Assembly: GCA_002269645.1 (NCBI GenBank)
Contig: NIVC01000109.1
Span: 62,001 to 126,000 of the forward strand
Direction of reading: 5' to 3'
Source: Macrostomum lignano
Taxonomy: Eukaryota
DNA: 64,000 bases
The translations under genes were made by a program, and so were the position numbers. Of the stretch, positions 1-64,000 are shown one piece after another. Each line of letters begins with the position of its first letter. Positions within the stretch are counted from its first letter, which is position 1. The notes below the pieces were generated by a model, which was not told the origin of the DNA, made no database searches, and saw nothing but the letters and a program-made list of their open reading frames with translations.

Positions 1-2163
1 TGGCGGCGTGCAGTCGTCGGATGCTGTCGTCCCGCAGATCCCAATTGCCTGTTCTCAATGATGACAGCACAGTCGATAGAATGGAATCACGGGCCGTGGC
101 TTCCCGGACTTGCTGCAGGGACAGGCCTCTCTCGTGGTCGCAGCTTGCGTGATGCTGCCGATGAATTTTGAGTCCAGGATCTCGCCGATGTTGATCGATG
201 TCGGAGCGGGCTCTGGCTGCCGGCTGAGGATGTCGCTCGGGTTGAATGGGCCTGGCTGATAGATGACGCTGAACTGCATGTCCTGGATGCTGAGCGCCCT
301 GCGTTCGATGCGTGGAGGTGGGCGCGAGCCGGGCTTCAGCATGAAGGTCAGTGGTTTGTGGTCGGTGACGACAGTGAAGTTGGCGGCGCCGCTGAGATAG
401 TGTCGAAATTTCAGGCAGCCGAACTTGATTGCGAGAGCCTTCCGTTCCGTCTGTGAATACCTCGACTCGACTGCCGATAGGGCTCTGCTTGCGAATGCTT
501 GGATGAGCCGTCGGACTGAATCTGGCAGAGAATGGCGCCGAGTCCGATGGGGCTGGCGTCGATAACGAGTTCGGTGTGCCGGTGCTTGTCAAAGAAGACC
601 ATTGTGCTGTCAACCGCGATGCGATCTCGGACTTCTTGAAAAGCCTTGGCCTGCTGCTCGCCCCACTGCCAGCTTGCACTCTTCTTGGTCAGGTCCCGCA
701 ACGGCCTCGTCATGTCTGCTAGGCCTGGCATGAAGCAACTGACAAATTCGTAACCAGACTGAGGAAGGAGCGGAATTCGGAGGCGTTCATTGGCTCTTTG
801 AGCTTTTGATCGCAGACACCTTGGCTTCAGCTGGCTGGATCCCTTTTGCCGACAGTCGCATGGCCAGGAAGTTGACCTCCGGCACCGCAAATTTGCACTT
901 GGACGGTTTGAGAGTTAGGCCGTGTCCCTGAAGGTGTTGAAGGCAGCTGGCTAGGCGACTGTTGTGCTCCTGGATGTCGCGGGCATACACGATAATGTCG
1001 TCGTGCACCCATCTCACTCCTGGCAGGCCGCTGAGTACTGTAGACATCACACGCTGTAAGATTTCTGCTGAAGCCGACGTGAAGCCAATACAGGGGCGCG
1101 TGAGTCTCATTAGGCCCAGTGGTGTCGAGAAGGTCAGAAACTTGCGTGATTCCTGATCGACCTTGATTTGGTGAAAGGCTTTGTTGATGTCTAGCTCCGA
1201 GAAAAATTGCGAGCCGGCCATTTCGTCGGTGACTTCTTCAAAGGTCGGAATCGGCTGCTTCTCCGGCATCACGTATTGATTGAGGTCTCTAAGGTCTTGG
1301 GTGATTAGCACCTGGTTCGAAGTGCTTTTTGGCACCACTACCATTCTAGCGACCCATTCGGAAGGCTTAGATACTCGCTCGATGATGCCTTCGCTGAGCT
1401 GGGCGTCGAGCTTCGAATCAGGCTTCGTCGGGCGTCCTTCATGGCTGCGTCTCGTAGGTGGATTGGCACTCGACTAGGCGGGTGGCACACTGGGATGGCG
1501 TTGTCCTTGAGTCGGATGCTCACTTCGACTTCCTTGACGCAGCCAACTCCTTGGAAGAGCGCGGGTGCTTTTTGAGGATGTTGTCAAGCTGAAGGTTTGC
1601 TGGAAGGTTAGCCGAGTTGGCCTCCGGACTCGAGGACTCCATTGCCATTGCCTTTGCTTTGCTGGCACTCCCGATGCTGTTGATGTGGGTTTCCGGTGCC
1701 GGACCCACTCGTAGTGCACCGAACTTCTCGCTCATTGCCCTTTCGAGAATGGTGACGCCCGAGTCTTGCACTTCTGGGAAGTCCACTACCTCCTCGAGAC
1801 CGCTGATTTTGACAAGGAGCTCAGCTCTGCCGGTGGTTGCCAGTGGTGTCTTCGAGCCGAACGGGTACAGCTGCCGTGCTGATCGAAGCAGTGGCGTTTT
1901 GGCTGTTTTGAGATCTTGAAAAGTAGCCATAACGATGACGTTGCAGCTGGCGCCACTATCGATAAGCGCCTCGACCGGCTTACCGTTGATAGAGATGCTC
2001 ATCAGCGGTAGCTTGTTCGCAGTCAGGTAGAAGACCTCCCCTTCATCGCTTGGTGACTTGCTGGATTCCGGGTGTTGCTGCTGACCACAAATGGTGTGCA
2101 CGCGGTCTCTGGAGTTGCCCTTAGACATTCAGGTCTTGGCCAGGTGGCCCACCTTTTTACAGA
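1..2163 (-). pseudogene. pol: Frameshifted pol remnant (aspartic protease, RT, RNase H)
   Basis: Protease ALIDSGA in ORF 1520-2128. RT motifs TQDLRDLN, IPTFEEVT and WVHDDIIVY in ORF 787-1344. RNase H VIDASPIGLGAILCQ in ORF 411-890. The motifs are split over several frames. Confidence 0.92.
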
Positions 2164-3320
2164 TGTAGTGTGAGCATCTTTTGCGTATTCTATTAGTTAG
2201 GTTTTGCATTATTGTTATTGAATTATTATTTTGCTTCAATTTAGTCACGCGGTCTAATGTACTTTTTTCTTGTTAGTTAAAATCTAAATTTGTAAACAGG
2301 TTAGAAGTCAGACGCCATTTCGTGACTCAGCGGAGGGTTGAGTTCTGCGAACCCCAGCTTTGCGCGGCCAGCCAATCAGAACCGGCCTGGACCCTGGCAC
2401 GCGGCAAAATCCAAGTCTACCCGACGCCGCGGGCACAATGCAAATTAGCTTAGCAAGCGGCCGGCCAGACGACCACCACCCGGCTTGAGGGGGGTTTTGA
2501 GGGTCTGACAATAACTATATATGAAAGTGTGTTTGGCAATCGGATCTCGCCTTCTTTCCCCGGTTCTTGGTTTTGTCCAGCTTCCCGGCCGCTTGCCCGA
2601 TTGTTTTGGTTCGCGCTTTGAGGCGCTTGAGTTCATCACCCCGGTCCATTTTTTGTCCCCGCCCGACCGCTTCAGTCTTGTGGCGTAACATCTACGGCAG
2701 ATTCCTGTCTGAAGTCGTCGCTATCAAGCGCGGTTAGATAGAGACTGTCGGATTTGACCAAGCACGTGGCCTCGATCCTGAGGGCCTCGGTGTCACACTG
2801 AAGGGCAGTATTGATAGAATTTAGTCAGTGCTCCGTTGAACGGTCAATTCGGCAGGGCTCTCGTTGAGTGTAGGTTCTGGTTTAGGCCAGGGGTTAGGAG
2901 TCTTCTCCGTGGTCGTGTTCGGGTTTTCTTCTTCCTCTTCCGCTGAGATCCATTTGCCAGTTGCGTTATTAATTTATTATTAATCGTTGTATCGTTATTA
3001 TCATCAGTTCGAATCATCTGCACCGCGAATCGCATTGAATCTTGTAACTTTATTAAATCTAATTAAACCGTCAATCAAGTTTAGTCAGTCTTGAACTAGG
3101 ATTATCACTCTCCAAATCTATTCGGTTCGTGTTCCCTCGTGTTCTTTCTTTTCTTGTACTGTACCTGCGGCTATTGGAGAAAGACGGGTAGGACTCGCCG
3201 ACCGGCGATAGGCAATTAGGGCCAATAGCTTTAAAATCTCCGAACGCTTCAAGTAGGTTTATCTAGGGCCTAAAGAATTGCTTATCGTGCATGCTATATA
3301 CATTTATTGTATCTATCACA
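2164..3320 (-). mobile_element. Solo LTR (1157 bp) of an unrelated family inserted into the gag zinc knuckle
   Basis: TG...CA ends (minus strand TGTGATAG...CACTACA) flanked by a 4-bp direct repeat CAGA. Removing the insert restores the codons for K-T-C-N-I-C-K-K-V-G-H-L-A. Confidence 0.8.
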
Positions 3321-4050
3321 CAGATGTTGCATGTTTTGCCTTTTGCCGCGTCGCAGCTGCGGTGCCTGGTTTCACGGTAACGGCAACGGTAACGGTAGCA
3401 CTTGGACTTGCTGGCAGGCTAGTAGGATGGTCCGTCTTGTTGCTCACCTCTGGTGCGCCTCATCGAGTTGACTGTCTCGTCGCGGCGTGACTCCATGGCC
3501 GCTGACTGGTAGCTCGCGGCTTTGAAGGCTCGGCACAGCTGCAGTGCATCCTGCAAGCTGATGTTGGCGGTCTGCAGTAGCCGTCGTCTGAGTTGCTCGA
3601 AGTTGCATCCGGCGACAACCTAGTCGCGGATGAGGGAGTCGCGCAAATTGTCGAAGTCGCAGCTTTCTGCGGCCTTGTATAGCTGACTGACCCATGCGTC
3701 GATGCTCTGGCCTGGTTGCTGCATGCAGTTTCGGAACTCATATCTTGAGAACACCACGCACCTGCGGCCTGTGAAGTGGTCTTTGAACACTTTGATATAA
3801 GTTCTTCGACGGTGTTTCCGCTGTTGGTCAGCTGCTTGTATAGTTCGGCCAGCTCCCTCCCGCTTGTGTACAGCAGGACTTGTGTCTGCTGGGCCGGATC
3901 CTTGACTCCGAAAGCTTGGATGAAGCACAGAAAGCGCGATGACCAATCTTCCCACCGTGATGACAGTGCGTGTGCTTCTTGGTTGACGTTGAATGGCTTT
4001 GGAGGAGGCAGTTGCAGTTGAACGACCGTGCCTGTCTGGCCACTGTTTCA
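3321..4050 (-). pseudogene. gag: gag remnant of the degenerate gypsy element
   Basis: LPPPKPFNV...SRWEDWSSRF and FSRYEFRNCMQQPGQ match the N-terminus of ORF 6721-10725; frameshifted. Confidence 0.85.
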
Positions 4051-4078
4051 GTAGACATAGCTTAACTTGCGATGCCAG

Positions 4079-4273
4079 TGTAGTGACTGACGCGAGAGAC
4101 AGAAGTTAAGCTGAACCAAACGTATACGGCCCCGAATTGGGCGTGGGGCACGATTATATATTTGAGCTCAAAGCTCTGTAATCGATTGCTCTAGAGTAAG
4201 TGTACATCTGCGATGCAATGTACATAGGAGTTAAAATCAACGTGCCAAGAAGGGGGGGGCGCAGAGTACAACA
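4079..4273 (-). repeat. 5' LTR (195 bp) of the degenerate gypsy element
   Basis: Minus strand TGTTGTA...CACTACA, followed after one base by the PBS TGGCATCGCAAG (4066-4077). Confidence 0.85.
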
Positions 4274-5059
4274 CTTGACAAACCTTAACATCGCCCTCAG
4301 CTGAACAGGTCACTTGCGTCCTGTTTGACTTGCTGCTGTCATTTCTGGTGAAGCCGCAGTGTTGGAATCCGGACAGACTGTGACTGAAAGCGGCTGCAGT
4401 GCAGTTGGGTGCATCCTCATCCAGACCGGCTGGCTTCTTCTCACTGAGCAGCACTTCGATGCCCAGTGCTCTGTGGCTGACTGATGTGCAACGAGGGCAA
4501 TTACTTCTGGGTACATTATTACTGTAGCTCAGTAATGGAACGCCAATGGCTTACAGTTTTGTCTCCCATAGACAGTGATGGAGCGCACTGGGACACTTCG
4601 GGTCAGCTTCAGCAGCAGCCACTGGTAGCCGGAGGGGTCCGGAGTGTCGCTGGTATGAAAATAGGGCCACTGCCCGGCTTGTCCATTGATCTGATGAAGC
4701 AATCGCATTCTGGGTGATTGTAGACAGACGATTGCCAGGCATTGGCCATCTCAGCTCTGGAGACCTTGATGCCACGGCCTATTCAAACGATTCGTTACGT
4801 TTTTTGCTAGCTTTATGAGTTGTATTTTTTTACATAACTATACTCGTATATGGTTTGTGCTAAAGGCTTCGATAGAAATGAGTAGTATATCCTTCGAATT
4901 ACTTTGATCTGTTTTAATCTGGGAGAATTTCTGAATCCGTCGGTGCCTTTGCAGTATTCCCTTAAATGTGTGTCCTTTTCAAAAGTCCTTCCGAAACTCA
5001 CAGCATCTGAAGCAGCACAGACTGCAGACGAAAGCCGCCAGGATCAGCAGCCTGGGCAT
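4274..5059 (-). pseudogene. Receptor paralog A: F-type-lectin/Ig receptor pseudogene (signal exon plus lectin exons only)
   Basis: Exon 1 at 5059-5002 encodes MPRLLILAAFVCSLCCFRC and ends at a GTGAGT donor. Exons at ~4770-4510 and ~4490-4285 are closely similar to paralog B (16449-15929). There is a 1-nt frameshift before YFH and a 12-nt deletion, and the gene is truncated by the LTR at 4273. Confidence 0.8.
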
Positions 5060-5979
5060 GAGTAGTCTTACGGCGTATGATTTGTTGCAGTTAAATTTGT
5101 TCGATATCTCAGCCTAAATCGTAGAACTAATTCTGTTGGATGTGATCGAAGATGAGCAAAGCAAGCAACCAATTCGTAGCAAGTAGAGCAGTTCCTTTAT
5201 GTGACTTTTCATCGGCTCGCACAAATCTTCTATGAGTGTTTAAAAAGCCTTTGGCTGATCATTTTTAGATTGATGATCACTTCTGCTGCACCGCCCAATG
5301 AAATCGAAGCAGTTTTTTGGCATGACTGGCGCAAGTTCGCGCCGTACGCTGTCAATATTTGGCTTACGCGCAGGCAAACAACAGCACTGACGTCTCCATT
5401 TCAGATCCAAGTATCTATCTGGATCTTATTCCCGTAAGACACCATCGATAATCCGCGCCTCTGCCAAACCCTACCAACATTTCAGGCTTATGATAGCTGC
5501 AGTTGATGTTTAGGAGTTAATGATCGGACAGCAGAGGACCAAGAAAGATCGAAACGCAGAATCTGCAAGCTAGACTGATGTCTAAGAAAGGAAAACTTCG
5601 AGAGCCCCTGCTTTATGCGCGATTTTATATGGTTATGTAAGATTCCATTGCTGAGGCCTTAAGTTGACAAGAAATATCATATTTATTTCCATTTCTTTGT
5701 CAGCTCAAAGGAGATGGATGTCCTGGAGGCTTCTACTTCGCACTCTTTCTGTCAAGAATCCCAATAAAAATCCTCTAGTACGTGCTGTATCCTGGCATTG
5801 TTGGAGTTTCCTGGGATGAACTGTAGAGAAAATAATACTACTGAGTACAGTCACAGGCACGCTAAATGCACTCTTGCTACACATACGAGCTAAGTCCTGC
5901 TGGAGTTGGTATTTTCCGTGAGAGTCAGGTTTCAGTGTTTCTCAGAACAGGTTAAAATTGCAAAAAGTGTAACGTCCTC

Positions 5980-6515
5980 AGTCCCATGACCAAATGACCT
6001 CAATGTCCTCAGCCTCATGACCCCAATGTCATGTCCTCAATGTCCTCAGTCCCATGACCTCAATGTCCTCAACCCCATGACCCCAATATCACGTCCTCAG
6101 CTCAATGACCTCAATTTCCTCAGTCCCATGACCTCAATGTCCTCAGCCTCATGACCCCAATATCATGTCCTCAGCTCCATGACCCCAATGTCATGTCCTC
6201 AGCTTAATGACCTCAATTTGCTCAGTCCCATGACCCCATTGTCCTCAGTCTCATGACCCTAATGTCATGTCCTCAGCCTCATGACCCTAATGTCATGTCC
6301 TCAGCCTCATGACCCTAATGTCATGTCCTCAGCCTCATGACCCTAATGTCATGTCCTCAGCCTCATGGCCCTAATGTCATGTCCTCAGCCTCATGACCCT
6401 AATGTCATGTCCTCAGCCTCATGATCCTAATGTCATGTCCTCAGCCTCATGATCCAATGACCTCAGCCCCATGACTCCGATTTCCTCAGCCCCATGACTC
6501 CAATTTCCTCAGCCC
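5980..6515. repeat. Minisatellite, 23-28 bp unit (ATGACCCCAATGTC[ATGTC]CTCAGCCCC), left part
   Basis: Direct tandem units visible; continues after the LTR element at 11124. Confidence 0.95.
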
Positions 6516-6688
6516 TGTAGTGTGCGTACGCACAGTATGGTACGCCCGGGCAGTCTGATTGGCTGCGGAGTGGGGTGGGTGCCGCCACCCCAATTCTAAC
6601 TCCATAATATATAGACGCGTGCCCAGCGCGGCGAGATTTGTAAGAGTTTGGCTACACAGCAAACACGGCCTCTGACTCAGTTACTACA
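6516..6688 (+). repeat. 5' LTR
   Basis: TGTAG...CTACA; identical by eye to 10951-11123. Confidence 0.97.
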
Positions 6689-6689
6689 A

Positions 6690-6701
6690 TGGCGTCGCAA
6701 G
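6690..6701 (+). promoter_or_regulatory. Primer binding site
   Basis: TGGCGTCGCAAG one base after the LTR. It is complementary to a tRNA 3' end (...GACGCCA); the tRNA identity was not determined. Confidence 0.85.
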
Positions 6702-6720
6702 AACTGAACCTTTAAAAATC

Positions 6721-9700
6721 ATGACTCAGCAAATTTCACTCGCGCCACCCGGGCCGTTTACAATCGATGTGCTGTGCCACTCCACAGCACAGCGCTGGAC
6801 TGCATGGACTCGTCGCTTCGCCACGTACATCAATGCAGCTGGAATCACCGACAAGACTCGAGGGCAGCAGCTGCTGCTGTACGCCGCAGGAGAGGAGCTG
6901 CAGGCTGTTGTCGAAGAGAACAAGATCGCCTCTGGAGAGGACCACAGCAGCCTCGCGAAAAACATCCAGACGTTCTGTGACGGAAAGAATAACATTGTGT
7001 TCCTGCGTTTCAAGTTTGAGACCTGCAGACAGCAGCCTGGCGAGCCGATCGACCAGTGGTATCAGCGTCTGCGCAAGGCGGCGGAGCCGTGCGAGTTCGG
7101 CACCCTCAGAGACTCGCTGATCCGTGACAAAATCGTCGCCTACTGCGAATCTGAGAGACTCAGGAGAGACTTATTGCAGACCAACAATATCTCCCTGGCA
7201 GATGTGCTCAAAAAGGCGAGGGCGAAAGAAGCCGCGGAGCAGCAGGCCACCGCAATGGAGAGCGACAGACCAGGGGAACCGCAGCAGCTCGCAGCAGTCA
7301 GAAGAGACCAGAAGCCACAGATGCCGCAGACACCAACGCAGCACGTATCGTGCGATCGCTGCGGCAGGCCAGGGCACCCCACGTGCACCGCAGCGAAGGG
7401 CAAGAGCTGCAGAAAGTGCGGGAAGCCGGGCCACTTCGCGCGAGCCTGCAGGTCCAAGAAGGGCGCCCCGCAGAGCGGCGCCGACGCCGTCGCAAAGCTG
7501 CAAGGCGAGACCAGCTACCAGAAAGTGGACGACCCGGACTCCGGCGTGTTCGAGGTCGATCAGGGTGAGCAGTCGGCCCACACAATAGCCGAGATCAACG
7601 GCTCCAGACTGTCGGTGTTGATCGACAGCGGCGCGGCTCGAAATGTGATCAATCGGGCCACGTTCGAGAGTCTGAGACAGCGGCCGCACCTGCAGAACAC
7701 CTCGGACAGGCTGTTCGCGTACGGGTCGGACCGGCCGATGCAGCTGCTGGGCAAGGCGGCGATGGACGTTCGCATTTTCGGCCGGCAGGCAGTCGCCACG
7801 TTCCACGTCGTCGAAGGGAGAGGCATCACCATCATCGGCAGGCAGACGGCCACTCAGATGGACATTCTGCGGGTCGGGCCACCACCGACAGCCGGACAGC
7901 AGGTGCTGCAGGTCGCTGAAGCGGAGGCGGCGGTCGATGGTCTTCTCAGCGGCACGAGATCCAGCGGAGTGCCTCAAGGACATGTCGAGGACATCGGCAG
8001 GGTGCTGCGCAAGCACGCCAGCGTGTTCAGCGGAATCGGCTGCTTCACCGGGCCGCCTGCCGACATCCACCTCACCGACAGCGCCCGCCCGGTCTGCCAT
8101 GCGCCTTCGAAGGTGCCGATCCACCTGGCAGACGCGGTGGACAAGGAACTGCAGCTGTTAGAGCAGCTCGGGATCATTGAGCCCGTCGACGGCCCGGTGC
8201 TGTGGGTCGCGCGGATGGTCGTCGTGCCCAAGAAGGAGCCGGGCGAGGTGCGCATCACGCAGGACCTCCGCGATGTCAACCGCTTTGTCATCCGCGAGCG
8301 ACACCAGATTCCGACTTTCGAGGAGGTGACCGGGGACATGGCTGGCAGCACTGTGTTCTCAGAGCTGGACATCGCGAAGGCGTTCTACCAGGTGCCTGTC
8401 GCCGAGAAATGCCGCAACCTGCTAACATTCTCGACGCCTCGCGGGCTTCGCCGTCTCACCGGGCTGTGCATGGGCCTGTCCACCTCCCAGGAGATCCTGC
8501 AGAATGTGATGAGTCGAGTGCTGGCAGGCCTGCCCAACGTCAAATGGATCCACGACGACGTGGTCGTGTTCGGCCGCACGATGGCGGAGCACAACAGCAG
8601 CCTCGAGGCATGTCTGGCCCGCCTGGCGCAGCACGGCATCACGCTGAACGCTCGGAAATGCCGACTGGCGCGCAGCAGCATCGAGTTCATGGGAATGGGG
8701 CTCACGGCGGAAGAGGTCCAGGCCACGGAGAGCAAGGTCGCCGCCGTTCAAGACTTCAAGGAACCCGAGTCGATTGGGCAGCTTCGCTCATTCCTGGGCC
8801 TCGTGAACTACCTCGCCGTGTTCACACCACAGCTGGCCAAGGTGGCGGAGCCGCTGCGGCGCCTGACCAGGAAGACCGTCGACTGGCAGTGGGGCGCCGA
8901 CCAGGCCAGCGCCTTTGAGCAGCTGAAGCGCAGCATCGCGGAGCCGACAACGCTGGCTTTTTACGACAAGCGGCTACACACGCAGCTGATCGTGGACGCG
9001 GGGCCGACCGGACTGGGCGCCATCCTGGCGCAGGTGCAGCGCGACGGCAGCTCAAGGCCGGTTGCATACGCCAGCCGGACCCTCTCCGATGTCGAGCGGC
9101 GATATTCGCAGACCGAGAAGGAGGCACTCGCCGTGAAGTTCGGCTGCCTGAAGTTTGAGTACTACCTGCATGGATCGCCCCAGCTCTCAGTGGTCTCTGA
9201 TCACAAGCAGCTGACGGCCATGTTCGCGCCTGGGTCGCAGCCGCCTCCACGAGTCGAGCGAATGGCGCTGAGGATCCAGCACCTAGTGTTCAAGGTCGAG
9301 TATCAGCCGGGAGCCTCCAATGCTGCAGATGTACTCAGCAGGCAGCCCCTAAGCGAGCACGACGGAAGTTTTGGCGAGCAGCGGAGGGAGGCCTACATCA
9401 ACGAGGTGGCGCAGGCGGCTGTGCCGATGGCGCTGACGCTCCAAGACATCCGCAAGAGCTCTGCCTTCGACCCAGTCATCCGGGCGGCGATAGCGGCGAC
9501 GCAAGGCGGTCGGTGGGATCGCTCCAACCCCGAGATGCGCTCGCTCCACGCGCTGCAAGAGGAGCTGTTTGCGGTTGACAGGGTCCTCCTTCGACACCAC
9601 CGAATCGTCGTGCCAGCCGATCTGCGGCAGCAGATGCTCGAATTAGCGCATCAAGGGCACCAGTGCTCGCAGAAGACGATCGCCAGACTCTGCACGAAGG

Positions 9701-10725
9701 TCTGGTGGCCGAGGATGGCAACTCAAGCGGAGGAATTCGTCAGTCGATGCCGCAGCTGCGCCGTCACGTCGCACACGTCAGCCGTCCGGGCCACGCCTCT
9801 GCAGCCGACGCCGATCCCCACGGGCGCCTGGCTGTCGATCGGCGCCGATTTCGTGGGACCCATCAACAACAACATGCTGCTGGTGTGCGTGGACCGCTAC
9901 TCAAGGTTTCCGGAGGTGCACCTCATGCAGACGACGACGGCCGAGGCATTGATTCCCCGCCTGCGAGAGATGTTCGCCCGCTTCGGGATCCCACAGGAGC
10001 TCGTGACAGATAATGGACCACCTTTCTCGTCCAAGGAGTGCGGCCGGTTCCTGGCGAGCTATGGGATCAAGCACCGCCTCATCACGCCCTACTACCCAGC
10101 GGCCAACGGCATGACAGAGCGACTGAACCGCTCCATCAACAAAGTCGTGCGAGCAGCCATCGAGGAGCGGCGGGACTGGAGGGCCGCTCTGGACGAGTGG
10201 CTGCTGGCCTACAGGAACACGCCGCACACAGCCACCGGGCGCGCACCAGCCGAGCTGCTGATGGGCCGGCGGCCAAACGACATCATCCCCGCCACCCGGC
10301 CGTCCCAGCGAGTCCGCATCAACGAGCAGCGGCTGAGAGAAGCCGACGCTGGCGCCAAGGCGGCGATGAAGCAGCACGCGGACGCAAAAAGTCGACCACG
10401 GCGGCACGACGTCCAGGTCGGCAACTCGGTGCTACGACGGCGGGTCGGTGCCAGCAAGACGCAGACGCCATTCGAGAGCGGTGCCTGGACAGTCCAGCGG
10501 GTGGCCGGCAACTCGCTGCTGCTACGCCGGGACGGCACGACCTGCTGGCGGCACTGCACGGCGGTCAAAGTCGTCAGCCCCGACTTGGCCGACGCCGGCG
10601 CCCAGACGCAGACCGCTGCACCGAGAGCTTCGGGCGAGGCGGCCCGAGATCCACCCGCCTCCCCGGTGGCGCTGCGCCCGCACCCCCGCGCTGCTCGGGC
10701 GGGCGTGAAAATCTACAAGAACTGA
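6721..10725 (+). CDS. gag-pol: Gag-Pol polyprotein (gag with two zinc knuckles, protease, RT, RNase H, integrase)
   Basis: Zinc knuckles CDRCGRPGHPTC and CRKCGKPGHFARAC; protease LIDSGA; RT WIHDDVVVF; RNase H IVDAGPTGLGA...YSQTEKEALA; integrase HQGH...CRSC, ADF, TDNG and NGMTERLN. Uninterrupted 1334 aa in gypsy domain order. Confidence 0.98.
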   Translation: MTQQISLAPPGPFTIDVLCHSTAQRWTAWTRRFATYINAAGITDKTRGQQLLLYAAGEELQAVVEENKIASGEDHSSLAKNIQTFCDGKNNIVFLRFKFETCRQQPGEPIDQWYQRLRKAAEPCEFGTLRDSLIRDKIVAYCESERLRRDLLQTNNISLADVLKKARAKEAAEQQATAMESDRPGEPQQLAAVRRDQKPQMPQTPTQHVSCDRCGRPGHPTCTAAKGKSCRKCGKPGHFARACRSKKGAPQSGADAVAKLQGETSYQKVDDPDSGVFEVDQGEQSAHTIAEINGSRLSVLIDSGAARNVINRATFESLRQRPHLQNTSDRLFAYGSDRPMQLLGKAAMDVRIFGRQAVATFHVVEGRGITIIGRQTATQMDILRVGPPPTAGQQVLQVAEAEAAVDGLLSGTRSSGVPQGHVEDIGRVLRKHASVFSGIGCFTGPPADIHLTDSARPVCHAPSKVPIHLADAVDKELQLLEQLGIIEPVDGPVLWVARMVVVPKKEPGEVRITQDLRDVNRFVIRERHQIPTFEEVTGDMAGSTVFSELDIAKAFYQVPVAEKCRNLLTFSTPRGLRRLTGLCMGLSTSQEILQNVMSRVLAGLPNVKWIHDDVVVFGRTMAEHNSSLEACLARLAQHGITLNARKCRLARSSIEFMGMGLTAEEVQATESKVAAVQDFKEPESIGQLRSFLGLVNYLAVFTPQLAKVAEPLRRLTRKTVDWQWGADQASAFEQLKRSIAEPTTLAFYDKRLHTQLIVDAGPTGLGAILAQVQRDGSSRPVAYASRTLSDVERRYSQTEKEALAVKFGCLKFEYYLHGSPQLSVVSDHKQLTAMFAPGSQPPPRVERMALRIQHLVFKVEYQPGASNAADVLSRQPLSEHDGSFGEQRREAYINEVAQAAVPMALTLQDIRKSSAFDPVIRAAIAATQGGRWDRSNPEMRSLHALQEELFAVDRVLLRHHRIVVPADLRQQMLELAHQGHQCSQKTIARLCTKVWWPRMATQAEEFVSRCRSCAVTSHTSAVRATPLQPTPIPTGAWLSIGADFVGPINNNMLLVCVDRYSRFPEVHLMQTTTAEALIPRLREMFARFGIPQELVTDNGPPFSSKECGRFLASYGIKHRLITPYYPAANGMTERLNRSINKVVRAAIEERRDWRAALDEWLLAYRNTPHTATGRAPAELLMGRRPNDIIPATRPSQRVRINEQRLREADAGAKAAMKQHADAKSRPRRHDVQVGNSVLRRRVGASKTQTPFESGAWTVQRVAGNSLLLRRDGTTCWRHCTAVKVVSPDLADAGAQTQTAAPRASGEAARDPPASPVALRPHPRAARAGVKIYKN

Positions 10726-10950
10726 ATTTGAAATCCTGCAATGACTGAAATTAACTGACTTTCTTTTCCGTAATATGCGGACTGAAGTTTTTTTACGTTT
10801 TTGCTGCAATCAATTCAAATATTTTATTTCCTCAATACTTTAATCTCCATTTTCAATGCGCATCATCGGTGAATCTTTCGAACTTTGTATTTTCGAGTTA
10901 CGTTTAAATCGATTTTCTTCTCTCTCAGTCTCTATTCGAAAGGGGAGAGA

Positions 10951-11123
10951 TGTAGTGTGCGTACGCACAGTATGGTACGCCCGGGCAGTCTGATTGGCTG
11001 CGGAGTGGGGTGGGTGCCGCCACCCCAATTCTAACTCCATAATATATAGACGCGTGCCCAGCGCGGCGAGATTTGTAAGAGTTTGGCTACACAGCAAACA
11101 CGGCCTCTGACTCAGTTACTACA
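10951..11123 (+). repeat. 3' LTR
   Basis: Identical to the 5' LTR; preceded by the PPT and followed by TSD AGCCC. Confidence 0.97.
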
Positions 11124-11720
11124 AGCCCCATGACCTAATGTTCTCAGCCCCATGACTCCGATTTCCTCAGCCCTATGACCCAATGTTCTCAGCCCCATGT
11201 CTCCGATTTCCTAAGCCCCATGACTCCCAATGTCCTCAGCCCCATGACCCCCAACGTCCTCAGCCCCATGACCCCAACATCCTCAGCCCCATGACCCCAA
11301 CATCCTCAGCCCCATGACCCCAACATCCTCAGCCCCATGACCCCCAATGACCTCAGCCCCATGACCCAATGTTCTCGGTCCCATAACTCCAACGTCCTCA
11401 GCCCTGTAGGCAGCGCCTACTATCGTGTGTGTGTTGGGGGGTTGTCAGCGGCTGCGCCGCGTGACTCTGCTAGCTCAACCCTTATGCGTACAATATCAAA
11501 TGTGCATGGTGTGACTTTAGCAACCACCCTGTCTCAGCTCAATTATTCAATAAATATACTGATCGCTATTATTCTCGCCTGCAAGCTTTCGGCAACTATC
11601 GACTACAACAAGCAGTCTAGCCTCGTTTCACTCACTACAAGCCCCATGACCGCCAACGTCCTCAGCCCCATGACCCCCAATGTCCTCAGCCCCATGACCC
11701 CAACATCCTCAGCCACGTGA
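11124..11720. repeat. Minisatellite (ATGACCCCAA[C/T]ATCCTCAGCCCC type), right part
   Basis: Same unit as 5980-6515; interrupted by the solo LTR at 11405-11639. Confidence 0.95.
11405..11639 (+). mobile_element. Solo LTR (235 bp), different family
   Basis: TGTAGG...CACTACA with an internal AATAAA, flanked by the 5-bp TSD AGCCC. Confidence 0.88.
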
Positions 11721-12244
11721 CTCCCAAGACCTTTAGTTTTGAGTTAAATATATTTGGGAGTGTTTAAAAATCCAGACGCCAATTCTATGAAAATAACAAA
11801 TTAATGTTGCAACCAATAAATAATTCTGACAGACAATGATGTGAAAAAAACCTAAACAAAACTTTAAAAAAATATGACGTCAATAAATCTATTCTGTATA
11901 GTGTCTTTCGATTTTAAGTTGTTTATTTAAACAAATACGCATATTACGATTCGTTGCACTGTTAATCATAATAAAAAGTTCTCAAGTATAATTATATTAA
12001 CTGATCTCTTCGTTTACCGACAAACTCTGTTTCTCGAAAGGCTTCTCGATTTCTCGAACCTTTGCATCTTGAACGAATCCATCTAACTGAATATATAAAG
12101 ATTCTGATAATGATAAAGATAATAATTCCATACAAGGAACAGTGAGCACTACAGAATATTACCAATAGCTAACGAAATTATATTCTTTACTAGAATAAAC
12201 ACTGATGCAAGTCAAGGAGAGGCCTCCCAGAAACTGCTGCGCTC

Positions 12245-15200
12245 TCAGCCCTCAGCATAGTAGTACACAGCCTGGAATGATTTGCCGTATTGAATCAATT
12301 AGAATCATTCTTTACAATACGTACCTGCTACTTATAATAGAAGTAGTATACACAGCTACATTGCTGAATATTTTTACCATAAGCTCAAACTAAATTCTGT
12401 AGAGTGTTCTACCTCCCGCAAAAGTAAATTGACAATTGTAGAATGCTACTATAAGTGAGTAAGTGCACGCATGTGCACCTAAACTTTAAGGATGATTCAT
12501 GTTACTATTTTTAGCAAATGAATCATGTTACTATTTATAGCAGATTAATCACGTTGCTATTTTAGCAAATGAATCATGTTACTATTTATAGCAGATTAAT
12601 CACGTTGCTATTTTAGCAAATGAATCATGTTACTATTTATAGCAGATTAATCACGTTGCTATTTTAGCAAATGAATCATGTTACTATTTATAGCAGATTA
12701 ATCACGTTGCTATTTTAGCACATGAATCATGTTACTATTTATAGCAGATTAATCACGTTGCTATTTTAGCACATGAATCATGTTAATATTTTTGGCCTAC
12801 GAAATCGTCCATAAATACAAGCGGTTCAAAGCGGTACCGGAGTCATTCTCCCCATGGAAGAGGAGCGCTCCAAAGAGGAAGTTCTTAGCGAGACTTTCTG
12901 ATCACCAAGTCAATCGAGACTCGGTCGAGTTGTTGCGGTAAGCCTTTCTCATTAGAGAATCTATTAGAGATTACCGGAGCATTACCTAGAGTGCATAGAG
13001 GCACTACTAGAAGGAGAAGGCTAAAGAGAAACCGCTATTCGGCGCAGGGTACCCATTGTTTGATACGAGGCCTCTGATTGGTCCTGACTGCAGATACCGG
13101 CCGGAAACTACTTCATCGGAAGTACCAGGAGAAGCAGGACCAGAACAACAGATTCAATATTCTTCCGGAAGACAACGGACGAGATCTATTGTGAGATCTA
13201 CAACGAGAACTACTGAAGAGATCTCTCATACGAAGTCAAGGTAAGCAGTACCTTCAATTGATAACGGGGTTGCCTAGCTAAGTGCTAGAAGTGATTGTTC
13301 CTTGATTACAGAGAAAGTCTGGTAATAAGGAACACATCAGTTCTAAGAGTTTCGGTAAACTGATTTCGCAAAGCTTACGTTCGGGTCAGCGGCCCTAAGC
13401 GCTGTGGCAGCCGGCAGCTCCACTGCAGAGGCTTTGCTTCGACGGCCCGTTGCTGGCAGCCGCTTCAGCAAGGCAAAAATCGCCACAGCTGAGACAGCAG
13501 AAACTGCAGCCAGCGAACAGCAAATTACAGCAGTTTTATTAACCCCTCTGGGCTTGTGGAGCTCGCAGTTTGCTACAGAGAAAAGTACATGTACTTTTAG
13601 CATCACTTTGTGCACTTATTAGGACCTATTGTTTCAGAAGTACACAAAGACTTGCTCACTGAACAGGGCTTGAAAAGTTTTCGAGTTCTCCGTCAAAAAC
13701 TTGGGATCTTCGAAGCCAGTTCGGGCCTGGTTGGTGCGGCACGTGACCACGACCTCAGCCTGCTGCTCGCTGAACCGGTGGAACACTCGAGCTCTCCGAA
13801 TCCAACCACCGCAGATGCCCCGCAGATCCACTTCTGTCAGCAGCTGTCAATCAAAGTTAAATTAAAGGTGTGAATCAACTGTCTAAAGAAGACGTAAAAA
13901 CACCAACCGTACCACCAGTTGCATTGTTCCGACAGTCTCGGATCTCAGCAGACACTGCAGCTCCGGCCTCGGGTTTCCCTCCTCCACAAGCACAGTCAGA
14001 TTCAAGTCAAAACCATTGAGCAGCTGGCCTGAGATGTCGATGCTCTCTGGAGGGACTGTTGAAGAATTTCAGACAATGAAAAGCTCCTCTATGAGGTCAC
14101 ATTAGTTTTAAATCAATAATTTTTAAACATCCACATCAGATTTAACTGGTAACCTGGTTCCGCATTAGATTTTTAAAATCCAACTTCGAGTATATCGACT
14201 CCAAGGCAACTAACAAAAGAATTTATGGAAAGAGACAATACGAAAATTTAACATGCATCCAAAAACAAGCAGAAGTACATGGACACTTACACAGAACTGC
14301 AGGCAGCTCGCGACGAGCCGTTACATCGAACAGTCCTGACTGGTTCACCCGACACGAAACTGATGCTGAGCTTCCCCAGCTCCTGCTCACAGTCACTGAG
14401 AATGTGCTGCTTGAGTTCGTGCTCTGAAATGAGTCAGTTTTCACAGCTAAATGTCAGGTCATTGTTGCCATGCACCCAATACACAGGTGCAACCATGGGC
14501 TGTGAGACTCACTGACAGCAGCTGAAGCGCTGTGTTTCCATTTCGCTGTGACTGGACAGAGCAGCTGTGGCTGATTGGCATCCAGTAGCAACCCGGTGTG
14601 TCAGCTGTCAGATTGACGGCTGCTCCGTCTGTCCAGCTGGTGTTTGCGGGGAGCAGCAAGTGAGTGGTGCAGGGCTCTGGAAGGGTTTGAGTAGTGAGTG
14701 GTGCAGGGCTCTGGAAGGGTTTGAGTAGTGAGTGGTGCAGGGCTCTGGAAGGGTTTGAGTAGTGAGTGGTGCAGGGCTCTGGAAGGGTTTGAGTAGTGAG
14801 TGGTGCAGGGCTCTGGAAGGGGTTGAGTAGTGAGTGGTGCACGGCTCTGGAAGGGTTTGAGTAGTGAGTGGTGCAGGGCTCTAGAAGGGTTTGAGTAGTG
14901 AGTGGTGCAGGGCTTTGGAAGGGTTTGAGTAGTGAGTGGTGCAGGGCTCTGGAAGGGTTTGAGTAGTGAGTGGTGCAGGGCTCTGGAAGGGTTTAAGTAG
15001 TGAGTGGTGCAGGGCTCTGGAAGGGTTTGAGTAGTGAGTGGTGCAGGGCTCTGGAAGGGTTTGAGTAGTGAGTGGTGCAGGGCTCTGGAAGGGTTTGAGT
15101 AGTGAGTGGTGCAGGGCTCTGGAAGGGTTTGAGTAGTGAGTGGTGCTGGGCTCTGGATTGTCTTCATTGTTATGATTGCCTTTCGCTCTAATACTCATGT

Positions 15201-17111
15201 TTCTTAATTCCGCATTTCGATTTTCATATCTTTCCTGCAAAGCAAGCCAACATTCAACATAGCCATATGGATTTGTGTATGCAGTTTCAATGCGGATTTC
15301 TGTGACAGCAGGAAAACTGACTACCAGACTGACTCACTGGCGGACTGCACACCCAGTGTGTGCGAAGTGCCAATCGCAGTCCCACCGCTGCAGCTGTGTC
15401 GGCACTTCAAATCCGCCCCGTGCATTTCCACTTGCACTTCAAAATTTTCCAGAATCAGAGAGCTTTTGAAGATCACCCTCTACAATGCGAATGCCCATCT
15501 GCGCTGTTTAATTCCCATATCAGGTGCAAGCTCAAGTATTTATCTCAATCGAACTCTTACCGAACTCAAATCCAAGAGATCACTGCCGTTCCGCATTCTG
15601 ATGCTGCAGTTTGATGCAGCAGGTGCTCTGCAGTTTCCTGGGAGCCGAGCTCGAATCATCGCTTCATTACCGCGTCTCAGCTGAGACAAGTCTTCCACAA
15701 AGCATCCGCTGCGTTGTTCTTTACAGAAGTCAGCTGAAGAGCAACAAGAGCTGCTGTCTTTGTTATGCCGAAAGCAGTCCCCTTTTTCAATTTCAAGCAG
15801 CACAAAGTTCATTATCTTGTCAGTCTGATTGGCCACGAACTTCCTCAGCAGCACATACTGCGCCATCTGCAATGCGATGCTGCAGCACTGCGAATTCCAA
15901 TATTGAAAGAGTTGCAGCAGCTGGGTGACAAACCTTGACATCGCACTCAGCTGAGCAGGTCACTTCATCTACAAAGTGCGTCCTGTTTGACTTGCTGCTG
16001 TCATTTCTGGTGAAGCCGCAGTGTTGGAATCCGGACAGACTGTGACTGAAAGCGGCTGCAGTGCAGTTGGGTGCATCCTCATCCAGACCGGCTGGCTTCT
16101 CCTCACTGAGCAGCACTTCGATGCCCAGGGCTCTGTGGCTCTCTGAGAAAAGTTTATTGAAAAATTCAGATGCAAAATACTCGTATCGTTCAGATTGATA
16201 CTAAAAGGTGAGACAGGGCTCACCCTTCTGTCTCCCATAGAAAGTGATGGAGCGCACTGGGACACTTCGGGTCAGTTTCAGCAGCAGCCACTGGTAGCCG
16301 GAGGGGTCCGGAGTGTCGTGGGTATGAAAATAGAACCGTTGCCCTCTCATGTCTATAGATCTGATGAAGCAATTGGAGACTGAGTGATAGTACACATACG
16401 ATTGCCAGGCATTGGTGATATCAGCTCTGGCGACCTTGATGGCACGACCTGAAAAAAAAATTTGGTCAGAAATTTAAACTTTTTAAGGGCTAAAAGCATA
16501 CATTTAATAGTAAAGTTTTAGTGATAATCGATGTAAGCTTCTATATTATTAACGTACAACTCCCCGGTCCCCAGGTTTTAGTTTTTTGTCCTTTTTATTC
16601 TATTTATATGTTCACATTGTATATACATTATGTTCACAATGTGTCACAAACTAGGCACATTGAATTCGAGGACATGGAATAACTTTTGCATGAGCTTTTT
16701 TTTCAACAATTCTGTCACAAGGTCAGGTTTTTCGAAAACAACTACAACTACAGAGGAACGAGATGGTATTTTAAGCCCCTTGACTATCGTTTCGAATGCT
16801 TAGAAACTAGAAACTGTCGATTAGACATAGGAAATTATAGAATTCTTGATACAATAACTGGAGTCCACCATGCTCTAGCGACAGGACGGCGCCTATAGAG
16901 ACTCTTAATGATCCTCGTTGACTCAGCTCAGCTTGACAGCTGATGTAGACTCATTCAGTCGACATGTTGATGAATTTAAATGAATTGAATTTCGGGGTCT
17001 TCTGATATGAAAACGTTCAGTCCCTGTTCCCCATTTAATATATAAGTCCTTCCCAAACTCACAGGTCCAGAAGCAACAGAGAATCGCCAGAATTATCAAG
17101 CAATAGTTCAT
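12245..17111 (-). CDS. Receptor paralog B: signal peptide + F-type-lectin-like domain + ~3 Ig domains + TM + short Tyr tail (multi-exon)
   Basis: Exon 1 at 17111-17063 (MNYCLIILAILCCFWT). Lectin exons from ~16449 (AWQS...FHTHDTPDPSGYQWLLLKL...YGRQK...AQYVLLRK...LLEIE). Ig half-exons down to ~13630. TM exon at 13572-13379 (AVICCSLAAVSAVSAVAIFALLKR). Terminal exon at 12271-12245 (AVYYYAEG*). Splice phases are consistent, assuming one GC donor at 15179. Confidence 0.75.
12398..13339 (+). mobile_element. Candidate solo LTR in the last intron of paralog B
   Basis: TGTAG...CA ends, near-matching 4-bp flanks (ATTC/GTTC), an internal tandem block and a TATA-like ATAAATA. The boundaries are uncertain. 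Confidence 0.35.
12505..12785. repeat. 51-bp tandem repeat (~5.5 copies), itself a dimer of related 25/26-bp subunits
   Basis: TATTTTAGCAAATGAATCATGTTAC + TATTTATAGCAGATTAATCACGTTGC repeated. Confidence 0.93.
14658..15155. repeat. 34-bp minisatellite spanning an intron/exon junction of paralog B
   Basis: The unit on the minus strand is ACTCACTACTCAAACCCTTCCAG|AGCCCTGCACC, ~15 copies. A single copy of this junction is present in paralogs C and E. Confidence 0.95.
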
Positions 17112-17364
17112 GATAAATTGGCGAACGTTTTTGAGTTGCAGTTTCCAAGCTTCTTAGCCTACAAAAATTTCAGTAGTCCTTGAAGCAGAGTGCGAGGCCG
17201 CGTTTCTTGTTATTGAGAAAATCTGTGTATAAATTTTACCAACTGATCGCAACTGCCGACCAATGAGATCCGGGGGGGGGGCATTTTTTCGGCTTGTTGA
17301 GACAGAAATTCGACAATTTTGTAAGTTGTAATGTTGAATTCTTCTAATAATTAAATTCTAAACA

Positions 17365-17645
17365 GGGAACTGTAGCCGAGTGGTCAGAGCGTCGGCCTCA
17401 CGACTGAACGGTTGGGGTTCGATTCTCAACCCATTCGTAACAATTTGTGTCCTTGAGCAAGCCTCTTATCTCTGCATTGCTTCAGTTTACCCAGCTGTAA
17501 AATGGGTGCCAGCATTAGCTGGGGTAATTGAGGGTGTGTGTGGCGACCCCCCAGTCCTTGGGCTGAACAGCCGTGTACAGCAATAGCTGCGGCTGAGCTG
17601 TCGGTTGCACACCTGCCCATTAGGATAGGTGTAATTAATAATAAT
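17365..17645 (+). mobile_element. tRNA-derived SINE with CORE-like central domain
   Basis: A box TAGCCGAGTGG and B box GGTTCGATTC, followed by GTGTCCTTGAGCAAG...CAGTTTACCCAGCTGTAAAATGGG and an AAT tail. Further copies at 55113 and 56452. Confidence 0.85.
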
Positions 17646-17859
17646 TTAAAAATTCTTCTGATTGTCTCTTATTCTAGTGATGGCCAAGTCAAACAGATGG
17701 ACGAATTCGCTTTAATATCCGTGCTGGATAAAGTCAGGTTTTGCAACTGATCTCTCTTGTCTGTTGTTCGTCACGATTCGTTTACAATGCGGAACCGTTG
17801 AATGTTAGATATAAATTAATGAATTGGAGAAAGGTATATCCTGAAAAATTTGGTCTATT

Positions 17860-19787
17860 CTTGTCTAATCTTGTCTAATCTTGTCTAATCTTGTCGAATC
17901 TTGTCGAATCTTGTCTAATCTTGTCTAATCTTGTCGAATCTTGTCTAATGTTGTCTAGTCTTGTTTAATCTTGTCGAATCTTGTCGAATCTTGTCTAATC
18001 TTGTCTAATCTTGTCTAATATTCTCTAATCCTGTCTAAGCTTGTTTAGTCTTGTCTAATCTTGTCTAATCTTGTCTAATCTTGTCTAATCCTGTCTAATC
18101 TTGTCTAATCTTGTCTAATCCTGTCTAATCTTGTCTAATCTTGTCGAATCTTGTCTAATCCTGTCTAATCTTGTCTAATCTTGTCTAATCCTGTCTAATC
18201 TTGTCTAATCTTGTCTAATCCTGTCTAATCTTGTCTAATCCTGTCTAATCTTGTCTAATCTTGTCTAATCCTGTCTAATCTTGTCTAATCCTGTCTAATC
18301 TTGTCTAATCTTGTCTAATCTTGTCTAATCTTGTCTAATCTTGTCTAATCTTGTCTAATCTTGTCTAATCCTGTCTAATCTTGTCTAATCTTGTCTAATC
18401 CTTCTAATCTTGTCTAATCTGGTCTAATCTTGTCTAATCCTGTCTAATCTTGTCTAATCTTGTCTAATCTTGTCTAATCTTGTCTAATCTTGTCTAATCC
18501 TGTCTAATCTTGTCTAATCTTGTCTAATCTTGTCTAATCTTGTCTAATCCTGTCTAATCCTGTCTAATCTTGTCTAATTCTGTCTAATCTTGTCTAATCA
18601 TGTCTAACCTTGTCTAATCTTGTCTAATCTTGTCTAATCTTGTCTCATCTTGTCTAATCTTGTCTAATCCTGTCTAATCTTGTCTAACCTACTTTAATCT
18701 TGTCTAATCTTGTCTAACCTACTTTAATCTTGTCTAATCTTGTCTAATCTTGTCTAATCTTGTCTAATCCTGTCTAATCTTGTCTAATCTTGTCTAATCT
18801 TGTCTAATCTTGTCTAATCTTGTCTAATCTTGTCTAATCTTGTCTAATCTTGTCTAATCCTGTCTAATCTTGTCTAAGCTTGTCTAATCTTGTCTAAGCT
18901 TGTCTAATCTTGTCTAATCTTGTCTAATCTTGTCTAATCTTGTCTAATCTTGCCTAACCTTGTCTAATCTTGTCTAACCTACTTTAATCTTGTCTAACCT
19001 TGCCTAATCTTGTCTAATCTTGTCTAACCTTGCCTAATCTTGTCTAATCTTGTCTAACCTTGTCTAAGCTTGTCTAATCTTGTCTAATCTTGTCTAAGCT
19101 TGTCTAATCTTGTCCAAGCTTGTCTTATCTTGTCTAATCTTGTCTAATCTTGTCTAATCTTGTCTAATCTTCTCTAATCTGGTCTAATCTTGTCTAATCT
19201 TGTCTAATCTTGTCTAATCTTGTCTAATCCTGTCTAATCCTGTCTAATCTTGTCTAATTCTGTCTAATCTTGTCTAATCCTGTCTAACCTTGTCTAATCT
19301 TGTCTAATCTTGTCTAATCTTGTCTAATCTTGTCTAATCTTGTCTAATCTTGTCTAATCTTGTCTAATCTTGCCTAACCTTGTCTAATCTTGTCTAACCT
19401 ACTTTAATCTTGTCTAATCTGGTCTAATCTTGTCTAATCTTGTCTAACCTTGCCTAATCTTGTCTAATCTTGTCTAACCTTGTCTAAGCTTGTCTAATCT
19501 TGTCTAATCTTGTCTAAGCTTGTCTAATCTTGTCCAAGCTTGTCTTATCTTGTCTAATCTTGTCTAATCTTGTCTAATCTTGTCTAATCTTGCCTAACCT
19601 TGTCTAATCTTGTCTAACCTACTTTAATCTTGTCTAATCTGGTCTAATCTTGTCTAATCTTGTCTAACCTTGCCTAATCTTGTCTAATCTTGTCTAATCT
19701 TCTCTAATCTGGTCTAATCTTGTCTAATCTTGTCTAACCTTGCCTAATCTTGTCTAATCTTGTCTAATCTTCTCTAATCTTGTCTAA
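17860..19787. repeat. 10-bp satellite (ATCTTGTCTA)n, ~190 units, with higher-order repeats
   Basis: Direct observation; variant blocks recur at 420-bp and 220-bp spacing. Confidence 0.98.
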
Positions 19788-20699
19788 TTCAGACAGGCAT
19801 GTGGTGTAAAGTTGAATAACTCTAAAACCCATTATCTTTCCTTGCATTCTGCCATCCATTCTCTTTAGTTCGTATACAATTTGCAAATTAGCCTGAACAG
19901 TCAGGTAATTTTGAATTTAAAAGTCAGTTTTAGCTTAGAAGTTCCACAACCACATTCTCTGCCGGAAGCGAAGTTATAAAGTCTTCTATGTAAAGAAAAA
20001 GTTATATATTATCTGGAATAAAATGCTGAACTGTGATATGCCTCTGGTATATTTGTCTCAGACAAGCAAACATTCTCGCTTCAATTAGATAGCAATGCTA
20101 AAATTAGTAACTGTCAAAAGTTACTGGAATCGGATAGTTTACAGGATTGGAGAGCACAGGTCTTTGGAGTTTCTAAACGAAACAGGTGACTAAAACGCAA
20201 TGATGATTCCATATTTAGAAGCAAATATTAATGCATAAACATTCACAAAAGTCGCCAAGACTTGAAACCAGTCGGGCAGAATAAACAGGAATTCATATCG
20301 AATTTGAATTATAGATGCTTTTGCTAACAAAAGTATCAGTTAGTGCTTAGATACGGTTGCATACCCTTTAGGGGAATCTTGCTGGAGTACAATATAAACA
20401 TTGTGGTTCATAAATGTTTGGGTCTATTATTTGAATCATGCATCCGCATTGAGATGAGTCTTTAGTCACGCAGTTTGGAGCTCAAGTTTGAGCTGAAATT
20501 GCTTGGAAAATGCTTGGATACAACTGGAGATACTGGAGTTGCAGAGTAGCATAAAGTAGAAAGTTTTATGTTGACCCTATTTAAAGGCCATTGCAGTTAA
20601 TACCTGTGGGTACAAGCGCATATGCTTTGGTGTGTTGTAACAGTGTCAATAAGGAAGATTAGAAAATTTTGAATTCTACAGACAATTCTTCCAATACGA

Positions 20700-21712
20700 T
20701 TCTCCAAATACAATTCCCCAATACAATTCACCAGTACAATTCCCCCAATACAATTCCCCCAATACAATTCCCCCAATACAATTCCCCCAATACAATTCCC
20801 CCAATACAATTCCCCCAATACAATTCCCCAATACAATTCCCCCAATACAATTCCCCCAATACAATTCCCCCAATACAATTCCCCCAATACAATTCCCCCA
20901 ATACAATTCCCCCAATACAATTCAATAAAACTTTTATGTTGGTGTTAAGCTTCATTTTTCTATTACTTATTAAACGAGCATCGCTACCAATACAATTCCC
21001 CCAATACAATTCCTCAATACAATTTCCCAGTACAATTCCCCCAATACAATTCCCCCAATACAATTCCCCCAATACAATTCCCCCAATACAATTCCCCCAA
21101 TACAATTCCCCCAATACAATTCCCCCAATACAATTCCCCCAATACAATTCCCCCAATACAATTCCCCCAATACAATTCCCCCAATACAATTCCCCCAATA
21201 CAATTCCCCCAATACAATTCCCCCAATACAATTCCCCCAATACAATTCCCCCAATACAATTCCCCCAATACAATTCCCCCAATACAATTCCCCCAATACA
21301 ATTCCCCCAATACAATTCCCCCAATACAATTCCCCCAATACAATTCCCCCAATACAATTCCCCTAATACAATTCCCCCAATACAATTCCCTCAATACAAT
21401 TCCCCCAATACAATTCCCCCAATACAATTCCCCCAATACAATTCCCCCAATACAATTCCCCAATACAATTCCCCAATACAATTCCCCCAATACAATTCCC
21501 TCAATACAATTCCCCCAATACAATTCCCCCAATACAATTCCCCCAATACAATTCCCCCAATACAATTCCCCCAATACAATTCCCCCAATACAATTCCCCC
21601 AATACAATTCCCCAATACAATTCCCCCAATACAATTCCCCCAATACAATTCCCCAATACAATTCCCCCAATACAATTCCCCCAATACAATTCCCCCAATA
21701 CAATTCTCCAAT
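20700..21712. repeat. 14-bp minisatellite (AATACAATTCCCCC)n
   Basis: About 65-70 units with a ~65-bp unique interruption at ~20925-20990; begins ~14 bp past the stop codon of paralog C. Confidence 0.98.
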
Positions 21713-21725
21713 ACAAAGGCGTCTC

Positions 21726-24700
21726 TCAAGCGAACACCATATTCCCATCGTCGTCCATGTGACCAACGATGTGCAGGTACAGAGTCTCCAGGCTGCCCGA
21801 CGGGTCAGTGCCCGACCCGATCACCGTGGCATATTCGGTGTTGTTCAGTAGGTTCTACAAATGGCAGAGCGAATGGGTGCAGAGAGCAACTCGGTATCGT
21901 GCAACAGTGTAAAATATAACCGGAAAAAATACTTGGATTTTTGCTACGGAAAATTACTTGTATTAGGAAAATGCCTTGCGAGAGCCAGAGACTGATGAGG
22001 CTAACCCATAGACATAACCAATCCTGCCCTATATCGCGTGGTTTGACCATAGACTTATCCAATCCCGCATGCGGGGGCGTAGCCCAGTGGTCCAGTGTGG
22101 CGCTCTGATGTGCCAGCGGCCCAGGCTCGATTCCTAGTGCAGTCGCATTAATTTGGGGCTAAATTGAAATCTCGGCTTGGCTCTGCTCGTGCAATTAACA
22201 TCCTTGAGGGCCAACCCCCAAAGCACAGTGAAGTGTACATAGTGTAAATAAAGTTAGGGCCGCTCATTCACTCCTGTGTAGTGTGCCTGCGTATGACTGC
22301 GTACGTATCCGCGCGCTTGTGTGCCTTTGCTCAGGGGAGTCGGCTGAATGGGTAGTAATGCCTCTCGCCGGTTGTGTGACAATGTCGCTTAAAGTGCGCC
22401 AGGGTAGTTTAGATGTTGCCACAACTGGTGACTACATGCCTAAGTTGGAACTTCTGTCTAACGCTTTAGCTCGTACACAACAAATTTCTCTGAATCCAAC
22501 CTTGTACAGGTAGTGCGACCGCATGAAGTCCTGCTCCAGTTCCAGCGACGTGTGGCGATATGAGTCATTGACCTGCTTGCCCGACGGCTCTCCCAGGGTG
22601 ACCCCGCGACGGCGACGCAGCAGAACTGGCACGGCCACTAGAAGCAGCAACAGCAGAAGCAGCACCGGCAGCAGAAATAGCAGATTTTTGTTTCCATTGC
22701 CTCGGATGATTGGCAGTTTAGCTAGAATTTAAAATAGCCCAGACCGTGACATTTTATTGCAAAGCATAGTTAATTATCTGTTATAAGTATTTAAGAAATT
22801 ATTTTTTGAGTTTATCGCTAAATCTATCGAAAAAGATTCACAAGCTACTACTTCTACGATGCATTTGCTTCTTTCGATCAATACTTTGCTTTTTTATTAT
22901 TGGCGTGCAAACTTTAATTAGGCTTTAATTAAGCTCGAAAGCTTTAGATCCAAGACAAAAAGAATTGGATGCTCAAATTCATAGTTATTAATAGATTTCA
23001 CAGCATTCGAAGCAATACTCACTCGGGGCATCATCTGTCGAGTTGAGAATCCAATAATGGGTCTTGGAGAAATTCACTTTTCCATGTTGTGAAATCACAC
23101 AGGAAATGTTGATTTCATCGTTGTGAGCCTCGAGCAGGTGAGTCAAGCTGTGAGAGGCCTGGCCTGTCTGAAGAGCCAAGGCGGTGTCAGAGGAATTCTA
23201 CAATGAGATACCATAAGATATTTATACTTGTGATAATTACGAGACGATATGACATTTTTTGCGGCTGACTGACCAGCTGAGCTCCGTTCGCAAAGCACTG
23301 AGCCTCGGGACTCGGATTGCCATCGGAGATGTTCAGCATTGCAGAAAAACTGGTTCCGTTAAAGCTTGGGTCGGACAGATTTACGTAGGGCTCGTCTGAG
23401 GGTGCAGAATGCATTGGTGCATTTTACGAGCGTAAGTGCATTGGTTCTGAGGCTTCCTACAAATTTTCTGCTCATCGAATACCTGCAGGATGTCAGGAGA
23501 GACACTGAACACAAAGAATCCTCTTTTCTTTCTGTATATCCTGAACCTACTACGAGTATATACAGACTGTGGTGCTGACGTAAAAGTGAATTGAGCTAGT
23601 CTGAAGCTAGTTCGAACTCGTGACTAAGAAAATGCAGCATTTATGTTTTAGAGATCAGACTTTCTTATCGACTCTAAATAAAACTAATGAACTAACGATG
23701 CTGTTATAGTTTCAACTTGAAGTTATAAAACTAAAAAGAAAATTAGTACAGCAAACCTGCTTACAGAAAACGGTGATGTTTTGCCGAAAATTGCTGCTCA
23801 GATCTTCGAGGCCCGTCTGAGAGACGCTGCACGCCACCGAGCCGCCGTCCATCCACCTCGTGGAGTTAGCGCTGAATTTCGTGCTCTGACCCGACTGAGT
23901 CCCATCAATGCTGCTCATGCTTATATTCACACCCTGAGCTGTCCGCAGCCAGCACCGGTGACTGGGCTCAGGGTTGCCACCGAATGACCGAACTGAGACT
24001 GACACGGGCTCGCCCTCCTTCATCACCAAAGGCTGGGTTGCATTCCATGAGCTGATTGGTGCATCTGTAGATCGTTAGATAGAGAAAAATATTTTACTGG
24101 AGAGTTCACATTGGAAACAACTACAAGTTACACTCGTGAAGTTTGAAAGCAATCCATGAAGCATTTAATTCGCTGTAGAGAACTCACACAGTACACTGAT
24201 GGAGTCACTGGTGACTGACTGCTTGAATATGATGGAGCCGTTTGAAGCCGCTTGCTCAACTTTACAGCTGATATTATTTCCATTGTCACTTGTCAGTACA
24301 TCGATTGTCCACACGGATGACGCATTTGACTCCACAGGTCTCTGCAAGGTACTCGTACAAGCCATTGTGTCAAATTTCGAGATACAAACAATTCTTCGCA
24401 AGCGCTTCTGTGACCTCACCTGGATTTGTGTTAAACCTCGCTGAGCAACTCTGCAGGAGTGCCGACCGGGCGGGTTTCCTTGACCGGATGCCAGCAGGGT
24501 CACTCGAACTGCAGATCCGTTGCGAATCCGCCTTGACGACAGATGGACCGACAAGTTGCGGTTTCGGTCTGAAAGCGAGAGGAAAAATTGGCACCTGTAT
24601 GCAATCAATTTTCTATACAAAAGACACAAGAGATGAAGCACATGCTTACAAAAAACGGTGATGTTTTGCAGAAAATTGCTGCTCAGATCTTCGAGGCCGG

Positions 24701-27700
24701 TCTGAGAGACGCTGCACGCCACTGAGCCGCCGTCCATCCGCCTTGTGGAGTTCGCGCTGAAGTTGGTGCTCTTCGCTATGCTGCCTGTCTGATCCGATTG
24801 AGTTCCATCAGTGCTGCTCATGCTTATATTCCCACCCTGAGCTGTCCGCAGCCAGCACCGGTGACTGGGCTCAGGGTTGCCACCGACTGACCGAACTGAG
24901 ACTGACACGGGCTCGCCCTCCTTCATCACCAGAGGCTGAGTTGCAGTCCACGAGTTGTTCGGTGGATCTATGCATGACAGAAAATGTTGTTACATATTAT
25001 ATTACATGTAAATATTTTATATCCCGGATGCTTCTGTGGATACTAAACTAAGTTTACGAGTACAGTGATTGATTTTTCGCTCCACTCAAACGAACCGAAC
25101 TTGGTTTTTGTCTTTTCAAAACTATATTTTGCGGTGAATTTTTCCTGATTTAGTAGGGAAAAATCTTTTAATTTAGAGTTAGAAATCAATGTTTCTTGGA
25201 AACTATCAACAGACAGTCGCTTAATGGGTAATTTCGGTGATCAGAAAACTCACACAGCACACTGACTGACCCGCTGCTCACTGACAGGTTAAACACGGCT
25301 GGACCGTCTGCAGCAGCTTGCACGGCTTGGCAGGCGACTCTCAGCCCATTGTCACTGGCCTGTGCTCTGAATGCCCACACAGATGATGCATTCGAGTCCG
25401 ATGCTTCCTGAAAACACGCATTCAAATTTATGAAGCAGGAGCTAAATATCATAGGCTGGCTTTTGTTAACTGATTCGAATTTTATTACCTTTTCTTTGCT
25501 CAGACTTCTTCCATCCAGCTGACAGAAATGCTGAGCAGGCGGATTTCCCCGATCAGAGGCCAGCAGCTCAACTTTAACATTTGAGCCACTTCGAATACCG
25601 CCTGAAGGGATTCTGATGGATGCGCTGCTGATGGGATCTGAGAGTTTAACATAAAGATGAATTATTTCAGGAACAATTACCTACGATTTTCTTAACAAAG
25701 TCTATATGCACATGCATGTTACAGACAGACTGTACACCAAGATTTATGCGAGTGAAAAGGGGGATAGAAGTACCTTGTGTACTATATTCAATTTGACAAT
25801 CGTCAAGCCAAGAGCATGATATAATTTCATTTCCCCCTTTTTCAGATGAGTATGCTTTGATACAGTAATTATTACTAATAGACGAATGGCTTTAGGAATC
25901 CGGTATGAGCAAAAATTTATCTGTATTGAAGCGAATGTCGATTTCATATTGAAATTCATTCGGCATTACTTGCTCTGCTAAACCAATCAATGCATCATTT
26001 CCTATCAGAAATATGTCTAGCTGAAGTACCATAAGCTGTGTACACATCTAAGCTATGTACACATGAAATCCAGCCTGATTTCATTTTTAAATTGTGGCTC
26101 ACAATAAACGGTCACATTTTGCTGAAAATATCCAGCCAGATCAGTGAAATTCTGCTGAGACACCCGGCACAGCAAAGCGGCTCCGTCCATCCGCCTCGTG
26201 GAGTTCGCGCTGAAGTTGGTGCTCATCGCTATGCTGCCTGTCTGATCCGACTGAGTTCCATCAGTGCTGCTCATGTTTAAATTCCCACCTTGAGCTGTCC
26301 GCAGCCAGCACCAGTGACTGGGCTCAGGGTTGCCACCGACTGACCGAACTGAGACTGACACGGGCTCGCCCTCCTTCATCACCAGAGGCTGAGTTGCAGT
26401 CCATGAGTTCCTTGACGCATCTGTTGAACAAATCAATTCATTTCGATTGCGTTCCATCCACTCAGAATCATAACAATGGGAAACAAAAACGACCCGAACT
26501 CACAGAGCACATTGAGTTTGTCACTGACTACTGACTTGTTGAACAAAACTGTGCTGCTTTCAGTCATCTGCAAGAGATCACACTGGATTTGCTGTCCGTT
26601 GTCTCCGGCCAGAGCTTTCAGTATCCATAGCGATGAAGCATTTGATTCAGATGGAGGCTGGAATCAGTTTAGGGAACGAGGTTATTGTCATGTATCACCT
26701 GTCAGTCAAATACTACAAACTACAGCCTTACCATAATCTGTGTGAGATTCCTTCCAGAAGCAGAGCAGCTGTGCAGAGACGGAGGATTTCCGCGGTTAGA
26801 GGCAAGCAGCAGAATTTGAGCTGAGGAATTCGCTCGGATCTGCGGTGCGGCCAGTCTGATGGAGGCGCTCCGCACTGGGTCTGCGGTGTTTTCATATGAA
26901 ATTGGCTACTGTGTAGAAATTGTGTCGCAAACAATAATATCAACTATCCACCAAGTGACTCACACAGAGCAGCTGGCAGCGGATGCCGGGCCCACGTCTC
27001 GATCAGTCCCGACTGATTCACCAGACACGCAACGGATGCGCTGCTGCCCCACCGTCTGCTCACAGTTACTGAGAATGTGCTGCTTGAGTTTGTGCTCTGA
27101 AGTGAGTTCAGCTCATGCTGTTTTCTGCGGGTTTTGCAACTCAGCTGCAAAACTGTAAAATACTCACCGAGACAATCCGCAGTGTCGAGTTCGGTACTCC
27201 CTCTGACTGCAGAAAGCAGCTATGGCTGGTCGCCAGCCAGTTTCCTTGAGATGAGTCAGCTGTCAGATTGACAGTCGCCCCGTCTATCCAGTTGGAGTCT
27301 GGCGGAAGCAAAAACCGAGTGATGCAGGGCTCTGGAAAGGTTCGAGACGTTGGTGAGATGAGAATTGTTGCTGTTTGAGCAGTGAGAGCTGACTCACCTT
27401 TTATCTCAGGTATCTGAGCTGAGACTGTTGTTATGGTCTGACTGTTGCACTCGAGGCTGCAAAATAATGTTCCGTTCTGATAGCTCAGCGATACCGGAAC
27501 GCTGAAGTACGAGATGAGGTCAAAGCTCATATTTCTGTTTTTTGTGATGAGTTTCTAAAAATTCAAAATGCCACAGAAGACTTCCATTCAGATACTGAAT
27601 GATTGTTTTAAAAGTATTTTTAAAAATTGCGAACATGAAATTTTTATTCTCACTTCAGATATTGCCTTCAGTTCTTTACTCGAATCAGTTGCATTCGATA

Positions 27701-30329
27701 CAGACAATGCCACCGAACACTTGTGCACAGGCATTGGAAACGAGCCTTGAGTGATGAATGTGAAAACTGCAGTACTGTTGACCACCCAGTGCTTAGTGAA
27801 GCCAAGGTTCAGCTGAATGGAGGTTGGGATTTCTGAAATGTTTAGAGCTGGTGCACATACTCTGGAGCCAAACAGCTCGCTACTTCCCCAAAAATTCCCC
27901 AGAACACAAACAGCTCGCTACTTCCCCAAAATAATTCCCCAGAACACAAGTAGCTCGCTACTTCCCCAAAAATTCCCCAGAACACAAACAGCTCGCTACT
28001 TCCCCAAAAAATTCCCCAGAACACAAACAGCTCGCTACTTCCCCAAAAAATTCCCCCAGAACACAAACAGCTCGCTACTTTCCCCAAAATAATTCCCCAG
28101 AACACAAACAGCTCGCTACTTCCCCAAAAATTCCCCAGAACACAAACAGCTCGCTACTTCCCCAAAATAATTCCCCAGAACACAAGTAGCTCGCTACTTC
28201 CCCAAAAATTCCCCAGAACACAAACAGCTCGCTACTTCCCCAAAAAATTCCCCAGAACACAAACAGCTCGCTACTTCCCCAAAAAATTTCACAGAACACA
28301 AACAGCTCGCTACTTCCCCAAAAAATTCCCCAGAACACAAACAGCTCGCTACTTCCCCAAAAAATTCCCCAGAACACAAACAGCTCGCTACTTTCCCCAA
28401 AATAATTCCCCAGAACACAAACAGCTCGCTACTTCCCCAAAAATTCCCCAGAACACAAACAGCTCGCTACTTCCCCAAAATAATTCCCCAGAACACAAGT
28501 AGCTCGCTACTTCCCCAAAAATTCCCCAGAACACAAACAGCTCGCTACTTCCCCAAAAATTCCCCAGAACACAAACAGCTCGCTACTTCCCCAAAAAATT
28601 CCCCAGAACACAAACAGCTCGCTACTTCCCCAAAAAATTCCCCCAGAACACAAACAGCTCGCTACTTCCCCAAAAAATTCCCCAAAACACAAACAGCTCG
28701 CTACTTCCCCAAAAAATTCCCCAGAACTTAAACAGCTCGCTACTTCCCCAAAATAATTCCCCAGAACACAAACAGCTCGCTACTTTCCCCAAAATAATTC
28801 CCCAGAACACAAACAGCACGCTACTTCCCCAAAAATTCCCCAGAACACAAACAGCTCACTACTTCCCCAAAAAATTCCCCAGAACTTAAACAGCTCGCTA
28901 CTTCCCCAAAAAAATTCCCCCAGAACACAAACAACTCGCTACTTCCCCAAAAAATTCCCCAGAACACAAACAGCTCGCTACTTCCTCTAAAAATTCCCCA
29001 GAACACAAACAGCTCGCTACTTTTCCCAAAAATTCCCCAGAACACAAACAGCTCGCTACTTCCCCAAAAAATTCCCCAGAACTTAAACAGCTCGCTACTT
29101 CCCCAAAATAATTCCCCAGAACACAAACAGCTCGCTACTTTTCCCAAAAATTCCCCAGAACACAAACAGCTCGCTACTTCCCCAACAAATCCCCAGAATA
29201 GAGTCAACGCCCCACATTCAGAACTCACTGATTGACTTCCAACCGCGGAGTCCCAACGTCTGTGAAGTCACCGCCAGAACTCCATCAGTGCAGCTGTGCC
29301 GGCACTGCAGTGACGCACCATGCAGTTCCCAAGTCATGGTAATGTCGTTCAGAATCAGGAAACTTGGTCTATAAGTCTTCTGTACGATTGAAGGGAAACT
29401 TTAATGTAAAACTGTTTTACATTTTTACACTGCAATTTGATTTCGATTCAGTCCTTACGATGCTCAGGGCCGTGACGTCACCGCTACGGGTTCTGATGCT
29501 GCAGTTCACCGAGTCAGGCTTCTCTGAGTGGCACGGCAGCGACTCTTTAACCATCACCTTGTCATTTTGCGTCAGGTCTGACAACTGTTCAACAGAGCAT
29601 CTTTGTTTGCCTTCTGGCTTGCAAAAGTATTCTCTAAAGCAGCCAGACTCCTGTGCTTCATCTTGTTCATCTTCCTCAAGTTCCACCATCACGAAGTTCA
29701 TGTACTTGTCGGCTGCATTGGCAACGAATTTCCTCAGCAACACGAACCTCGGCAGCTGCAATGGGATTCAAAAGTGAGCGCAGCGAGTTCGAATATCGAA
29801 TGGATCCAGTAAGCGGGTGCCAAACCTTGGAATAATCCCGAGTTGCGCAGGTTATTTTGTATGAAAAGTTCGAGTTGCCAAAGTTTCCAGTGACTCCGCA
29901 CAGGTGAAATTCGATCAGACTGTGGTTGAAACTCGCGATGCAGTCAAGTGGACTCTCAGTCAGACCTGCCGGCATCTGGTGGCCGAGCAGAACCTCGATG
30001 CCCTGGGCCCTGACTTTTTCTGAAACTTTAGCTATATAATCAGGTATGATGTAAAATGGCTGTTCATTTGAATATTTAGTTTAAACAGCTACTTGAAATT
30101 GACAACTCACCGACATTCCTTCGGTGGACAATCACAGAGCGCACTGAAACACATCGAGCAAGTTTCACAAGCAGCCACTGGTAGCCAGAAGCATCTGGAG
30201 TGTTGCTGGAGTGAAAATAGTCCCATTGCCATGGTCTGGCTGATGAGTCACGGAAGCAGCCTTGTCTGTTGTATGCGGAAGATTGCCAGGCGTCAGAAAT
30301 CTCCTTGGCTGTTATGTTGACGCCAACGC
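21726..30329 (-). CDS. Receptor paralog C: F-type-lectin-like domain + ~10 Ig domains + TM + tail with two ITSM-like motifs; signal-peptide exon not found
   Basis: Lectin exons at 30329-30111, 30019-29826 and 29755-29459, then 29379-29229. Ig exons run from ~27835 to ~23030 (repeated GGNPEPSHRC and DRGNPP motifs). TM exon at 22700-22501 (LLFLLPVLLLLLLLVAVPVLLRRRR). Terminal exon at 21854-21726 (NLLNNTEYATVIG...ETLYLHIVGHMDDDGNMVFA*). Confidence 0.78.
22072..22160 (+). mobile_element. tRNA-related head of a second SINE family or a tRNA pseudogene
   Basis: GGGGGCGTAGCCCAGTGG A box and GGCTCGATTCCT B-box-like motif; no convincing cloverleaf. Confidence 0.45.
27865..29190. repeat. ~39-bp intronic minisatellite (CCCAGAACACAAACAGCTCGCTACTTCCCCAAAAAATTC)
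   Basis: About 34 units; the same array occupies the equivalent intron of paralogs E and G. Confidence 0.97.
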
Positions 30330-30920
30330 CTGCAGCATTGTTCGGTGAGGTGTGATGACCTTGGATTTCTTGATGGCGAAGTCGTTCTTCCCTATCGCTG
30401 CATAATGGCCCCGAGAGTCTCTTCGATGTCGCACGCGAAGGCGTATTCAGCATGCCAGTGAAGTATGAGACAGACTAGGCCTACGAGCTAAGGTCTGCGA
30501 TGCTTCACGCCTGCCCCTATCTTCAGCAGGTCAAGGCTGGTGGGAGGTCTGCACCCTCTATTTGCCTCTGGCAGCCGCAGACTCCCCCACGCTGTCTCGC
30601 AAGTGGACCCAGGGGTACTCGTCCCCGCGTGTGTTCAAGGCAGACCCTAGGGCTGCTGGACAGACTGGGCTCTGGCGCTGGCGACCCTATCCAGTGGCTT
30701 CGGCCGAATTTGGGTATGCGGGTCTGGCCCGCCAGCCTGCAGGCCGTGGTGCTGCTTAACGTACCCTCTAATGCCTAAGGTGTTTGACCGTGCCGATGGG
30801 CTGGAAGGCCGGGGAGTAGTCCGGTCGCTAGCGGTCCTTTTTTCAAACCGGCTGGCTTGAGGTGTCGGCCAGTCGGGAACTCAACTCGCGTAACGAGTAG
30901 CCCTCCCCCGCTTTTCAGCT

Positions 30921-32306
30921 ATGGCCACTAACGCCAATTTTATCAATGAAACTGACCCGGTCGCCACTGGCCCACCGGGATCAGCCGCTCTGGTAGCTAC
31001 CACTGGTAGCACCAACGCCCAACCTGGTCCAACCGGGCCAGCTGACGCTGCCGCCGAGCACCCTGGCCGCCAGTCTAGCCGACCGCGCACGGCCGAGTCC
31101 CGACGGCAGCGAAATATCCGCCGTAATCGTAAGCGGCAGGAGAAGCGGGCTGCTGCTGCGTCCGCGGAGGGCGGGCAAGCCGCGGTGAGGCCTTCGGGAG
31201 CCACCGCAGCGGGGAGGCCCTCTGGGGAGTCCGGTGGCGCGGCTGGGCCGTCAGGAACCGCCGTGTCCTCGGACTCTCAGGGGGGGGGGGGCAACCCTGC
31301 CGGCCTACCGCCTTCCAAGGACAAAGCGGCCCCGCTCAAGACCTCCGAGTCCTACGCCTCCAAGGTCAAGCAGCCGCTGCAACCCGCCGTGATGATCCTC
31401 GGCGGGGATTTTGACCTGACGCCCGAGCAGCTCGACGTCGCGTGGCGCACCATCGACGAGGGCTTGCTCAACCTAACCCTGGAGGGCGTCTTCGTGGACA
31501 TCGTCAATTCCACCAAGGCGAACGGGTGCATCCTACTGTGGTGCAAATCCGAGGAGAGCACCCAGCTCCTGCGGGATCAGCTGCCCAAGTTCGACTGGCA
31601 CAGTGACCTGGGCCAGCTGACCTTCGCCCTGGAGAGCGAGCGGCCGAAGACCATCCGCCATCGGATTTGGGTCCCGGCCGACAGTGCGATCAAGTCCGGG
31701 GAGCAGCTGCGGCAGCTCCTGCTCAAGCGGCACCCGGATCTCGACGCCAGTGGTCTTGTGTACCACAGCACGGTCCGCAAGGGCACGACCGGGGCCACCG
31801 TCATCCTCGGCCTGACGGAGGGATGGGCCAAGCGGCTACCGCACGGCACAAACCTCCACCTTGGTCTCCATCAACTGACCATCCTCCGCTGTGAGGAGGG
31901 AAAGGTGGAGACCAAGAACGACGGGAAGCGCGCCGCTCCCGGAGCTGGGGCTCAGGCTCCGCCGGCCAAGCGGCAGCAGCAACCCGATCCCGAGCCTAAC
32001 AAGGCTATTCGCGCTGCTGAGTCCGCCTCGCGCGGACGTAGACCCGCCCGCAGTAACCGGCGGTCCGGGCTAATCCAGCGCGCACTTGACGAAGCTCAGT
32101 CTCTGAGACTTCACCTCGAGCAGACTCGTGCTGCTCGCAAAAACACCGAAAGCCAGCCGAGGGAACTGGACGACGGCATGGCTCAGCCTTCCAACTGGTG
32201 GGATTACCACCAGGAGGACGCTGCCGGCCGAGCTCAGACTCCCGACGGCGGGGCGCAAGGCGAAGGCAGCAGCCGTACCCCAGTCGCTGGGGGGAGGGCG
32301 GTGTAG
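30921..32306 (+). CDS. LINE ORF1 (nucleic-acid-binding, gag-like)
   Basis: 461-aa ORF immediately upstream of the APE-RT ORF, with basic/low-complexity termini and a SYASKVK motif. Confidence 0.8.
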   Translation: MATNANFINETDPVATGPPGSAALVATTGSTNAQPGPTGPADAAAEHPGRQSSRPRTAESRRQRNIRRNRKRQEKRAAAASAEGGQAAVRPSGATAAGRPSGESGGAAGPSGTAVSSDSQGGGGNPAGLPPSKDKAAPLKTSESYASKVKQPLQPAVMILGGDFDLTPEQLDVAWRTIDEGLLNLTLEGVFVDIVNSTKANGCILLWCKSEESTQLLRDQLPKFDWHSDLGQLTFALESERPKTIRHRIWVPADSAIKSGEQLRQLLLKRHPDLDASGLVYHSTVRKGTTGATVILGLTEGWAKRLPHGTNLHLGLHQLTILRCEEGKVETKNDGKRAAPGAGAQAPPAKRQQQPDPEPNKAIRAAESASRGRRPARSNRRSGLIQRALDEAQSLRLHLEQTRAARKNTESQPRELDDGMAQPSNWWDYHQEDAAGRAQTPDGGAQGEGSSRTPVAGGRAV

Positions 32307-32457
32307 CGCGTCTAGGTGACTCACCTGCTGTGGGCGCCGTGTCCGCCTCCGCGGCGGCTGGGGAGGCGGCTGGGCCTGAGCCAATGGAAACTGGCGACTC
32401 AACTCTCACCGATGAGGCTGAGAATGAGTTGCTTTTCTCCTCCCCTGGACAGTAGAC

Positions 32458-33968
32458 ATGACGGTCTCCCAGGGCATCCACTGCTTGCAGGTCAACCTGC
32501 AGCACAGCATTGCTGCTTCGGTCATCCTCTTGAAGCACACTGACCAATACGCGCCAGGGATTATCCTTATCCAGGAACCTTGGACGCTAAGGGGCAGGCC
32601 CCAACATGTCCCCACCGGCTACCAGTGTTTAACCGCTGGCACCCGGGAGGGAAACCTGACACCAAGATCCTGCATCATGGTGTCCAGTTCTATTAACGCA
32701 TGGCTCAGATCGGACCTGTCCACCAGGGACATCTGTGTCATCCAGTCTGAAGACATACTCCCTGGGAGGACTACCCTCATCGCCTCGGTTTACCTACCGG
32801 GCGACGGCGAGATGATCCCAGGGGAGCTTGTCACATTGGTCGAGCTCTGCTCCACCAGAAATTATGAGCTGCTTGTGGCAGGCGATATCAACGCCCACCA
32901 TACCCACTGGGGCAGTTCTGATATTAACCAGAGAGGTGAATACCTCCTGGCTTATATTGCTACTACAACCCTTGAGTTCTGTAACTCGGGTAGTACCCCT
33001 ACCTTCAATAACGGACGCCGATCGGAGGTGCTGGACGCCACCCTCGCCACGCCCAGGCTCTTCCAGAGCACTAGGGAGTGGCGGGTGCTTCCTGAGGCGT
33101 CCCTCTCCGATCACAAGTTCATCTCTTTCACGCTGGCCAGCGCTCGAAACGCAGGCCAGCTTTACTGGAAACGGAATGCTAGGAATACCGACTGGACCGC
33201 CTTCAGGCTTGCCCTGGAGGAGACCTATCGTTGCACTAGCGCTCCAGTCTCCATCAACACCTGCGAGGAAGCAGATGATTTTGCGGCCGCACTTACGGAC
33301 TCGCTCACTGCTGCCTTCGAAGCCTCATGCCCACTAAAGGCATACAAAGGCAAACAGTCGGCCCCATGGTGGAACCCGCAGCTTGGCGACCTCCGTCGCA
33401 GAGCCAAAAGGCTTCACCGCAGGGCCCAAAAAACTAAAAACCCGGCCGACCAAACCGCCTACCTGAACTCTATCCACGAGTTCAAGAGGCAGGTTAGGAA
33501 CGCCAAAACCAACAAGTGGCGCGAATACTGTGAGGAACTTGAGGGCTCCCGCCCCACCTCCAGAATCGTTAAAGCCCTCACCCTGGACAAAGTGTCCAAA
33601 CTCTCCTCAGTCAAGAGAGCCGACGGCTCGCTCACTGAGAACCCAGGAGAAACACTGGAAGCGATGCTAACAGCGTTTTTCCCGAACGAACCAGCCAGGC
33701 CCGACCCCACTGACCACTCAGTGGGCGGTCACGTACTGGCTGACTCAATCATCACGGAGGACCGCGTTACTAAAGCAGTCTCCTCCTTCAAACCCTTCAA
33801 ATCCCCAGGACCGGACGGCGTTATGCCAGCCTTCCTGCGGGAGGCGGTGAAATGCACCGGTTTCCTGCAGAACCTTTGCCGGCTTCTGAAAGCTTGCATT
33901 GCTCTCGGCTTTGTTCCGAAACCCTGGACCGAGGCCAAGGTGGTTTTTATCCCCAAGCCCGGCCGGGG
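32458..33968 (+). pseudogene. LINE ORF2 5' part (APE endonuclease and RT N-terminus)
   Basis: APE motifs as above; ends at VVFIPKPG where the foldback insertion begins. Confidence 0.92.
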
Positions 33969-35733
33969 GGGGGGGTTTCACAAACTCGAAATTTCACAAC
34001 GTCGAAAGCACCCTCTTTCATAAGGTCGAAATTTCACAAGGTCGAAATTTCATAACATCGAAAACTCGAAAAGCAGCCACTTTCATAAGGTCGAAATTTC
34101 ACAAGGTCGAAATTTCACAACATCGAAAACTCGAAAAGCAGCCACTTTCATAAGGTCGAAATTTCACAACATCGAAAACTCGAAAAGCAGCCACTTTCAC
34201 AAGGTCGAAATTTCATAAGGTCGAAATTCCACAACATCGAAAACTCGAAAAGCAGCCACTTTCATAAGGTCGAAATTTCACAACATCGAAAACTTTAGCA
34301 AGAGACTTCATAAGGTCGAAATTTCACAAGGTCGAAATTTCACAAGGTCGAAATTTCACAACATCGAAAACTCGAAAAGCAGCCACTTTCATAAGGTCGA
34401 AATTTCACAAGGTCGAAATTTCACAACATCGAAAATTCGAAAAGCAGCCACTTTCATAAGGTCGAAATTTCACAACATCGAAAACTTTAGCAAGAGACTT
34501 CATAAGGTCGAAATTTCACAAGATCGAAATTTCACAACATCGAAAACTTTGACTTCATAAGGTCGAAATTTCACAAGGTCGAAAACTCAAATAGCAGCCA
34601 CTTTCATTAGATCGAAATTTTACAATGTAAAAACTGAGAATTTAGCAGCCTCAAGTATGAAAAGATCAAAATTTTACTATGTAGAAAACTAAAGTCTTTA
34701 TTGTGTCAATGTTTATATTATTATTTTTTGTTTTAATAGCTTTGGTTCAGAGAAGTTTTTAATCATCTCTTCTTTAAGTAGTTCAACGTCAAGGAGTGCT
34801 GAGTGCTCTGCTAAGTGTCTTATCACTACTGGGACGATGGGTTAGTTTACATAAGCTGTAAGTTTAGCTATATAGTTGGCAAGCATTTTGGAATTAGAGC
34901 AGTAAAAAGCACCTAAAATTTGGTATCAGAAGTAGGATAATTTAGGGGAAAAGAGAAAAACTTTGAAAAGAGAAAAAAGCCCTATAACTTTGGCAATGAC
35001 TGGTTAGGATAAATTAGACTAAGTGACAAACAGAAAAACACCTACAACATATATAGGCCTACTAAACAACAATAGAATATAGAAAAGCCTCGAAGGCTTA
35101 CAATTATTAAGTCTTCTGCTAGAGTTTTCGATGTTGTGAAATTTCGACCTTGTGAAATTTCGACCTTATGAAAGTGGCTGCTTTTCGAATTTTCGATGTT
35201 GTGAAATTTCGACCTTGTGAAATTTCGACCTTATGAAAGTGGCTGCTTTTCGAGTTTTCGATGTTGTGAAATTTCGACCTTGTGAAATTTCGACCTTGTG
35301 AAATTTCGACCTTATGAAGTCTCTTGCTAAAGTTTTCGATGTTGTGAAATTTCGACCTTGTGAAATTTCGATCTTATGAAAGTGGCTGCTTTTCGAGTTT
35401 TCGATGTTGTGAAATTTCGACCTTGTGAAATTTCGACCTTATGAAAGTGGCTGCTTTTCGAGTTTTCGATGTTGTGAAATTTCGACCTTGTGAAATTTCG
35501 ACCATATGAAGTCTCTTGCTAAAGTTTTCGATGTTGTGAAATTTCGACCTTGTGAAATTTCGATCTTATGAAAGTGGCTGCTTTTCGAGTTTTCGATGTT
35601 GTGAAATTTCGACTTTGTGAAATTTCGACCTTATGAAGTCTTCTGCTAGAGTTTTCGATGTTGTGAAATTTCGACCTTGTGCAATAATTTGCTTTTCGAC
35701 GTTGTGAAATTTCGACCTTGTGAAAGCACCCCC
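33969..35733. mobile_element. Foldback-type non-autonomous DNA transposon with long, internally repetitive inverted arms
   Basis: The left arm (~33969-34680) and right arm (~35115-35733) are inverted arrays of 16-bp AAGGTCGAAATTTCAC and ~30-33-bp subunits. Termini are GGGG..TTTCACAA, the spacer is AT-rich, and no TSD is visible. Confidence 0.85.
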
Positions 35734-37070
35734 TTTCGGGCAGGCAGGTCCACGGAGAGCGCGCTTCATGTCTTGGTCGACGTGCTGGAGAAAGCCGTTC
35801 TTGGCAATGGCTACGCTCTCGCTGTCTTCCTCGACATTGATGGAGCCTTCGATAATGTCCTCTTTGAGGCTTTCGACAGAGCTCTACGTGCTAGAGGAAC
35901 CCACTCGCACCTCACCCGGTGGATCATGTATATGATCAGCCACCGTACTGCCACCGCACACCTGCTGGGCCACCAACGGACGGTAACCGTCTGCAAAGGC
36001 AGCCCCCAGGGCGGTGTCCTCTCTCCAGTCCTCTGGAACATGGTCATCGATGAGCTCCTCCAAGACAGCCATCTTGACCCCATTCTTAAGGTCACAGCCG
36101 TGGCATCCGGTCCGTCACCTGAAACCCTTAGGGACCTTCTGCAAAACTTTATTCGCTCTGCTGAACAATGGGCGGACAGGTGCGGCCTCAGGCTCTCTGA
36201 GACCAAAACTGTCGCGATCATGTTCACCAGCAGGGTTAACTGGCGTATTCGCCCACTAAAGCTTTACGGGGTGGAAATCCCATCCTGCAAGCAAACCAAG
36301 TGTCTCGGCGTTACGCTGGACCACCGGCTGAGCTGGTCCACCCACGTCCAGGCCAAAACCAAAAAAGCCCTCGCGATTCTTGCGCAGCTGCGCAGAGCCG
36401 TTGGCACCACCTGGGGCCTCACCCCGAAACGGCTCTGGTGGATCTATACCGCAATGGTCCGACCGGCCGTCACTTACGCCGGCCTGGTCTGGACCAGCGC
36501 CTTGCAGATTAAAACCTGCCACGAAGCCCTCAAAAAGGTGCAGGGACGCGCGTGCCGCATGATCCTGAATGCCCCGCTCTCTGCTCCCTTTGACGGCCTC
36601 AACGCCTTTCTTTGCCTCCCGCCTCTGGACATCTTTGTCCGTCGCGAGGCTGCTAAAACCACCCGCCGGCTCATCGAGGCTGGCGTTAGCTTCAAGCCAC
36701 AAAGAGCGATGGCGAAGCGCAAGCTCCTGCCGCACTCTGACCTGAGCCTTAAAGTTCTGGAGGAGAGTGGGAATGCGGCTGTCCTTTCGGACGCTGAGCC
36801 GCGCGCCCTCAATCTCTACCAACGCTTCAAGGTCACTATCCCCTCTAGGGAGAACGCCAACGACAGCTGGGCCCCTCAGGAGGTTCACTGCTTTACTAAC
36901 GGATCCTCCAAAGACGGTTTATCCGGCTTTGGAGTCTGTATCCTTATCAACGGCCGCGTGATCGCTACTCACGCTCAACACACTGGCAGACTCTCCAGCG
37001 TCTTCCAAAACGAAGTCCTTGCCATCAGCTCCTGTGCAGCTGAGCTCCACTGCAGGGACTTCAGGGAGTT
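35734..37070 (+). pseudogene. LINE ORF2 3' part (RT core and RNase H start), catalytically dead
   Basis: FRAGRSTESALH...PQGGVLSP is present. The expected YADD is absent (ILKVTAVASG), and the RNase H reads FTNGSS instead of FTDGS. Confidence 0.88.
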
Positions 37071-37074
37071 CACT

Positions 37075-38395
37075 GCAGGGAGTTCCGGTCCAGAGCTTCC
37101 CAGTTTGCGAAGTTCTGGGCAGAATCCACTGTGATGTAGTAGGACCAATCGCACAGAAGAGCAAGAGCGGCAACCGCTACATCCTGACCTTGTGCGATGC
37201 GACGTCGAAGTATCCATTCGCCTACCCGATGAGAAACCAGAAAGCCAAAACAGTCATCAAGCTTCTGCAGGAGCGCTTCATCCCCGAGTTTGGTGTACCA
37301 TGCTGGATCCACACCGACCAAGGCACCAACTTCACCGGCTCGGCCTTCAAGAAGTTCTGCGACCTGTTTGGCATTCGGCATACGAAAACAACACCGTACA
37401 ATCCAGCTTCCAACGGACAAGTCGAGAACCTCAACAAACAGCTGAAGAGTGTCCTCACCTGTCTGCTCGAGCGCAACCACAACAACTGGGACACCTTCCT
37501 CCCGGCCTGTCTGATGGCTCTCCGCTCCAGCGTGCACCCGGTGACCGGCTTCACGCCTCACTACCTGGTGTTCGGCCGTGATTTCCGACTCCCGATCGAC
37601 AACGCGCTGAGGAAGCTGCCCGAGTACGCCGACCTGCCCGACTACGTCAAGGACTTCCAACGTCACCTGGACGAGGCGACTGAGCTAGCCAAGGAGCGCC
37701 TGCATCTGCACCAGCAACTGCGAGACGAGCACTATTCGAACCTGCCCGCCGCCAAGAAGCTTCAACCCGGTGATCTGGTCTTCCTCAACAATCCGGCGCT
37801 CGAACCGGACGAGGCGGCGAAGTTCCATCGACCTCGCAAAGCATTGTACGAAGTCGTCGAGCCCAAGGGCGAGGTCGTCTACAAGATTCGACGGAGACTG
37901 CCCAACCCGAGAGCTAGACGAGACGAACTAGTCGTCCATCGCCGGAACCTTCTGCTCGTGCCTGACGCTGACTACACGAGAACTTCGGACCCTGAAGTCG
38001 ACAAACCGAAGAAACGCCGGCGGCCGCCCGACGTCCCCGACGGCGCAGGACCCGCGACCCTGACGCCAATCCCGAGGACGACCAGGACGACCCCGACGAT
38101 GACGATGATGACGGCTACGACGCAAGGCCGGCCTTCCGATGGCACTTCCGGCCTGTGGCGATCCCGGAGGTGCAGCCAGGAGGTGGACCGGTCACGACAC
38201 CAGCGAACCAGGCAAGTGCACTTCGGCGTGAGCCAGTGCCGTATGGTGAATGTCATCTGCATAAGCCTGTTCTTGATGCGTCTATGCCTGCTGTTTCTTT
38301 TCCGCCCGTTTCTGCTCCCGCTCCCAGTGCTGCTTTTTCTGTGGTCCAGACCCCTGGGCCGTCGTTATGCACCACTCCGGTGGAAGCGTCATTAG
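37075..38395 (+). pseudogene. int: Gypsy integrase core and C-terminal region (partial pol)
   Basis: rve D-D-E motifs in ORF 37019-38395. The N-terminal HHCC region and all upstream pol domains are missing. Confidence 0.9.
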
Positions 38396-39060
38396 GGTCT
38401 GTAGATGTCGGTAGGCCGGCTAGGAATCGTAGGCAGCCTGAGAGGCTAATCATTAATCCTAGGGCCAAGACGTATGTTAGTCGCACTGCCCGCATCTGCG
38501 TGCACCGATCAATCCAACGCAGCGATTAACTCTGACTCTGTGGACTTGGTGCTGACAGGCACCCTCTGATTTTTCCCTGCTCTACTTTATGTGGCGCCTC
38601 AATAGCGGGCCAGCGCCCCCGCAATGCGTACTCGTTTATCTTCCCGTGAGCTGTTGCTCTGATGCAGTTCTGCATCCCCCTTCTCCCCAGTGACGGGCTC
38701 TGCCGGCTGTCTATGGTATCCCGTATATTTAGGCACCCATTTTCCGGGCCGGCGCCCCCAAACCGCTGTTGGACTGAGGTCCTGATTCTGCGTACGCCCG
38801 AGGGACTTGCCAGCCCCTCCGATTTTATGATTTTCTAGGGCTCTGCCTTGGCGTGGGCAACCCACCGGTGCTATTGGTGCTTCGCCATTTTGGGTCACAA
38901 TCCTGACCTTGGCCCAGCCGTGTAATAATTTGCATGCCTTGTGACACTGCCATCCTTTTGCCAGGCATTTGTAATCATTTTATTTAGTAAAATCACTATT
39001 TTGTTTATTAAATAAAGCGCGCTTCGCTTTCACTCCGCCTCTTCATTTGAACGGGGAGAG

Positions 39061-39917
39061 TGTAGTCATCCGCTAGTTGATGTTAGGCGTCCCACTTTGT
39101 CAGCAGTCTCTCTCGCCCTCGCCCTGGGTTGCTGTCTGCCAGACTCTGCACATGACAGTCACATGACAGACTCTGCGTTCTTCGAGTCCTAAAGTGCAGT
39201 AAACATGTTTACTGCACTCGTTGGCCCTGTTTACCGGGAGAATCACGTGCTTTCGGACCCCTCCCTTCTCTAAGGAGAGGAGTGACTCATGTTGCTAAAA
39301 ATAGCAACTGAGTCACAGCCGCGTGTACTCTGGCCGGAGACCTCAAGTGACGTCAGTTCTAAAAATAGAACGAGTCACGAGGTCTTGCGCGCACTGAGAC
39401 CCTGCCTCGAGATCTCAAGTGACGTCAGTTCTAAAAATAGAACAAGTCACGAGGTCTTGTGCGTGGGCGTTTCCCGGCTATAAATAGGACCCCTCTCCCC
39501 TTGTTTCCGTCAAGGAATTGGCTTCTTATCTGCGGAGAATTCACTAAGATCCCGAGTGCGTCAGTGTCTAACTAAGTGCCCTTTGCGTACTGAATCCGTT
39601 TGTACTGGTCTGACTGAGACCCCACTAAAGCCCAAGCCTAAGGGAGGCTAACACTGCCTTCCCAGCCACCCCTGAGCCCGGCGGGGATCTGCTGATCAGG
39701 ACGCCTTGTTCATTAATCTACAAATCTGCACGCTGTGCTGTGTTCGTTGACTTGTTTATTTCGTTCCGACGGGAAGCTCACCTCATCGAAGGCCGAGACC
39801 TGAAGGAACTGGTGGCAGCACTACCTACGCTACTGAGAGAGTTAAGAAGGCTTCCGAGTGAGAGGACGGAGAGCCCAAATCACTGTGCTAGACAGCAGGA
39901 GAAGCACAGGTACAACA
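39061..39917 (+). repeat. 3' LTR (857 bp) with duplicated enhancer block
   Basis: TG...CA ends, TATAAATA at ~39479, and a ~50-bp direct repeat containing TGACGTCA at 39348 and 39420. Confidence 0.85.
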
Positions 39918-41428
39918 CTAGTCATCTTTGGTAAACGAGGGTGGGAATCCAGGGGCCCCCGCGGATCAGCCCAAGTAGGGCTCTGCCGCTGGATCTGACT
40001 GTGGGCCATACTACCAGGGGCATATAGCCCGAGAGGCCACGCTTGGGACCAGGGCTCAAGGCCTGGAAACTAATTGGGGGTACTAGCTCAAGCCCATGGA
40101 CTAAGACACCGCCAACCCACTGTGGAATTAGGGACGGTGCTAGGACCGAGTCCACCCAAGCCACCCCCCCCCCAACGACAAACCCCGAGTGTGCGCGCGA
40201 AAAAGATTTGGAGAAAATTTGGAAAAGCGGTCCGAGAGTGGGGAAACCCCAAAGTCTACGGAAATAGAGCTTTAGATTGGAGAGTCTGGGCAGCTTATTT
40301 ACCAAGGGCGAGACTCCTATCAGGAGTAGATATTGCAAGACTTCTTATAGGGCTGCGAGCCTCAAGGCTTTTTCACTACCCAGCTCTAAACAATATTGGA
40401 GTATGCTTAAGCGGTTCGAGAGAGGTATTTTCCTAGTCTACGGAAAAGGCTTATCTATTGGAGCGAGTCTGGAAGCTCTCCTGTAAGGCAGGAAGACCGT
40501 CTACCTACAGGGCTGCGAGCCTCGAGGCTTTTTCGCTATTCAGCTCAATAAGGGCCAGGCCAAGGGGTTGGAGAGGGGCACAAGGAGCAAGAGGAACCCG
40601 GACTCAGCCGGTATTCCCCGATTTGGGACGGTGCTAGCCATTACGGAAATCAAGAACCAATCAACAAAATCATGCAGGATTCAATTTTAACCCATTTGGA
40701 GAAAACTCACACTCTCCGATGCAGAAAAAAGTGCATGTGATGCAAAGCATCAGCTTAAGGTGGAAATTCATTCTGAATTTCCGTTTTTGATCCTTTTTGA
40801 TCTGCACTAAGCTTCTAGCAAGAAGTCAACATGCTTCGATGCCTTCCACAAATGAACTCTCTAAAATATTTGTACTGACAAATTTTCCGAATGCTTTATA
40901 TCAAAGACACAAACAAATTCATTTTGCTGAAACTTTAATAACCACCCCACCTAGTTTTACTCCATCCAATGAAAGCAGCTCACTTTACTACCATGGTATG
41001 TTACCATATACTATGATATGGTATGATACCATACTACTTGAAATTCTAGTAGCTACATAGAATTAAAAATGCATATTTGGATTTTCAAATATTTTCGGTT
41101 TGAAAGAAACTGTGGTTGAAATTGGTGGGGCTAAAGTAGGTTGAAAAAATATGGTATTTTACAGTTGAAGCCAGCAGCTCCTGCGCCATGGAACTGTGCA
41201 ATCAGGGTCCATCGGGCAGGAAGATCACCATGGAGACAGTCAAGCGGCAATTCACGCCCTTGAGCGCACCACCACCTGCTCGCGTACAGTCCTCGACTGT
41301 ACCGGTGTTTCTACTCAGTGAGAGAATTCAAGATGACCAAACGAGTTTGGATAACTGAAAAGTATTTGGCCAAAAAAGTTTGTCGTCTTATTTCAATCAG
41401 CCGAATAAAACAACACAGAATTTTTTAA

Positions 41429-41995
<567 letters not shown>

Positions 41996-42383
41996 AGCTG
42001 AGTCAAATCAAAGTAACCGAGTATTAACTCATATCTCATAGCAAATTCAACATAATTGAACATCGTTGCAAAAAGCAATTGGCCGAGTTTTACACATCCT
42101 TTTCAAGTTTAGCCTGTGAAATGTGAAGGCGTACAGTGCCGCGTACGCTCTCACATGTTCCGGGACAGGTAAACTTCAATCAAGCACGGTAATCATTAAT
42201 AAAATAATTAATAGCACGTACAACTATGTCTACCAAAATAAAGATTTACGTCGCAGCAACGTAAAGTGTATTGCCGTATTGTCAAAGAATTCATAAGTCC
42301 CATTTTTGAAGAAAGTTATTTAAGACTGAAGCGATTACAGCGTAGCAACAAATCAGAAACTGTGTACACAACGAGAAATCAGA

Positions 42384-45300
42384 ATGGATTTCTCTGTGAA
42401 CCTAGCAATTTTCTTCATCTGCACCTTGTGCTGCGTTGGATACTGTGAGTACTTATCAACATATGATTGCTTAACCTGAGACCAGATTCTGTTCTGGTTC
42501 TTAAATTTGGTATTAGCCAGCGCAACAGATATTTAAGGGCGAGTGGGGGATATGGAAGGGCGAGTGGGGGATATGGAAGGGCGAGTGGGGGATATGGAAG
42601 GGCGAGTCGGGGATATGGAAGAGCGAGTCGATTATATGGAAGGGCGAGTCGGGGATATGGAAGGGCGAGAGGATTATATGGAAGGGCGAGTCAGGGACAT
42701 GGAAGGGCGAGTCGGGGACATGGAAGGGCGAGTCGGGGACATGGAAGGGCGAGTCGGGGACATGGAAGGGCGAGTCGAGGATATAAAAGGGCGACTCGGG
42801 GATATGGAAGGGCGAGTCAGGGACATGGAAGGGCGAGTCGGGGACATGGAAGGGTACTCGGGGATATGGAAGGGCGAGTCGGGGGTATGGAAGGGCGAGT
42901 CGATTATATGGAAGGGCGAGTCGATTATAAGGAAGGGCGAGTCGATTATAAGGAAGGGCGAGTCGATTATAAGGAAGGGCGAGTCGATTATAAGGAAGGG
43001 CGAGTCGATTATAAGGAAGGGCGAGTCGATTATAAGGAAGGGCGAGTCAGGGGTATGGAGAGTAGTAGGGGAAATGTGGACTCTGCCGCAGGAATTTCCG
43101 TGGGAAAACCACGGGCCTATGTGTGTAAACATAGCGCCTATGTAAATGCATTGGTGGACTCTGCCGCAGGGAAAGCCACGGAATTTCCATGGGGGGGGGG
43201 TCGGAGAGCGAAATATACGGGCTTTTCATATGACCGATTCCAGGACCAGAATCGGTTCGAAGCTTTTCATATTGTCTGTTCCGTTTTCATAGTCGGTTCC
43301 AAAACCGCGATCCGATTCTGGAATTCGGTTCGAGAAATTTTCTCGATCTTTTATCGTATTTCTATAGAAACGAAAGGACGAATTTGAAATAACATTTCAA
43401 ACATTTCAAAAGAATACTAGTTTCTAGATTTTAAATGAAAATGTTTTTATCCTTTGAGAAGTAATTAAGCTAATTAGACAAAAAAAGAAAAATTTGACGC
43501 TTTTCATTTTCCTACTACTCGATCTTCAATGAAAAAAGCCGAATAGAGCTCTATGTAAATGGATTGGTGGACTCTGCCGCAGGGGAAAGCAGCACAAGTT
43601 CCTGGGAAGCCCAAAACTGACTCTAAAAATAGTAAAAAACTTCTCTAGTGTACATTAGCCATAGTTAATTGAGAATTGGGTGAACCTGGCTTCCGATCTC
43701 CACAATATTTAAACTTTGTTGGCAGTTGGAATACATAGGCCTATGTTCATGAGTTCCTCCGCACTTTTGTACGAGTCTCGCAAACTGGACTGAATTTGTT
43801 GTGAAAGTGAGCTTGCAAAGCGCCGTTTATTGCCTTGTTATTGTTTTTCTTGATACTGCTGATTTGGGCGCGGGGAAGTGGGGTGCAGGTCTGGGGTGGA
43901 GGTCTTTAAAACTAACTGATGCACGGGACGGGGGGAATGTTATCAGTTTTATTATTATTATTGCTCAATAACGGTAAGAAAATAATTAGTGCATACACAT
44001 ATGTAACGTGTAAACATATCTGTATGTGTACATATAGGCGATATTGCCTGGTGATTTGGATATAAGGACTGAAAAATTCTACTGAGCCATTAAAAATAGA
44101 TTTTGTTGAGATTTAAACGGACTTCGAAATTTCAAATTTTCACAAAAAACCCTTGATTAAATTTTAAACCATGAGCCATTCTCGGTGCCCATCCTACGTT
44201 CATGAGGTGTGTGTCACCTGCAATATTAGTATGCTCGGTGGACTAAAGCACCATGTAGCGAATGAAGGCTGCAGTGTCACCCGATGGCTACTATGCCATG
44301 AATGCCAGTCCGTTGAGCTCTTCACCGTTAGAGGCCAAATCAAAAGGCATAAAAATCATTCGACTGTTAATTGGAGCTCTGCTGAAGACCGCGAGCAGGC
44401 ACGCATTACTGCTCTGGAAGTTGCACGTCAAGAGGAACGCAACAGGGCGGCAGAACGCATTCGAGACCCGGTGAGCACTTTGAGTCAAGTTATCACGAGC
44501 TTATGCGGCCGAGTAACGAACACTGGTGACCAGCCCAACGCCCAGCCTGCTGCTGCTTCTGCTGCTCTACTTGATGATGATGTCGGAGCTCCCCTGCTTG
44601 ATGCTGCTGATGGAGGTGGCACCCCTGACTTCGAGCTGAATGAGCTGGACACCGCTTTCTTCGAGAACCTCGATGGTGAGCCTGAAGCACAGGAGCAGCA
44701 AGAAATGCAACAGCAGCAGCATGCTAGTGTCACTGAGTCCACTGAGTGTCCACTGAGATCTGGCTACAGTGGATCCCGAGTCATATCGGTATCCAAGGAA
44801 ACGAAGAGGCTGACCAGGAGGCAAAGGCGGCTGGAGGGATGTGCCAGGATCACACGGCCATGGACTGGAGTTGCGTCAAGAGGCAGATCCTCAAGAGAGG
44901 TGCCAGCTCGTCCTGTGAAGACAAGAGATTGGAGGCCGTGTTTGGAGAAAAGAGGGTGCTGTGCTCGGTGAACCGTAAAACGGAGGTGTTGATGGCTCAA
45001 CTGCGTTGTGGGCACTGCAAGCATACCAGCTATTGGAGGCAGAAGGTGGGCCTGGACCCGGCCGGAAACTGCTCTTTTTGCGACGAAGAAGAATCGAAAG
45101 ACCACTGGATGACGTGTAGTAGATGGGACTCTATCAGGATTCGGTGTGGAGTGGAAGGAATAAGATCGCTTCAAGACGAGCCCAAGGTTTTAAAATTCCT
45201 TCAGCTGGCCCACCCTCGGTGGCTCAGCTGAATGGTTTTCTCGCCGAAGACACACACACAGCAGCAGCAGCGGCGTGCAATCCCTGTTCCCGAAAAAAAT

Positions 45301-48300
45301 ATGGAGCGTGCCAGGATGCTGGCAGAAGTCAGCCTGTCCGACGTGATTCGCGATATGGACTCGGGCCCTGCGCCTCCACCACCGCCACCACCGACTGAGG
45401 TTCAGCCTGCGGCCGAAGTCAGCCTGTCCGACCTGATTCGCGATATGGACTCAGGCCCTGCGCCTCCACCACCGCCACCACCGACTGAGGTTCAGCCTGC
45501 GGCCGAAGTCAGCCTGTCCGACCTGATTCGCGATATGGACTCAGGCCCTGCGCCTCCACCACCGCCACCACCGACTGAGGTTCAGCCTGCGGCCGAAGTC
45601 AGCCTGTCTGACCTGATTCGCGATATGGACTCAGGCCCTGCGCCTGCACCACCGCCACCACCGACTGAGGTTCAGCCTGCGGCCGCTAATGAAGTACTGC
45701 AGCAGCCAGCACCTCTCTGCATCCAGCTGGTTCTGCCCAACAGTGTTACGGGTGAATATTGGATTGACTTGGGAGGGGCTTTCCGTATTCGCCTGAGCAA
45801 TTCTCAATTCTAAACTAATAATTCTAATGTACCAGTCGTTAAATATTAAATTAGCAAACATTTTGTGTTGAATTAAATTGCGAGATGATTATCCGTATAT
45901 TGCAAAAGTGAATAATATTTATTTTTCTTTTCAACATCTCATTGCTATTTTTAAAGTTCATATTTATGCAGGCAGTGCGCGTTGATCAAGCTGTGCTTGG
46001 GTGTGAATGCAGATTGGGTTTGATTCTGTTTGGGTTTGCAATCTCCTTCTTTAACTTGTGCTTCTAATAATGTAGCGTATCATTGCATTTTTAAAATATA
46101 AATTTTAAAGCGCAATGAAGCGCAGAATTTTGGAAAAGTTTGCAGCTTTGAGTTATTTTGAAATATTTTTAGAATTCGTTTTATAAGACCCTTTTATTAA
46201 ACCCTTTTATTAGACCCTTTATTAGACCCCGAAATTTGGCACGTAACGACAAGACCCGAAGTACAACTTTCGAAAATATGTACACTTAATACGAGCGTAT
46301 ATCCACAAATTAGGGATTTGAATTTACTTTTGCAAGAAAAAATAATTTCACAAATATGTATTTCAGCAAATTTCCTCATCTAATTCTCATCGAAAATGCT
46401 CTAAGCCGTGTCATCAACCGAACCGAGATGGCTTCTTCGAGAGACACTTCATCATCATCATCAGCAAGTGATCGGCCGCTTGAGTCTACCAATTTTGCTA
46501 TCGAAATCGAACCAACCAGTGAGTCAATCCAATGTGATTAGTAAAGCCAGTAAAGTAGACTCTTCCCTCTATAAGTACAAGAAAAAGTAGTCATAAAACC
46601 CGATTCCTGATTCGCCGATTCACCGATTCCCGATTCACGGATTCACCGATTCCCGATTCACCGATTCACTGATTCCCGATTCACCGATTCACCGATTCAC
46701 TGATTCACCGATTCACCGATTCACTGATTCCCGATTCACCGATTCACCGATTCCCGATTCACCGATTCACCGATTCACTGATTCCCGATTCCTGATTCAC
46801 TGATTAGCGATTCACCGATTCCCGATTCACGGATTCACCGATTCCCGATTCACCGATTCACCGATTCACCGATTCACTGATTCCTGATTCACCGATTCAC
46901 TGATTCCCGATTCACCGATTCACTGATTCCCGATTCACCGATTCACCGATTCACTGATTCCCGATTCCTGATTCACTGATTAGCGATTCACCGATTCCCG
47001 ATTCCCGATTCACCGATTCCCGATTCGCCGATTCCCGATTCACTGATTCCTGATTAACCGATTCCCGCACCATAATGAGGTGGAATTAGGATTATGATTT
47101 ATAAATTTTAACTGTCCAATATCTCTAGCGCTGCTTCGCCCCATTAAACCGGACTCATCAGCTTCCATTTCAGACTCCCTTTCGCTCATTGCATCGAAGA
47201 ACAGTGACTCAGAGTTGGCCAGCAGCTCATTCATGCGCTCAACCAGTTCCTCCACTCTAGCAAAGCGTCCGGGTTGAAGAACCAGGGCCTCATGCTCTCT
47301 TCCATCTGAGACAGTGAAGCAGTAAGGCTCGTCAACATTGAACCATGCAGCAGGCAGATGGATTTCAGCCAGACCTGCCTCATAGTCCACATTTCGATCC
47401 AAGTAAATAGGTGAAGGCAGGTGAAAATGAAAGTCACTAGGAGTACCTTCAGCATTTTCGCTACAAATGATGATGCTTCTCATAGTTGGGAATGGCTGCA
47501 CAATGTCGGTATCTTACACTTTTCTTAAGTCCTTCTCATCCACCCAGTCAGTGGACTTGTAGCCGGCCCACTTGACGAGATATCGGATCTTTCCCTTCCG
47601 CTTCTCAGTCTTCAGAACCTTCTCGATTACATACAGCCGCTGCGAGTCTGGAACAGCTTGCAGCTCATGCTCGTGGAAGAGGCCTCTAATGTCTTCCCCC
47701 TTCATGTCTCGAATCCTGTACATGTAGGGATAATGCTTTGGTGCCCTAAACACTATGGTGTACACCTCCTCGCTCCAGTTCGCCTTGTATCCCTTCCTGA
47801 AGAGTCTGGGTGCATTGGAAATTCGCACTGATTGGTTTTCACAGAACTTCGGTTTTCTCAGTTTCTCAACTGTCTCAATCGCTTTCCCATCATAAAGGTT
47901 CATCCACACTTCAGTCTCGTTTGCTTTGCTGACATTCATTGGTGTAGTCTTGATGCTTCTGTGGAAAGTATTGTTATAGGACTTGACCAGTTTAGGCAGC
48001 ACATCAAGCCATTGTAGAGTGCTGTTGTGAGTAAAGTAACGCCACATCTTGCTTTTTAAAGTTCGATTCCATCTTTCAATTATGGCTGCTTTGTGCTCAC
48101 TGCTAGTTGGAAACGCCAGAATCCCCCGGTCTATGCAGAATTGGCGAAAAATTGCGTTGACAAACTCCTTTCCCTGATCTGTGCGGACAGTGCGCGGCTG
48201 CCGCTTTGAGCTCTTCAGCATGCTCTCAAACGCAGATTTCACTTCTGCCGCGCTCTTAGACTTCAGTGCTCGGGCCATTGCAAATTTAGACAAAACATCA

Positions 48301-51300
48301 ATGCAGGTGAGAATGTATTTATGCCCGCGATTATACTTTGCAAACGGAATCATTTCCACCAGATCCATCTCCCACTGATCATCAATGGCCCTCACTATTA
48401 TTGGCGCCCTTGGAAATCGTACTCTAGCTGGCTTATGCAGAGTGTGTACTGGCTGCTGACTTAGCCACTTCTCAATGCTCTTGACTCCAATATGCTCGCC
48501 TCTTTTTCGCAGTTCATGTTGCAGTTTTGAAGAACTGCAATAGCTCGCAGGCTGATTTGGATTGAAATAAATTTTTTCCATTTTCAGAAACAAAGAAACA
48601 TTTTTTTTTAGGTTTTCTTAAGACATTGAAAATGTACGAGTATAGCGCATGTGAAAGCAAGCATATATTTTTTATTTTCAAACAAAGAGATGGAAAGCAG
48701 GTCTGGATAAAAAGCTCGTAGCACAGAGTTTGTCTCAATGTCAGAGGGTCTGCAATCAGTCGAAGCACGGCCTGGGCAGCTTCATGGCGTCCAATCTGCG
48801 CAGAGCGAACGGCGGCTGCTTGCGTTTCCTGGCGTTCTCAGCGGCTGCTTGAGCTCGGAACTGGTACCAGACTGGGTCCTCTTGCAGATCAGTGTCCTGC
48901 CGAGGAATCGCTCCAGCTGCTGGCTTGGTCAGTTGCAGAGGCGTTGAAGTGGCAAACGCTGTGTCGATTTGCAGATTGGATGGCATGCCAGCCACATCGC
49001 CAGCAGCAGCAGGAGCATCGTCCTCCGCCTTCACTACCGGCTTGGTCTCTTCCGCGTTTTCGCCAGCACCGTCTTCATTTTCGATGCTGTTGGAGGAAGA
49101 TCCCGACTCCAGCTCGTATACATCGGAAATCTCACGTGGAGCCGATAGCTGCTCGTCGATCCAATCCGCGTACTGCCACAGCTTTCGCCACAGCGGCGGT
49201 GTCAGCGGCACGGTGTTCCGCTTAAGAAACTCGTCGCAGCAGTCCTCCGGCAATCGCTTTAACCAGATAATGCCGTTTTTCACTTCGATGAACTTATCGA
49301 AGCCGAGTTTGACAACCTTTGGCTGTTTGTCCAAGGCCGCCTTGACAAGCGATCGCTTCAACTCCTTGAGCTTCTCCCACTGACGGATGTTCAAATTGAA
49401 GCCGGGACTCCAGGTTTCAAACTCGCAGTGCTGCCATGTCGGTAAAATTTTCTGATAGCAATGAACATAACTCCTTCATACTCCTGTATTTGGAGTTTAT
49501 ATCCTTCGCCGATGTCCATGACTTAAAATCTAACAGAATAAACTATCTCGTCGAAAAAAAATCGTTTTTTCATGAATCAAAGAGATTTTTTGGTCCTTAT
49601 ATAGACTAAACCACTGCAGCAGACATACAGCAATAGAAAAACATAGGCCTATGTTCTCTCACTAAGGCCCCATGGAATTTCCATGGCTTTCCCTGCGGCA
49701 GAGTCCACCAATGCATTTACATAGGCGCTATGTTTACACACATAGGCCCGTGGTTTTCCCACGGAAATTCCTGCGGCAGAGTCCACATTTCCCCTACTAC
49801 TATGGAGGAAGAGTCGGAGACATGGTAGGGCGAGTCGATTATATGGAAGGGCGAGTCAGGGGTATGGAGGAAGAGTCGGGGACATGGTAGGGCGAGTCGA
49901 TTATATGAAAGGGCGAGTCAGGGGTATGGAGGAAGAGTCGGGGACATGGTAGGGCGAGTCGGGGACATGGAAGGGCGAATCGATTATATGAAAGGGCGAG
50001 TCGATTATAAGGAAGGGCGAGTCGATTATAAGGAAGGGCGAGTCGGGGATATGGAAGGGCGAGTCGATTATATGGAAGGGCGAGTCGATTATAAGGAAGG
50101 GCGAGTCGATTATAAGGAAGGGCGAGTCGATTATAAGGAAGGGCGAGTCGATTATAAGGAAGGGCGAGTCGATTATAAGGAAGGGCGAGTCAGGGATATG
50201 GAGGAAGAGTCGGGGACATGGTAGGGCGAGTCGGGGACATGGTAGGGCGAGTCGATTATATGGAAGGGCGAGTCAGGGGTATGGAGGAAGAGTCGGGGAC
50301 ATGGTAGGGCGAGTCGGGGACATGGTAGGGCGAGTCGATTATATGAAAGGGCGAGTCAGGGGTATGGAGGAAGAGTCGGGGACATGGTAGGGCCAGTCGG
50401 GGACATGGAAGGGCGAATCGATTATATGAAAGGGCGAGTCGATTATAAGGAAGGGCGAGTCGATTATAAGGAAGGGCGAGTCGGGGATATGGAAGGGCGA
50501 GTTGGGGATATGGAAAGGAGAGTCGGGGACATGGTAGGGCGAGACTGACATCGAAGAGACTCTCGGGGCCATTATGCAGCGATAGGGAAGAACGACTTCG
50601 CCATCAAGAAATCCAAGGTCATCACACCTCACCGAACAATGCTGCAGGCGTTGGCGTCAACATAACAGCCAAGGAGATTTCTGACGCCTGGCAATCTTCC
50701 GCATACAACAGACAAGGCTGCTTCCGTGACTCATCAGCCAGACCATGGCAATGGGACTATTTTCACTCCAGCAACACTCCAGATGCTTCTGGCTACCAGT
50801 GGCTGCTTGTGAATCTTGCTCGATGTGTTTCAGTGCGCTCTGTGATTGTCCACCGAAGGAATGTCGGTGAGTTGTCAATTTCAAGTAGCTGTTTAAACTA
50901 AATATTCAAATGAACAGCCATTTTACATCATACCTGATTATATAGCTAAAGTTTCAGAAAAAGTCAGGGCCCAGGGCATCGAGGTTCTGCTCGGCCACCA
51001 GATGCCGGCAGGTCTGACTGAGAGTCCACTTGACTGCATCGCGAGTTTCAACCACAGTCTGATCGAATTTCACCTGTGCGGAGTCACTGGAAACTTTGGC
51101 AACTCGAACTTTTCATACAAAGTAACCTGCGCAACTCGGGATTATTCAAAGGTTTGGCACCCGCTTACTGGATCCATTCGATATTCGAACTCGCTGTGCT
51201 CACTTTTGAATCCCATTGCAGCTGCCGAGGTTCGTGTTGCTGAGGAAATTCGTTGCCAATGCAGCCGACAAGTACATGAACTTCGTGATGGTGGAACTTG

Positions 51301-54300
51301 AGGAAGATGAACAAGATGAAGCACAGGAGTCTGGCTGCTTTAGAGAATACTTTTGCAAGCCAGAAGGCAGACAAAGATGCTCTGTTGAACAGTTGTCAGA
51401 CCTGACGCAAAATGACAAGGTGATGGTTAAAGAGTCGCTGCCGTGCCACTCAGACAAGCCTGACTCAGTGAACTGCAGCATCAGAACCCGTAGCGGTGAC
51501 GTCACGGCCCTGAGCATCGTAAGGACTGAATCGAAATCAAATTGCAGTGTAAAAATGTAAAACAGTTTTACATTAAAGTTTCCCTTCAATCGTACAGAAG
51601 ACTTATAGACCAAGTTTCCTGATTCTGAACGACATTACCATGACTTGGGATATGCACGGTGCGTCACTGCAGTGCCGGCACAGCTGCACTGATGAAGTTC
51701 TGGCGGTGACTTCACAGACGTTGGGACTCCGCGGTTGGAAGTCAATCAGTGAGTTCTGAATGTGGGGCGTTGACTCTATTCTGGGGATTTGTTGGGGAAG
51801 TAGCGAGCTGTTTGTGTTCTGGGGAATTTTTTGGGGAAGTAGCGAGCTGTTTAAGTTCTGGGGAATCTTTTGGGGAAGTAGCGAGTTGTTTGTGTTCTGG
51901 GGAATTTTTTTGGGGAAGTAGCGAGCTGTTTAAGTTCTGGGGAATTTTTTGGGGAAGTAGTGAGCTGTTTGTGTTCTGGGGAATTTTTGGGGAAGTAGCG
52001 TGCTGTTTGTGTTCTGGGGAATTTTTGGGGAAGTAGCGAGCTGTTTGTGTTCTGGGGGAATTTTTTTGGGGAAGTAGCGAGCTGTTTGTGTTCTGGGGAA
52101 TTATTTTGGGGAAGTAGCGAGCTGTTTGTGTTCTGGGCAATTATTTTGGGGAAGTAGTGAGCTGTTTGTGTTCTGGGGAATTTGGGGAAGTATCAAGTTC
52201 ATTGGCCCCAGTGTTGCGCATAAACTCTGAAAATTTCAGAAATTCCATCGTCCATTCAGCTGAACCTTGGCTTCACTAAGTACTGGGTGGTCAACAGTAC
52301 TGCAGTTTTCACATTCATCACTCAAGGCTCGTTTCCAATGCCTGTGCACAAGTGTTCGGTGGCATTGTCTGTATCGAATTCATTTAATTCAGCTGAAGAA
52401 CTAAAGGCAAAATCTGAAGTGAGAGTAAAACTTTCATGTTCGCAATTTTTAAAGACTTTCAAAAAAATCTTTCATTACCCGTATCGATAAATTCTTTGGC
52501 ATTTTGAATTTTAGAAACTCATCACAAGGAGCAGCAATGCTAGCTTTGACCTCGTCTCGTACTTCAGCGTTCCAGTATCGCTGAGCTATCAGAACGGAAC
52601 CGTATATTGCAGCATCGAGTGCAATAGTCAGACCATAACAACCGTGTCAGCTGAGATACCTGAGATAAAGAGTGAGTCAGCTCTCACTACTGATTGACAC
52701 AGCAGCAATGCTCATCCCACCAACGTCCTGAACCCTTCTAGAGCCCTGCATCACTCGGTTTCTGCTTCCGCCAGACTCCAGCTGGACAGACGGGGCGACT
52801 GTCAATCTGACAGCTGACTCATATCAAGGGAACTGGGTGACGACCAGTCATAGCTGCTTTCTGCAGTCAGAGGGAGTCCCGAACTCGACACTGCGGATTG
52901 TCTCGGTGAGTTTACAGTTTTGCCGCCGAGACCTGCAGAAAGAATGGTGTGAAATGAACTCATTCCAGAGCACAAACTCGATCAGCACATTCTCTGTAAC
53001 TGTGAGCAGACGGTGGGGCAGCAGCGCATCCGTTGCGTGTCTGGTGAATCAGTCGGGACTGATCGAGACCTGGGCCCGGCATCCGCTGCCAGCTGCTCTG
53101 TGTGAGTCACTTGGTGGACATTTGCTTGCGGCAGTAAAATATGACCCGAATTAATCACGAAAATAAAAAAGACGAAATCAAGAACTACTAAAGTAGATAC
53201 AAACTAACTTCTAGTGGTCCTTGAACTTGAACGGAACCTGCTCTTTCACTTCGGTTGACAAACATTTGACTGACTTTTCGTATGCACTCGCCATAAAATA
53301 AGCCTCTTTCCTTTCTTTTTTGATGACCGGTTTTTTATGTACATGCATTGTGATATTTCGGAAGTCAAAGTTAGAGGTGCATGACGCAATGAGATTTAGT
53401 GCTAATTACTACGGTGGTATGCTGCAGTAGACAGCAAAGAGTTGCTACAAGTATGAGTAAGAGGCCATGGAGCTGACCTGCTAATTACTCATGAAGTTCC
53501 TAAGAGTGCAGTCTTCTATCTCTGCAAGGCACCAATGCATAGCCATTCTCGACACAACAAACGATAGCAATATGCATTCTTACTGTAAATGAAACTTAAA
53601 TTACCGCAGACCCCGTGCGGAGCGCCTCCATCAGGCTGGCCGCACCGCAGATCCGAGCGAATTCCTCAGCTCAAATTCTGCTGCTGGCCTCTGACCGCGG
53701 AAATCCTCCGGCTCGGCACAGCTGCTCTGCTTCCGGAAGGAATCTCACACAGATAATGGTAAGGCTGTAGTTTTCAATATTTGACTGACAGGTGATACAT
53801 GACAATAACCTCGTTCCCTAAACTGATTTCAGCCTCCATCTGCATCAAATGCTTCATCTCTATGGACACTGAACGCTCTGGCCAGAGACAACGGACAGCA
53901 AATCCAATGTGAACTCTTGCAGATGACTGAAAGCAGCAGAGTTTTGTTTCGCAAGTCAGCAGTCAGTGACAAACTCAATGTGCTCTGTGAGTTCGGGTCC
54001 TTTTTGCTTCACATTGTCATGATCCTGAGTGAATGGAACGCAATTCAAATGAATTGATTTTGTTCAACAGATGCGCCAATCAGCTCGTGGACTGCAACTC
54101 AGTCTCTGGTGATGAAGGAGGGCGAGCCCGTGTCAGTCTCAGTTCGGTCAGTCGGTGGCAACCCTGAGCCCAGTCACCGGTGCTGGCTGCGGACAGCTCA
54201 GGGTGGGAATATAAGCATGAGCAGCACTGATGGAACTCATTCGGATCAGACAGGCAGCATAGCGAAGAGCACGAGCTTCATCGCGAACTCCACAAGGCGG

Positions 54301-57300
54301 ATGGACGGCGGCTCAGTGGCGTGCAGCGTCTCTCAGACCGGCCTCGAAGATCTGAGCAGCAATTTTCGGCAAAACATCACCGTTTTCTGTAAGCATAAAG
54401 TTGACTTTTTTACACAATGATTATCAAAAATTTATTTGAAGAATGCCGAATTCTAGTGCTAATTGCAAGTAGTAAAAATGTACGCGTAAAAACTACGAGT
54501 ACATTGGCAATGAGTTTCTTCAGGCGGAAGTTGAGTGGGATAAATGACTCAAAAACAGGGCAATGAAATTGGAGTGAAAAATATTTAAAAACCTTGCAGA
54601 CCCAGTGCGGAGCGCCTCCATCAGGCTGGCCGCACCGCAGATCCGAGCGAATTCTCCAGCTCAAATTCTGCTGCTCGCCTCTGACCGCGGAAATCCTCCG
54701 GCTCTGCACAGCTGCTCTGCTTCTGGAAGGATTCTCAATCTTTTAAAGGTAGGGAAAACCATTTTAACAGTGCTGTACGTTTCTTATTTTCGCTCTCAGC
54801 ATCCAAAACGGGTTTCAGCCTTCGACATGTCTGAATGCGTCATCACTCTGGACGTGGAACTTCCCTACCGATGACTCTGGACAGAAAGTCTACTGCGAAA
54901 TCGTTCAAACTGCCAAAGATGGTTCGACTTTATTCAATCAGACTTTTAGCAGCGGCCGAGTCGAACTTTTTCGTAAGTTTTTTGATTCTGACAAAATACG
55001 AACCTACTTGTATGTTAAATCTATGGTTTATGTAAGTATTGTTTCTAAACCTGCGATATCTATGAGTATCATACATAGTATATGCCTTTCGCAAATTTTT
55101 CTTTTGTAATTTGAGAGGAGGTTATACCCTAGTGGTTAGAGCGTCGGACTTACGACTGAAAGGTCGGGGGTTCGATTCTCTACCGACTAGGAACAATTTG
55201 TGTCCTTGTGCAAACTCTGCATTGCTTCAGTTCACCCAGATGGGGTAACTGAGGGTGTGTGGTGACCCCCCCCCCCAGTCCTTGGACTGGACAGCCGTAC
55301 GCAGCCTTCAGATGCGCCGCGCAATGGCTGCGGCTGAGCTGTCGGTTGCACATCTGGCCAATTGGGGCAGGTGTAATCAATTATTATTGTCAGTATTTAG
55401 CTACTTAAGTAATTGACATAAAAAACCGATTACTGATAAAATGATTGACCCTCTTTTTTATCAGCATTAAAACAAAGAAAACGTCTACAGAAATTTTAGC
55501 CGCAAACCTTCATTCCAATTTTCAGTCTTGGCCAACAACTCACTGACGTTCAGTCCCAGCGCGTTCATTACTGAAGGCGACAATTTAACCATCACAGCCG
55601 TGTCAGTTGGTGGCAGACCACCCGTGAGAAATGTCACCTGCTGGGCTGGAGGGACCCTGCTTCAGGTTTGCTTTTACCCAGCTGTTATTAAAGTATGTTT
55701 TGGTTTATTGTAACCTCATTATTCACGAAAACTTATCCATTGGCAGGAAACTGCACCATCTAATGCGTCTCTAGCACCAGACCGGTTTGAAAAGCAATTC
55801 ATGCTGAATGCGATAACACGCAAGTACAATAGAAGGACTCTAAGCTGTGCATTTGAGCAGGATGACAAGTTGGCGCAGTGGATAAACACGACTCTTGATG
55901 TGTTCTGTAAGTTGCACATTTATCTTAAGTTTTAAGCCTACATTATCATAAGCTGTTAAAATAATTTTGAACCCTCGCAGATGCGATCCGAAACGCATCG
56001 ATCAGTTTATCCTCAGCTCGAGTTCTGAGCGAATCTGCTGTGAGTTTCACCCTGCAGACATCGGATTCGGAAAATCCACCAGCTCGACACTTTTGTCACC
56101 TGGCTGAGAGGACGCTTCAACAAGCGGTACGTAGAAATTGCACCAGAATGATCGGAGCAGATAATCGTAAAAGTAATGCAATAAATCAAAACTTTTAGAT
56201 CCCAGCTTCCAACAACAACTCATCGACTTGGAGATTCACGCCTGCTGCCAGTGACAATGGAATGCGGATCAAATGTCAAATTGTCCAAATTGCTCAAAGC
56301 GGTTTCACTGTTTTTCATTTACTAGTGAGCAGTGAGATGCTCAATGTGCTGTGTGAGTTTGTAAAGGCTCTTTCCGAATTTTTATTGAGTTTAACTATTA
56401 AACGGGACATGTCTATAGTACTTTAGGGCTGTACACAGTATAAAGTCAAATGGGGTTGTAGCCTAGCGGTTGGAGCGTCGGACTCACGTTTGATAGGTCA
56501 GGGCTACGATTCCCGTTCCACTCGGAGCAATTTGTGTCCTGAGCAAGACACTTAACTCTACATTGCTTCAGTTCTCCCAGCTGTAAAATGGGTGCCAGCA
56601 TTAGCTAGGGTAATTGAGGGTGTGTGTGGCGGACCCCCCCCCCAGTCCTTGGACTGAACAGCCGTACGCAGCCTTCAGATGCGCCGCGCAATAGCTGCGG
56701 CTGAGCTGTCGGTTGCACATCTGCCAATTAAGGCTGCTCATTTCTTTCAGATGAAGCAAAAACTCAATGGACTGCTACTCGGCTGCAACTACTGAGAGAG
56801 GGCGAGCACCTCTCAGTCTCCGTGAAGTCCCTGGGTGGCAACCCGGAGCCCAGCCACCGGTGCTGGCGGCAGACAGGCGATGGTCCCGTAGTGAGCTTGC
56901 ACAATCGTGTAAAGCAAGTCAAAGAGGCGAACCAGCTCGAGACCAGCTTCGGCACGAAGGTTGAAAAGTGGATGAACGGCGGCCATGTAGTCTGCAGAGT
57001 CAAGCAAGATGGACTGCGAGACCGAGTCTTCCGGAAGAATATTTCCGTGATCTGTGAGCGGTCTTAACTTGAATATAAGTTGATCTACAAGTATCTAATG
57101 CCATTAGACTTCTAAGCACTACCGACTCAAACGTCTGATCCTCCCGCAGTCCCATCGAACTGGATCAGCTGGTCAGGCCAGTTGGTGAACGGGTCCGACC
57201 TCAACCTGACAGTGGAAACGGGCGAAGGTAATCCAAAACCGGTTCTGAAGTGCACCCTGAACTCCGGCAGATCAGACGGCGAGAGACTTACGGTTTGAAC

Positions 57301-57939
57301 TCTGAATTTTTATTGATAGCTCGTACTCTGCATGGCCCACAGATTCTAATGCTCTTCACTTTTATTCATTCTGACTGACAGGTAATTCCTGAGCCCTATC
57401 ACACAGGCAGCAACCGGGGCTGGATTCGGAGAGTGCGACTCATTCATCGGTTTTCCGAGCGGCAAACTGAGGTTGAGGTCACTTGCAAGCTCAGCCAGCC
57501 TTACTCAGATGTTCTCAACCCATTCCCAGCTCTAACGATAAAAAGAACATTTCAGGGTGCTTTCGGTAAGTGTCTGAGTCGGTTTGATATCGATCCCATC
57601 CCAAATCCCAAAAACACAATTTCTCCTTTCAACAAAAGCTGCAGTATATAGATGGTCATTAACTGTCACGCCGGCTCCGACAGTTGCTGTACTCTGCTGC
57701 TTACTGGCCGTAGTTGCCGTGGCAACTGTCGCTGCTGTGCTCAAGAGGAATCGAGCTGCCGCTAGCGGTCGAAGAGATGGTGTCGAGCTGCAGGCCACTG
57801 GGAAACCGAACGACCCTAGCGTGAGTTGAGCAGCTTCATTGTTAACTTCAATACTTCATTCACGGAATTTCGCTAATGTTAAAGGTACATCCAGCAAATG
57901 TTTTTCTTACAGACTGTGTACTACGAAGCGGACAACTGA
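42384..57939 (+). CDS. Receptor paralog E: signal peptide + F-type-lectin-like domain + ~10 Ig domains + TM + short Tyr tail (multi-exon, apparently intact)
   Basis: Exon 1 at 42384-42444 (MDFSVNLAIFFICTLCCVGY). Intron 1 contains the Maverick. Lectin exons at 50648-50866, 50958-51151 and 51222-51518. Ig exons run from ~51600 to ~57565. TM exon at 57645-57820 (VAVLCCLLAVVAVATVAAVLKR). Terminal exon at 57913-57939 (TVYYEADN*). Phases were consistent throughout the manual walk. Confidence 0.82.
42540..43060. repeat. ~21-bp intronic minisatellite (ATATGGAAGGGCGAGTCGGGG), left of the Maverick
   Basis: Direct tandem units; continues at 49802. Confidence 0.96.
43061..43194 (+). repeat. Maverick left TIR
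   Basis: Near-perfect reverse complement of 49668-49801. Confidence 0.95.
44721..45258 (+). mobile_element. 5'-truncated LINE (RNase H C-terminus plus zinc-binding tail)
   Basis: WLQWIPSHIGIQGNEEADQEAK...LRCGH...CSFC...H...C, a (CA)n tail, and a 10-11-bp TSD (A)CAGCAGCAGC. Confidence 0.85.
45320..45690 (+). repeat. 90-bp coding tandem repeat x4
   Basis: AEVSLSDLIRDMDSGPAPPPPPPPTEVQPA repeated. Confidence 0.95.
46600..47060. repeat. 7/8-bp satellite (CCGATTC[A])n inside the Maverick
   Basis: Direct observation; abuts and truncates the capsid-like ORF. Confidence 0.96.
47040..47501 (-). pseudogene. N-terminal fragment of a Maverick minor capsid (penton, PX)-like protein
   Basis: IICSENAEGTPSDFHFHLPSPIYLDRNVDYEAGLAEIHLPAAWFNV resembles the Maverick minor capsid N-terminus as recalled (F...LP..i.L....evaL.ei..p..w.n). 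It lies directly downstream of the integrase and runs into the satellite. Confidence 0.6.
47514..48593 (-). CDS. int: Maverick c-integrase (DDE) with C-terminal chromodomain
   Basis: WEMDLVEM, RTDQGKEF and IIERWNRTLK motifs; chromodomain VIEKVL...YLVKWAGY...WVDEKDL; uninterrupted. Confidence 0.95.
   Translation of the reverse strand: MFLKMEKIYFNPNQPASYCSSSKLQHELRKRGEHIGVKSIEKWLSQQPVHTLHKPARVRFPRAPIIVRAIDDQWEMDLVEMIPFAKYNRGHKYILTCIDVLSKFAMARALKSKSAAEVKSAFESMLKSSKRQPRTVRTDQGKEFVNAIFRQFCIDRGILAFPTSSEHKAAIIERWNRTLKSKMWRYFTHNSTLQWLDVLPKLVKSYNNTFHRSIKTTPMNVSKANETEVWMNLYDGKAIETVEKLRKPKFCENQSVRISNAPRLFRKGYKANWSEEVYTIVFRAPKHYPYMYRIRDMKGEDIRGLFHEHELQAVPDSQRLYVIEKVLKTEKRKGKIRYLVKWAGYKSTDWVDEKDLRKV
48756..49519 (-). 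pseudogene. Tandem PC4/Sub1-like ssDNA-binding-domain protein with a 1-nt frameshift
   Basis: From ATG 49519: MDIGEGYKLQIQEYEGVMFIAIRKFY...LKPG, shifting into FNLNIRQWEKLKEL. A second unit, VPLTPPLWRKLWQYADWIDEQL, resembles the PC4 consensus ISL...QW..L....ID. Confidence 0.6.
49668..49801 (-). repeat. Maverick right TIR
   Basis: Ends CTACTACT, followed by TSD ATGGAG. Confidence 0.95.
49802..50540. repeat. ~21-bp intronic minisatellite, right of the Maverick
   Basis: Same unit as 42540-43060. Confidence 0.96.
51785..52190. repeat. ~39-bp intronic minisatellite (~10 units)
   Basis: Reverse complement of the 27865-29190 unit, in the equivalent intron of E. Confidence 0.96.
55113..55388 (+). 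mobile_element. tRNA-derived CORE-like SINE
   Basis: Same family as 17365-17645 (A/B boxes, GTGTCCTTG core, GCTGCGGCTGAGCTGTCGGTTGCACA 3' part). Confidence 0.85.
56452..56730 (+). mobile_element. tRNA-derived CORE-like SINE
   Basis: Same family; core reads TTTGTGTCCTGAGCAAGACACTTAACTCTACATTGCTTCAGTTCTCCCAGCTGTAAAATGGG. Confidence 0.85.
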
Positions 57940-58160
57940 ACGGCTTAAAAAACTGGCTTCTGTGTCTGAACTCTGACAATTAAACTGAACTTTTTTGTAA
58001 GACTTTTAAGATTACGGTTCGTCGATGGCTTTCTGGTTTAGCATGTGAATATTTATAATTTATTTATTCTTGTGATTTCAGCATTGTTTTTGTTTAATCA
58101 GAATCTGAATGTTTGGCATGCAAAAACATTGAATCAGGCAAAGCATTAAAACATTTAAAT

Positions 58161-58359
58161 CAGGGGTGGGACAACTCCGGCATGCCAAGCCTCTCTATCC
58201 GGCGCTCGGGGTCCTTTGACAGTCGGCAATAGCAATATGGCGCGCCTAAGGTTTGTGTCGCTTCTCAGCTCTGTTCTCTCTAATCTCCTCCCTTCTCTCC
58301 TCTCCCTTCTTTTCTGTCCTCTCCTTTGGCCTTTGAGGTAAAAGGTTTGCTGACTCCTG
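58161..58359. mobile_element. hAT-like MITE
   Basis: Degenerate TIRs CAGGGGTGGGACAA.../...GTTTGCTGACTCCTG; 8-bp flanks ATTTAAAT/ATGTAAGT match at 6/8. Confidence 0.65.
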
Positions 58360-58690
58360 ATGTAAGTCATTAAACGAATTAATTAAACTATTATTTTTAA
58401 GAGTTAATTTGCACTAGTAACTGCCTATTTATTCTGAACTGATTAAAAGACTTTTGTTATTATAACCAGAGCTATTAAATATGTCGGATCCCTGCGAATC
58501 CTATATGCTTTTTTTTAAACTTCAAATATTAATTGATTGAAAATGTACGCAAAATGAACAATTCAATTATGATTTGAAGTTTAAATTTCATAAATTCCAA
58601 TACACGACGCAGTCAGCTAAAAATAAGTTGGCAGATCTGTCTCGTATTTATAACCATAAACAGTTTCAATTTAACCACAGAGTTTCTAAC

Positions 58691-58753
58691 CACGGACTAC
58701 TTAAGTAGTAAATAGTAAGTAGTAAGTAGTAAATGACAATTAAGTAGTCCGTG
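58691..58753. mobile_element. 63-bp micro-MITE
   Basis: Perfect 14-bp TIR CACGGACTACTTAA and perfect 8-bp TSD TTTCTAAC. Confidence 0.8.
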
Positions 58754-59467
58754 TTTCTAACATTTATATTTCAAACAATTATTCACTGTATGGTGGACAA
58801 GTTTCTGTTTATAAAATTTGGGTCTTCCGTTAGATGAATATTGCGAAGTTCTGCCGTTCACTGTCGTATGTGAGTGTCAAATCAGTCCTGATCTGCATCA
58901 AAATATGGCAACTGAATGTATTTGAATAGTTGGCATAATCTACTTATGGTAATTTAATGACAAGTTCGGTTTTATAAATGCTTGCAACAAGCAAGCTTTC
59001 GATCGACTACATGAATTTCAAAATAGCTTTCATATCCTCAGGATTATTAACAATCAGTATTGTCAAGATAAATTTAAAAGAAAATTGATGTAGCAATACA
59101 CACAACTACACATACATAACTAACAGGCCCTTTTTAATAAATTAAAATTTTGCATCTTTGTGAATTCTCTCCATCTGAATTCCATTTATCGGTCGACAGT
59201 CTAGAATTCAATAATTTCAATAATACCCTAAACACGCTGCTGAAAGTAGCTAATTTAGCCTATGTGCTTCAAGCATTCATAACAAAGCAGGTAAAGCTTT
59301 ACTAAATGTCGCTTCAATGCAGTCGAATATTGTCGGTCAAACTCCAAGTACTTTCTGATGTACTTTTATGAATGTATTTTAATTCGAGACAAGAATTCCG
59401 TTAATTAAATATGGCATAAAAGACACAAAGCCAGGAGTATCTTCGACTCGGAGCGGTACCTACAAAT

Positions 59468-59822
59468 CAGGGGTCGGCAAACTCCGGCCCGCGAAGCTTC
59501 TCTATGCGGCACTCAGGTCCTTTGAAACTTCACCTTTCCTCTCCTCTCGTCTTCTCTCCCCTCCCTCCTCTCCTTTCTCCTCCCTCCCCTCCTCTCCCCT
59601 CCCTCCTCTCTCCTCTCCTATCTTTTCCTCATCTCTTCCCTCTCCCGAGTCTCTCCTCCAACTTTCTGTCTTAATATTGTGTCATCCTATCTCTCGCCCT
59701 CCTCTCCTCTCCCTTCTTATCTCTCATTTTCTATTCTCTCTCTTTTCCTCTCTCATCTGATCCGCAGCCATGAGCTGGATTTCTTATCTGGCTCTTGATG
59801 TAAAAAAGTTTGCCTACCTCGG
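59468..59822. mobile_element. hAT-like MITE with internal polypyrimidine expansion
   Basis: CAGGGGTCGGCAAACT...AGTTTGCCTACCTCGG; related to 58161-58359; TSD not recognisable. Confidence 0.65.
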
Positions 59823-60174
59823 GTATAGCTCGCACATGAATAAATAAGGTAGGAAAGTGATAGATCGACATTGTTTTAGGCGGTTTAAAAATGAAGGGAA
59901 TTTAGCCCGGATAACTAAAAGCTTCAGTTTAAGTTTGCAAGCCTCTTAAAAAGTGTTATTAAATATTCAGTATATGCGATATACTGCAAGCGTTTTCCTC
60001 GAGTAGGCATCAACAGTGTCCAGTTTCCAATTTGAGCTTCGTGAAGTCTCAAATCAAATTCATCTCTGCATTTGTACTTCTGCAATTTTAACAAAAAACC
60101 GATTTTCAATAAACAGAAATGGAAGCTCCAGACCAGATTAAGGAGCTCTTGCGTGTTTTTAACCACAAACTCAC

Positions 60175-60323
60175 CTGAGTCGGTTCGCTCTTAGCGGCAG
60201 CGCCTGTTTCGTTGGCGGAGCGCCTTCGTCTCCACACAGCCGCGGCCACCAGAGCGCAGACTGCGGCAGCCACGGTAGCCAAGCCGCCACCGACTGCCGC
60301 CAACTGGACAGCGCTGGGACTCG
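60175..60323 (-). other. Orphan transmembrane exon of the same receptor type
   Basis: ttccag acceptor and GTGAGT donor, phase 1 to 0 like the other TM exons. Encodes SPSAVQLAAVGGGLATVAAAVCALVAAAVWRRRRSANETGAAAKSEPTQ. Confidence 0.6.
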
Positions 60324-60799
60324 CTGGAATTCAAAAGCAGAGAGAGCCACAGAATATACAAAAAATACACGTGCAAGCAGCACAAGCTAATCGAAAAGTC
60401 TTTTACGCTTATCCTTATCTCTTTACATTGACTTTTAATACATATAGCCTAGGGCGCTTAGCTTAATCTAAGTCAATTTAATTGCACTACTTTTCGCCAC
60501 CTTATCATTAGTAGTCTATGAACATTTTATTCCGATAACTAGTTTAAGCGCTGATTCACCATTCTGTGTATATTCTGTGGAGCTGCCATAGACTACTAGG
60601 AGTAGGCACTCATCAAAATTAAAGAGTGACATGGTCTATAACAACTGGCGTTTAAAACTAAGATAGTAAAAATCATTTTTTTTCATCACATATTCGAAGT
60701 TTCATTTTCATATTGTTATCTATTTATTTCACAAGCATAAATATGTAAATACTCACAACAAGTGTGGCATTAGCTGAACTGTCTGTTTTGTTCCCTCCA

Positions 60800-61050
60800 A
60801 GGACAGGCTCACCTACCTCGGTCCAAACCCGGACCTCTCCGAAGTTTTCAGGCCCGAGAATCTCTGCCAGCTCGTCCGCTACCTAAGGGCTACCGGGCGA
60901 TCGACCATCCACCTCCTGGTCTCTCCGGAGGGGACACCGACCATGCAGGGTCTCCCTGCGCGACACCGCAGCACCAGCTGTCCGTGGTTGGCAGGGGTTA
61001 TCGGCATGGACGCCAAAGCCTCATTGCTGCATCCGGACCGACGGAGACCC
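60800..61050 (+). mobile_element. LINE 3'-end remnant duplicated with the upstream region of paralog G
   Basis: Similar to 41738-41995; homology to the E upstream region continues through exon 1. Confidence 0.65.
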
Positions 61051-61485
61051 TGCAGCTGAGTCAAATTAAAGTAAAAGAGTGCGAACTTATATCTGCTGGT
61101 GTCTTTGTCTTCGTCTCTGAGCTGTTGAGGCAAATTTGTCATACTTGAACATCGCTGCAAAATGCAATTGGCAGAATTTTACACATCTTTTTCAAGTTTA
61201 ACCTATGAAAAGTGAGAGCGTACAGTGCTGCGCAAATGTGAGAGTAAGCAGAGTTCCATGACAAGTAAAATTCAACCAAACTGTAAAAACTAATTAATAG
61301 CACGTACAACTATGTCTGAAAAATAAAGATTTACGTCGCAGCATCGTAAAGTGTATTGCCGTATTTTCAAAGAGTTCCATAGTACCATTTTTTTGAAAAA
61401 AGTTATTTGAGACTGAAGCGATTACAACGTAGCCACATAGCAGAAACCCAGTGCAAAAATATCCGATACACAACGAGAAGTCAGA

Positions 61486-64000
61486 ATGGATTTCTCTGTG
61501 AACCTGGTAATTTTCTTCATATGCACCTTGTGCTGCGTTGGATACTGTGAGTACTTATCAACATATGATTGCTTAACCTGAGACCAGAATTTCGTATTGA
61601 CCAGCACAACAGATATTTAAGGGCGAGTCCGGATGTGGAAGGGAGAGTCCGGGATGTGGAAGGGCGAGTCGGGGATATGGAAGGGCGAGTCGGGGATATG
61701 GAAGGGTGAGTCGGGGATATGGAAGGGCGAGTCGGGATATGGAAGAGCGAGTCGGGGATATGGAAGGGCGAGTCGGGATATGGAAGGGCGAGTCAGGGTT
61801 ATGGAAGGGCGAGTCGGGATGTGGAAGAGCGAGTCGGGGATATGGAAGGGCGAGTCGGGGACATGGAAGGGCGACTCGGGATATGGAAGGGCGAGTCGGG
61901 GACATGGTAGGGCGAGTCTGGGACATGAAAGGGCGAGTCGGGGATATGGAAGGGCGAGTCGGGGACATGGTAGGGCGAGTCGGGGATATGGAAGGGCGAG
62001 TCGGGATATGGAAGGTCAAGTCAGGATTATGGAAGGGCGAGTCGGGGATATGGAAGGGCAAGTCAGGATTATGGAAGGGCGAGTCGGGATATGGAAGGGC
62101 GAGTCGGGGATATGAAAGGGCGAGTCGGGGATATGGAAGGGCGAGTCGGGGACATGGTAGGGCGAGACTGACATCGAAGAGACTATCGGTGTCATTATGC
62201 AGCCATAGTGAAGAACGACTTCGCCATCAGGAAATCCAAGGTCATCACACCTCACCTAACAATGCTGCAGGCGTTGGCGTCAACATAACAGCCAAGGAGA
62301 TTTCTGACGCATGGCAATCTTCCGCATTCAGACAAGGCTGCTTCCGTGACTCATCAGCCAGACCATGGCAATGGGACTATTTTCACTCCAGCAACACTCC
62401 AGATGCTTCTGGCTACCAGTGGCTGCTTGTGAAACTTGCTCGATGTGTTTCAGTGCGCTCTGTGATTGTCCACCGAAGGAATGTCGGTGAGTTGTCAATT
62501 TCAAGTAGCTGTTTAAACTAAATATTCAAATGAACAGCCATTTTTAGATTAACCATGCTTGAATCAATAGCTATGGTTTCAGACAAAGTCAGGGCCCAGG
62601 GCATCGAGGTTCTGCTCGGCCACCAGATGCCGGCAGGTCTGACTGAGAGTCCACTTGACTGCATCGCGAGTTTCAACCACAGTCTGACCGAATTTTACCT
62701 GTGCGGAGTCACTGGAAACTTTGGCAACTCGAACTTTTCATACAAAATGACCTGCGCAACTCGGAATTATTCCAAGGTTTGGCACCCGCTTACTGGATCC
62801 ATTCGAGATTCGAACTCGCTATCCTCACTTTTGAATCCCATTGCAGCTGCCGAGGTTCGTGTTGCTGAGGAAATTCGTTGCCAATGCAGCCGACAAGTAC
62901 ATGAACTTCGTGATGGTGGAACTTGAGGAAGATGAACAAGATGAAGCACAGGAGTCTGGCTGCTTTAGAGAATACTTTTGCAAGCCAGAAGGCAGAAAAA
63001 GATGCTCTGTTGAACAATTGTCAAAACTGACGCAAAGTGACAAGGTGATGGTTAAAGAGTCGCTGCCATGCAAGACAGAGAAGCCTGACTCAGTGAACTG
63101 CAGCATCAGAACCCGTAGCGGTGACGTCATTCCCTTGAGAATCGTAAGGACTGAATCGAAATCAAATTGCAGTGTAAGATGTAAAACAGTATTACATTAA
63201 AGTTTCCCTTCAATCTTACAGAAGACTTATAGACCCAGCTTCCTGATTCTGAACGACACTACCGTAACTTGGGAACTGCACGGTGCGTCACTGCAGTGCC
63301 GGCACAGCTGCACTGATGGCACTCTGGCGGTGACTTCACAGACGTTGGGACTCCGCGGTTGGAAGTCGATCAGTGAGTTCTGAATGTGGGGCGTTGACTC
63401 TATTCTGGGAACTTTTTGGGGAAGTAGCGAGCTGTTTGTGTTCTGGGGATTATTGGGGAAGTAGCGAGCTGTTTGTGTTCTGGGAAAATTTTGGGGAAGT
63501 AGCGAGCTGTTTGGGTTCTGGGGAATTATTTTGGGGAAGTAGCGAGCTGTTTGTGTTCTGTGGAATCTTTTAGGGAAGTAGCGAGCTGTTTGTGTTCTGG
63601 GGAATTTTTGGGCAAGTAGCGAGCTGTTTGTGTTCTGGAAAATTTTGGGGAAGTATCAAGCTCATTGGCCCCTGTGTTGCGCATAAACTCGGAAAATTTC
63701 AGAAATCCCATCGTCCATTCAGCTGAACCTTGGCTTCACTAAGTACTGGGTGGTCAACAGTACTGCAGTTTTCACATTCATCACTCAAGGCTCGTTTCCA
63801 ATGCCTGTGCACAAGTGTTCGGTGGCAATTTCTGTATCGAGTTCAAATGATTCGATTAAACAACTGAACCTGACATCTGAAGTGAGAATAAAACTTTCAA
63901 GAACACTTTTAGGCAAAATTTTCATTATCTGAATGGAAGAAATCTTTGACATTTTGAATTTTAGAAACTCACCACAAGGAGCAGAAATGCGAGCTTTGAC
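61486..64000 (+). CDS. Receptor paralog G (partial, runs off the window): signal peptide + F-type-lectin-like domain + Ig1-Ig2
   Basis: Exon 1 at 61486-61546 (MDFSVNLVIFFICTLCCVGY); exons at 62271-62486, 62583-62776 and onward closely match E and C. Confidence 0.82.
61620..62165. repeat. ~21-bp intronic minisatellite without a Maverick insertion
   Basis: Same unit as in intron 1 of E; represents the empty site. Confidence 0.95.
63400..63655. repeat. ~39-bp intronic minisatellite (~6 units)
   Basis: Same unit as 51785-52190. Confidence 0.95.

Follow-up and report, generated by a model that had tools for sequence, protein, structure and literature searches.

A Macrostomum lignano gene cluster predicted to encode membrane-anchored receptors with an F-type-lectin-like tip and an Ig stalk

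What do the repeated genes in this part of the Macrostomum lignano genome encode, and are they the immune or allorecognition receptors that an earlier note on the same DNA took them for? In the window, by which we mean the whole 64,000-nucleotide stretch that was analysed, self-comparison and tblastn recovered five gene copies (A, B, C, E, and G) in both orientations, the same five that the earlier note had listed, with A as a pseudogene. Three of them yielded complete multi-exon models, with 11 exons and 628 aa for B, 21 exons and 1328 aa for C, and 22 exons and 1297 aa for E, while G is partial, A is broken, and there is an additional orphan TM exon. All junctions in these explicit models are GT-AG, and each model runs from ATG through a stop codon without internal stops. 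The exon phases are shared: a signal exon (0>1), three exons for the N-terminal domain (1>1, 1>0, and 0>0), Ig modules encoded by a single exon (1>1) or an exon pair (1>0 and 0>1) with phase-1 boundaries throughout, and then a TM exon with a phase-1 acceptor, which bears out the exon plan first read from the letters. The spliced peptides are 93-100% identical to M. lignano proteins in UniProt. The cluster is real and its architecture, an F-type-lectin-like tip on an Ig stalk with a membrane anchor, is unusual. Our preferred reading, held with moderate confidence, is that these are Macrostomum-only genes for type I membrane glycoproteins, predicted to be cell-surface recognition receptors.

Gene A is a remnant on the minus strand (4270-5059), identified by tblastn and its reading frames, with a signal exon at 5059-5002 (MPRLLILAAFVCSLCCFRC) and lectin-domain exons 1 and 2 at about 4780-4270, the first of which contains a frameshift. 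It shares 83% DNA identity with gene B over 4276-4780, and is truncated beside retroelement DNA, the similarity stopping at 4276. Gene B (13343-17111, minus strand) encodes a signal peptide and the F-type-lectin-like domain, then a spacer rich in Cys and two Ig modules of two exons each, and finally a TM segment with a 40-aa tail. Gene C (22432-40771, minus strand) starts with a signal exon at 40771-40711, followed by a transposon-filled intron 1 of 10.4 kb and the lectin-like domain exons at 30329-30111, 30019-29826, and 29755-29459. After these come the spacer, a two-exon module that is less certain, eight modules that are clearly Ig (three encoded by one exon each), and the TM exon at 22721-22432; the junctions are identical in the independent UniProt model P0040. 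Gene E (42384-57829, plus strand) has its signal exon at 42384-42444, an intron 1 of 8.2 kb, and lectin-like domain exons at 50648-50866, 50958-51151, and 51222-51518, after which the spacer, a less certain two-exon module, eight clear Ig modules, and the TM exon (57645-57829) follow. Its residues 109-473 (365 aa) are 100% identical to P0002 (A0A1I8J6S7). Because the signal exons of C and E sit far upstream, at 40771 and 42384, the two genes are arranged head-to-head, each with a large, transposon-filled first intron. The orphan TM exon was located at 60323-60175 on the minus strand, where it encodes ...SPSAVQLAAVGGGLATVAAAVCALVAAAVWRRRRSANETGAAAKSEPTQ; its acceptor is phase 1 and its donor GTGAGT, an arrangement shared with the TM exons of B and E, and tblastn found no lectin or Ig exon around it. 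The 5' part of gene G (61486-64000, plus strand) runs past the window end and comprises a signal exon (61486-61546), lectin-like domain and spacer exons (62271-62486, 62583-62776, and 62847-63143), and further exons at about 63222-63372 and at 63703-63881. Over the lectin-like domain, its frames give the residues of P0001 (A0A1I8J...), an identity read by eye.

Transposons and repeats surround and enter these genes. Between A and B lies an intact Ty3/Gypsy-type LTR retrotransposon (6516-11124, plus strand) with 174-bp LTRs that are 100% identical and a 1334-aa gag-pol ORF matching Pfam RVT_1, RNase H, rve, and zf-CCHC. Within gene C, Pfam and Tandem Repeats Finder define a transposon nest in intron 1 (30900-38400, plus strand) with satellite blocks, an integrase ORF, and an endonuclease and reverse transcriptase of LINE type (Pfam Exo_endo_phos_2, RVT_1, and rve). 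In intron 1 of gene E, a 6.7-kb unstranded insertion (43061-49801) with an rve-integrase ORF is bounded by 134-bp terminal inverted repeats (43061-43194 versus 49801-49668, 98.5% identity) and interrupts a 21-bp minisatellite detected by Tandem Repeats Finder. Such invasion of the large first introns, together with the frameshifted and truncated gene A and the orphan TM exon, would suit an account in which the copies are decaying or artefactual, being either functionless pseudogenes or assembly duplicates. The M. lignano genome was recently duplicated and is difficult to assemble, and the C, E, and G copies are 89-97% identical in self-comparison, so some of the apparent copies may owe their existence to misassembly of the duplicated genome. 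However, B, C, and E hold 11-22 open exons with canonical splice sites, dN/dS between the old paralogs B and E (0.27-0.48) is well below 1, and C and E are not simple duplicates because they differ in exon content and 3' ends. We therefore regard decay or artefact as a very improbable explanation.

The identity of the N-terminal domain is central to any reading of the cluster. The pattern described in the earlier note is present and conserved across the family, as AWQSS...YFH(S/T)...YQWLL.KL...V.VRS...R...R...C...C...(F/Y)VLLRK...E(L/I)E. No Pfam model reaches threshold for this domain, but profile searches and alignment agree with the F-type-lectin assignment made there, and the predicted fold is in keeping with it. 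Against PDB sequences, family profile A1 has fucolectin 3CQO as its sole match, and all six matches of profile A2 are F-type lectins (3CQO at 1.2e-6 and 1K12 at 0.012, the others being 3LE0, 4GWI, 2J1R, and 2J22). HHalign against an FTLD profile gives a probability of 97.2% (E = 4e-11, 118 columns), and an HMM search of the whole library extends to FTLD proteins from Tigriopus, Lacerta, and Rana as well as the single-domain FTLD P0025 (E = 4.4e-4), all of which carry Pfam F5_F8_type_C_2 or F5_F8_type_C. AF2 predicts a jelly roll of the galactose-binding type (pLDDT 82, pTM 0.83). The best Foldseek matches of this model are CBM32, the eel fucolectin 1K12 (TM 0.58/0.61), and DOC, SUN, and discoidin jelly rolls, so that the fold search does not tell FTLD apart from CBM32, DOC, SUN, or discoidin. 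Taken together, the evidence supports the domain as a remote, very divergent homologue of F-type lectin domains.

Whether such a domain still recognizes sugar is a separate matter. Canonical FTLDs share the fucose motif HX24RXDX4(R/K), a vicinal Cys82-Cys83 pair, and the h2DGx calcium motif (PMC5712786). None of the three is kept in the family alignments, where YFH-x30-R-x-x-E-x-x-R replaces the fucose motif, and the label "glycan-recognising" given in the earlier note is to this extent not borne out. His39, Arg70, and Arg76 (domain numbering) are conserved across most divergent members, at positions that correspond only roughly to those of the basic residues in the lectin pocket. With these motifs not kept, ligand binding by the domain is something we infer, and the ligand could be a protein. 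In neuropilins, DDRs, and Caspr, discoidin-type domains make protein contacts, and DOC, SUN, and discoidin domains use the same fold to bind proteins. The loss of the canonical sugar and calcium motifs would agree with a picture of ordinary IgSF adhesion molecules, serving tissue architecture or neural wiring, in which the jelly-roll tip makes contact with protein and not with sugar; conservation of the three basic residues, for all the looseness of the pocket match, speaks against it.

The stalk bears on the same question. An alignment of 17 modules shows two invariant Cys together with a GNPxP...C motif, and the module profile finds SYG-2 best in the PDB (2e-8), followed by nectin-4 (1.8e-4) and Ig constant domains; gene E also passes the Pfam C2-set_2 cut-off (23.9 versus 21 bits). 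These results uphold the Ig identity of the repeats and support their assignment as C2-type Ig domains of the CD80-like C2-set type. For the Cys-rich spacer, the predicted structure has a pLDDT of 35. The nearness of the modules to SYG-2/nephrin and nectin type C2-set domains, as well as the shortness of the tails, again fits adhesion molecules. Core adhesion molecules, however, are usually conserved, and no orthologue or other relative was found beyond M. lignano in a library of 1.84 billion representatives or in a word-based search. As far as detectable relatives go, the gene family is restricted to M. lignano, so that conserved single-copy adhesion orthologues, which the earlier note had named as the contrary outcome, are not what the locus holds, and an adhesive role of the ordinary kind seems to us unlikely.

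The cytoplasmic side is less uniform than the short Tyr tail first described. The modelled tails contain three Tyr in C and one in B, and none in E, and since every TM exon is followed by a conserved GT, the 3' ends of the E and B models are uncertain. No recognizable signalling motif was seen in the modelled tails of E and B, whereas TxYxxI occurs near the C-terminus of the relatives P0008, P0021, and P0029. For gene C, a candidate terminal exon (21726-21854, minus strand), which we treat as a lead only, encodes NLLNNTEYATVIGSGTDPSGSLETLYLHIVGHMDDDGNMVFA followed by a stop, with two TxYxx(V/I) motifs. Its acceptor is in phase 0, has a pyrimidine tract (ctctgccatttgtag), and is compatible with the GT after ...SHYLYK of the TM exon; BLASTP against the relatives' tails gave nothing significant.

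ITIM/ITSM-like TxYxx(I/V) motifs in relatives and in the candidate exon of C would be expected of an innate immune or allorecognition locus, that is, of polymorphic and fast-evolving lectin-Ig receptors for non-self glycans resembling FREPs, VCBPs, and Alr. This explanation also gains from the clustering, duplication, and lineage restriction of the genes in a repeat-rich region and from the joining of a lectin-type domain to Ig domains. It is weakened by the motif-free modelled E and B tails, by the fucose-binding motif that is not kept, and by the pattern of substitution. Pairwise dN/dS among paralogs is 0.2-0.7 and below 1 in every well-sampled comparison (for the B-E lectin domain, dN is 0.42 and dS is 0.94), and no domain is clearly above 1; the value of 1.77 for the C-G lectin domain rests on 7 substitutions. 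There is no sign of positive selection among the paralogs, with dN/dS nowhere convincingly above 1, which indicates relaxed purifying selection and lends no support to the "rapidly diversifying" of the earlier note. Macrostomum is, to our knowledge, solitary, and we know of no tissue-fusion allorecognition in it. That F-type lectins often serve as immune recognition molecules (PMC5712786) was counted in favor of the immune explanation, which we nevertheless rate as rather unlikely.

Genes that are lineage-restricted, duplicated, and only moderately constrained would equally suit reproductive recognition at the surface of sperm, egg, or female tract, comparable to that of oyster bindin, and fast-evolving reproductive genes are known in Macrostomum. 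Oyster bindin consists of F-type lectin repeats evolving under sexual selection, but bindins are secreted acrosomal-vesicle FTLD-repeat proteins and not Ig-stalked membrane proteins, and no positive selection was detected among the paralogs here. The use of F-type lectin domains by the gamete-recognition bindins of oysters (PMC5712786) favors a reproductive role, which on balance we hold to be quite improbable. Reproductive or adhesive roles suit the evidence as well as immune or allorecognition ones.

On our preferred reading as cell-surface recognition receptors, each protein would consist, from outside to inside, of a cleaved signal peptide, a jelly-roll domain of the FTLD lineage of about 165 aa, a spacer of about 230 aa that is rich in Cys and in beta structure, a stalk of C2-type Ig modules (two in B, eight or nine in C and E), one TM helix, and a short cytoplasmic tail. 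The stalk would hold the lectin-like domain away from the membrane, where the conserved His39, Arg70, Glu73, and Arg76 of this distal domain are predicted to form a modified basic pocket for a ligand that is most likely a glycan. Signalling may proceed either via partner proteins or via tyrosine motifs of the form TxYxx(I/V), which several relatives carry and which also occur in gene C's candidate terminal exon. The cluster would have grown by tandem and inverted gene duplication, along with duplication of Ig exons inside genes, and gene conversion probably occurred between the head-to-head C and E, all amid abundant transposons and minisatellites.

Compared with known systems, the closest kin of the tip are F-type lectins (Anguilla AAA 1K12, Morone FBP32 3CQO, Streptococcus lectinolysin, and SpX FTLDs), remote homologues with the same jelly-roll fold. 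They share with the Macrostomum domain QSS...H...WW/QW-x-(V/L)-x-L...V-x-(I/V)...R...R...G-x-E-(I/V) and the Cys pair equivalent to AAA 108-124. In contrast, the Macrostomum domain falls below every Pfam threshold, lacks the vicinal Cys-Cys and h2DGx, and is spread over three exons in genes that join it to Ig modules and a TM segment. Most known FTLs are secreted and contain one FTLD or several in tandem, and the combination of lectin, Ig, and TM is absent from the FTLD combinations in the Vasta 2017 review (PMC5712786), in keeping with the earlier remark that it was not recognized as a named family. Drosophila Furrowed and CG9095 are membrane-anchored FTLD mosaic proteins, the sugar-binding triad being degenerate in CG9095 (PMC5712786). 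They resemble the Macrostomum proteins in having an F-type-lectin-type tip on a long, modular ectodomain anchored by one TM segment and, for CG9095, in the degenerate triad. Their stalk is made of CCP (sushi) repeats and a C-type lectin domain, whereas the Macrostomum stalk is made of C2-type Ig modules; Pfam detected no CCP or CTLD in the latter, and orthology is not evidenced.

The molluscan VIgL proteins (FREPs, CREPs, and GREPs of Biomphalaria) form a multigene family of one lophotrochozoan lineage that joins IgSF to a lectin-type domain. The Macrostomum family is likewise lineage-restricted and joins the same two kinds of domain; however, VIgL proteins are secreted, with Ig domains at the N-terminus and a fibrinogen, C-type, or galectin domain at the C-terminus, whereas the Macrostomum proteins are membrane-anchored with an N-terminal F-type-like domain. 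Nephrin/SYG-2 and nectin provide the best structural-sequence match of the Ig modules, but the Macrostomum proteins lack FN3, those families lack the lectin-like tip and spacer, and library and word-based searches found no orthology. Hydractinia Alr genes encode clustered TM proteins with Ig-like ectodomains, one exon per domain, and include pseudogene copies. The Macrostomum cluster is similar by description, no sequence relationship being expected, and differs in that colonial fusion biology is not known in Macrostomum. Siglecs and other ITIM/ITSM immunoreceptors have the same design, in which a glycan-binding tip on a C2-set Ig stalk is joined through a TM segment to a tail bearing tyrosine motifs. 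Here these motifs take the form (V/T)xYxx(V/I) in the relatives P0008, P0021, and P0029 and occur twice in the candidate exon of gene C. Unlike in Siglecs, the tip is a jelly roll and not a V-set Ig domain, and the modelled E and B tails lack the motif; the resemblance is one of design, not of descent.

The DNA of the window is eukaryotic and has a high repeat content. A peptide translated from three minus-strand exons near 30 kb matched only three proteins, all from Macrostomum lignano, a free-living flatworm, with 93–98% identity. Five paralogous gene copies are present: gene A (5059-4270, minus strand), a remnant; gene B (17111-13343, minus strand, 11 exons, 628 aa); gene C (40771-22432, minus strand, 21 exons, 1328 aa); gene E (42384-57829, plus strand, 22 exons, 1297 aa); and gene G, which begins at 61486 on the plus strand, runs past the window end and is incomplete in the window. 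The minus strand also carries an orphan transmembrane (TM) exon (60323-60175), whose splice sites are arranged as in the TM exons of B and E. Self-comparison of the window and tblastn with the final models showed that the five copies cover all of its paralogous sequence, and, together with the gene models, bear out nearly throughout what the earlier note had described as a cluster of copies, exons and an orphan TM exon. Gene A carries a frameshift within the first exon of the lectin domain, and its similarity ends at 4276, adjoining retroelement DNA. Only 1.6 kb separates the signal exon of C (40771) from that of E (42384); as the strands are opposite, the two genes are head-to-head. Their first introns, of 10.4 kb in C and 8.2 kb in E, are filled by a LINE-like element, ORFs for integrases, satellites and an insertion of 6.7 kb bounded by inverted repeats. 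No matches came from scans for Rfam families and tRNAs.

For genes B, C and E, frames were read exon by exon and then assembled into ATG-to-stop models, in which all junctions are AG...GT and no internal stop occurs. Gene C had been modelled independently in the database (P0040), and the database protein P0002 is identical to gene E over 365 residues (100% identity). The intron phases of the three genes obey the classical rule of the Ig superfamily, with the signal exon ending and the TM exon starting in phase 1. Each Ig module is encoded either by a single exon of 300–318 nt or, in most cases, by two exons with a phase-0 intron between them, and module boundaries are in phase 1 throughout, giving a symmetrical domain-per-exon layout. 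In the first Ig module, the acceptor of its second half (ttccag/AGC) is common to B, C and E and is used likewise in P0040. An alternative acceptor for this half was rejected, as it would break the frame of gene C.

What is the domain at the tip of these proteins? A single sequence of the N-terminal domain gave no Pfam match at E <= 10 (gene C domain) and no PDB sequence match, and full-length E and B gave no match to Pfam F5_F8_type_C_2 or F5_F8_type_C on this domain; a relative from the database, P0021, showed a weak F5_F8_type_C match of 16.7 bits against a cut-off of 28.2. When a profile of the window domains (A1) was used to search the PDB, the one match was the striped-bass fucolectin FBP32 (3CQO, E = 0.039). 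Searched against 1.84 billion representative proteins, A1 recovered 25 proteins, about 17 of which are M. lignano proteins with the same domain; in the complete ones, Ig-like modules, a TM segment and a tail come after the lectin-like domain. The same search also reached F-type lectin proteins of Tigriopus (2.8e-11), Lacerta (1e-6) and Rana (1.4e-5) and a single-domain protein (4.4e-4), the scores of the multi-domain matches being built up from four weak copies apiece. Pfam confirms F5_F8_type_C_2 or F5_F8_type_C in all four.

A broader profile (A2), built from 13 family sequences, matched six PDB entries, every one an F-type lectin: 3CQO (1.2e-6), eel agglutinin 1K12 (0.012), lectinolysin (3LE0 and 4GWI) and Streptococcus pneumoniae 2J1R and 2J22. 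Discoidin, CBM32 and DOC sequences were absent from the A2 matches in the PDB, which acts as an internal control. Profile-profile alignment with hhalign against an alignment of F-type lectin domains (FTLDs) gave a probability of 97.2% and E = 4e-11 over 118 columns. The AlphaFold2 model of the N-terminal domain, made with alignment A2, is a confident jelly roll (pLDDT 82, pTM 0.83). In Foldseek, galactose-binding-type jelly rolls were matched, with 1K12 at rank 3 (TM 0.58/0.61) and 3CQO and lectinolysin also among the matches. CBM32, APC10/DOC, SUN and discoidin domains obtain equally high scores, however, so the fold alone does not discriminate an FTLD from these relatives; it establishes the superfold only, and it is the sequence profiles that indicate the F-type lectin branch. 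The proposal that the N-terminal domain is F-type lectin-like agrees with both the profile searches and the structural model.

We then compared the domain with the known hallmarks of FTLDs, which are the fucose-binding motif HX24RXDX4(R/K) with its His-Arg-Arg triad, the Cys82-Cys83 pair and the calcium motif h2DGx (PMC5712786). None of the three is kept in standard form in the window genes. At the site of the fucose motif, the window genes read YFH39...R70-x-x-E73-x-x-R76, with altered spacing and without the Asp at +2. His39, R70 and R76 are conserved in most family members, with Glu at 73. In the eel lectin, the residues aligned with R70 and R76 are Arg79 and Arg86. His39 falls four residues ahead of the canonical His in the HHalign alignment, in a loop that is longer by four residues. 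The segment between the two arginines (NVEKV, QKESH or similar) contains no Cys and hence no equivalent of the vicinal pair, and the stretch aligned with the calcium motif is CFRDSS or CFIRSI in place of h2DGx. The disulfide matching Cys108-Cys124 of the eel agglutinin is retained. Because the canonical motifs are altered while the His/Arg/Arg set is kept, we regard the domain as an FTLD homologue that has diverged and whose pocket has been remodelled, and we infer that this putative lectin-like domain would bind a ligand.

Seventeen Ig modules from B, C, E and the relatives, of about 100 aa each, align with two invariant cysteines, C37 and C84, which fall within the tested spacing of 45–60 residues, and with the motifs GNPxP ahead of the first Cys and (N/D)G..(V/I).C..Q at the second. 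In the PDB, the module profile matched SYG-2 (2.1e-8) and nectin-4 (1.8e-4), and also SIRP-alpha, PVR, titin and many antibody constant domains. Single modules score slightly under the Pfam cut-offs, and the whole of gene E passes for C2-set_2 (23.9 bits, cut-off 21). The module alignment, the SYG-2 match, the C2-set_2 score and the intron phases concur with the assignment of phase-1, C2-type Ig modules in the earlier note. A spacer of about 230 residues, made up of a Cys-rich stretch and two beta-rich segments, separates the lectin-like domain from the first clear Ig module. AlphaFold2 modelled this spacer with low confidence (E residues 186-473, from P0002; pLDDT 35, pTM 0.23). E residues 186-420 (exons 51222-52671) and their equivalents in B, C and G are conserved in the family and Cys-rich, with motifs such as HGA.L.CRHSC, gene B having a far shorter version. 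This region of E, B, C and G matches no known family; it may be a new domain or a highly divergent pair of Ig domains.

At the 3' end, strong donors (DPN/gtaagc, DPS/gtgagt and PTQ/gtgagt) terminate the TM exons of genes B and E and the orphan exon, which suggests a further 3' exon. Comparison of peptides encoded 3' of the E and B TM exons with each other and with the tail peptides of the relatives gave no significant conserved last exon. E and B have one type of 3' end in common and C has a different one. The "Tyr tail" described previously holds for B, with one Tyr, and for C, with three, but not for E, whose modelled tail has none. The modelled tails of B, C and E contain no ITIM/ITSM-type motif. 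Among the relatives, such tail motifs are found in P0008 (VVYAQV and TEYTEI), P0021 (TVYLEI) and P0029 (TEYLDI), the TxYxxI form lying about ten residues before the C-terminus in all three. A motif scan located one credible candidate terminal exon, and only for C, at 21854-21726 on the minus strand, 0.6 kb past the TM exon. This open segment, preceded by a good phase-0 acceptor, codes for TEYATV and TLYLHI ahead of a stop, and a GT after ...SHYLYK in the C TM exon would make the join possible. BLASTP of this very short peptide against the tails of the relatives did not confirm homology. The splicing of the TEYATV/TLYLHI exon into gene C is a candidate, which we offer as a lead.

The paralogs were also compared for signs of selection. 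For the old paralogs B and E, dN/dS lies at 0.27–0.48 in all domains; it is 0.5–0.7 between C and E and 0.2–0.7 between duplicated Ig modules. Values near or above 1 occur solely in the lectin domain of C, E and G, where they derive from 3–10 substitutions, and those for gene G cover this domain only. This pattern is one of relaxed purifying selection, which shows that the frames are genuine coding sequence, and the comparisons among B, C, E, G and the Ig modules give no indication that selection was diversifying. The 5' 1.6 kb of C (28796-30430) and E (52182-50547), introns included, are 97.4% identical, and their lectin domains differ at 3 of 495 nt, whereas the remainder of the two genes is 89–93% identical. 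A likely reason for this difference is recent gene conversion between the two inverted genes. In C, three single-exon Ig modules are nearly identical, so exon duplication within this gene is recent.

The introns of the paralogs share the same minisatellites at widely differing copy numbers. A 21-bp minisatellite occupies intron 1 of E (42528-43059 and 49811-50543) and G (61612-62166), with no such array in intron 1 of C, and a 39-bp minisatellite lies in intron 5 of C (27869-29198, 34 copies), E (51779-52192, 10 copies) and G (63403-63662, 7 copies). In the minus-strand gene B, the intron before the first Ig module holds a 34-bp minisatellite (14659-15157, 14.7 copies, 97% identity); C and E have one copy at this site. 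Its unit spans the acceptor site and the opening codons of the Ig exon (...cccttccag/AGCCCTGCACCACTCAC...), so the intron-exon boundary of gene B has been tandemly duplicated, and, since the unit is not a multiple of 3, many of the potential acceptors would shift the frame.

Mobile elements are abundant around and within the genes. An LTR retrotransposon at 6516-11124 has 174-bp LTRs that are 100% identical and an uninterrupted gag-pol ORF of 1334 aa, in which zinc knuckle, RT, RNase H and integrase domains are present; the element appears intact and is probably young, and a 23–28-bp satellite lies on both of its flanks (6030-6504 and 11124-11404). The 6.7-kb insertion at 43061-49801 splits the intron-1 minisatellite of E, has 134-bp terminal inverted repeats (98.5% identity) and carries an rve-integrase ORF on the minus strand (47514-48593); it may be an integrase-bearing DNA transposon. 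Within intron 1 of C, the stretch 30900-38400 contains a LINE-type element with an endonuclease ORF (32458-34023) and an RT ORF (35677-37134), two inverted blocks of a satellite with 65-bp units between these ORFs (33976-34690 and 35122-35725) and a separate integrase ORF (37019-38395). Between B and C are two very long simple arrays, at 17853-19788 (10-bp, 194 copies) and 20682-21716 (14-bp, 74 copies), the latter reaching to within about 10 bp of the exon proposed as the last one of C. Upstream of B (17371-17574) and in two introns of E (56457-56665 and 55249-55413) lies a dispersed repeat some 200 bp long that reads ...AAELSVAHLP... in translation and is probably a short non-autonomous element.

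Every family member that could be named is from M. lignano, in which about 17 divergent sequence clusters (representatives at 50% identity) carry the lectin-like domain on Ig stalks. A word-based search with the spacer and Ig region found M. lignano proteins only; a word-based homologue search with the family alignment returned only 6 fragments and missed evident members. The distant member P0008 lies at a separate locus beside an RRM/MLLE gene, with no other called gene within the 26 kb covered. The family is therefore partly clustered, as in the window, and partly dispersed. Database annotation of its members reads only "Ig-like domain-containing" or "hypothetical" and misses the lectin-like domain. 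Several UniRef fragment names, including "IRS-type PTB", "MATH" and "Fibrinogen C-terminal", and also "Sushi", "SET" and "FAD_binding_2 domain-containing", match nothing in P0001, P0007, P0010, P0016, P0019, P0021, P0022 and others; they seem to be automatic-naming artefacts and are best disregarded.

Judged from its sequence, the lectin-like tip of these proteins is a remote relative of F-type lectins that public annotation has overlooked. The domain assignments of the earlier note are supported, and its label of an immune or allorecognition, rapidly diversifying, glycan-binding family is not established. Should the domain bind glycans, the known F-type lectin architectures would become more varied, domain shuffling would have converged on the design of siglecs and FREPs, and a candidate family of surface-recognition receptors would be available in a regenerating flatworm model amenable to RNAi and transgenesis. 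If it does not, the family would still be a clean case of a lectin fold put to other use, and under either outcome the family profile enables improved annotation of these genes. A bolder and rather improbable reading is that Macrostomum independently built siglec-like receptors, in which a degenerate F-type jelly roll, instead of a V-set domain, would serve as the glycan-reading tip on an Ig stalk with a TxYxx(I/V) switch or inhibitory tail, the clustered paralogs differing in ligand specificity and stalk length. Such receptors would constitute a lineage-specific self/non-self or mate-recognition system of a flatworm.

Known F-type lectins serve in immunity and fertilisation as secreted proteins that bind fucose, and a few mosaic membrane proteins contain them too. 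Literature searches for flatworm F-type lectins, M. lignano lectin or Ig genes and the gene identifiers of the relatives found nothing relevant. In a review of the family, the partners given for eukaryotic FTLDs are C-type lectin, pentraxin, CCP, FA58C and TM segments, with no mention of flatworms or of Ig domains in this role (PMC5712786). The Ig modules are of the type found in nephrin/SYG-2 and nectin, but the window genes are not orthologues of these: the N-terminal profile and a word-based search with the spacer and Ig region recovered family relatives from M. lignano only, and Pfam detected no FN3, VWA or EGF domain in E or B, which argues against the alternative that they are conserved adhesion genes. 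The nearest architectural relatives are Furrowed and CG9095 of Drosophila, which combine an FTLD with a CTLD, CCP repeats and a TM segment, whereas Pfam Sushi and Lectin_C are absent from E and B. In design, the window genes are also like the siglecs, and their nearest conceptual relatives are FREP, CREP and GREP, the molluscan proteins that join a lectin to Ig domains.

Follow-up and report, generated by a model that had tools for sequence, protein, structure and literature searches.

A candidate last coding exon with two ITSM-like tyrosine motifs in an Ig-like receptor gene of the flatworm Macrostomum lignano

A 129-nt segment on the minus strand, found in a 64-kb stretch of DNA from the free-living flatworm Macrostomum lignano (the whole stretch is referred to as the window), is on balance probably a genuine but unannotated last coding exon of paralog C, an Ig-like gene, spliced to the TM exon of that gene in the way put forward in a preliminary description of this DNA. 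The predicted tail contains two ITSM-like motifs, each of the form TxYxx[V/I]. The whole chain, which runs from the exon and its splice to phosphotyrosine signalling in C, is a more tentative proposal. The tail exon is thus presented as a reasonable annotation-level hypothesis and not as a discovery, because it involves a short motif and a putative splice. The features are listed with their coordinates in Table 1.

Table 1. Features of paralog C and of the compared paralogs in the 64-kb window
Feature	Position	Strand	Remarks
5' exons of paralog C, family-shared N-terminal domain	29236..30324	-	tblastn of P0002; alignment
Ig-like and stalk exons of paralog C	22991..27530	-	the portion that model P0001 covers
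TM exon of paralog C	22501..22721	-	juxtamembrane segment, helix, RRRR; 100% match to P0001 residues 647-718
Putative donor, AAG/GTTGGATT	22493..22503	-	atypical in the family, by family PWM score
Candidate last intron, 646 nt	21855..22500	-	single-copy in the window; 49% GC; no Rfam match
Acceptor region, pyrimidine-rich tract TCTCTGCACCCATTCGCTCTGCCATTTGTAG then ttgtag	21855..21885	-	15/20 pyrimidines at -23 to -4
Candidate 3'-terminal coding exon of paralog C	21726..21854	-	42 codons + TGA (stop 21728-21726); translation, codon usage
ITSM-like motif 1, TEYATV (TxYxxV)	21822..21839	-	exact consensus match
ITSM-like motif 2, TLYLHI (TxYxxI)	21768..21785	-	exact match; tyrosine 18 residues after the first
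14-bp satellite (ACAATTCCCCCAAT)n, ~1 kb	20682..21716	.	starts 10 nt past the tail stop codon
Terminal exon of paralog B, AVYYYAEG-stop	12245..12271	-	cag acceptor; TM exon ends AAC/GTAAGC at 13379, phase 0
Terminal exon of paralog E, TVYYEADN-stop	57913..57939	+	cag acceptor; TM exon ends AGC/GTGAGT at 57820, phase 0

The public model of gene C is P0001 (UniRef A0A1I8IYP7, 'Ig-like domain-containing protein', M. lignano), which matches the gene exon by exon. The TM exon encodes a helix of 22 residues (LLFLLPVLLLLLLLLVAVPVLL, 22683-22618; Kyte-Doolittle 19-mer mean of 3.21), followed by a stop-transfer sequence, RRRR (22617-22606), and 35 further residues, so that the exon contributes 39 cytoplasmic residues, three of them tyrosines. 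The order of TM helix and RRRR places the tail in the cytoplasm, and the TxYxx[V/I] motifs would stand downstream of the helix and RRRR, as in a receptor tail, on condition that the putative 22501^21854 splice is used. The repeated ectodomain unit of gene C appears to be Ig-like, with profile support that is marginal but consistent: Pfam C2-set_2 reached 21.4 bits on P0001 (cutoff of 21), and a profile of six repeat-domain copies matched IgG/IgE constant domains (best E=9.6e-5) as well as the poliovirus receptor over full length (E=0.05) in the PDB. An AlphaFold2 model of P0002, built on a 3-sequence alignment, had a mean pLDDT of 27.9 and was too poor to confirm the Ig fold. For the N-terminal domain of the family, no match was obtained against Pfam and PDB profiles; the designation 'MATH domain-containing', which is the name of one UniRef relative, was not reproduced by profile searches of this domain.

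The minus-strand segment translates as NLLNNTEYATVIGSGTDPSGSLETLYLHIVGHMDDDGNMVFA and then a stop. The TM exon of C (22721-22501) ends ...CTG TAC AAG/GTTGGA, that is, with a complete codon, so that joining 22501 to 21854 keeps the reading frame (phase 0). The candidate junction reads CACTACCTGTACAAG^AACCTACTGAACAAC (with the tail side written longer, CACTACCTGTACAAG^AACCTACTGAACAACACC), and the sequence that continues unspliced past the TM exon into the putative intron reads GTTGGATTCAGAG. In the resulting composite C-terminus of 116 residues, the motif tyrosines are Y84 and Y102. The first possible start in the tail frame is a GTG at codon 11, and no ATG occurs until codon 33. As no start codon (ATG/GTG/TTG) precedes codon 11, the frame must be spliced to upstream sequence if it is coding. 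According to the preliminary description, the terminal exon frame 21854-21726 was missing from the ORF track, which is correct and is explained by the lack of any ATG, GTG or TTG start able to give 60 aa. Both the tail segment and the TM exon of C are single-copy within the window.

Coding-like statistics of the segment were established directly, using codon-usage log-odds trained on 2281 family-exon codons and normalised to the base composition of each segment. The tail scored +8.5 bits in the predicted frame, or 0.20 bits per codon, and its remaining five frames scored -8 to -23 bits; by the same codon score the family exons range from -0.02 to 0.42 per codon, all except one being at least 0.08. 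A value of +8.5 bits was attained by 0.12% of stop-free shuffles of the tail and by 2 of the 230 open frames taken from non-coding DNA of the window. When AG-started phase-0 ORFs were ranked by coding score from the TM exon to the next gene (22500-16500), the tail took the first place among 503. GC3 was 0.76 in the tail and 0.68 in the TM exon, and the introns of gene C have 0.39 GC overall. A 42-codon open frame is in itself not rare, with about 13% of random 42-codon frames being open.

The acceptor of the tail is good, and its ttgtag/AA recurs as the annotated acceptor of the gene C exon starting at 23197. Both this acceptor and the phase 0 relation to the TM exon, which had been claimed previously, were read directly from the sequence. 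The donor is the odd one out. A donor PWM was built from 11 placeable family donors, all of them GT[AG]AG or GTCAGT, and these training donors scored 7.9-10.6 bits; AAG/GTTGGA scored -1.4 bits, carries T at +3 and G at +4 unlike all 11 of them, and took rank 19 among the 44 GT sites within 22728-21855. No family-like donor was found by this PWM among the GT sites near the TM exon end of C. Nevertheless, AAG/GTTGGA would be usable in principle, as its exonic AAG and +5 G match the general consensus. A tRNA-derived SINE was also considered in the last intron, which contains box-A/B-like strings, but ARAGORN and Rfam were negative and no second copy of the intron occurs in the window. Between the tail stop codon and the satellite there is neither AATAAA nor ATTAAA, and no canonical poly(A) signal lies nearby. 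Paralog E, by contrast, has an ATTAAA about 40 nt past its stop.

The atypical donor, the lack of a family-like GT close to where the TM exon ends, and a stop codon followed by an abutting satellite with no poly(A) signal all favour a second explanation, in which the segment is outside the mature mRNA of C. In that case, the TM exon would be the last one, either with read-through to a TAG at 22434-22432 or ending as in P0001, or the segment would be a relic exon with a decayed donor. This explanation is credible, although we rate it below an even chance. The public model P0001 agrees with it, ending ...SHYLY (22504), 3 nt ahead of the donor and without the tail exon. However, P0001 is an imperfect automatic model that skips half-domains, so the absence of the tail from it counts for little. 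In addition, the read-through past the TM exon end, VGFREICCVRAKALDRSSNLGM up to the TAG, is non-coding-like (-9.4 bits, -0.43 bits per codon), whereas the tail is coding-like in exactly the required frame.

Further evidence on this point comes from the paralogs. There are at least five family loci in the 64 kb, located near 4.2-4.8, 12.2-16.4, 21.7-30.3 and 50.6-57.9 kb, and beyond 62.2 kb. The plus-strand gene at 50.6-57.9 kb stands head to head with gene C; the two show 80-95% identity in the N-terminal and Ig exons but no relationship in the stalk, TM and tail exons. In all three paralogs with a 3' end in the window (B, C, and E), the TM exon ends in phase 0 and one short last exon comes after it, and this exon architecture is likewise directly established. 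Both B and E need a downstream terminal exon, which argues against the TM exon being the last one in C. The two paralogs end in short VYY tails in phase with their TM exons, in agreement with the preliminary description. Their tails are unrelated to the tail of C and contain no ITSM, and no charged residue was found in the TM of B or E, nor any ITAM in their tails (TM segments AVICCSLAAVSAVSAVAIFALL and VAVLCCLLAVVAVATVAAVL). No second VYY-type terminal exon was found downstream of C from 22500 to 16500. The other public models (A0A1I8GAA5 and its relatives) match B-type paralogs.

When a conceptual protein was assembled from the Ig-like exons of gene C and used as the query, UniRef returned four M. 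lignano entries named 'Ig-like domain-containing protein', the best being P0001. A search with the paralog model P0002 added three proteins only, which are again all from M. lignano and are partial models without the tail. As only M. lignano matches were returned, the family is lineage-specific in these databases. TM and tail regions are absent from all seven remaining family models of the database, the public models being truncated or mis-spliced. An exhaustive phmmer search of the TM exon plus tail against 1.84 billion representative proteins gave no tail homologue, the only match being P0001 over query residues 3-75 (the TM exon), and no homologous tail was found elsewhere in the 64-kb window. 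That no protein in the collections searched carries the tail is a further point for its lying outside the mRNA. A word-indexed search with the TM exon plus tail also gave no match, and this negative result is weak on that point and uninformative in itself, because P0001 was missed by the same search despite 72 identical residues. An exact-protein look-up of encoding contigs (1334-aa retroelement ORF, P0001, and P0005) returned no record. Taken as the exon of C that the preliminary description had claimed, the segment thus agrees with the claim in codon usage, in its first rank among 503 frames, in its acceptor and in the layout of B and E, and departs from it in the outlying donor and the earlier end of P0001; the lack of a tail homologue in these searches weakens the claim further, and the preliminary interpretation is on the whole partly supported.

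Two ITSM-like motifs had been reported in the tail, and both TEYATV and TLYLHI indeed match TxYxx[V/I] literally, so that both tyrosines of the tail exon are inside such a motif. Translated in six frames, the whole window has only 0.8% of its tyrosines in an ITSM context, and of its 957 open frames with 30-80 aa the tail alone contains two ITSM-like motifs. When the 42 tail residues were shuffled, at least two TxYxx[VI] occurred in 9e-5 of trials, and at least two of the looser [STIVL]xYxx[IVL] class occurred in 6.6e-3 of trials. The motif pair is beyond chance at the level of this one candidate.

These numbers bear on a third explanation, according to which both the open frame and its motifs arose by chance in DNA that is intergenic or 3' non-coding, or the segment is what remains of another, decayed coding sequence, e.g., a transposon. 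A fair share of random frames of this length is open, rare coincidences are expected where many windows are scanned, and the region is surrounded by repeats. However, three independent unlikely features meet where a terminal exon is expected, with a frame-specific codon usage of p about 0.001-0.01 next to the rarity of the motif pair, and the frame opens precisely where a good acceptor ends, in the phase required. The segment is also single-copy in the window, and no transposon-like homologue of it was found there or by phmmer. Chance or a decayed fragment is therefore an improbable origin for the segment.

If the exon is real, we give even weight to its tyrosines being phosphotyrosine docking sites or not. 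An unlikely alternative is that the tyrosines would function mainly as YxxPhi sorting signals (AP-2 mu; endocytosis/lysosome) or would bind different adaptors, for instance a Grb2-type SH2 at YKN, and not as an ITSM/SHP-2 module. TxYxx[VI] is a subset of YxxPhi, and both YATV and YLHI are also valid YxxPhi sorting signals; moreover, the 22501^21854 junction would create YKNL, which is both YxN and YxxL. A canonical ITAM was sought in the tail and not found, and likewise no ITIM partner. To our knowledge, SAP/EAT-2 'switch' adaptors occur in vertebrates only, and we know of none from other animals, flatworms included. On the other hand, T is present at -2 in both motifs, which is needless for YxxPhi, and the strict ITSM pair is rarer in shuffles than the looser class (9e-5 versus 6.6e-3). 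The C-SH2 domain of SHP-2 was reported to prefer (T/V/I)XpY(A/s/t/v)..(I/v/l) in a source that also defines the ITSM (PMC12151841). Motif 1 of the tail (T, A and V at -2, +1 and +3, respectively) fits this preference, which again argues for SH2 docking over sorting. In the same study, the ITSM consensus of PD-1 in jawed vertebrates is (T/V)EYATIx(F/Y) (PMC12151841), and TEYATV differs from its TEYATI core by one conservative change, V for I at the last residue. As no other similarity was found, this likeness to PD-1 is a six-residue coincidence and not homology.

Vertebrate ITIM/ITSM receptors of the IgSF (PD-1, PECAM-1, SLAM family, and G6B-b) are likewise type I membrane proteins with an Ig-like ectodomain, and they likewise have a disordered tail with two (T)xYxx(V/I) tyrosines separated by about 20 residues, a distance that tandem SH2 domains can bridge well. 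No sequence homology between the PD-1 group and C was detected by phmmer. Unlike PD-1, which has one V-set domain, gene C has many C2-like Ig repeats and an unmatched N-terminal domain. It contains two ITSM-like motifs with no ITIM, and its phosphorylation and SH2 binding are putative, unlike those of PD-1-type receptors. With multiple Ig repeats, no ITIM and no detectable homology, gene C falls outside the PD-1/CD28 family, the TEYAT[VI] identity being coincidental.

Clustered Ig-like families are known from other invertebrates. The Alr family of Hydractinia has highly divergent tails, with ITAMs or ITIMs in some of them (PMC9546547), and the fester-type receptors of Botryllus form a clustered invertebrate Ig-like family (PMC12582321). 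These clusters likewise consist of lineage-specific recent duplicates with similar ectodomains and divergent tails, some bearing tyrosine motifs; they differ from the M. lignano family in belonging to another phylum and having unrelated sequences, and the motifs occur here in only one of the paralogs in the window. Exon use has been verified by expression in Hydractinia, whereas the exon of gene C is predicted here from sequence. Any parallel in polymorphism or allorecognition would be conjectural for the M. lignano family. Gene C thus appears to resemble ITIM/ITSM IgSF receptors in function and the clustered Ig-like families in genomic logic, and it is a member of none of them by sequence. 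As with the paired receptors (KIR/LILR-like), the paralogs are clustered and have near-identical ectodomains with different tails, but B and E have neither an ITAM nor a charged TM residue; only half of the paired-receptor analogy therefore applies.

Paralog C belongs to a cluster, specific to M. lignano, of type I membrane proteins whose ectodomains are Ig-like. The 22501^21854 splice would provide it with an 81-residue cytoplasmic domain containing five tyrosines, the last two of them in TxYxx[V/I]. Src- and Syk-family SH2 kinases are present in flatworms (PMC3531407). In the mechanism regarded as likeliest, a Src-family kinase would, upon ligand-driven clustering, phosphorylate the tail tyrosines of C, and SH2 proteins would then dock on the phosphorylated tail. 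The best fit to T-x-pY-A-x-V would be a tandem-SH2 phosphatase of the SHP-2/Corkscrew type, a partner favoured by the 18-residue spacing of the tyrosines and by T at -2. The tandem-SH2 phosphatase reading for C draws on established knowledge of ITIM/ITSM receptors. With their short, tyrosine-poor tails ending in VYY, B and E would signal differently from C. For C we infer that the junction is used, that the tyrosines are phosphorylated and which partner binds them. It is plausible that the tail recruits SH2 proteins or gives inhibitory signals, and the sign of the signal, inhibitory versus activating, belongs to the same conditional part, as 'inhibitory' cannot be inferred from a six-residue pattern.

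A broader interpretation is that the cluster may be a flatworm counterpart of paired immune-type receptor clusters, in which shared ectodomains are combined with different tails for self/non-self, mate/sperm or microbe recognition; this is highly speculative. Equally speculative is the division of labour that it would entail, in which C would recruit SHP-2 through a long tail of multiple tyrosine motifs and B and E would rely on their short VYY tails. If true, this interpretation would make the cluster the first of its kind reported from Platyhelminthes. Should the exon be real, the public model of an M. lignano receptor is without its signalling end, and this flatworm would have a lineage-specific Ig-like receptor with immunoreceptor-type tyrosine motifs. 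M. lignano is genetically tractable, being accessible to transgenesis and RNAi, and ITIM/ITSM-style signalling, which is known in vertebrates, tunicates, and cnidarians, would, if the proposal is true, be extended to a tractable flatworm.

The minus-strand Ig-like receptor gene C and a plus-strand paralog form a head-to-head pair of inverted duplicates. The 5', N-terminal and Ig exons of the two genes share 80-95% identity at the protein level, and both carry an intronic 39-bp minisatellite (27869-29198 and 51779-52183), which also occurs a third time in the window (63403-63662), whereas the two genes show no relationship in the stalk, TM and tail exons, suggesting that a recent partial duplication, or gene conversion, affected the ectodomain alone. 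Gene C is kept apart from its inverted duplicate by several retroelements, including a Ty3/gypsy-type element with an intact 1334-aa gag-pol ORF (RT, RNase H, integrase, and zinc knuckle), a LINE whose ORFs encode endonuclease and RT and which is broken at 34005-34625 and 35125-35685 by tandem arrays (16-bp/65-bp), and two further fragments encoding integrase, one of which also has a chromodomain.

Coordinates of the duplicated genes, tandem repeats, and retroelements in the window
Feature	Position	Strand	Remarks
Gene C	21700-30450	-	inverted duplicate, head-to-head with plus-strand paralog
Plus-strand paralog	50600-57940	+	inverted duplicate, head-to-head with gene C
Retroelements	6721-10725	+
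	30921-37134	+
	37019-38395	+
	47514-48593	-
34-bp tandem array of paralog B (102-bp super-unit)	14659-15157	-	frame open throughout, PAPLTTQTLPEPCTTHYSNPSRALHHSLLKPFQS repeated
10-bp satellite GTCTAATCTT	17853-19788		~194 copies
14-bp satellite ACAATTCCCCCAAT	20682-21716		~74 copies
21-bp tandem repeat GATATGGAAGGGCGAGTCGGG	42528-43059; 49811-50543; 61612-62166		three occurrences

Two of the three copies of the 21-bp repeat immediately precede the 5' exons of family members on the plus strand, and this repeat could be a common promoter-proximal element or a piece of the duplication unit. In paralog B, a minus-strand member, the last unit of the 34-bp array makes up the beginning of the Ig-like exon that follows (…PEPCTTHLLLPANTSWTDG); possible readings of the array are a minisatellite derived from an exon and a mucin-like repeat that is coding. 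The interval between gene C and gene B is largely occupied by the two long satellites, and the 14-bp one begins 10 nt past the proposed stop codon of gene C. Within the proposed last intron of gene C, strings resembling tRNA box A and box B (GTAGCCCAGTGG … GGCTCGATTCCTAG) were found at 22060-22150 (+), which raised the possibility of a tRNA-derived SINE; this was not borne out by ARAGORN or Rfam, neither of which gave a match, and the stretch is single-copy within the window.

The public protein model of gene C, P0001 (UniRef A0A1I8IYP7), was missed by word-indexed protein search with a 118-aa query (TM plus tail) and recovered by exhaustive search, even though 72 consecutive residues of the query are identical to it; negatives of the indexed search for short queries are not to be relied on. 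Compared with window positions 27530-22504, P0001 omits several half-domain exons; the N-terminal-domain exons (30324-29236) are also absent, and its C-terminus leaves out the final lysine codon of the TM exon. All seven other public models of the family are truncated ahead of the TM region, and the whole family needs re-annotation.

Follow-up and report, generated by a model that had tools for sequence, protein, structure and literature searches.

How could two neighbouring genes come to encode membrane proteins with almost the same N-terminal head and quite different bodies and tails? Lectin heads that gene conversion holds alike while the tails differ are a hallmark of vertebrate paired immune receptors such as the Siglecs, KIR and CEACAM. 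A similar arrangement is found in the flatworm Macrostomum lignano, in a stretch of 64,000 nucleotides of contig NIVC01000109.1 (referred to here as the window), where genes designated C and E face each other with relatives B and G nearby. An initial sequence-only reading proposed that recombination or conversion shuffles ligand-binding heads onto alternative signalling bodies. How did the heads become alike? Where did the bodies come from? Does the pair resemble paired receptors in more than structure?

Gene models and the family

The window holds a cluster of genes for type I membrane proteins of a family restricted to M. lignano: a search of 1.84 billion representative proteins found just 21 relatives, and all of those with a species name are from M. 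lignano. The family architecture begins with a signal peptide and a divergent F-type-lectin-like head, continues with 3 to 10 Ig-like domains in tandem, whose exons phase-1 introns separate, and ends in a transmembrane segment followed by a tail with tyrosine. Models with GT-AG introns and uninterrupted reading frames were built for B, C, E and G (Table 1), each with 21-22 exons, all GT-AG. Database proteins exactly reproduce parts of them: P0001, which maps to the window at 100% identity, is the body of C, P0027 is the head of C and P0009 the head of E, and P0008 is identical to the G model. Current annotation breaks these genes into fragments, C for example being P0027 plus P0001. P0019 and P0023 closely resemble segments of E without being identical to them, so further near-copies exist somewhere.

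The start codons of C and E are 1.6 kb apart on opposite strands. The first exon of E matches that of G, and the first exon of C is 71.6% identical to that of G (81 nt, inverted). In B, which lies outside the interval given in the sequence-only reading, the signal-peptide exon (~16870) appears degenerate.

Table 1. Positions of genes and features in the window (TM, transmembrane).
Feature	Position	Strand	Remarks
Gene B	12245..16445	-	divergent head, three Ig domains, E-type last Ig, TM and tail
Gene C	40771→21726	-	head-to-head with E
Gene E	42384→57939	+	head-to-head with C
Gene G	exon 1 61486-61546; leaves window at 64000	+	third head copy
C exon 1	40711..40771	-	signal peptide MNFHLKLMLCITCTFFCIGE; phase 1 end, GTGAGT donor
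E exon 1	42384..42444	+	signal peptide MDFSVNLAIFFICTLCCVGY; phase 1 end, GTGAGT donor
C head block	29199..30430	-	F-type-lectin-like exons a, b, c, first Ig and introns; converted-tract copy
E head block	50547..51778	+	partner of C head block; 10 exon differences, 1 intron difference
G head block	62170..63402	+	third copy of head block
39-bp minisatellite, C	27869..29198	-	34 copies; intron after first Ig; 3' edge of converted tract
39-bp minisatellite, E	51779..52192	+	10 copies; same array type as C
21-bp minisatellite, E intron 1	49811..50543	+	5' edge of head block; other half 42528-43059
21-bp minisatellite, G	61612-62166		counterpart of E array
6.7-kb transposon	43061..49801		encodes an integrase (rve and chromo domains); flanked by 134-nt terminal inverted repeats, 99% complementary
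LINE (endonuclease, reverse transcriptase) and integrase fragments	30894..38392	+	most of ~10.4-kb C first intron
C older colinear block	26180..27868	-	IgB, IgC, Y1 and ~240 nt at the start of X1; 87-95% identity with E 52193-54311
E older colinear block	52193..54311	+	C colinearity stops within X1 (54071-54388), after RRMDG
C-specific body	21726..26179	-	X1 3' end, Y2, X2 (24967-24650), Y3, X3 (24064-23765), last Ig, TM, last exon
C last Ig	23395-23274, 23197-23023	-	in C-specific body
C Leu-rich TM exon	22721-22501	-	in C-specific body
C last exon, predicted	21854-21726	-	TEYATV and TLYLHI
E-specific body	54312..57939	+	Y2, W, Y3, X2 (56751-57053), last Ig, TM, tail exon
E Y2 first half-exon	54600-54748	+	91% copy of Y1a
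E last Ig with GWIRRVRLIHRFSERQTEVEVTC	57150-57292, 57382-57565	+	in E-specific body
E TM exon	57645-57820	+	in E-specific body
E tail exon	57913-57939	+	...DPS|TVYYEADN*

The lectin-like head and the Ig-like domains

Judged from its sequence, the head of C and E is F-type-lectin-like. A profile built from seven diverse heads and searched against solved structures matched both domains of striped bass FBP32 (3cqo, E=7e-6) and, less strongly, eel agglutinin AAA (1k12, E=0.057), and in Pfam the heads weakly match F5_F8_type_C and F5_F8_type_C_2. Segments aligned with F-type lectins include AWQSS/ATQSS, a His, W-W/L, V-S-V-x-V-x-x-R, R-x-x-G-x-E-(V/I) and F-x-C-G. The F-type basic triad has aligned counterparts in His, Arg71 and Arg77, a putative sugar-binding site that does not differ between C and E, but the flatworm heads depart in part from the canonical fucose-binding HX24RXDX4(R/K): the spacing is longer (~H-x30-R), N, Q or A replaces the acidic residue, and one paralogue has Leu for His. 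The calcium motif h2DGx is absent: where it would align, the heads read CFRDSS or CFIRSI and lack the DG. AlphaFold models were poor (pLDDT 35 and 56), and Foldseek searches with such models gave no match at E<=0.001.

The Ig assignment draws on C2-set_2, which reaches the cut-off in P0013 (21.0 bits), on weak matches to Ig_3, and on a SHRCW...VAC pattern with a GNPxP motif, repeated in every Ig unit and supplying the Cys...Trp...Cys arrangement; UniProt labels the proteins 'Ig-like domain-containing'. A membrane-bound F-type lectin (fucolectin) is exemplified by Drosophila furrowed. No description of an F-type head joined to a long Ig array was found in the literature searched. Proteins that join F-type domains to other domains, and to transmembrane segments, are known (PMC5712786).

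A probable converted tract at the head

As the sequence-only reading had noticed, C and E are nearly identical across the lectin and first Ig exons and their introns: identity is 98.8% over 1.25 kb (C 30437-29190, E 50540-51790), with 15 differences in 1248 sites, introns included, against 95.0% between the C head block and G. For lectin exons a, b and c the figures are 99.5%, 99.0% and 99.0%, for the second exon of the first Ig 97.4%, and for the three short head introns 100%, 98.6% and 100%, with 1 difference in 240 nt. At the amino-acid level, identity is 98% over the lectin and the first part of Ig1, 94% over the rest of Ig1 and 85-93% from IgB to Y1. Just past the 39-bp minisatellite, nucleotide identity steps down from 98.8% to ~87-90%, exons there being 88-97% and introns 82-95% identical. 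This step is significant (max-chi² 92.8, where permutations reached at most 22.1; p<=0.0005), with its breakpoint at 52206, the end of the E array. Unbroken identity extends for up to 307 nt, beyond the null 99.9th percentile of 185. From 0.127 downstream, synonymous divergence (dS) falls 8-fold to 0.016 in the head.

The trees of tract and flank are also discordant. Informative sites in the head (EC 54, EG 8, CG 7) give ((C,E),G), whereas those downstream (EC 19, EG 24, CG 17) place C, E and G equidistantly, over ~340 nt only, because G runs off the window; the heterogeneity is significant (chi² p=6.6e-7). P0026 carries a fourth copy of the head, in which E-type and G-type residues form a patchwork.

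Could the head simply be the most constrained part of old duplicates, kept alike by purifying selection without conversion? Binding domains are often conserved, and motifs such as PLVMKEGEPVSVSVRSVGGNPEPSHRCW are invariant even among distant paralogues, but the introns of the head, 98.6-100% identical where downstream ones have 82-85%, and its synonymous sites, likewise far more alike than those downstream, already contradict this explanation. A head dN/dS of 0.67, with 7 of the 10 coding differences altering an amino acid, is not low, and the discordance of the trees also speaks against it, leaving constraint alone barely credible.

The genome of M. lignano is partly duplicated or partly polyploid and is difficult to assemble. 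With this and the near-copies of E segments in P0019 and P0023 in mind, one may ask whether a single head locus was assembled twice, through collapsed or duplicated haplotypes or a chimeric palindromic read. This is very improbable: the two copies lie 20 kb apart, inverted, in unique and different flanks, each accompanied by a separate, diverged exon 1; 15 sites and the minisatellite copy number (34 and 10) distinguish them; the C, E and G heads exactly match separate database proteins; and within one contig identity falls to ~88% and then to nothing, which is not expected of a duplicated haplotype.

The best reading in our judgement, and a probable one, is that an inverted, partial duplication came first and gene conversion of the head followed, given sharp-edged high identity that extends to introns and synonymous sites, together with discordant trees of tract and flank. 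Of the shuffling proposed initially, the same features uphold non-reciprocal exchange, but not the movement of different heads between bodies: the evidence shows near-identical heads kept alike on already diverged bodies, not different heads transferred.

In E and G the tract is bordered by both the 21-bp and the 39-bp minisatellites, and in C by the 39-bp array alone, with transposon sequence upstream. The 6.7-kb transposon was inserted within the 21-bp minisatellite of E intron 1. The first introns of C and E are both swollen by transposons, to 8-10 kb.

Divergent bodies and the probably chimeric gene C

The similarity of C and E through about the fifth Ig, also seen in the initial reading, is confirmed: the genes remain colinear until ~E 54311 / C 26180, inside the fifth-Ig exon X1, after '...RRMDG'. 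The 3' third of C_X1 has a dS of 0.7-0.9 to other X exons. Beyond this point, where complete divergence had been stated, colinearity is lost but divergence is not complete, since exon-sized patches at non-corresponding positions are still 91-96% similar. C_X2 and C_X3 are 96% and 93% identical to E_X1, with, for C_X2, a dS of 0.055 and unalignable flanking introns; four X exons share a nearly unchanged stretch of ~125 nt, each copy having 1-2 substitutions; and E_Y2a is 91% identical to C_Y1a, whereas E_Y2b and Y1b are just 50% identical.

The 3' modules of C and E are unrelated, with 18% identity in the last Ig and a nominal 33%, at a negative score, in the transmembrane segment and tail. The models reproduce the endings that had been described: for C, a Leu-rich transmembrane segment and a longer tail, the last exon being only a prediction because its donor is weak (GTTGGA), with a read-through alternative that ends ...HYLYKVGFREICC...GM*; for E, a different last Ig, a different transmembrane segment and a tail of 34 aa ending TVYYEADN. 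The tail of C weakly resembles P0017/P0024 (E=0.033 in a 25-sequence database).

Gene B likewise has the anatomy first attributed to it, with a diverged head, three Ig domains, an E-like last-Ig motif (GGWIRRARVFHRFSEQQAEVVVTC) and the ending AVYYYAEG* at 12271-12245. Its use as evidence for shuffling did not survive. Amino-acid identity between B and E is 44% in the head, 40% in IgA-b, 63% in IgC, 46% in the last Ig and 42% in the transmembrane segment and tail, and this rough uniformity along the gene (40-63%) indicates that the shared tail type is ancestral rather than swapped. The E-type tail is also found in P0021 and P0010, whose heads differ. On these comparisons, C is likely to be the chimera, and E to keep the ancestral architecture common to B, P0021 and P0010.

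Proposed history

While the structures of the genes, the step in identity, the discordance of the trees and the breakpoint within X1 are shown, the following order of events is proposed as the likely one. Initially, an inverted duplication would have taken in just the 5' part of an E/G-like gene, starting at exon 1 and stopping midway through the fifth Ig exon. This copy would then have been joined to 3' exons from a different family lineage, which would make C a chimera. Later, one or more conversions between the inverted copies would have homogenised the ~1.25-kb tract of the lectin and first Ig, and an earlier event would have involved G as well. Ig exons of the X and Y types would likewise have been homogenised, through short exon-sized conversions both inside a gene and from one gene to another.

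Comparison with paired receptors

As an analogy of structure, the comparison with paired receptors fits, and SIGLEC11/16 is the closest case. C and E are closely linked, with very similar ectodomains of a ligand-binding type. As in SIGLEC11/SIGLEC16 (and SIGLEC5/14) of primates, the linked genes lie head to head, the N-terminal lectin and adjacent Ig are near-identical, introns too, through repeated conversion over a few kb, to which the likeness of C and E would likewise be due, the converted exons are under relaxed constraint, and the transmembrane and tail modules differ (PMC5701461; PMC4042635). A distance of ~9 kb separates SIGLEC11 from SIGLEC16, and their converted region spans ~3 kb (PMC5701461). 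Unlike the Siglecs, C and E belong to a flatworm, carry an F-type-lectin-like head rather than a V-set Ig, are much longer (10-11 Ig-like domains) and differ also in the membrane-proximal half of the ectodomain; the transmembrane segment of E lacks a charged residue, and no ITAM adaptor is known.

Symmetric phase-1 Ig exons, exon-sized conversion patches, chimeric genes and rapid gain and loss of copies are shared with KIR, LILR and CEACAM, where activating and inhibitory tail classes are recombined with similar ectodomains (cf. PMC2832619). Unlike those families, the flatworm family is independent and lineage-restricted, has no detectable sequence relationship to them, and its Ig domains barely reach Pfam thresholds.

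Do C and E then work as a pair, C as an inhibitory-type receptor and E as an activating or otherwise different one for the same glycan ligand? Selection would favour conversion in that case because the binding sites stay matched, and conversion may keep ligand specificity matched between two differently signalling receptors. The geometry and the converted N-terminal lectin/Ig region closely resemble SIGLEC11/16, the aligned His/Arg/Arg positions agree, and the E tail is short and different. In the predicted long tail of C, TEYATV and TLYLHI each fit TxYxx(V/I), and P0011, a transcript-supported relative, has a tail with VVYAQV and TEYTEI. The C motifs, however, sit in the exon predicted behind the weak donor, and the whole tail of P0011 is one exon, so that its structure gives the last-exon model of C no support. 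No charged residue is present in the transmembrane segment of E (VAVLCCLLAVVAVATVAAVL) that could suit a short-tailed partner of an ITAM adaptor, nor in that of B; the head dN/dS suits relaxed constraint as well as matched specificity; and the outer ectodomain halves are unlike in domain number and sequence. One partner could even be decaying, given the swollen first introns and a dN/dS of 0.5-0.8. A functional pair is accordingly unlikely, and the wider proposal of an independent flatworm paired-receptor system, with conversion-matched F-type-lectin–Ig heads and ITIM/ITSM-like motifs on one partner, is still more doubtful as read from these genes.

Significance

Even if the pair is non-functional, the locus remains a clear case of inverted paralogues with conversion between them that minisatellites delimit. 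If the proposal of a paired system were true, Platyhelminthes would have converged on the balancing logic of vertebrate innate immune receptors. The presence of this genomic signature in a lineage-restricted flatworm family would suggest that tandem lectin-Ig receptors, wherever they evolve, readily give rise to such an architecture, and it would yield candidate recognition receptors of M. lignano, in immunity, self/non-self or mating, in an animal for which RNAi and transgenesis are established.

Near-identical heads on different bodies

Colinearity between the receptor-type genes C and E begins at E 50547 / C 30430 and extends to about E 54311 / C 26180; two levels of identity can be distinguished in this stretch. 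The head block, comprising the three exons of the N-terminal F-type-lectin-like domain (the head), the first Ig domain and the introns, is 98.8% identical overall; its 15 differences include 1, 2, 3 and 4 in the successive exons and 0, 1 and 0 in the three short introns. Directly 3′ of it lies a 39-bp minisatellite, with 10 copies in E, 34 in C and 7 in gene G, the third copy of this head. Past the minisatellite, C and E exons are 88-97% and introns 82-95% identical, and this lower level spans the Ig-like exon units IgB, IgC and Y1 and the first ~240 nt of X1. Colinearity stops within exon X1, 3′ of the RRMDG codons; the 3′ third of C X1 has a dS of 0.7-0.9 versus other X exons. The last Ig domains of C and E are 18% identical, and the transmembrane segments and tails give no meaningful alignment (nominally 33%, with a negative score). 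Thus, the sequence-only reading that C and E share near-identical heads and then diverge is borne out by exon and intron identities and by the loss of colinearity in X1, and the tail sequences and features of B that it described recur in the gene models.

In the comparison of C with E, the step in identity is highly significant: the maximum chi-square reaches 92.8 (at E 52206), whereas permutations peak at 22.1. Difference rates on either side are 0.9% and 9.3%, and dS is 0.016 in the head versus 0.127 downstream. Conservation by selection alone was rejected, because the head introns are conserved to the same degree as the head exons and because of this step in dS. With G included, the head tree is ((C,E),G): C and E are 98.8% identical, each is 95.0% identical to G, and informative sites number 54 (EC), 8 (EG) and 7 (CG). 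In the ~340 nt past the minisatellite, which is all that G offers, the three are equidistant (86-88%; 19 EC, 24 EG and 17 CG sites), and the heterogeneity between head and flank is significant (p=6.6e-7). This tree in the head versus equidistance downstream shows that the head underwent at least two rounds of homogenisation, after the bodies had already diverged.

Smaller recombination events are visible in the X and Y exons and in the head of P0026, a database protein from outside the window whose head, the fourth of C/E/G type, combines E-type with G-type residues in a patchwork. Unit X2 of C is 96% identical to X1 of E (dS 0.055) with unalignable flanking introns; ~125 nt are nearly identical across four X exons, each copy carrying one or two substitutions; and the first half-exon of E Y2 is a 91% copy of Y1a, the second half being 50% identical to Y1b.

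Origin of the C tail

B had been put forward as evidence that tails move between heads. This does not hold: amino-acid identity between B and E is about even along the gene (head 44%, IgA-b 40%, IgC 63%, last Ig 46%, transmembrane segment and tail 42%), and a recent tail exchange between them is rejected on this ground. Of the shuffling originally proposed, conversion and chimerism stand, given the identity step, the discordant trees and the X1 breakpoint, and B-E exchange falls. The E/B tail type, ...DP(S/N)|(T/A)VYY(Y/E)..., is also found in the database proteins P0021 and P0010, with other heads. Together with the even B-E identity, the simplest reading is that E would have kept the ancestral architecture and that C would then be the chimera, with an E/G-like 5′ part and a foreign 3′ part.

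The C tail weakly resembles those of two database proteins, P0017 and P0024 (E=0.033, small database). The predicted last exon of C, reached via a weak donor, has two TxYxx(V/I) motifs. P0011, a transcript-supported relative, has VVYAQV and TEYTEI; its tail is one exon, so it gives no support to the split tail of C, and no clustered partner was seen at its locus.

Gene models and annotation

Gene models were built by enumerating splice sites with paralogues as a guide (see table). Junctions are GT-AG throughout, reading frames are open and phase 1 introns lie at domain boundaries. Parts of the models are reproduced exactly by P0009 (E head), P0027 (C head), P0008 (G) and P0001 (C body); since separate proteins reproduce separate parts of C, the reference annotation divides C into two gene models. 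P0001 (A0A1I8IYP7), a Macrostomum lignano protein, is 100% identical to the window's minus strand from 27530 to 22504, which identifies the window as DNA of this flatworm. C and E are divergent in orientation with 1.6 kb between start codons, and their first introns are about 10.4 kb, with a LINE and integrase fragments, in C and 8.2 kb in E. In E, G and C, exon 1 codes for a signal peptide: that of E reads MDFSVNLAIFFICTLCCVGY, that of G is nearly the same, and that of C, MNFHLKLMLCITCTFFCIGE, has diverged. The putative signal-peptide exon of B, MVDSSYCIKNS (16839-16870), has neither hydrophobic core nor donor site, so B may be 5′-defective. In fragment A the signal exon (MKSHIKELLYLLRIGCLLC, 5168-5212) is in better shape, and retrotransposon sequence (2-4105) cuts the fragment off after the second lectin exon.

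Features of the window
Feature	Position	Strand	Remarks
Gene E	42384 to 57939	plus	23 exons
Gene C	40771 to 21726	minus	22 exons
Gene B	about 16445 to 12245	minus	
Gene G	start 61486	plus	continues beyond window end
A, truncated fragment	4269-4773	minus	
Ty3/gypsy-type LTR retrotransposon	5968-11404		uninterrupted 1349-codon gag-pol frame (6676-10722)
Minisatellite in B intron	14659-15157		34-bp unit (Tandem Repeats Finder); in open reading frames, copies about every 102 bp
6.7-kb element in E first intron	43061-49801		134-nt terminal inverted repeats, 99% complementary
Two inverted arrays of 16-, 49- and 65-bp repeats	33968-34628 and 35104-35733		78-89% mutual identity
Dispersed repeat, ~270 bp	17371-17646, 55120-55388, 56454-56730		70-79% identical
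Simple satellite (GTCTAATCTT)n, ~194 copies, and 14-bp-unit satellite, ~74 copies	17853-19788 and 20682-21716		

Protein architecture and the lectin-like head

The proteins consist of a signal peptide, a head of ~165 aa spread over three exons, Ig-like domains (11 in E, 10 in C and 3 in B), a transmembrane segment and a tail. Ig-like units A, B, C, Y, W and Z have two exons each, and X is one exon of 318 nt. A profile of seven diverse heads matches both lectin domains of striped bass FBP32 (3cqo) with E=7e-6, and eel agglutinin (1k12) with E=0.057. Pfam gives weak matches to the F-type lectin superfamily, single-exon scans being sub-threshold only. F-type lectins bind fucose by a His and two Arg residues (PMC5712786), with which His40, Arg71 and Arg77 of the head align. 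The head lacks the canonical spacing, as well as the acidic residue and calcium motif. The B-like database protein P0004 stood in for the spliced gene models in structure modelling and in the representative-protein search. Confidence is low for two AlphaFold models (pLDDT 35 and 56), too low to judge the fold, and Foldseek gave no useful match for them. The sequence comparisons thus support a divergent F-type-lectin-like domain, for which "lectin" is a family-level label and sugar binding is putative.

Repeats and mobile elements

Transposons and minisatellites abound in the window, which is eukaryotic DNA; ARAGORN found no tRNA genes in it. The Ty3/gypsy-type element, probably a recent insertion, encodes a zinc knuckle, reverse transcriptase, RNase H and integrase, and has perfect 174-bp flanking repeats (6516-6689 and 10951-11124) adjoined by 23-28-bp minisatellite arrays. 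The units of the B-intron minisatellite equal the acceptor site and the next exon's first codons (…CCAG|AGCCCTGCACCACTCA…), producing several in-frame cryptic acceptors (14778, 14880 and 14982). The 6.7-kb element, inserted in a 21-bp minisatellite of the E first intron, has an integrase coding region on its minus strand (47517-48617), whose product combines rve and chromo domains, and a tandem repeat of 90-bp units (45321-45685) that specifies a proline-rich peptide. The inverted arrays sit within the LINE of the C first intron, where they separate its endonuclease part from its reverse-transcriptase part; they could fold into a large hairpin. The ~270-bp repeat, in two E introns and near B, looks like a SINE or MITE. 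Both long simple satellites are directly downstream of the C stop codon.

Distribution of the family

A rough translation of the plus-strand gene matched six proteins only, P0001 among them and all from Macrostomum lignano, and scanning the full set of 1.84 billion representative proteins with HMMER gave 21 relatives only, M. lignano being the species in every case where one is named. On these matches the family is small and lineage-restricted. The tail alone matched P0001 only. P0019 and P0023, from outside the window, are close, non-identical versions of E segments; these variants and P0026 imply that this sub-cluster has additional copies in the genome, whether homeologues, alleles or paralogues. 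Literature searches found no mention of this receptor family, nor of F-type lectins in flatworms.

Proposed mechanism and its relatives

The comparisons point firmly to three steps: an inverted partial duplication, a chimeric breakpoint within an exon and a conversion tract later than the duplication. Could the head copies instead be an assembly artefact? This is unlikely: the copies have distinct flanks, each has its own exon 1, and they differ at the 15 positions and in minisatellite length. An artefact of palindromic reads was rejected on these differences and minisatellites and on the 20-kb spacer. In E and G, minisatellites flank the tract at either end; C has the 39-bp array alone, with transposon sequence upstream. 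Minisatellites might initiate conversion or confine it. Given the opposite orientation of the two copies, crossing over within the block they share would flip the 20 kb between them, exchanging promoters and heads between bodies.

The closest analogue of C/E is SIGLEC11/16, a head-to-head pair ~9 kb apart whose ~3-kb N-terminal lectin/Ig region has undergone repeated conversion under relaxed constraint (PMC5701461). Here, dN/dS is 0.5-0.8, which fits relaxed constraint. The functional likeness to paired receptors is only partial, the signalling contrast between C and E being putative; the transmembrane segment of E has no charged residue. The C/E pair represents a known evolutionary pattern in a new form, within an uncharacterised family of flatworm receptors.
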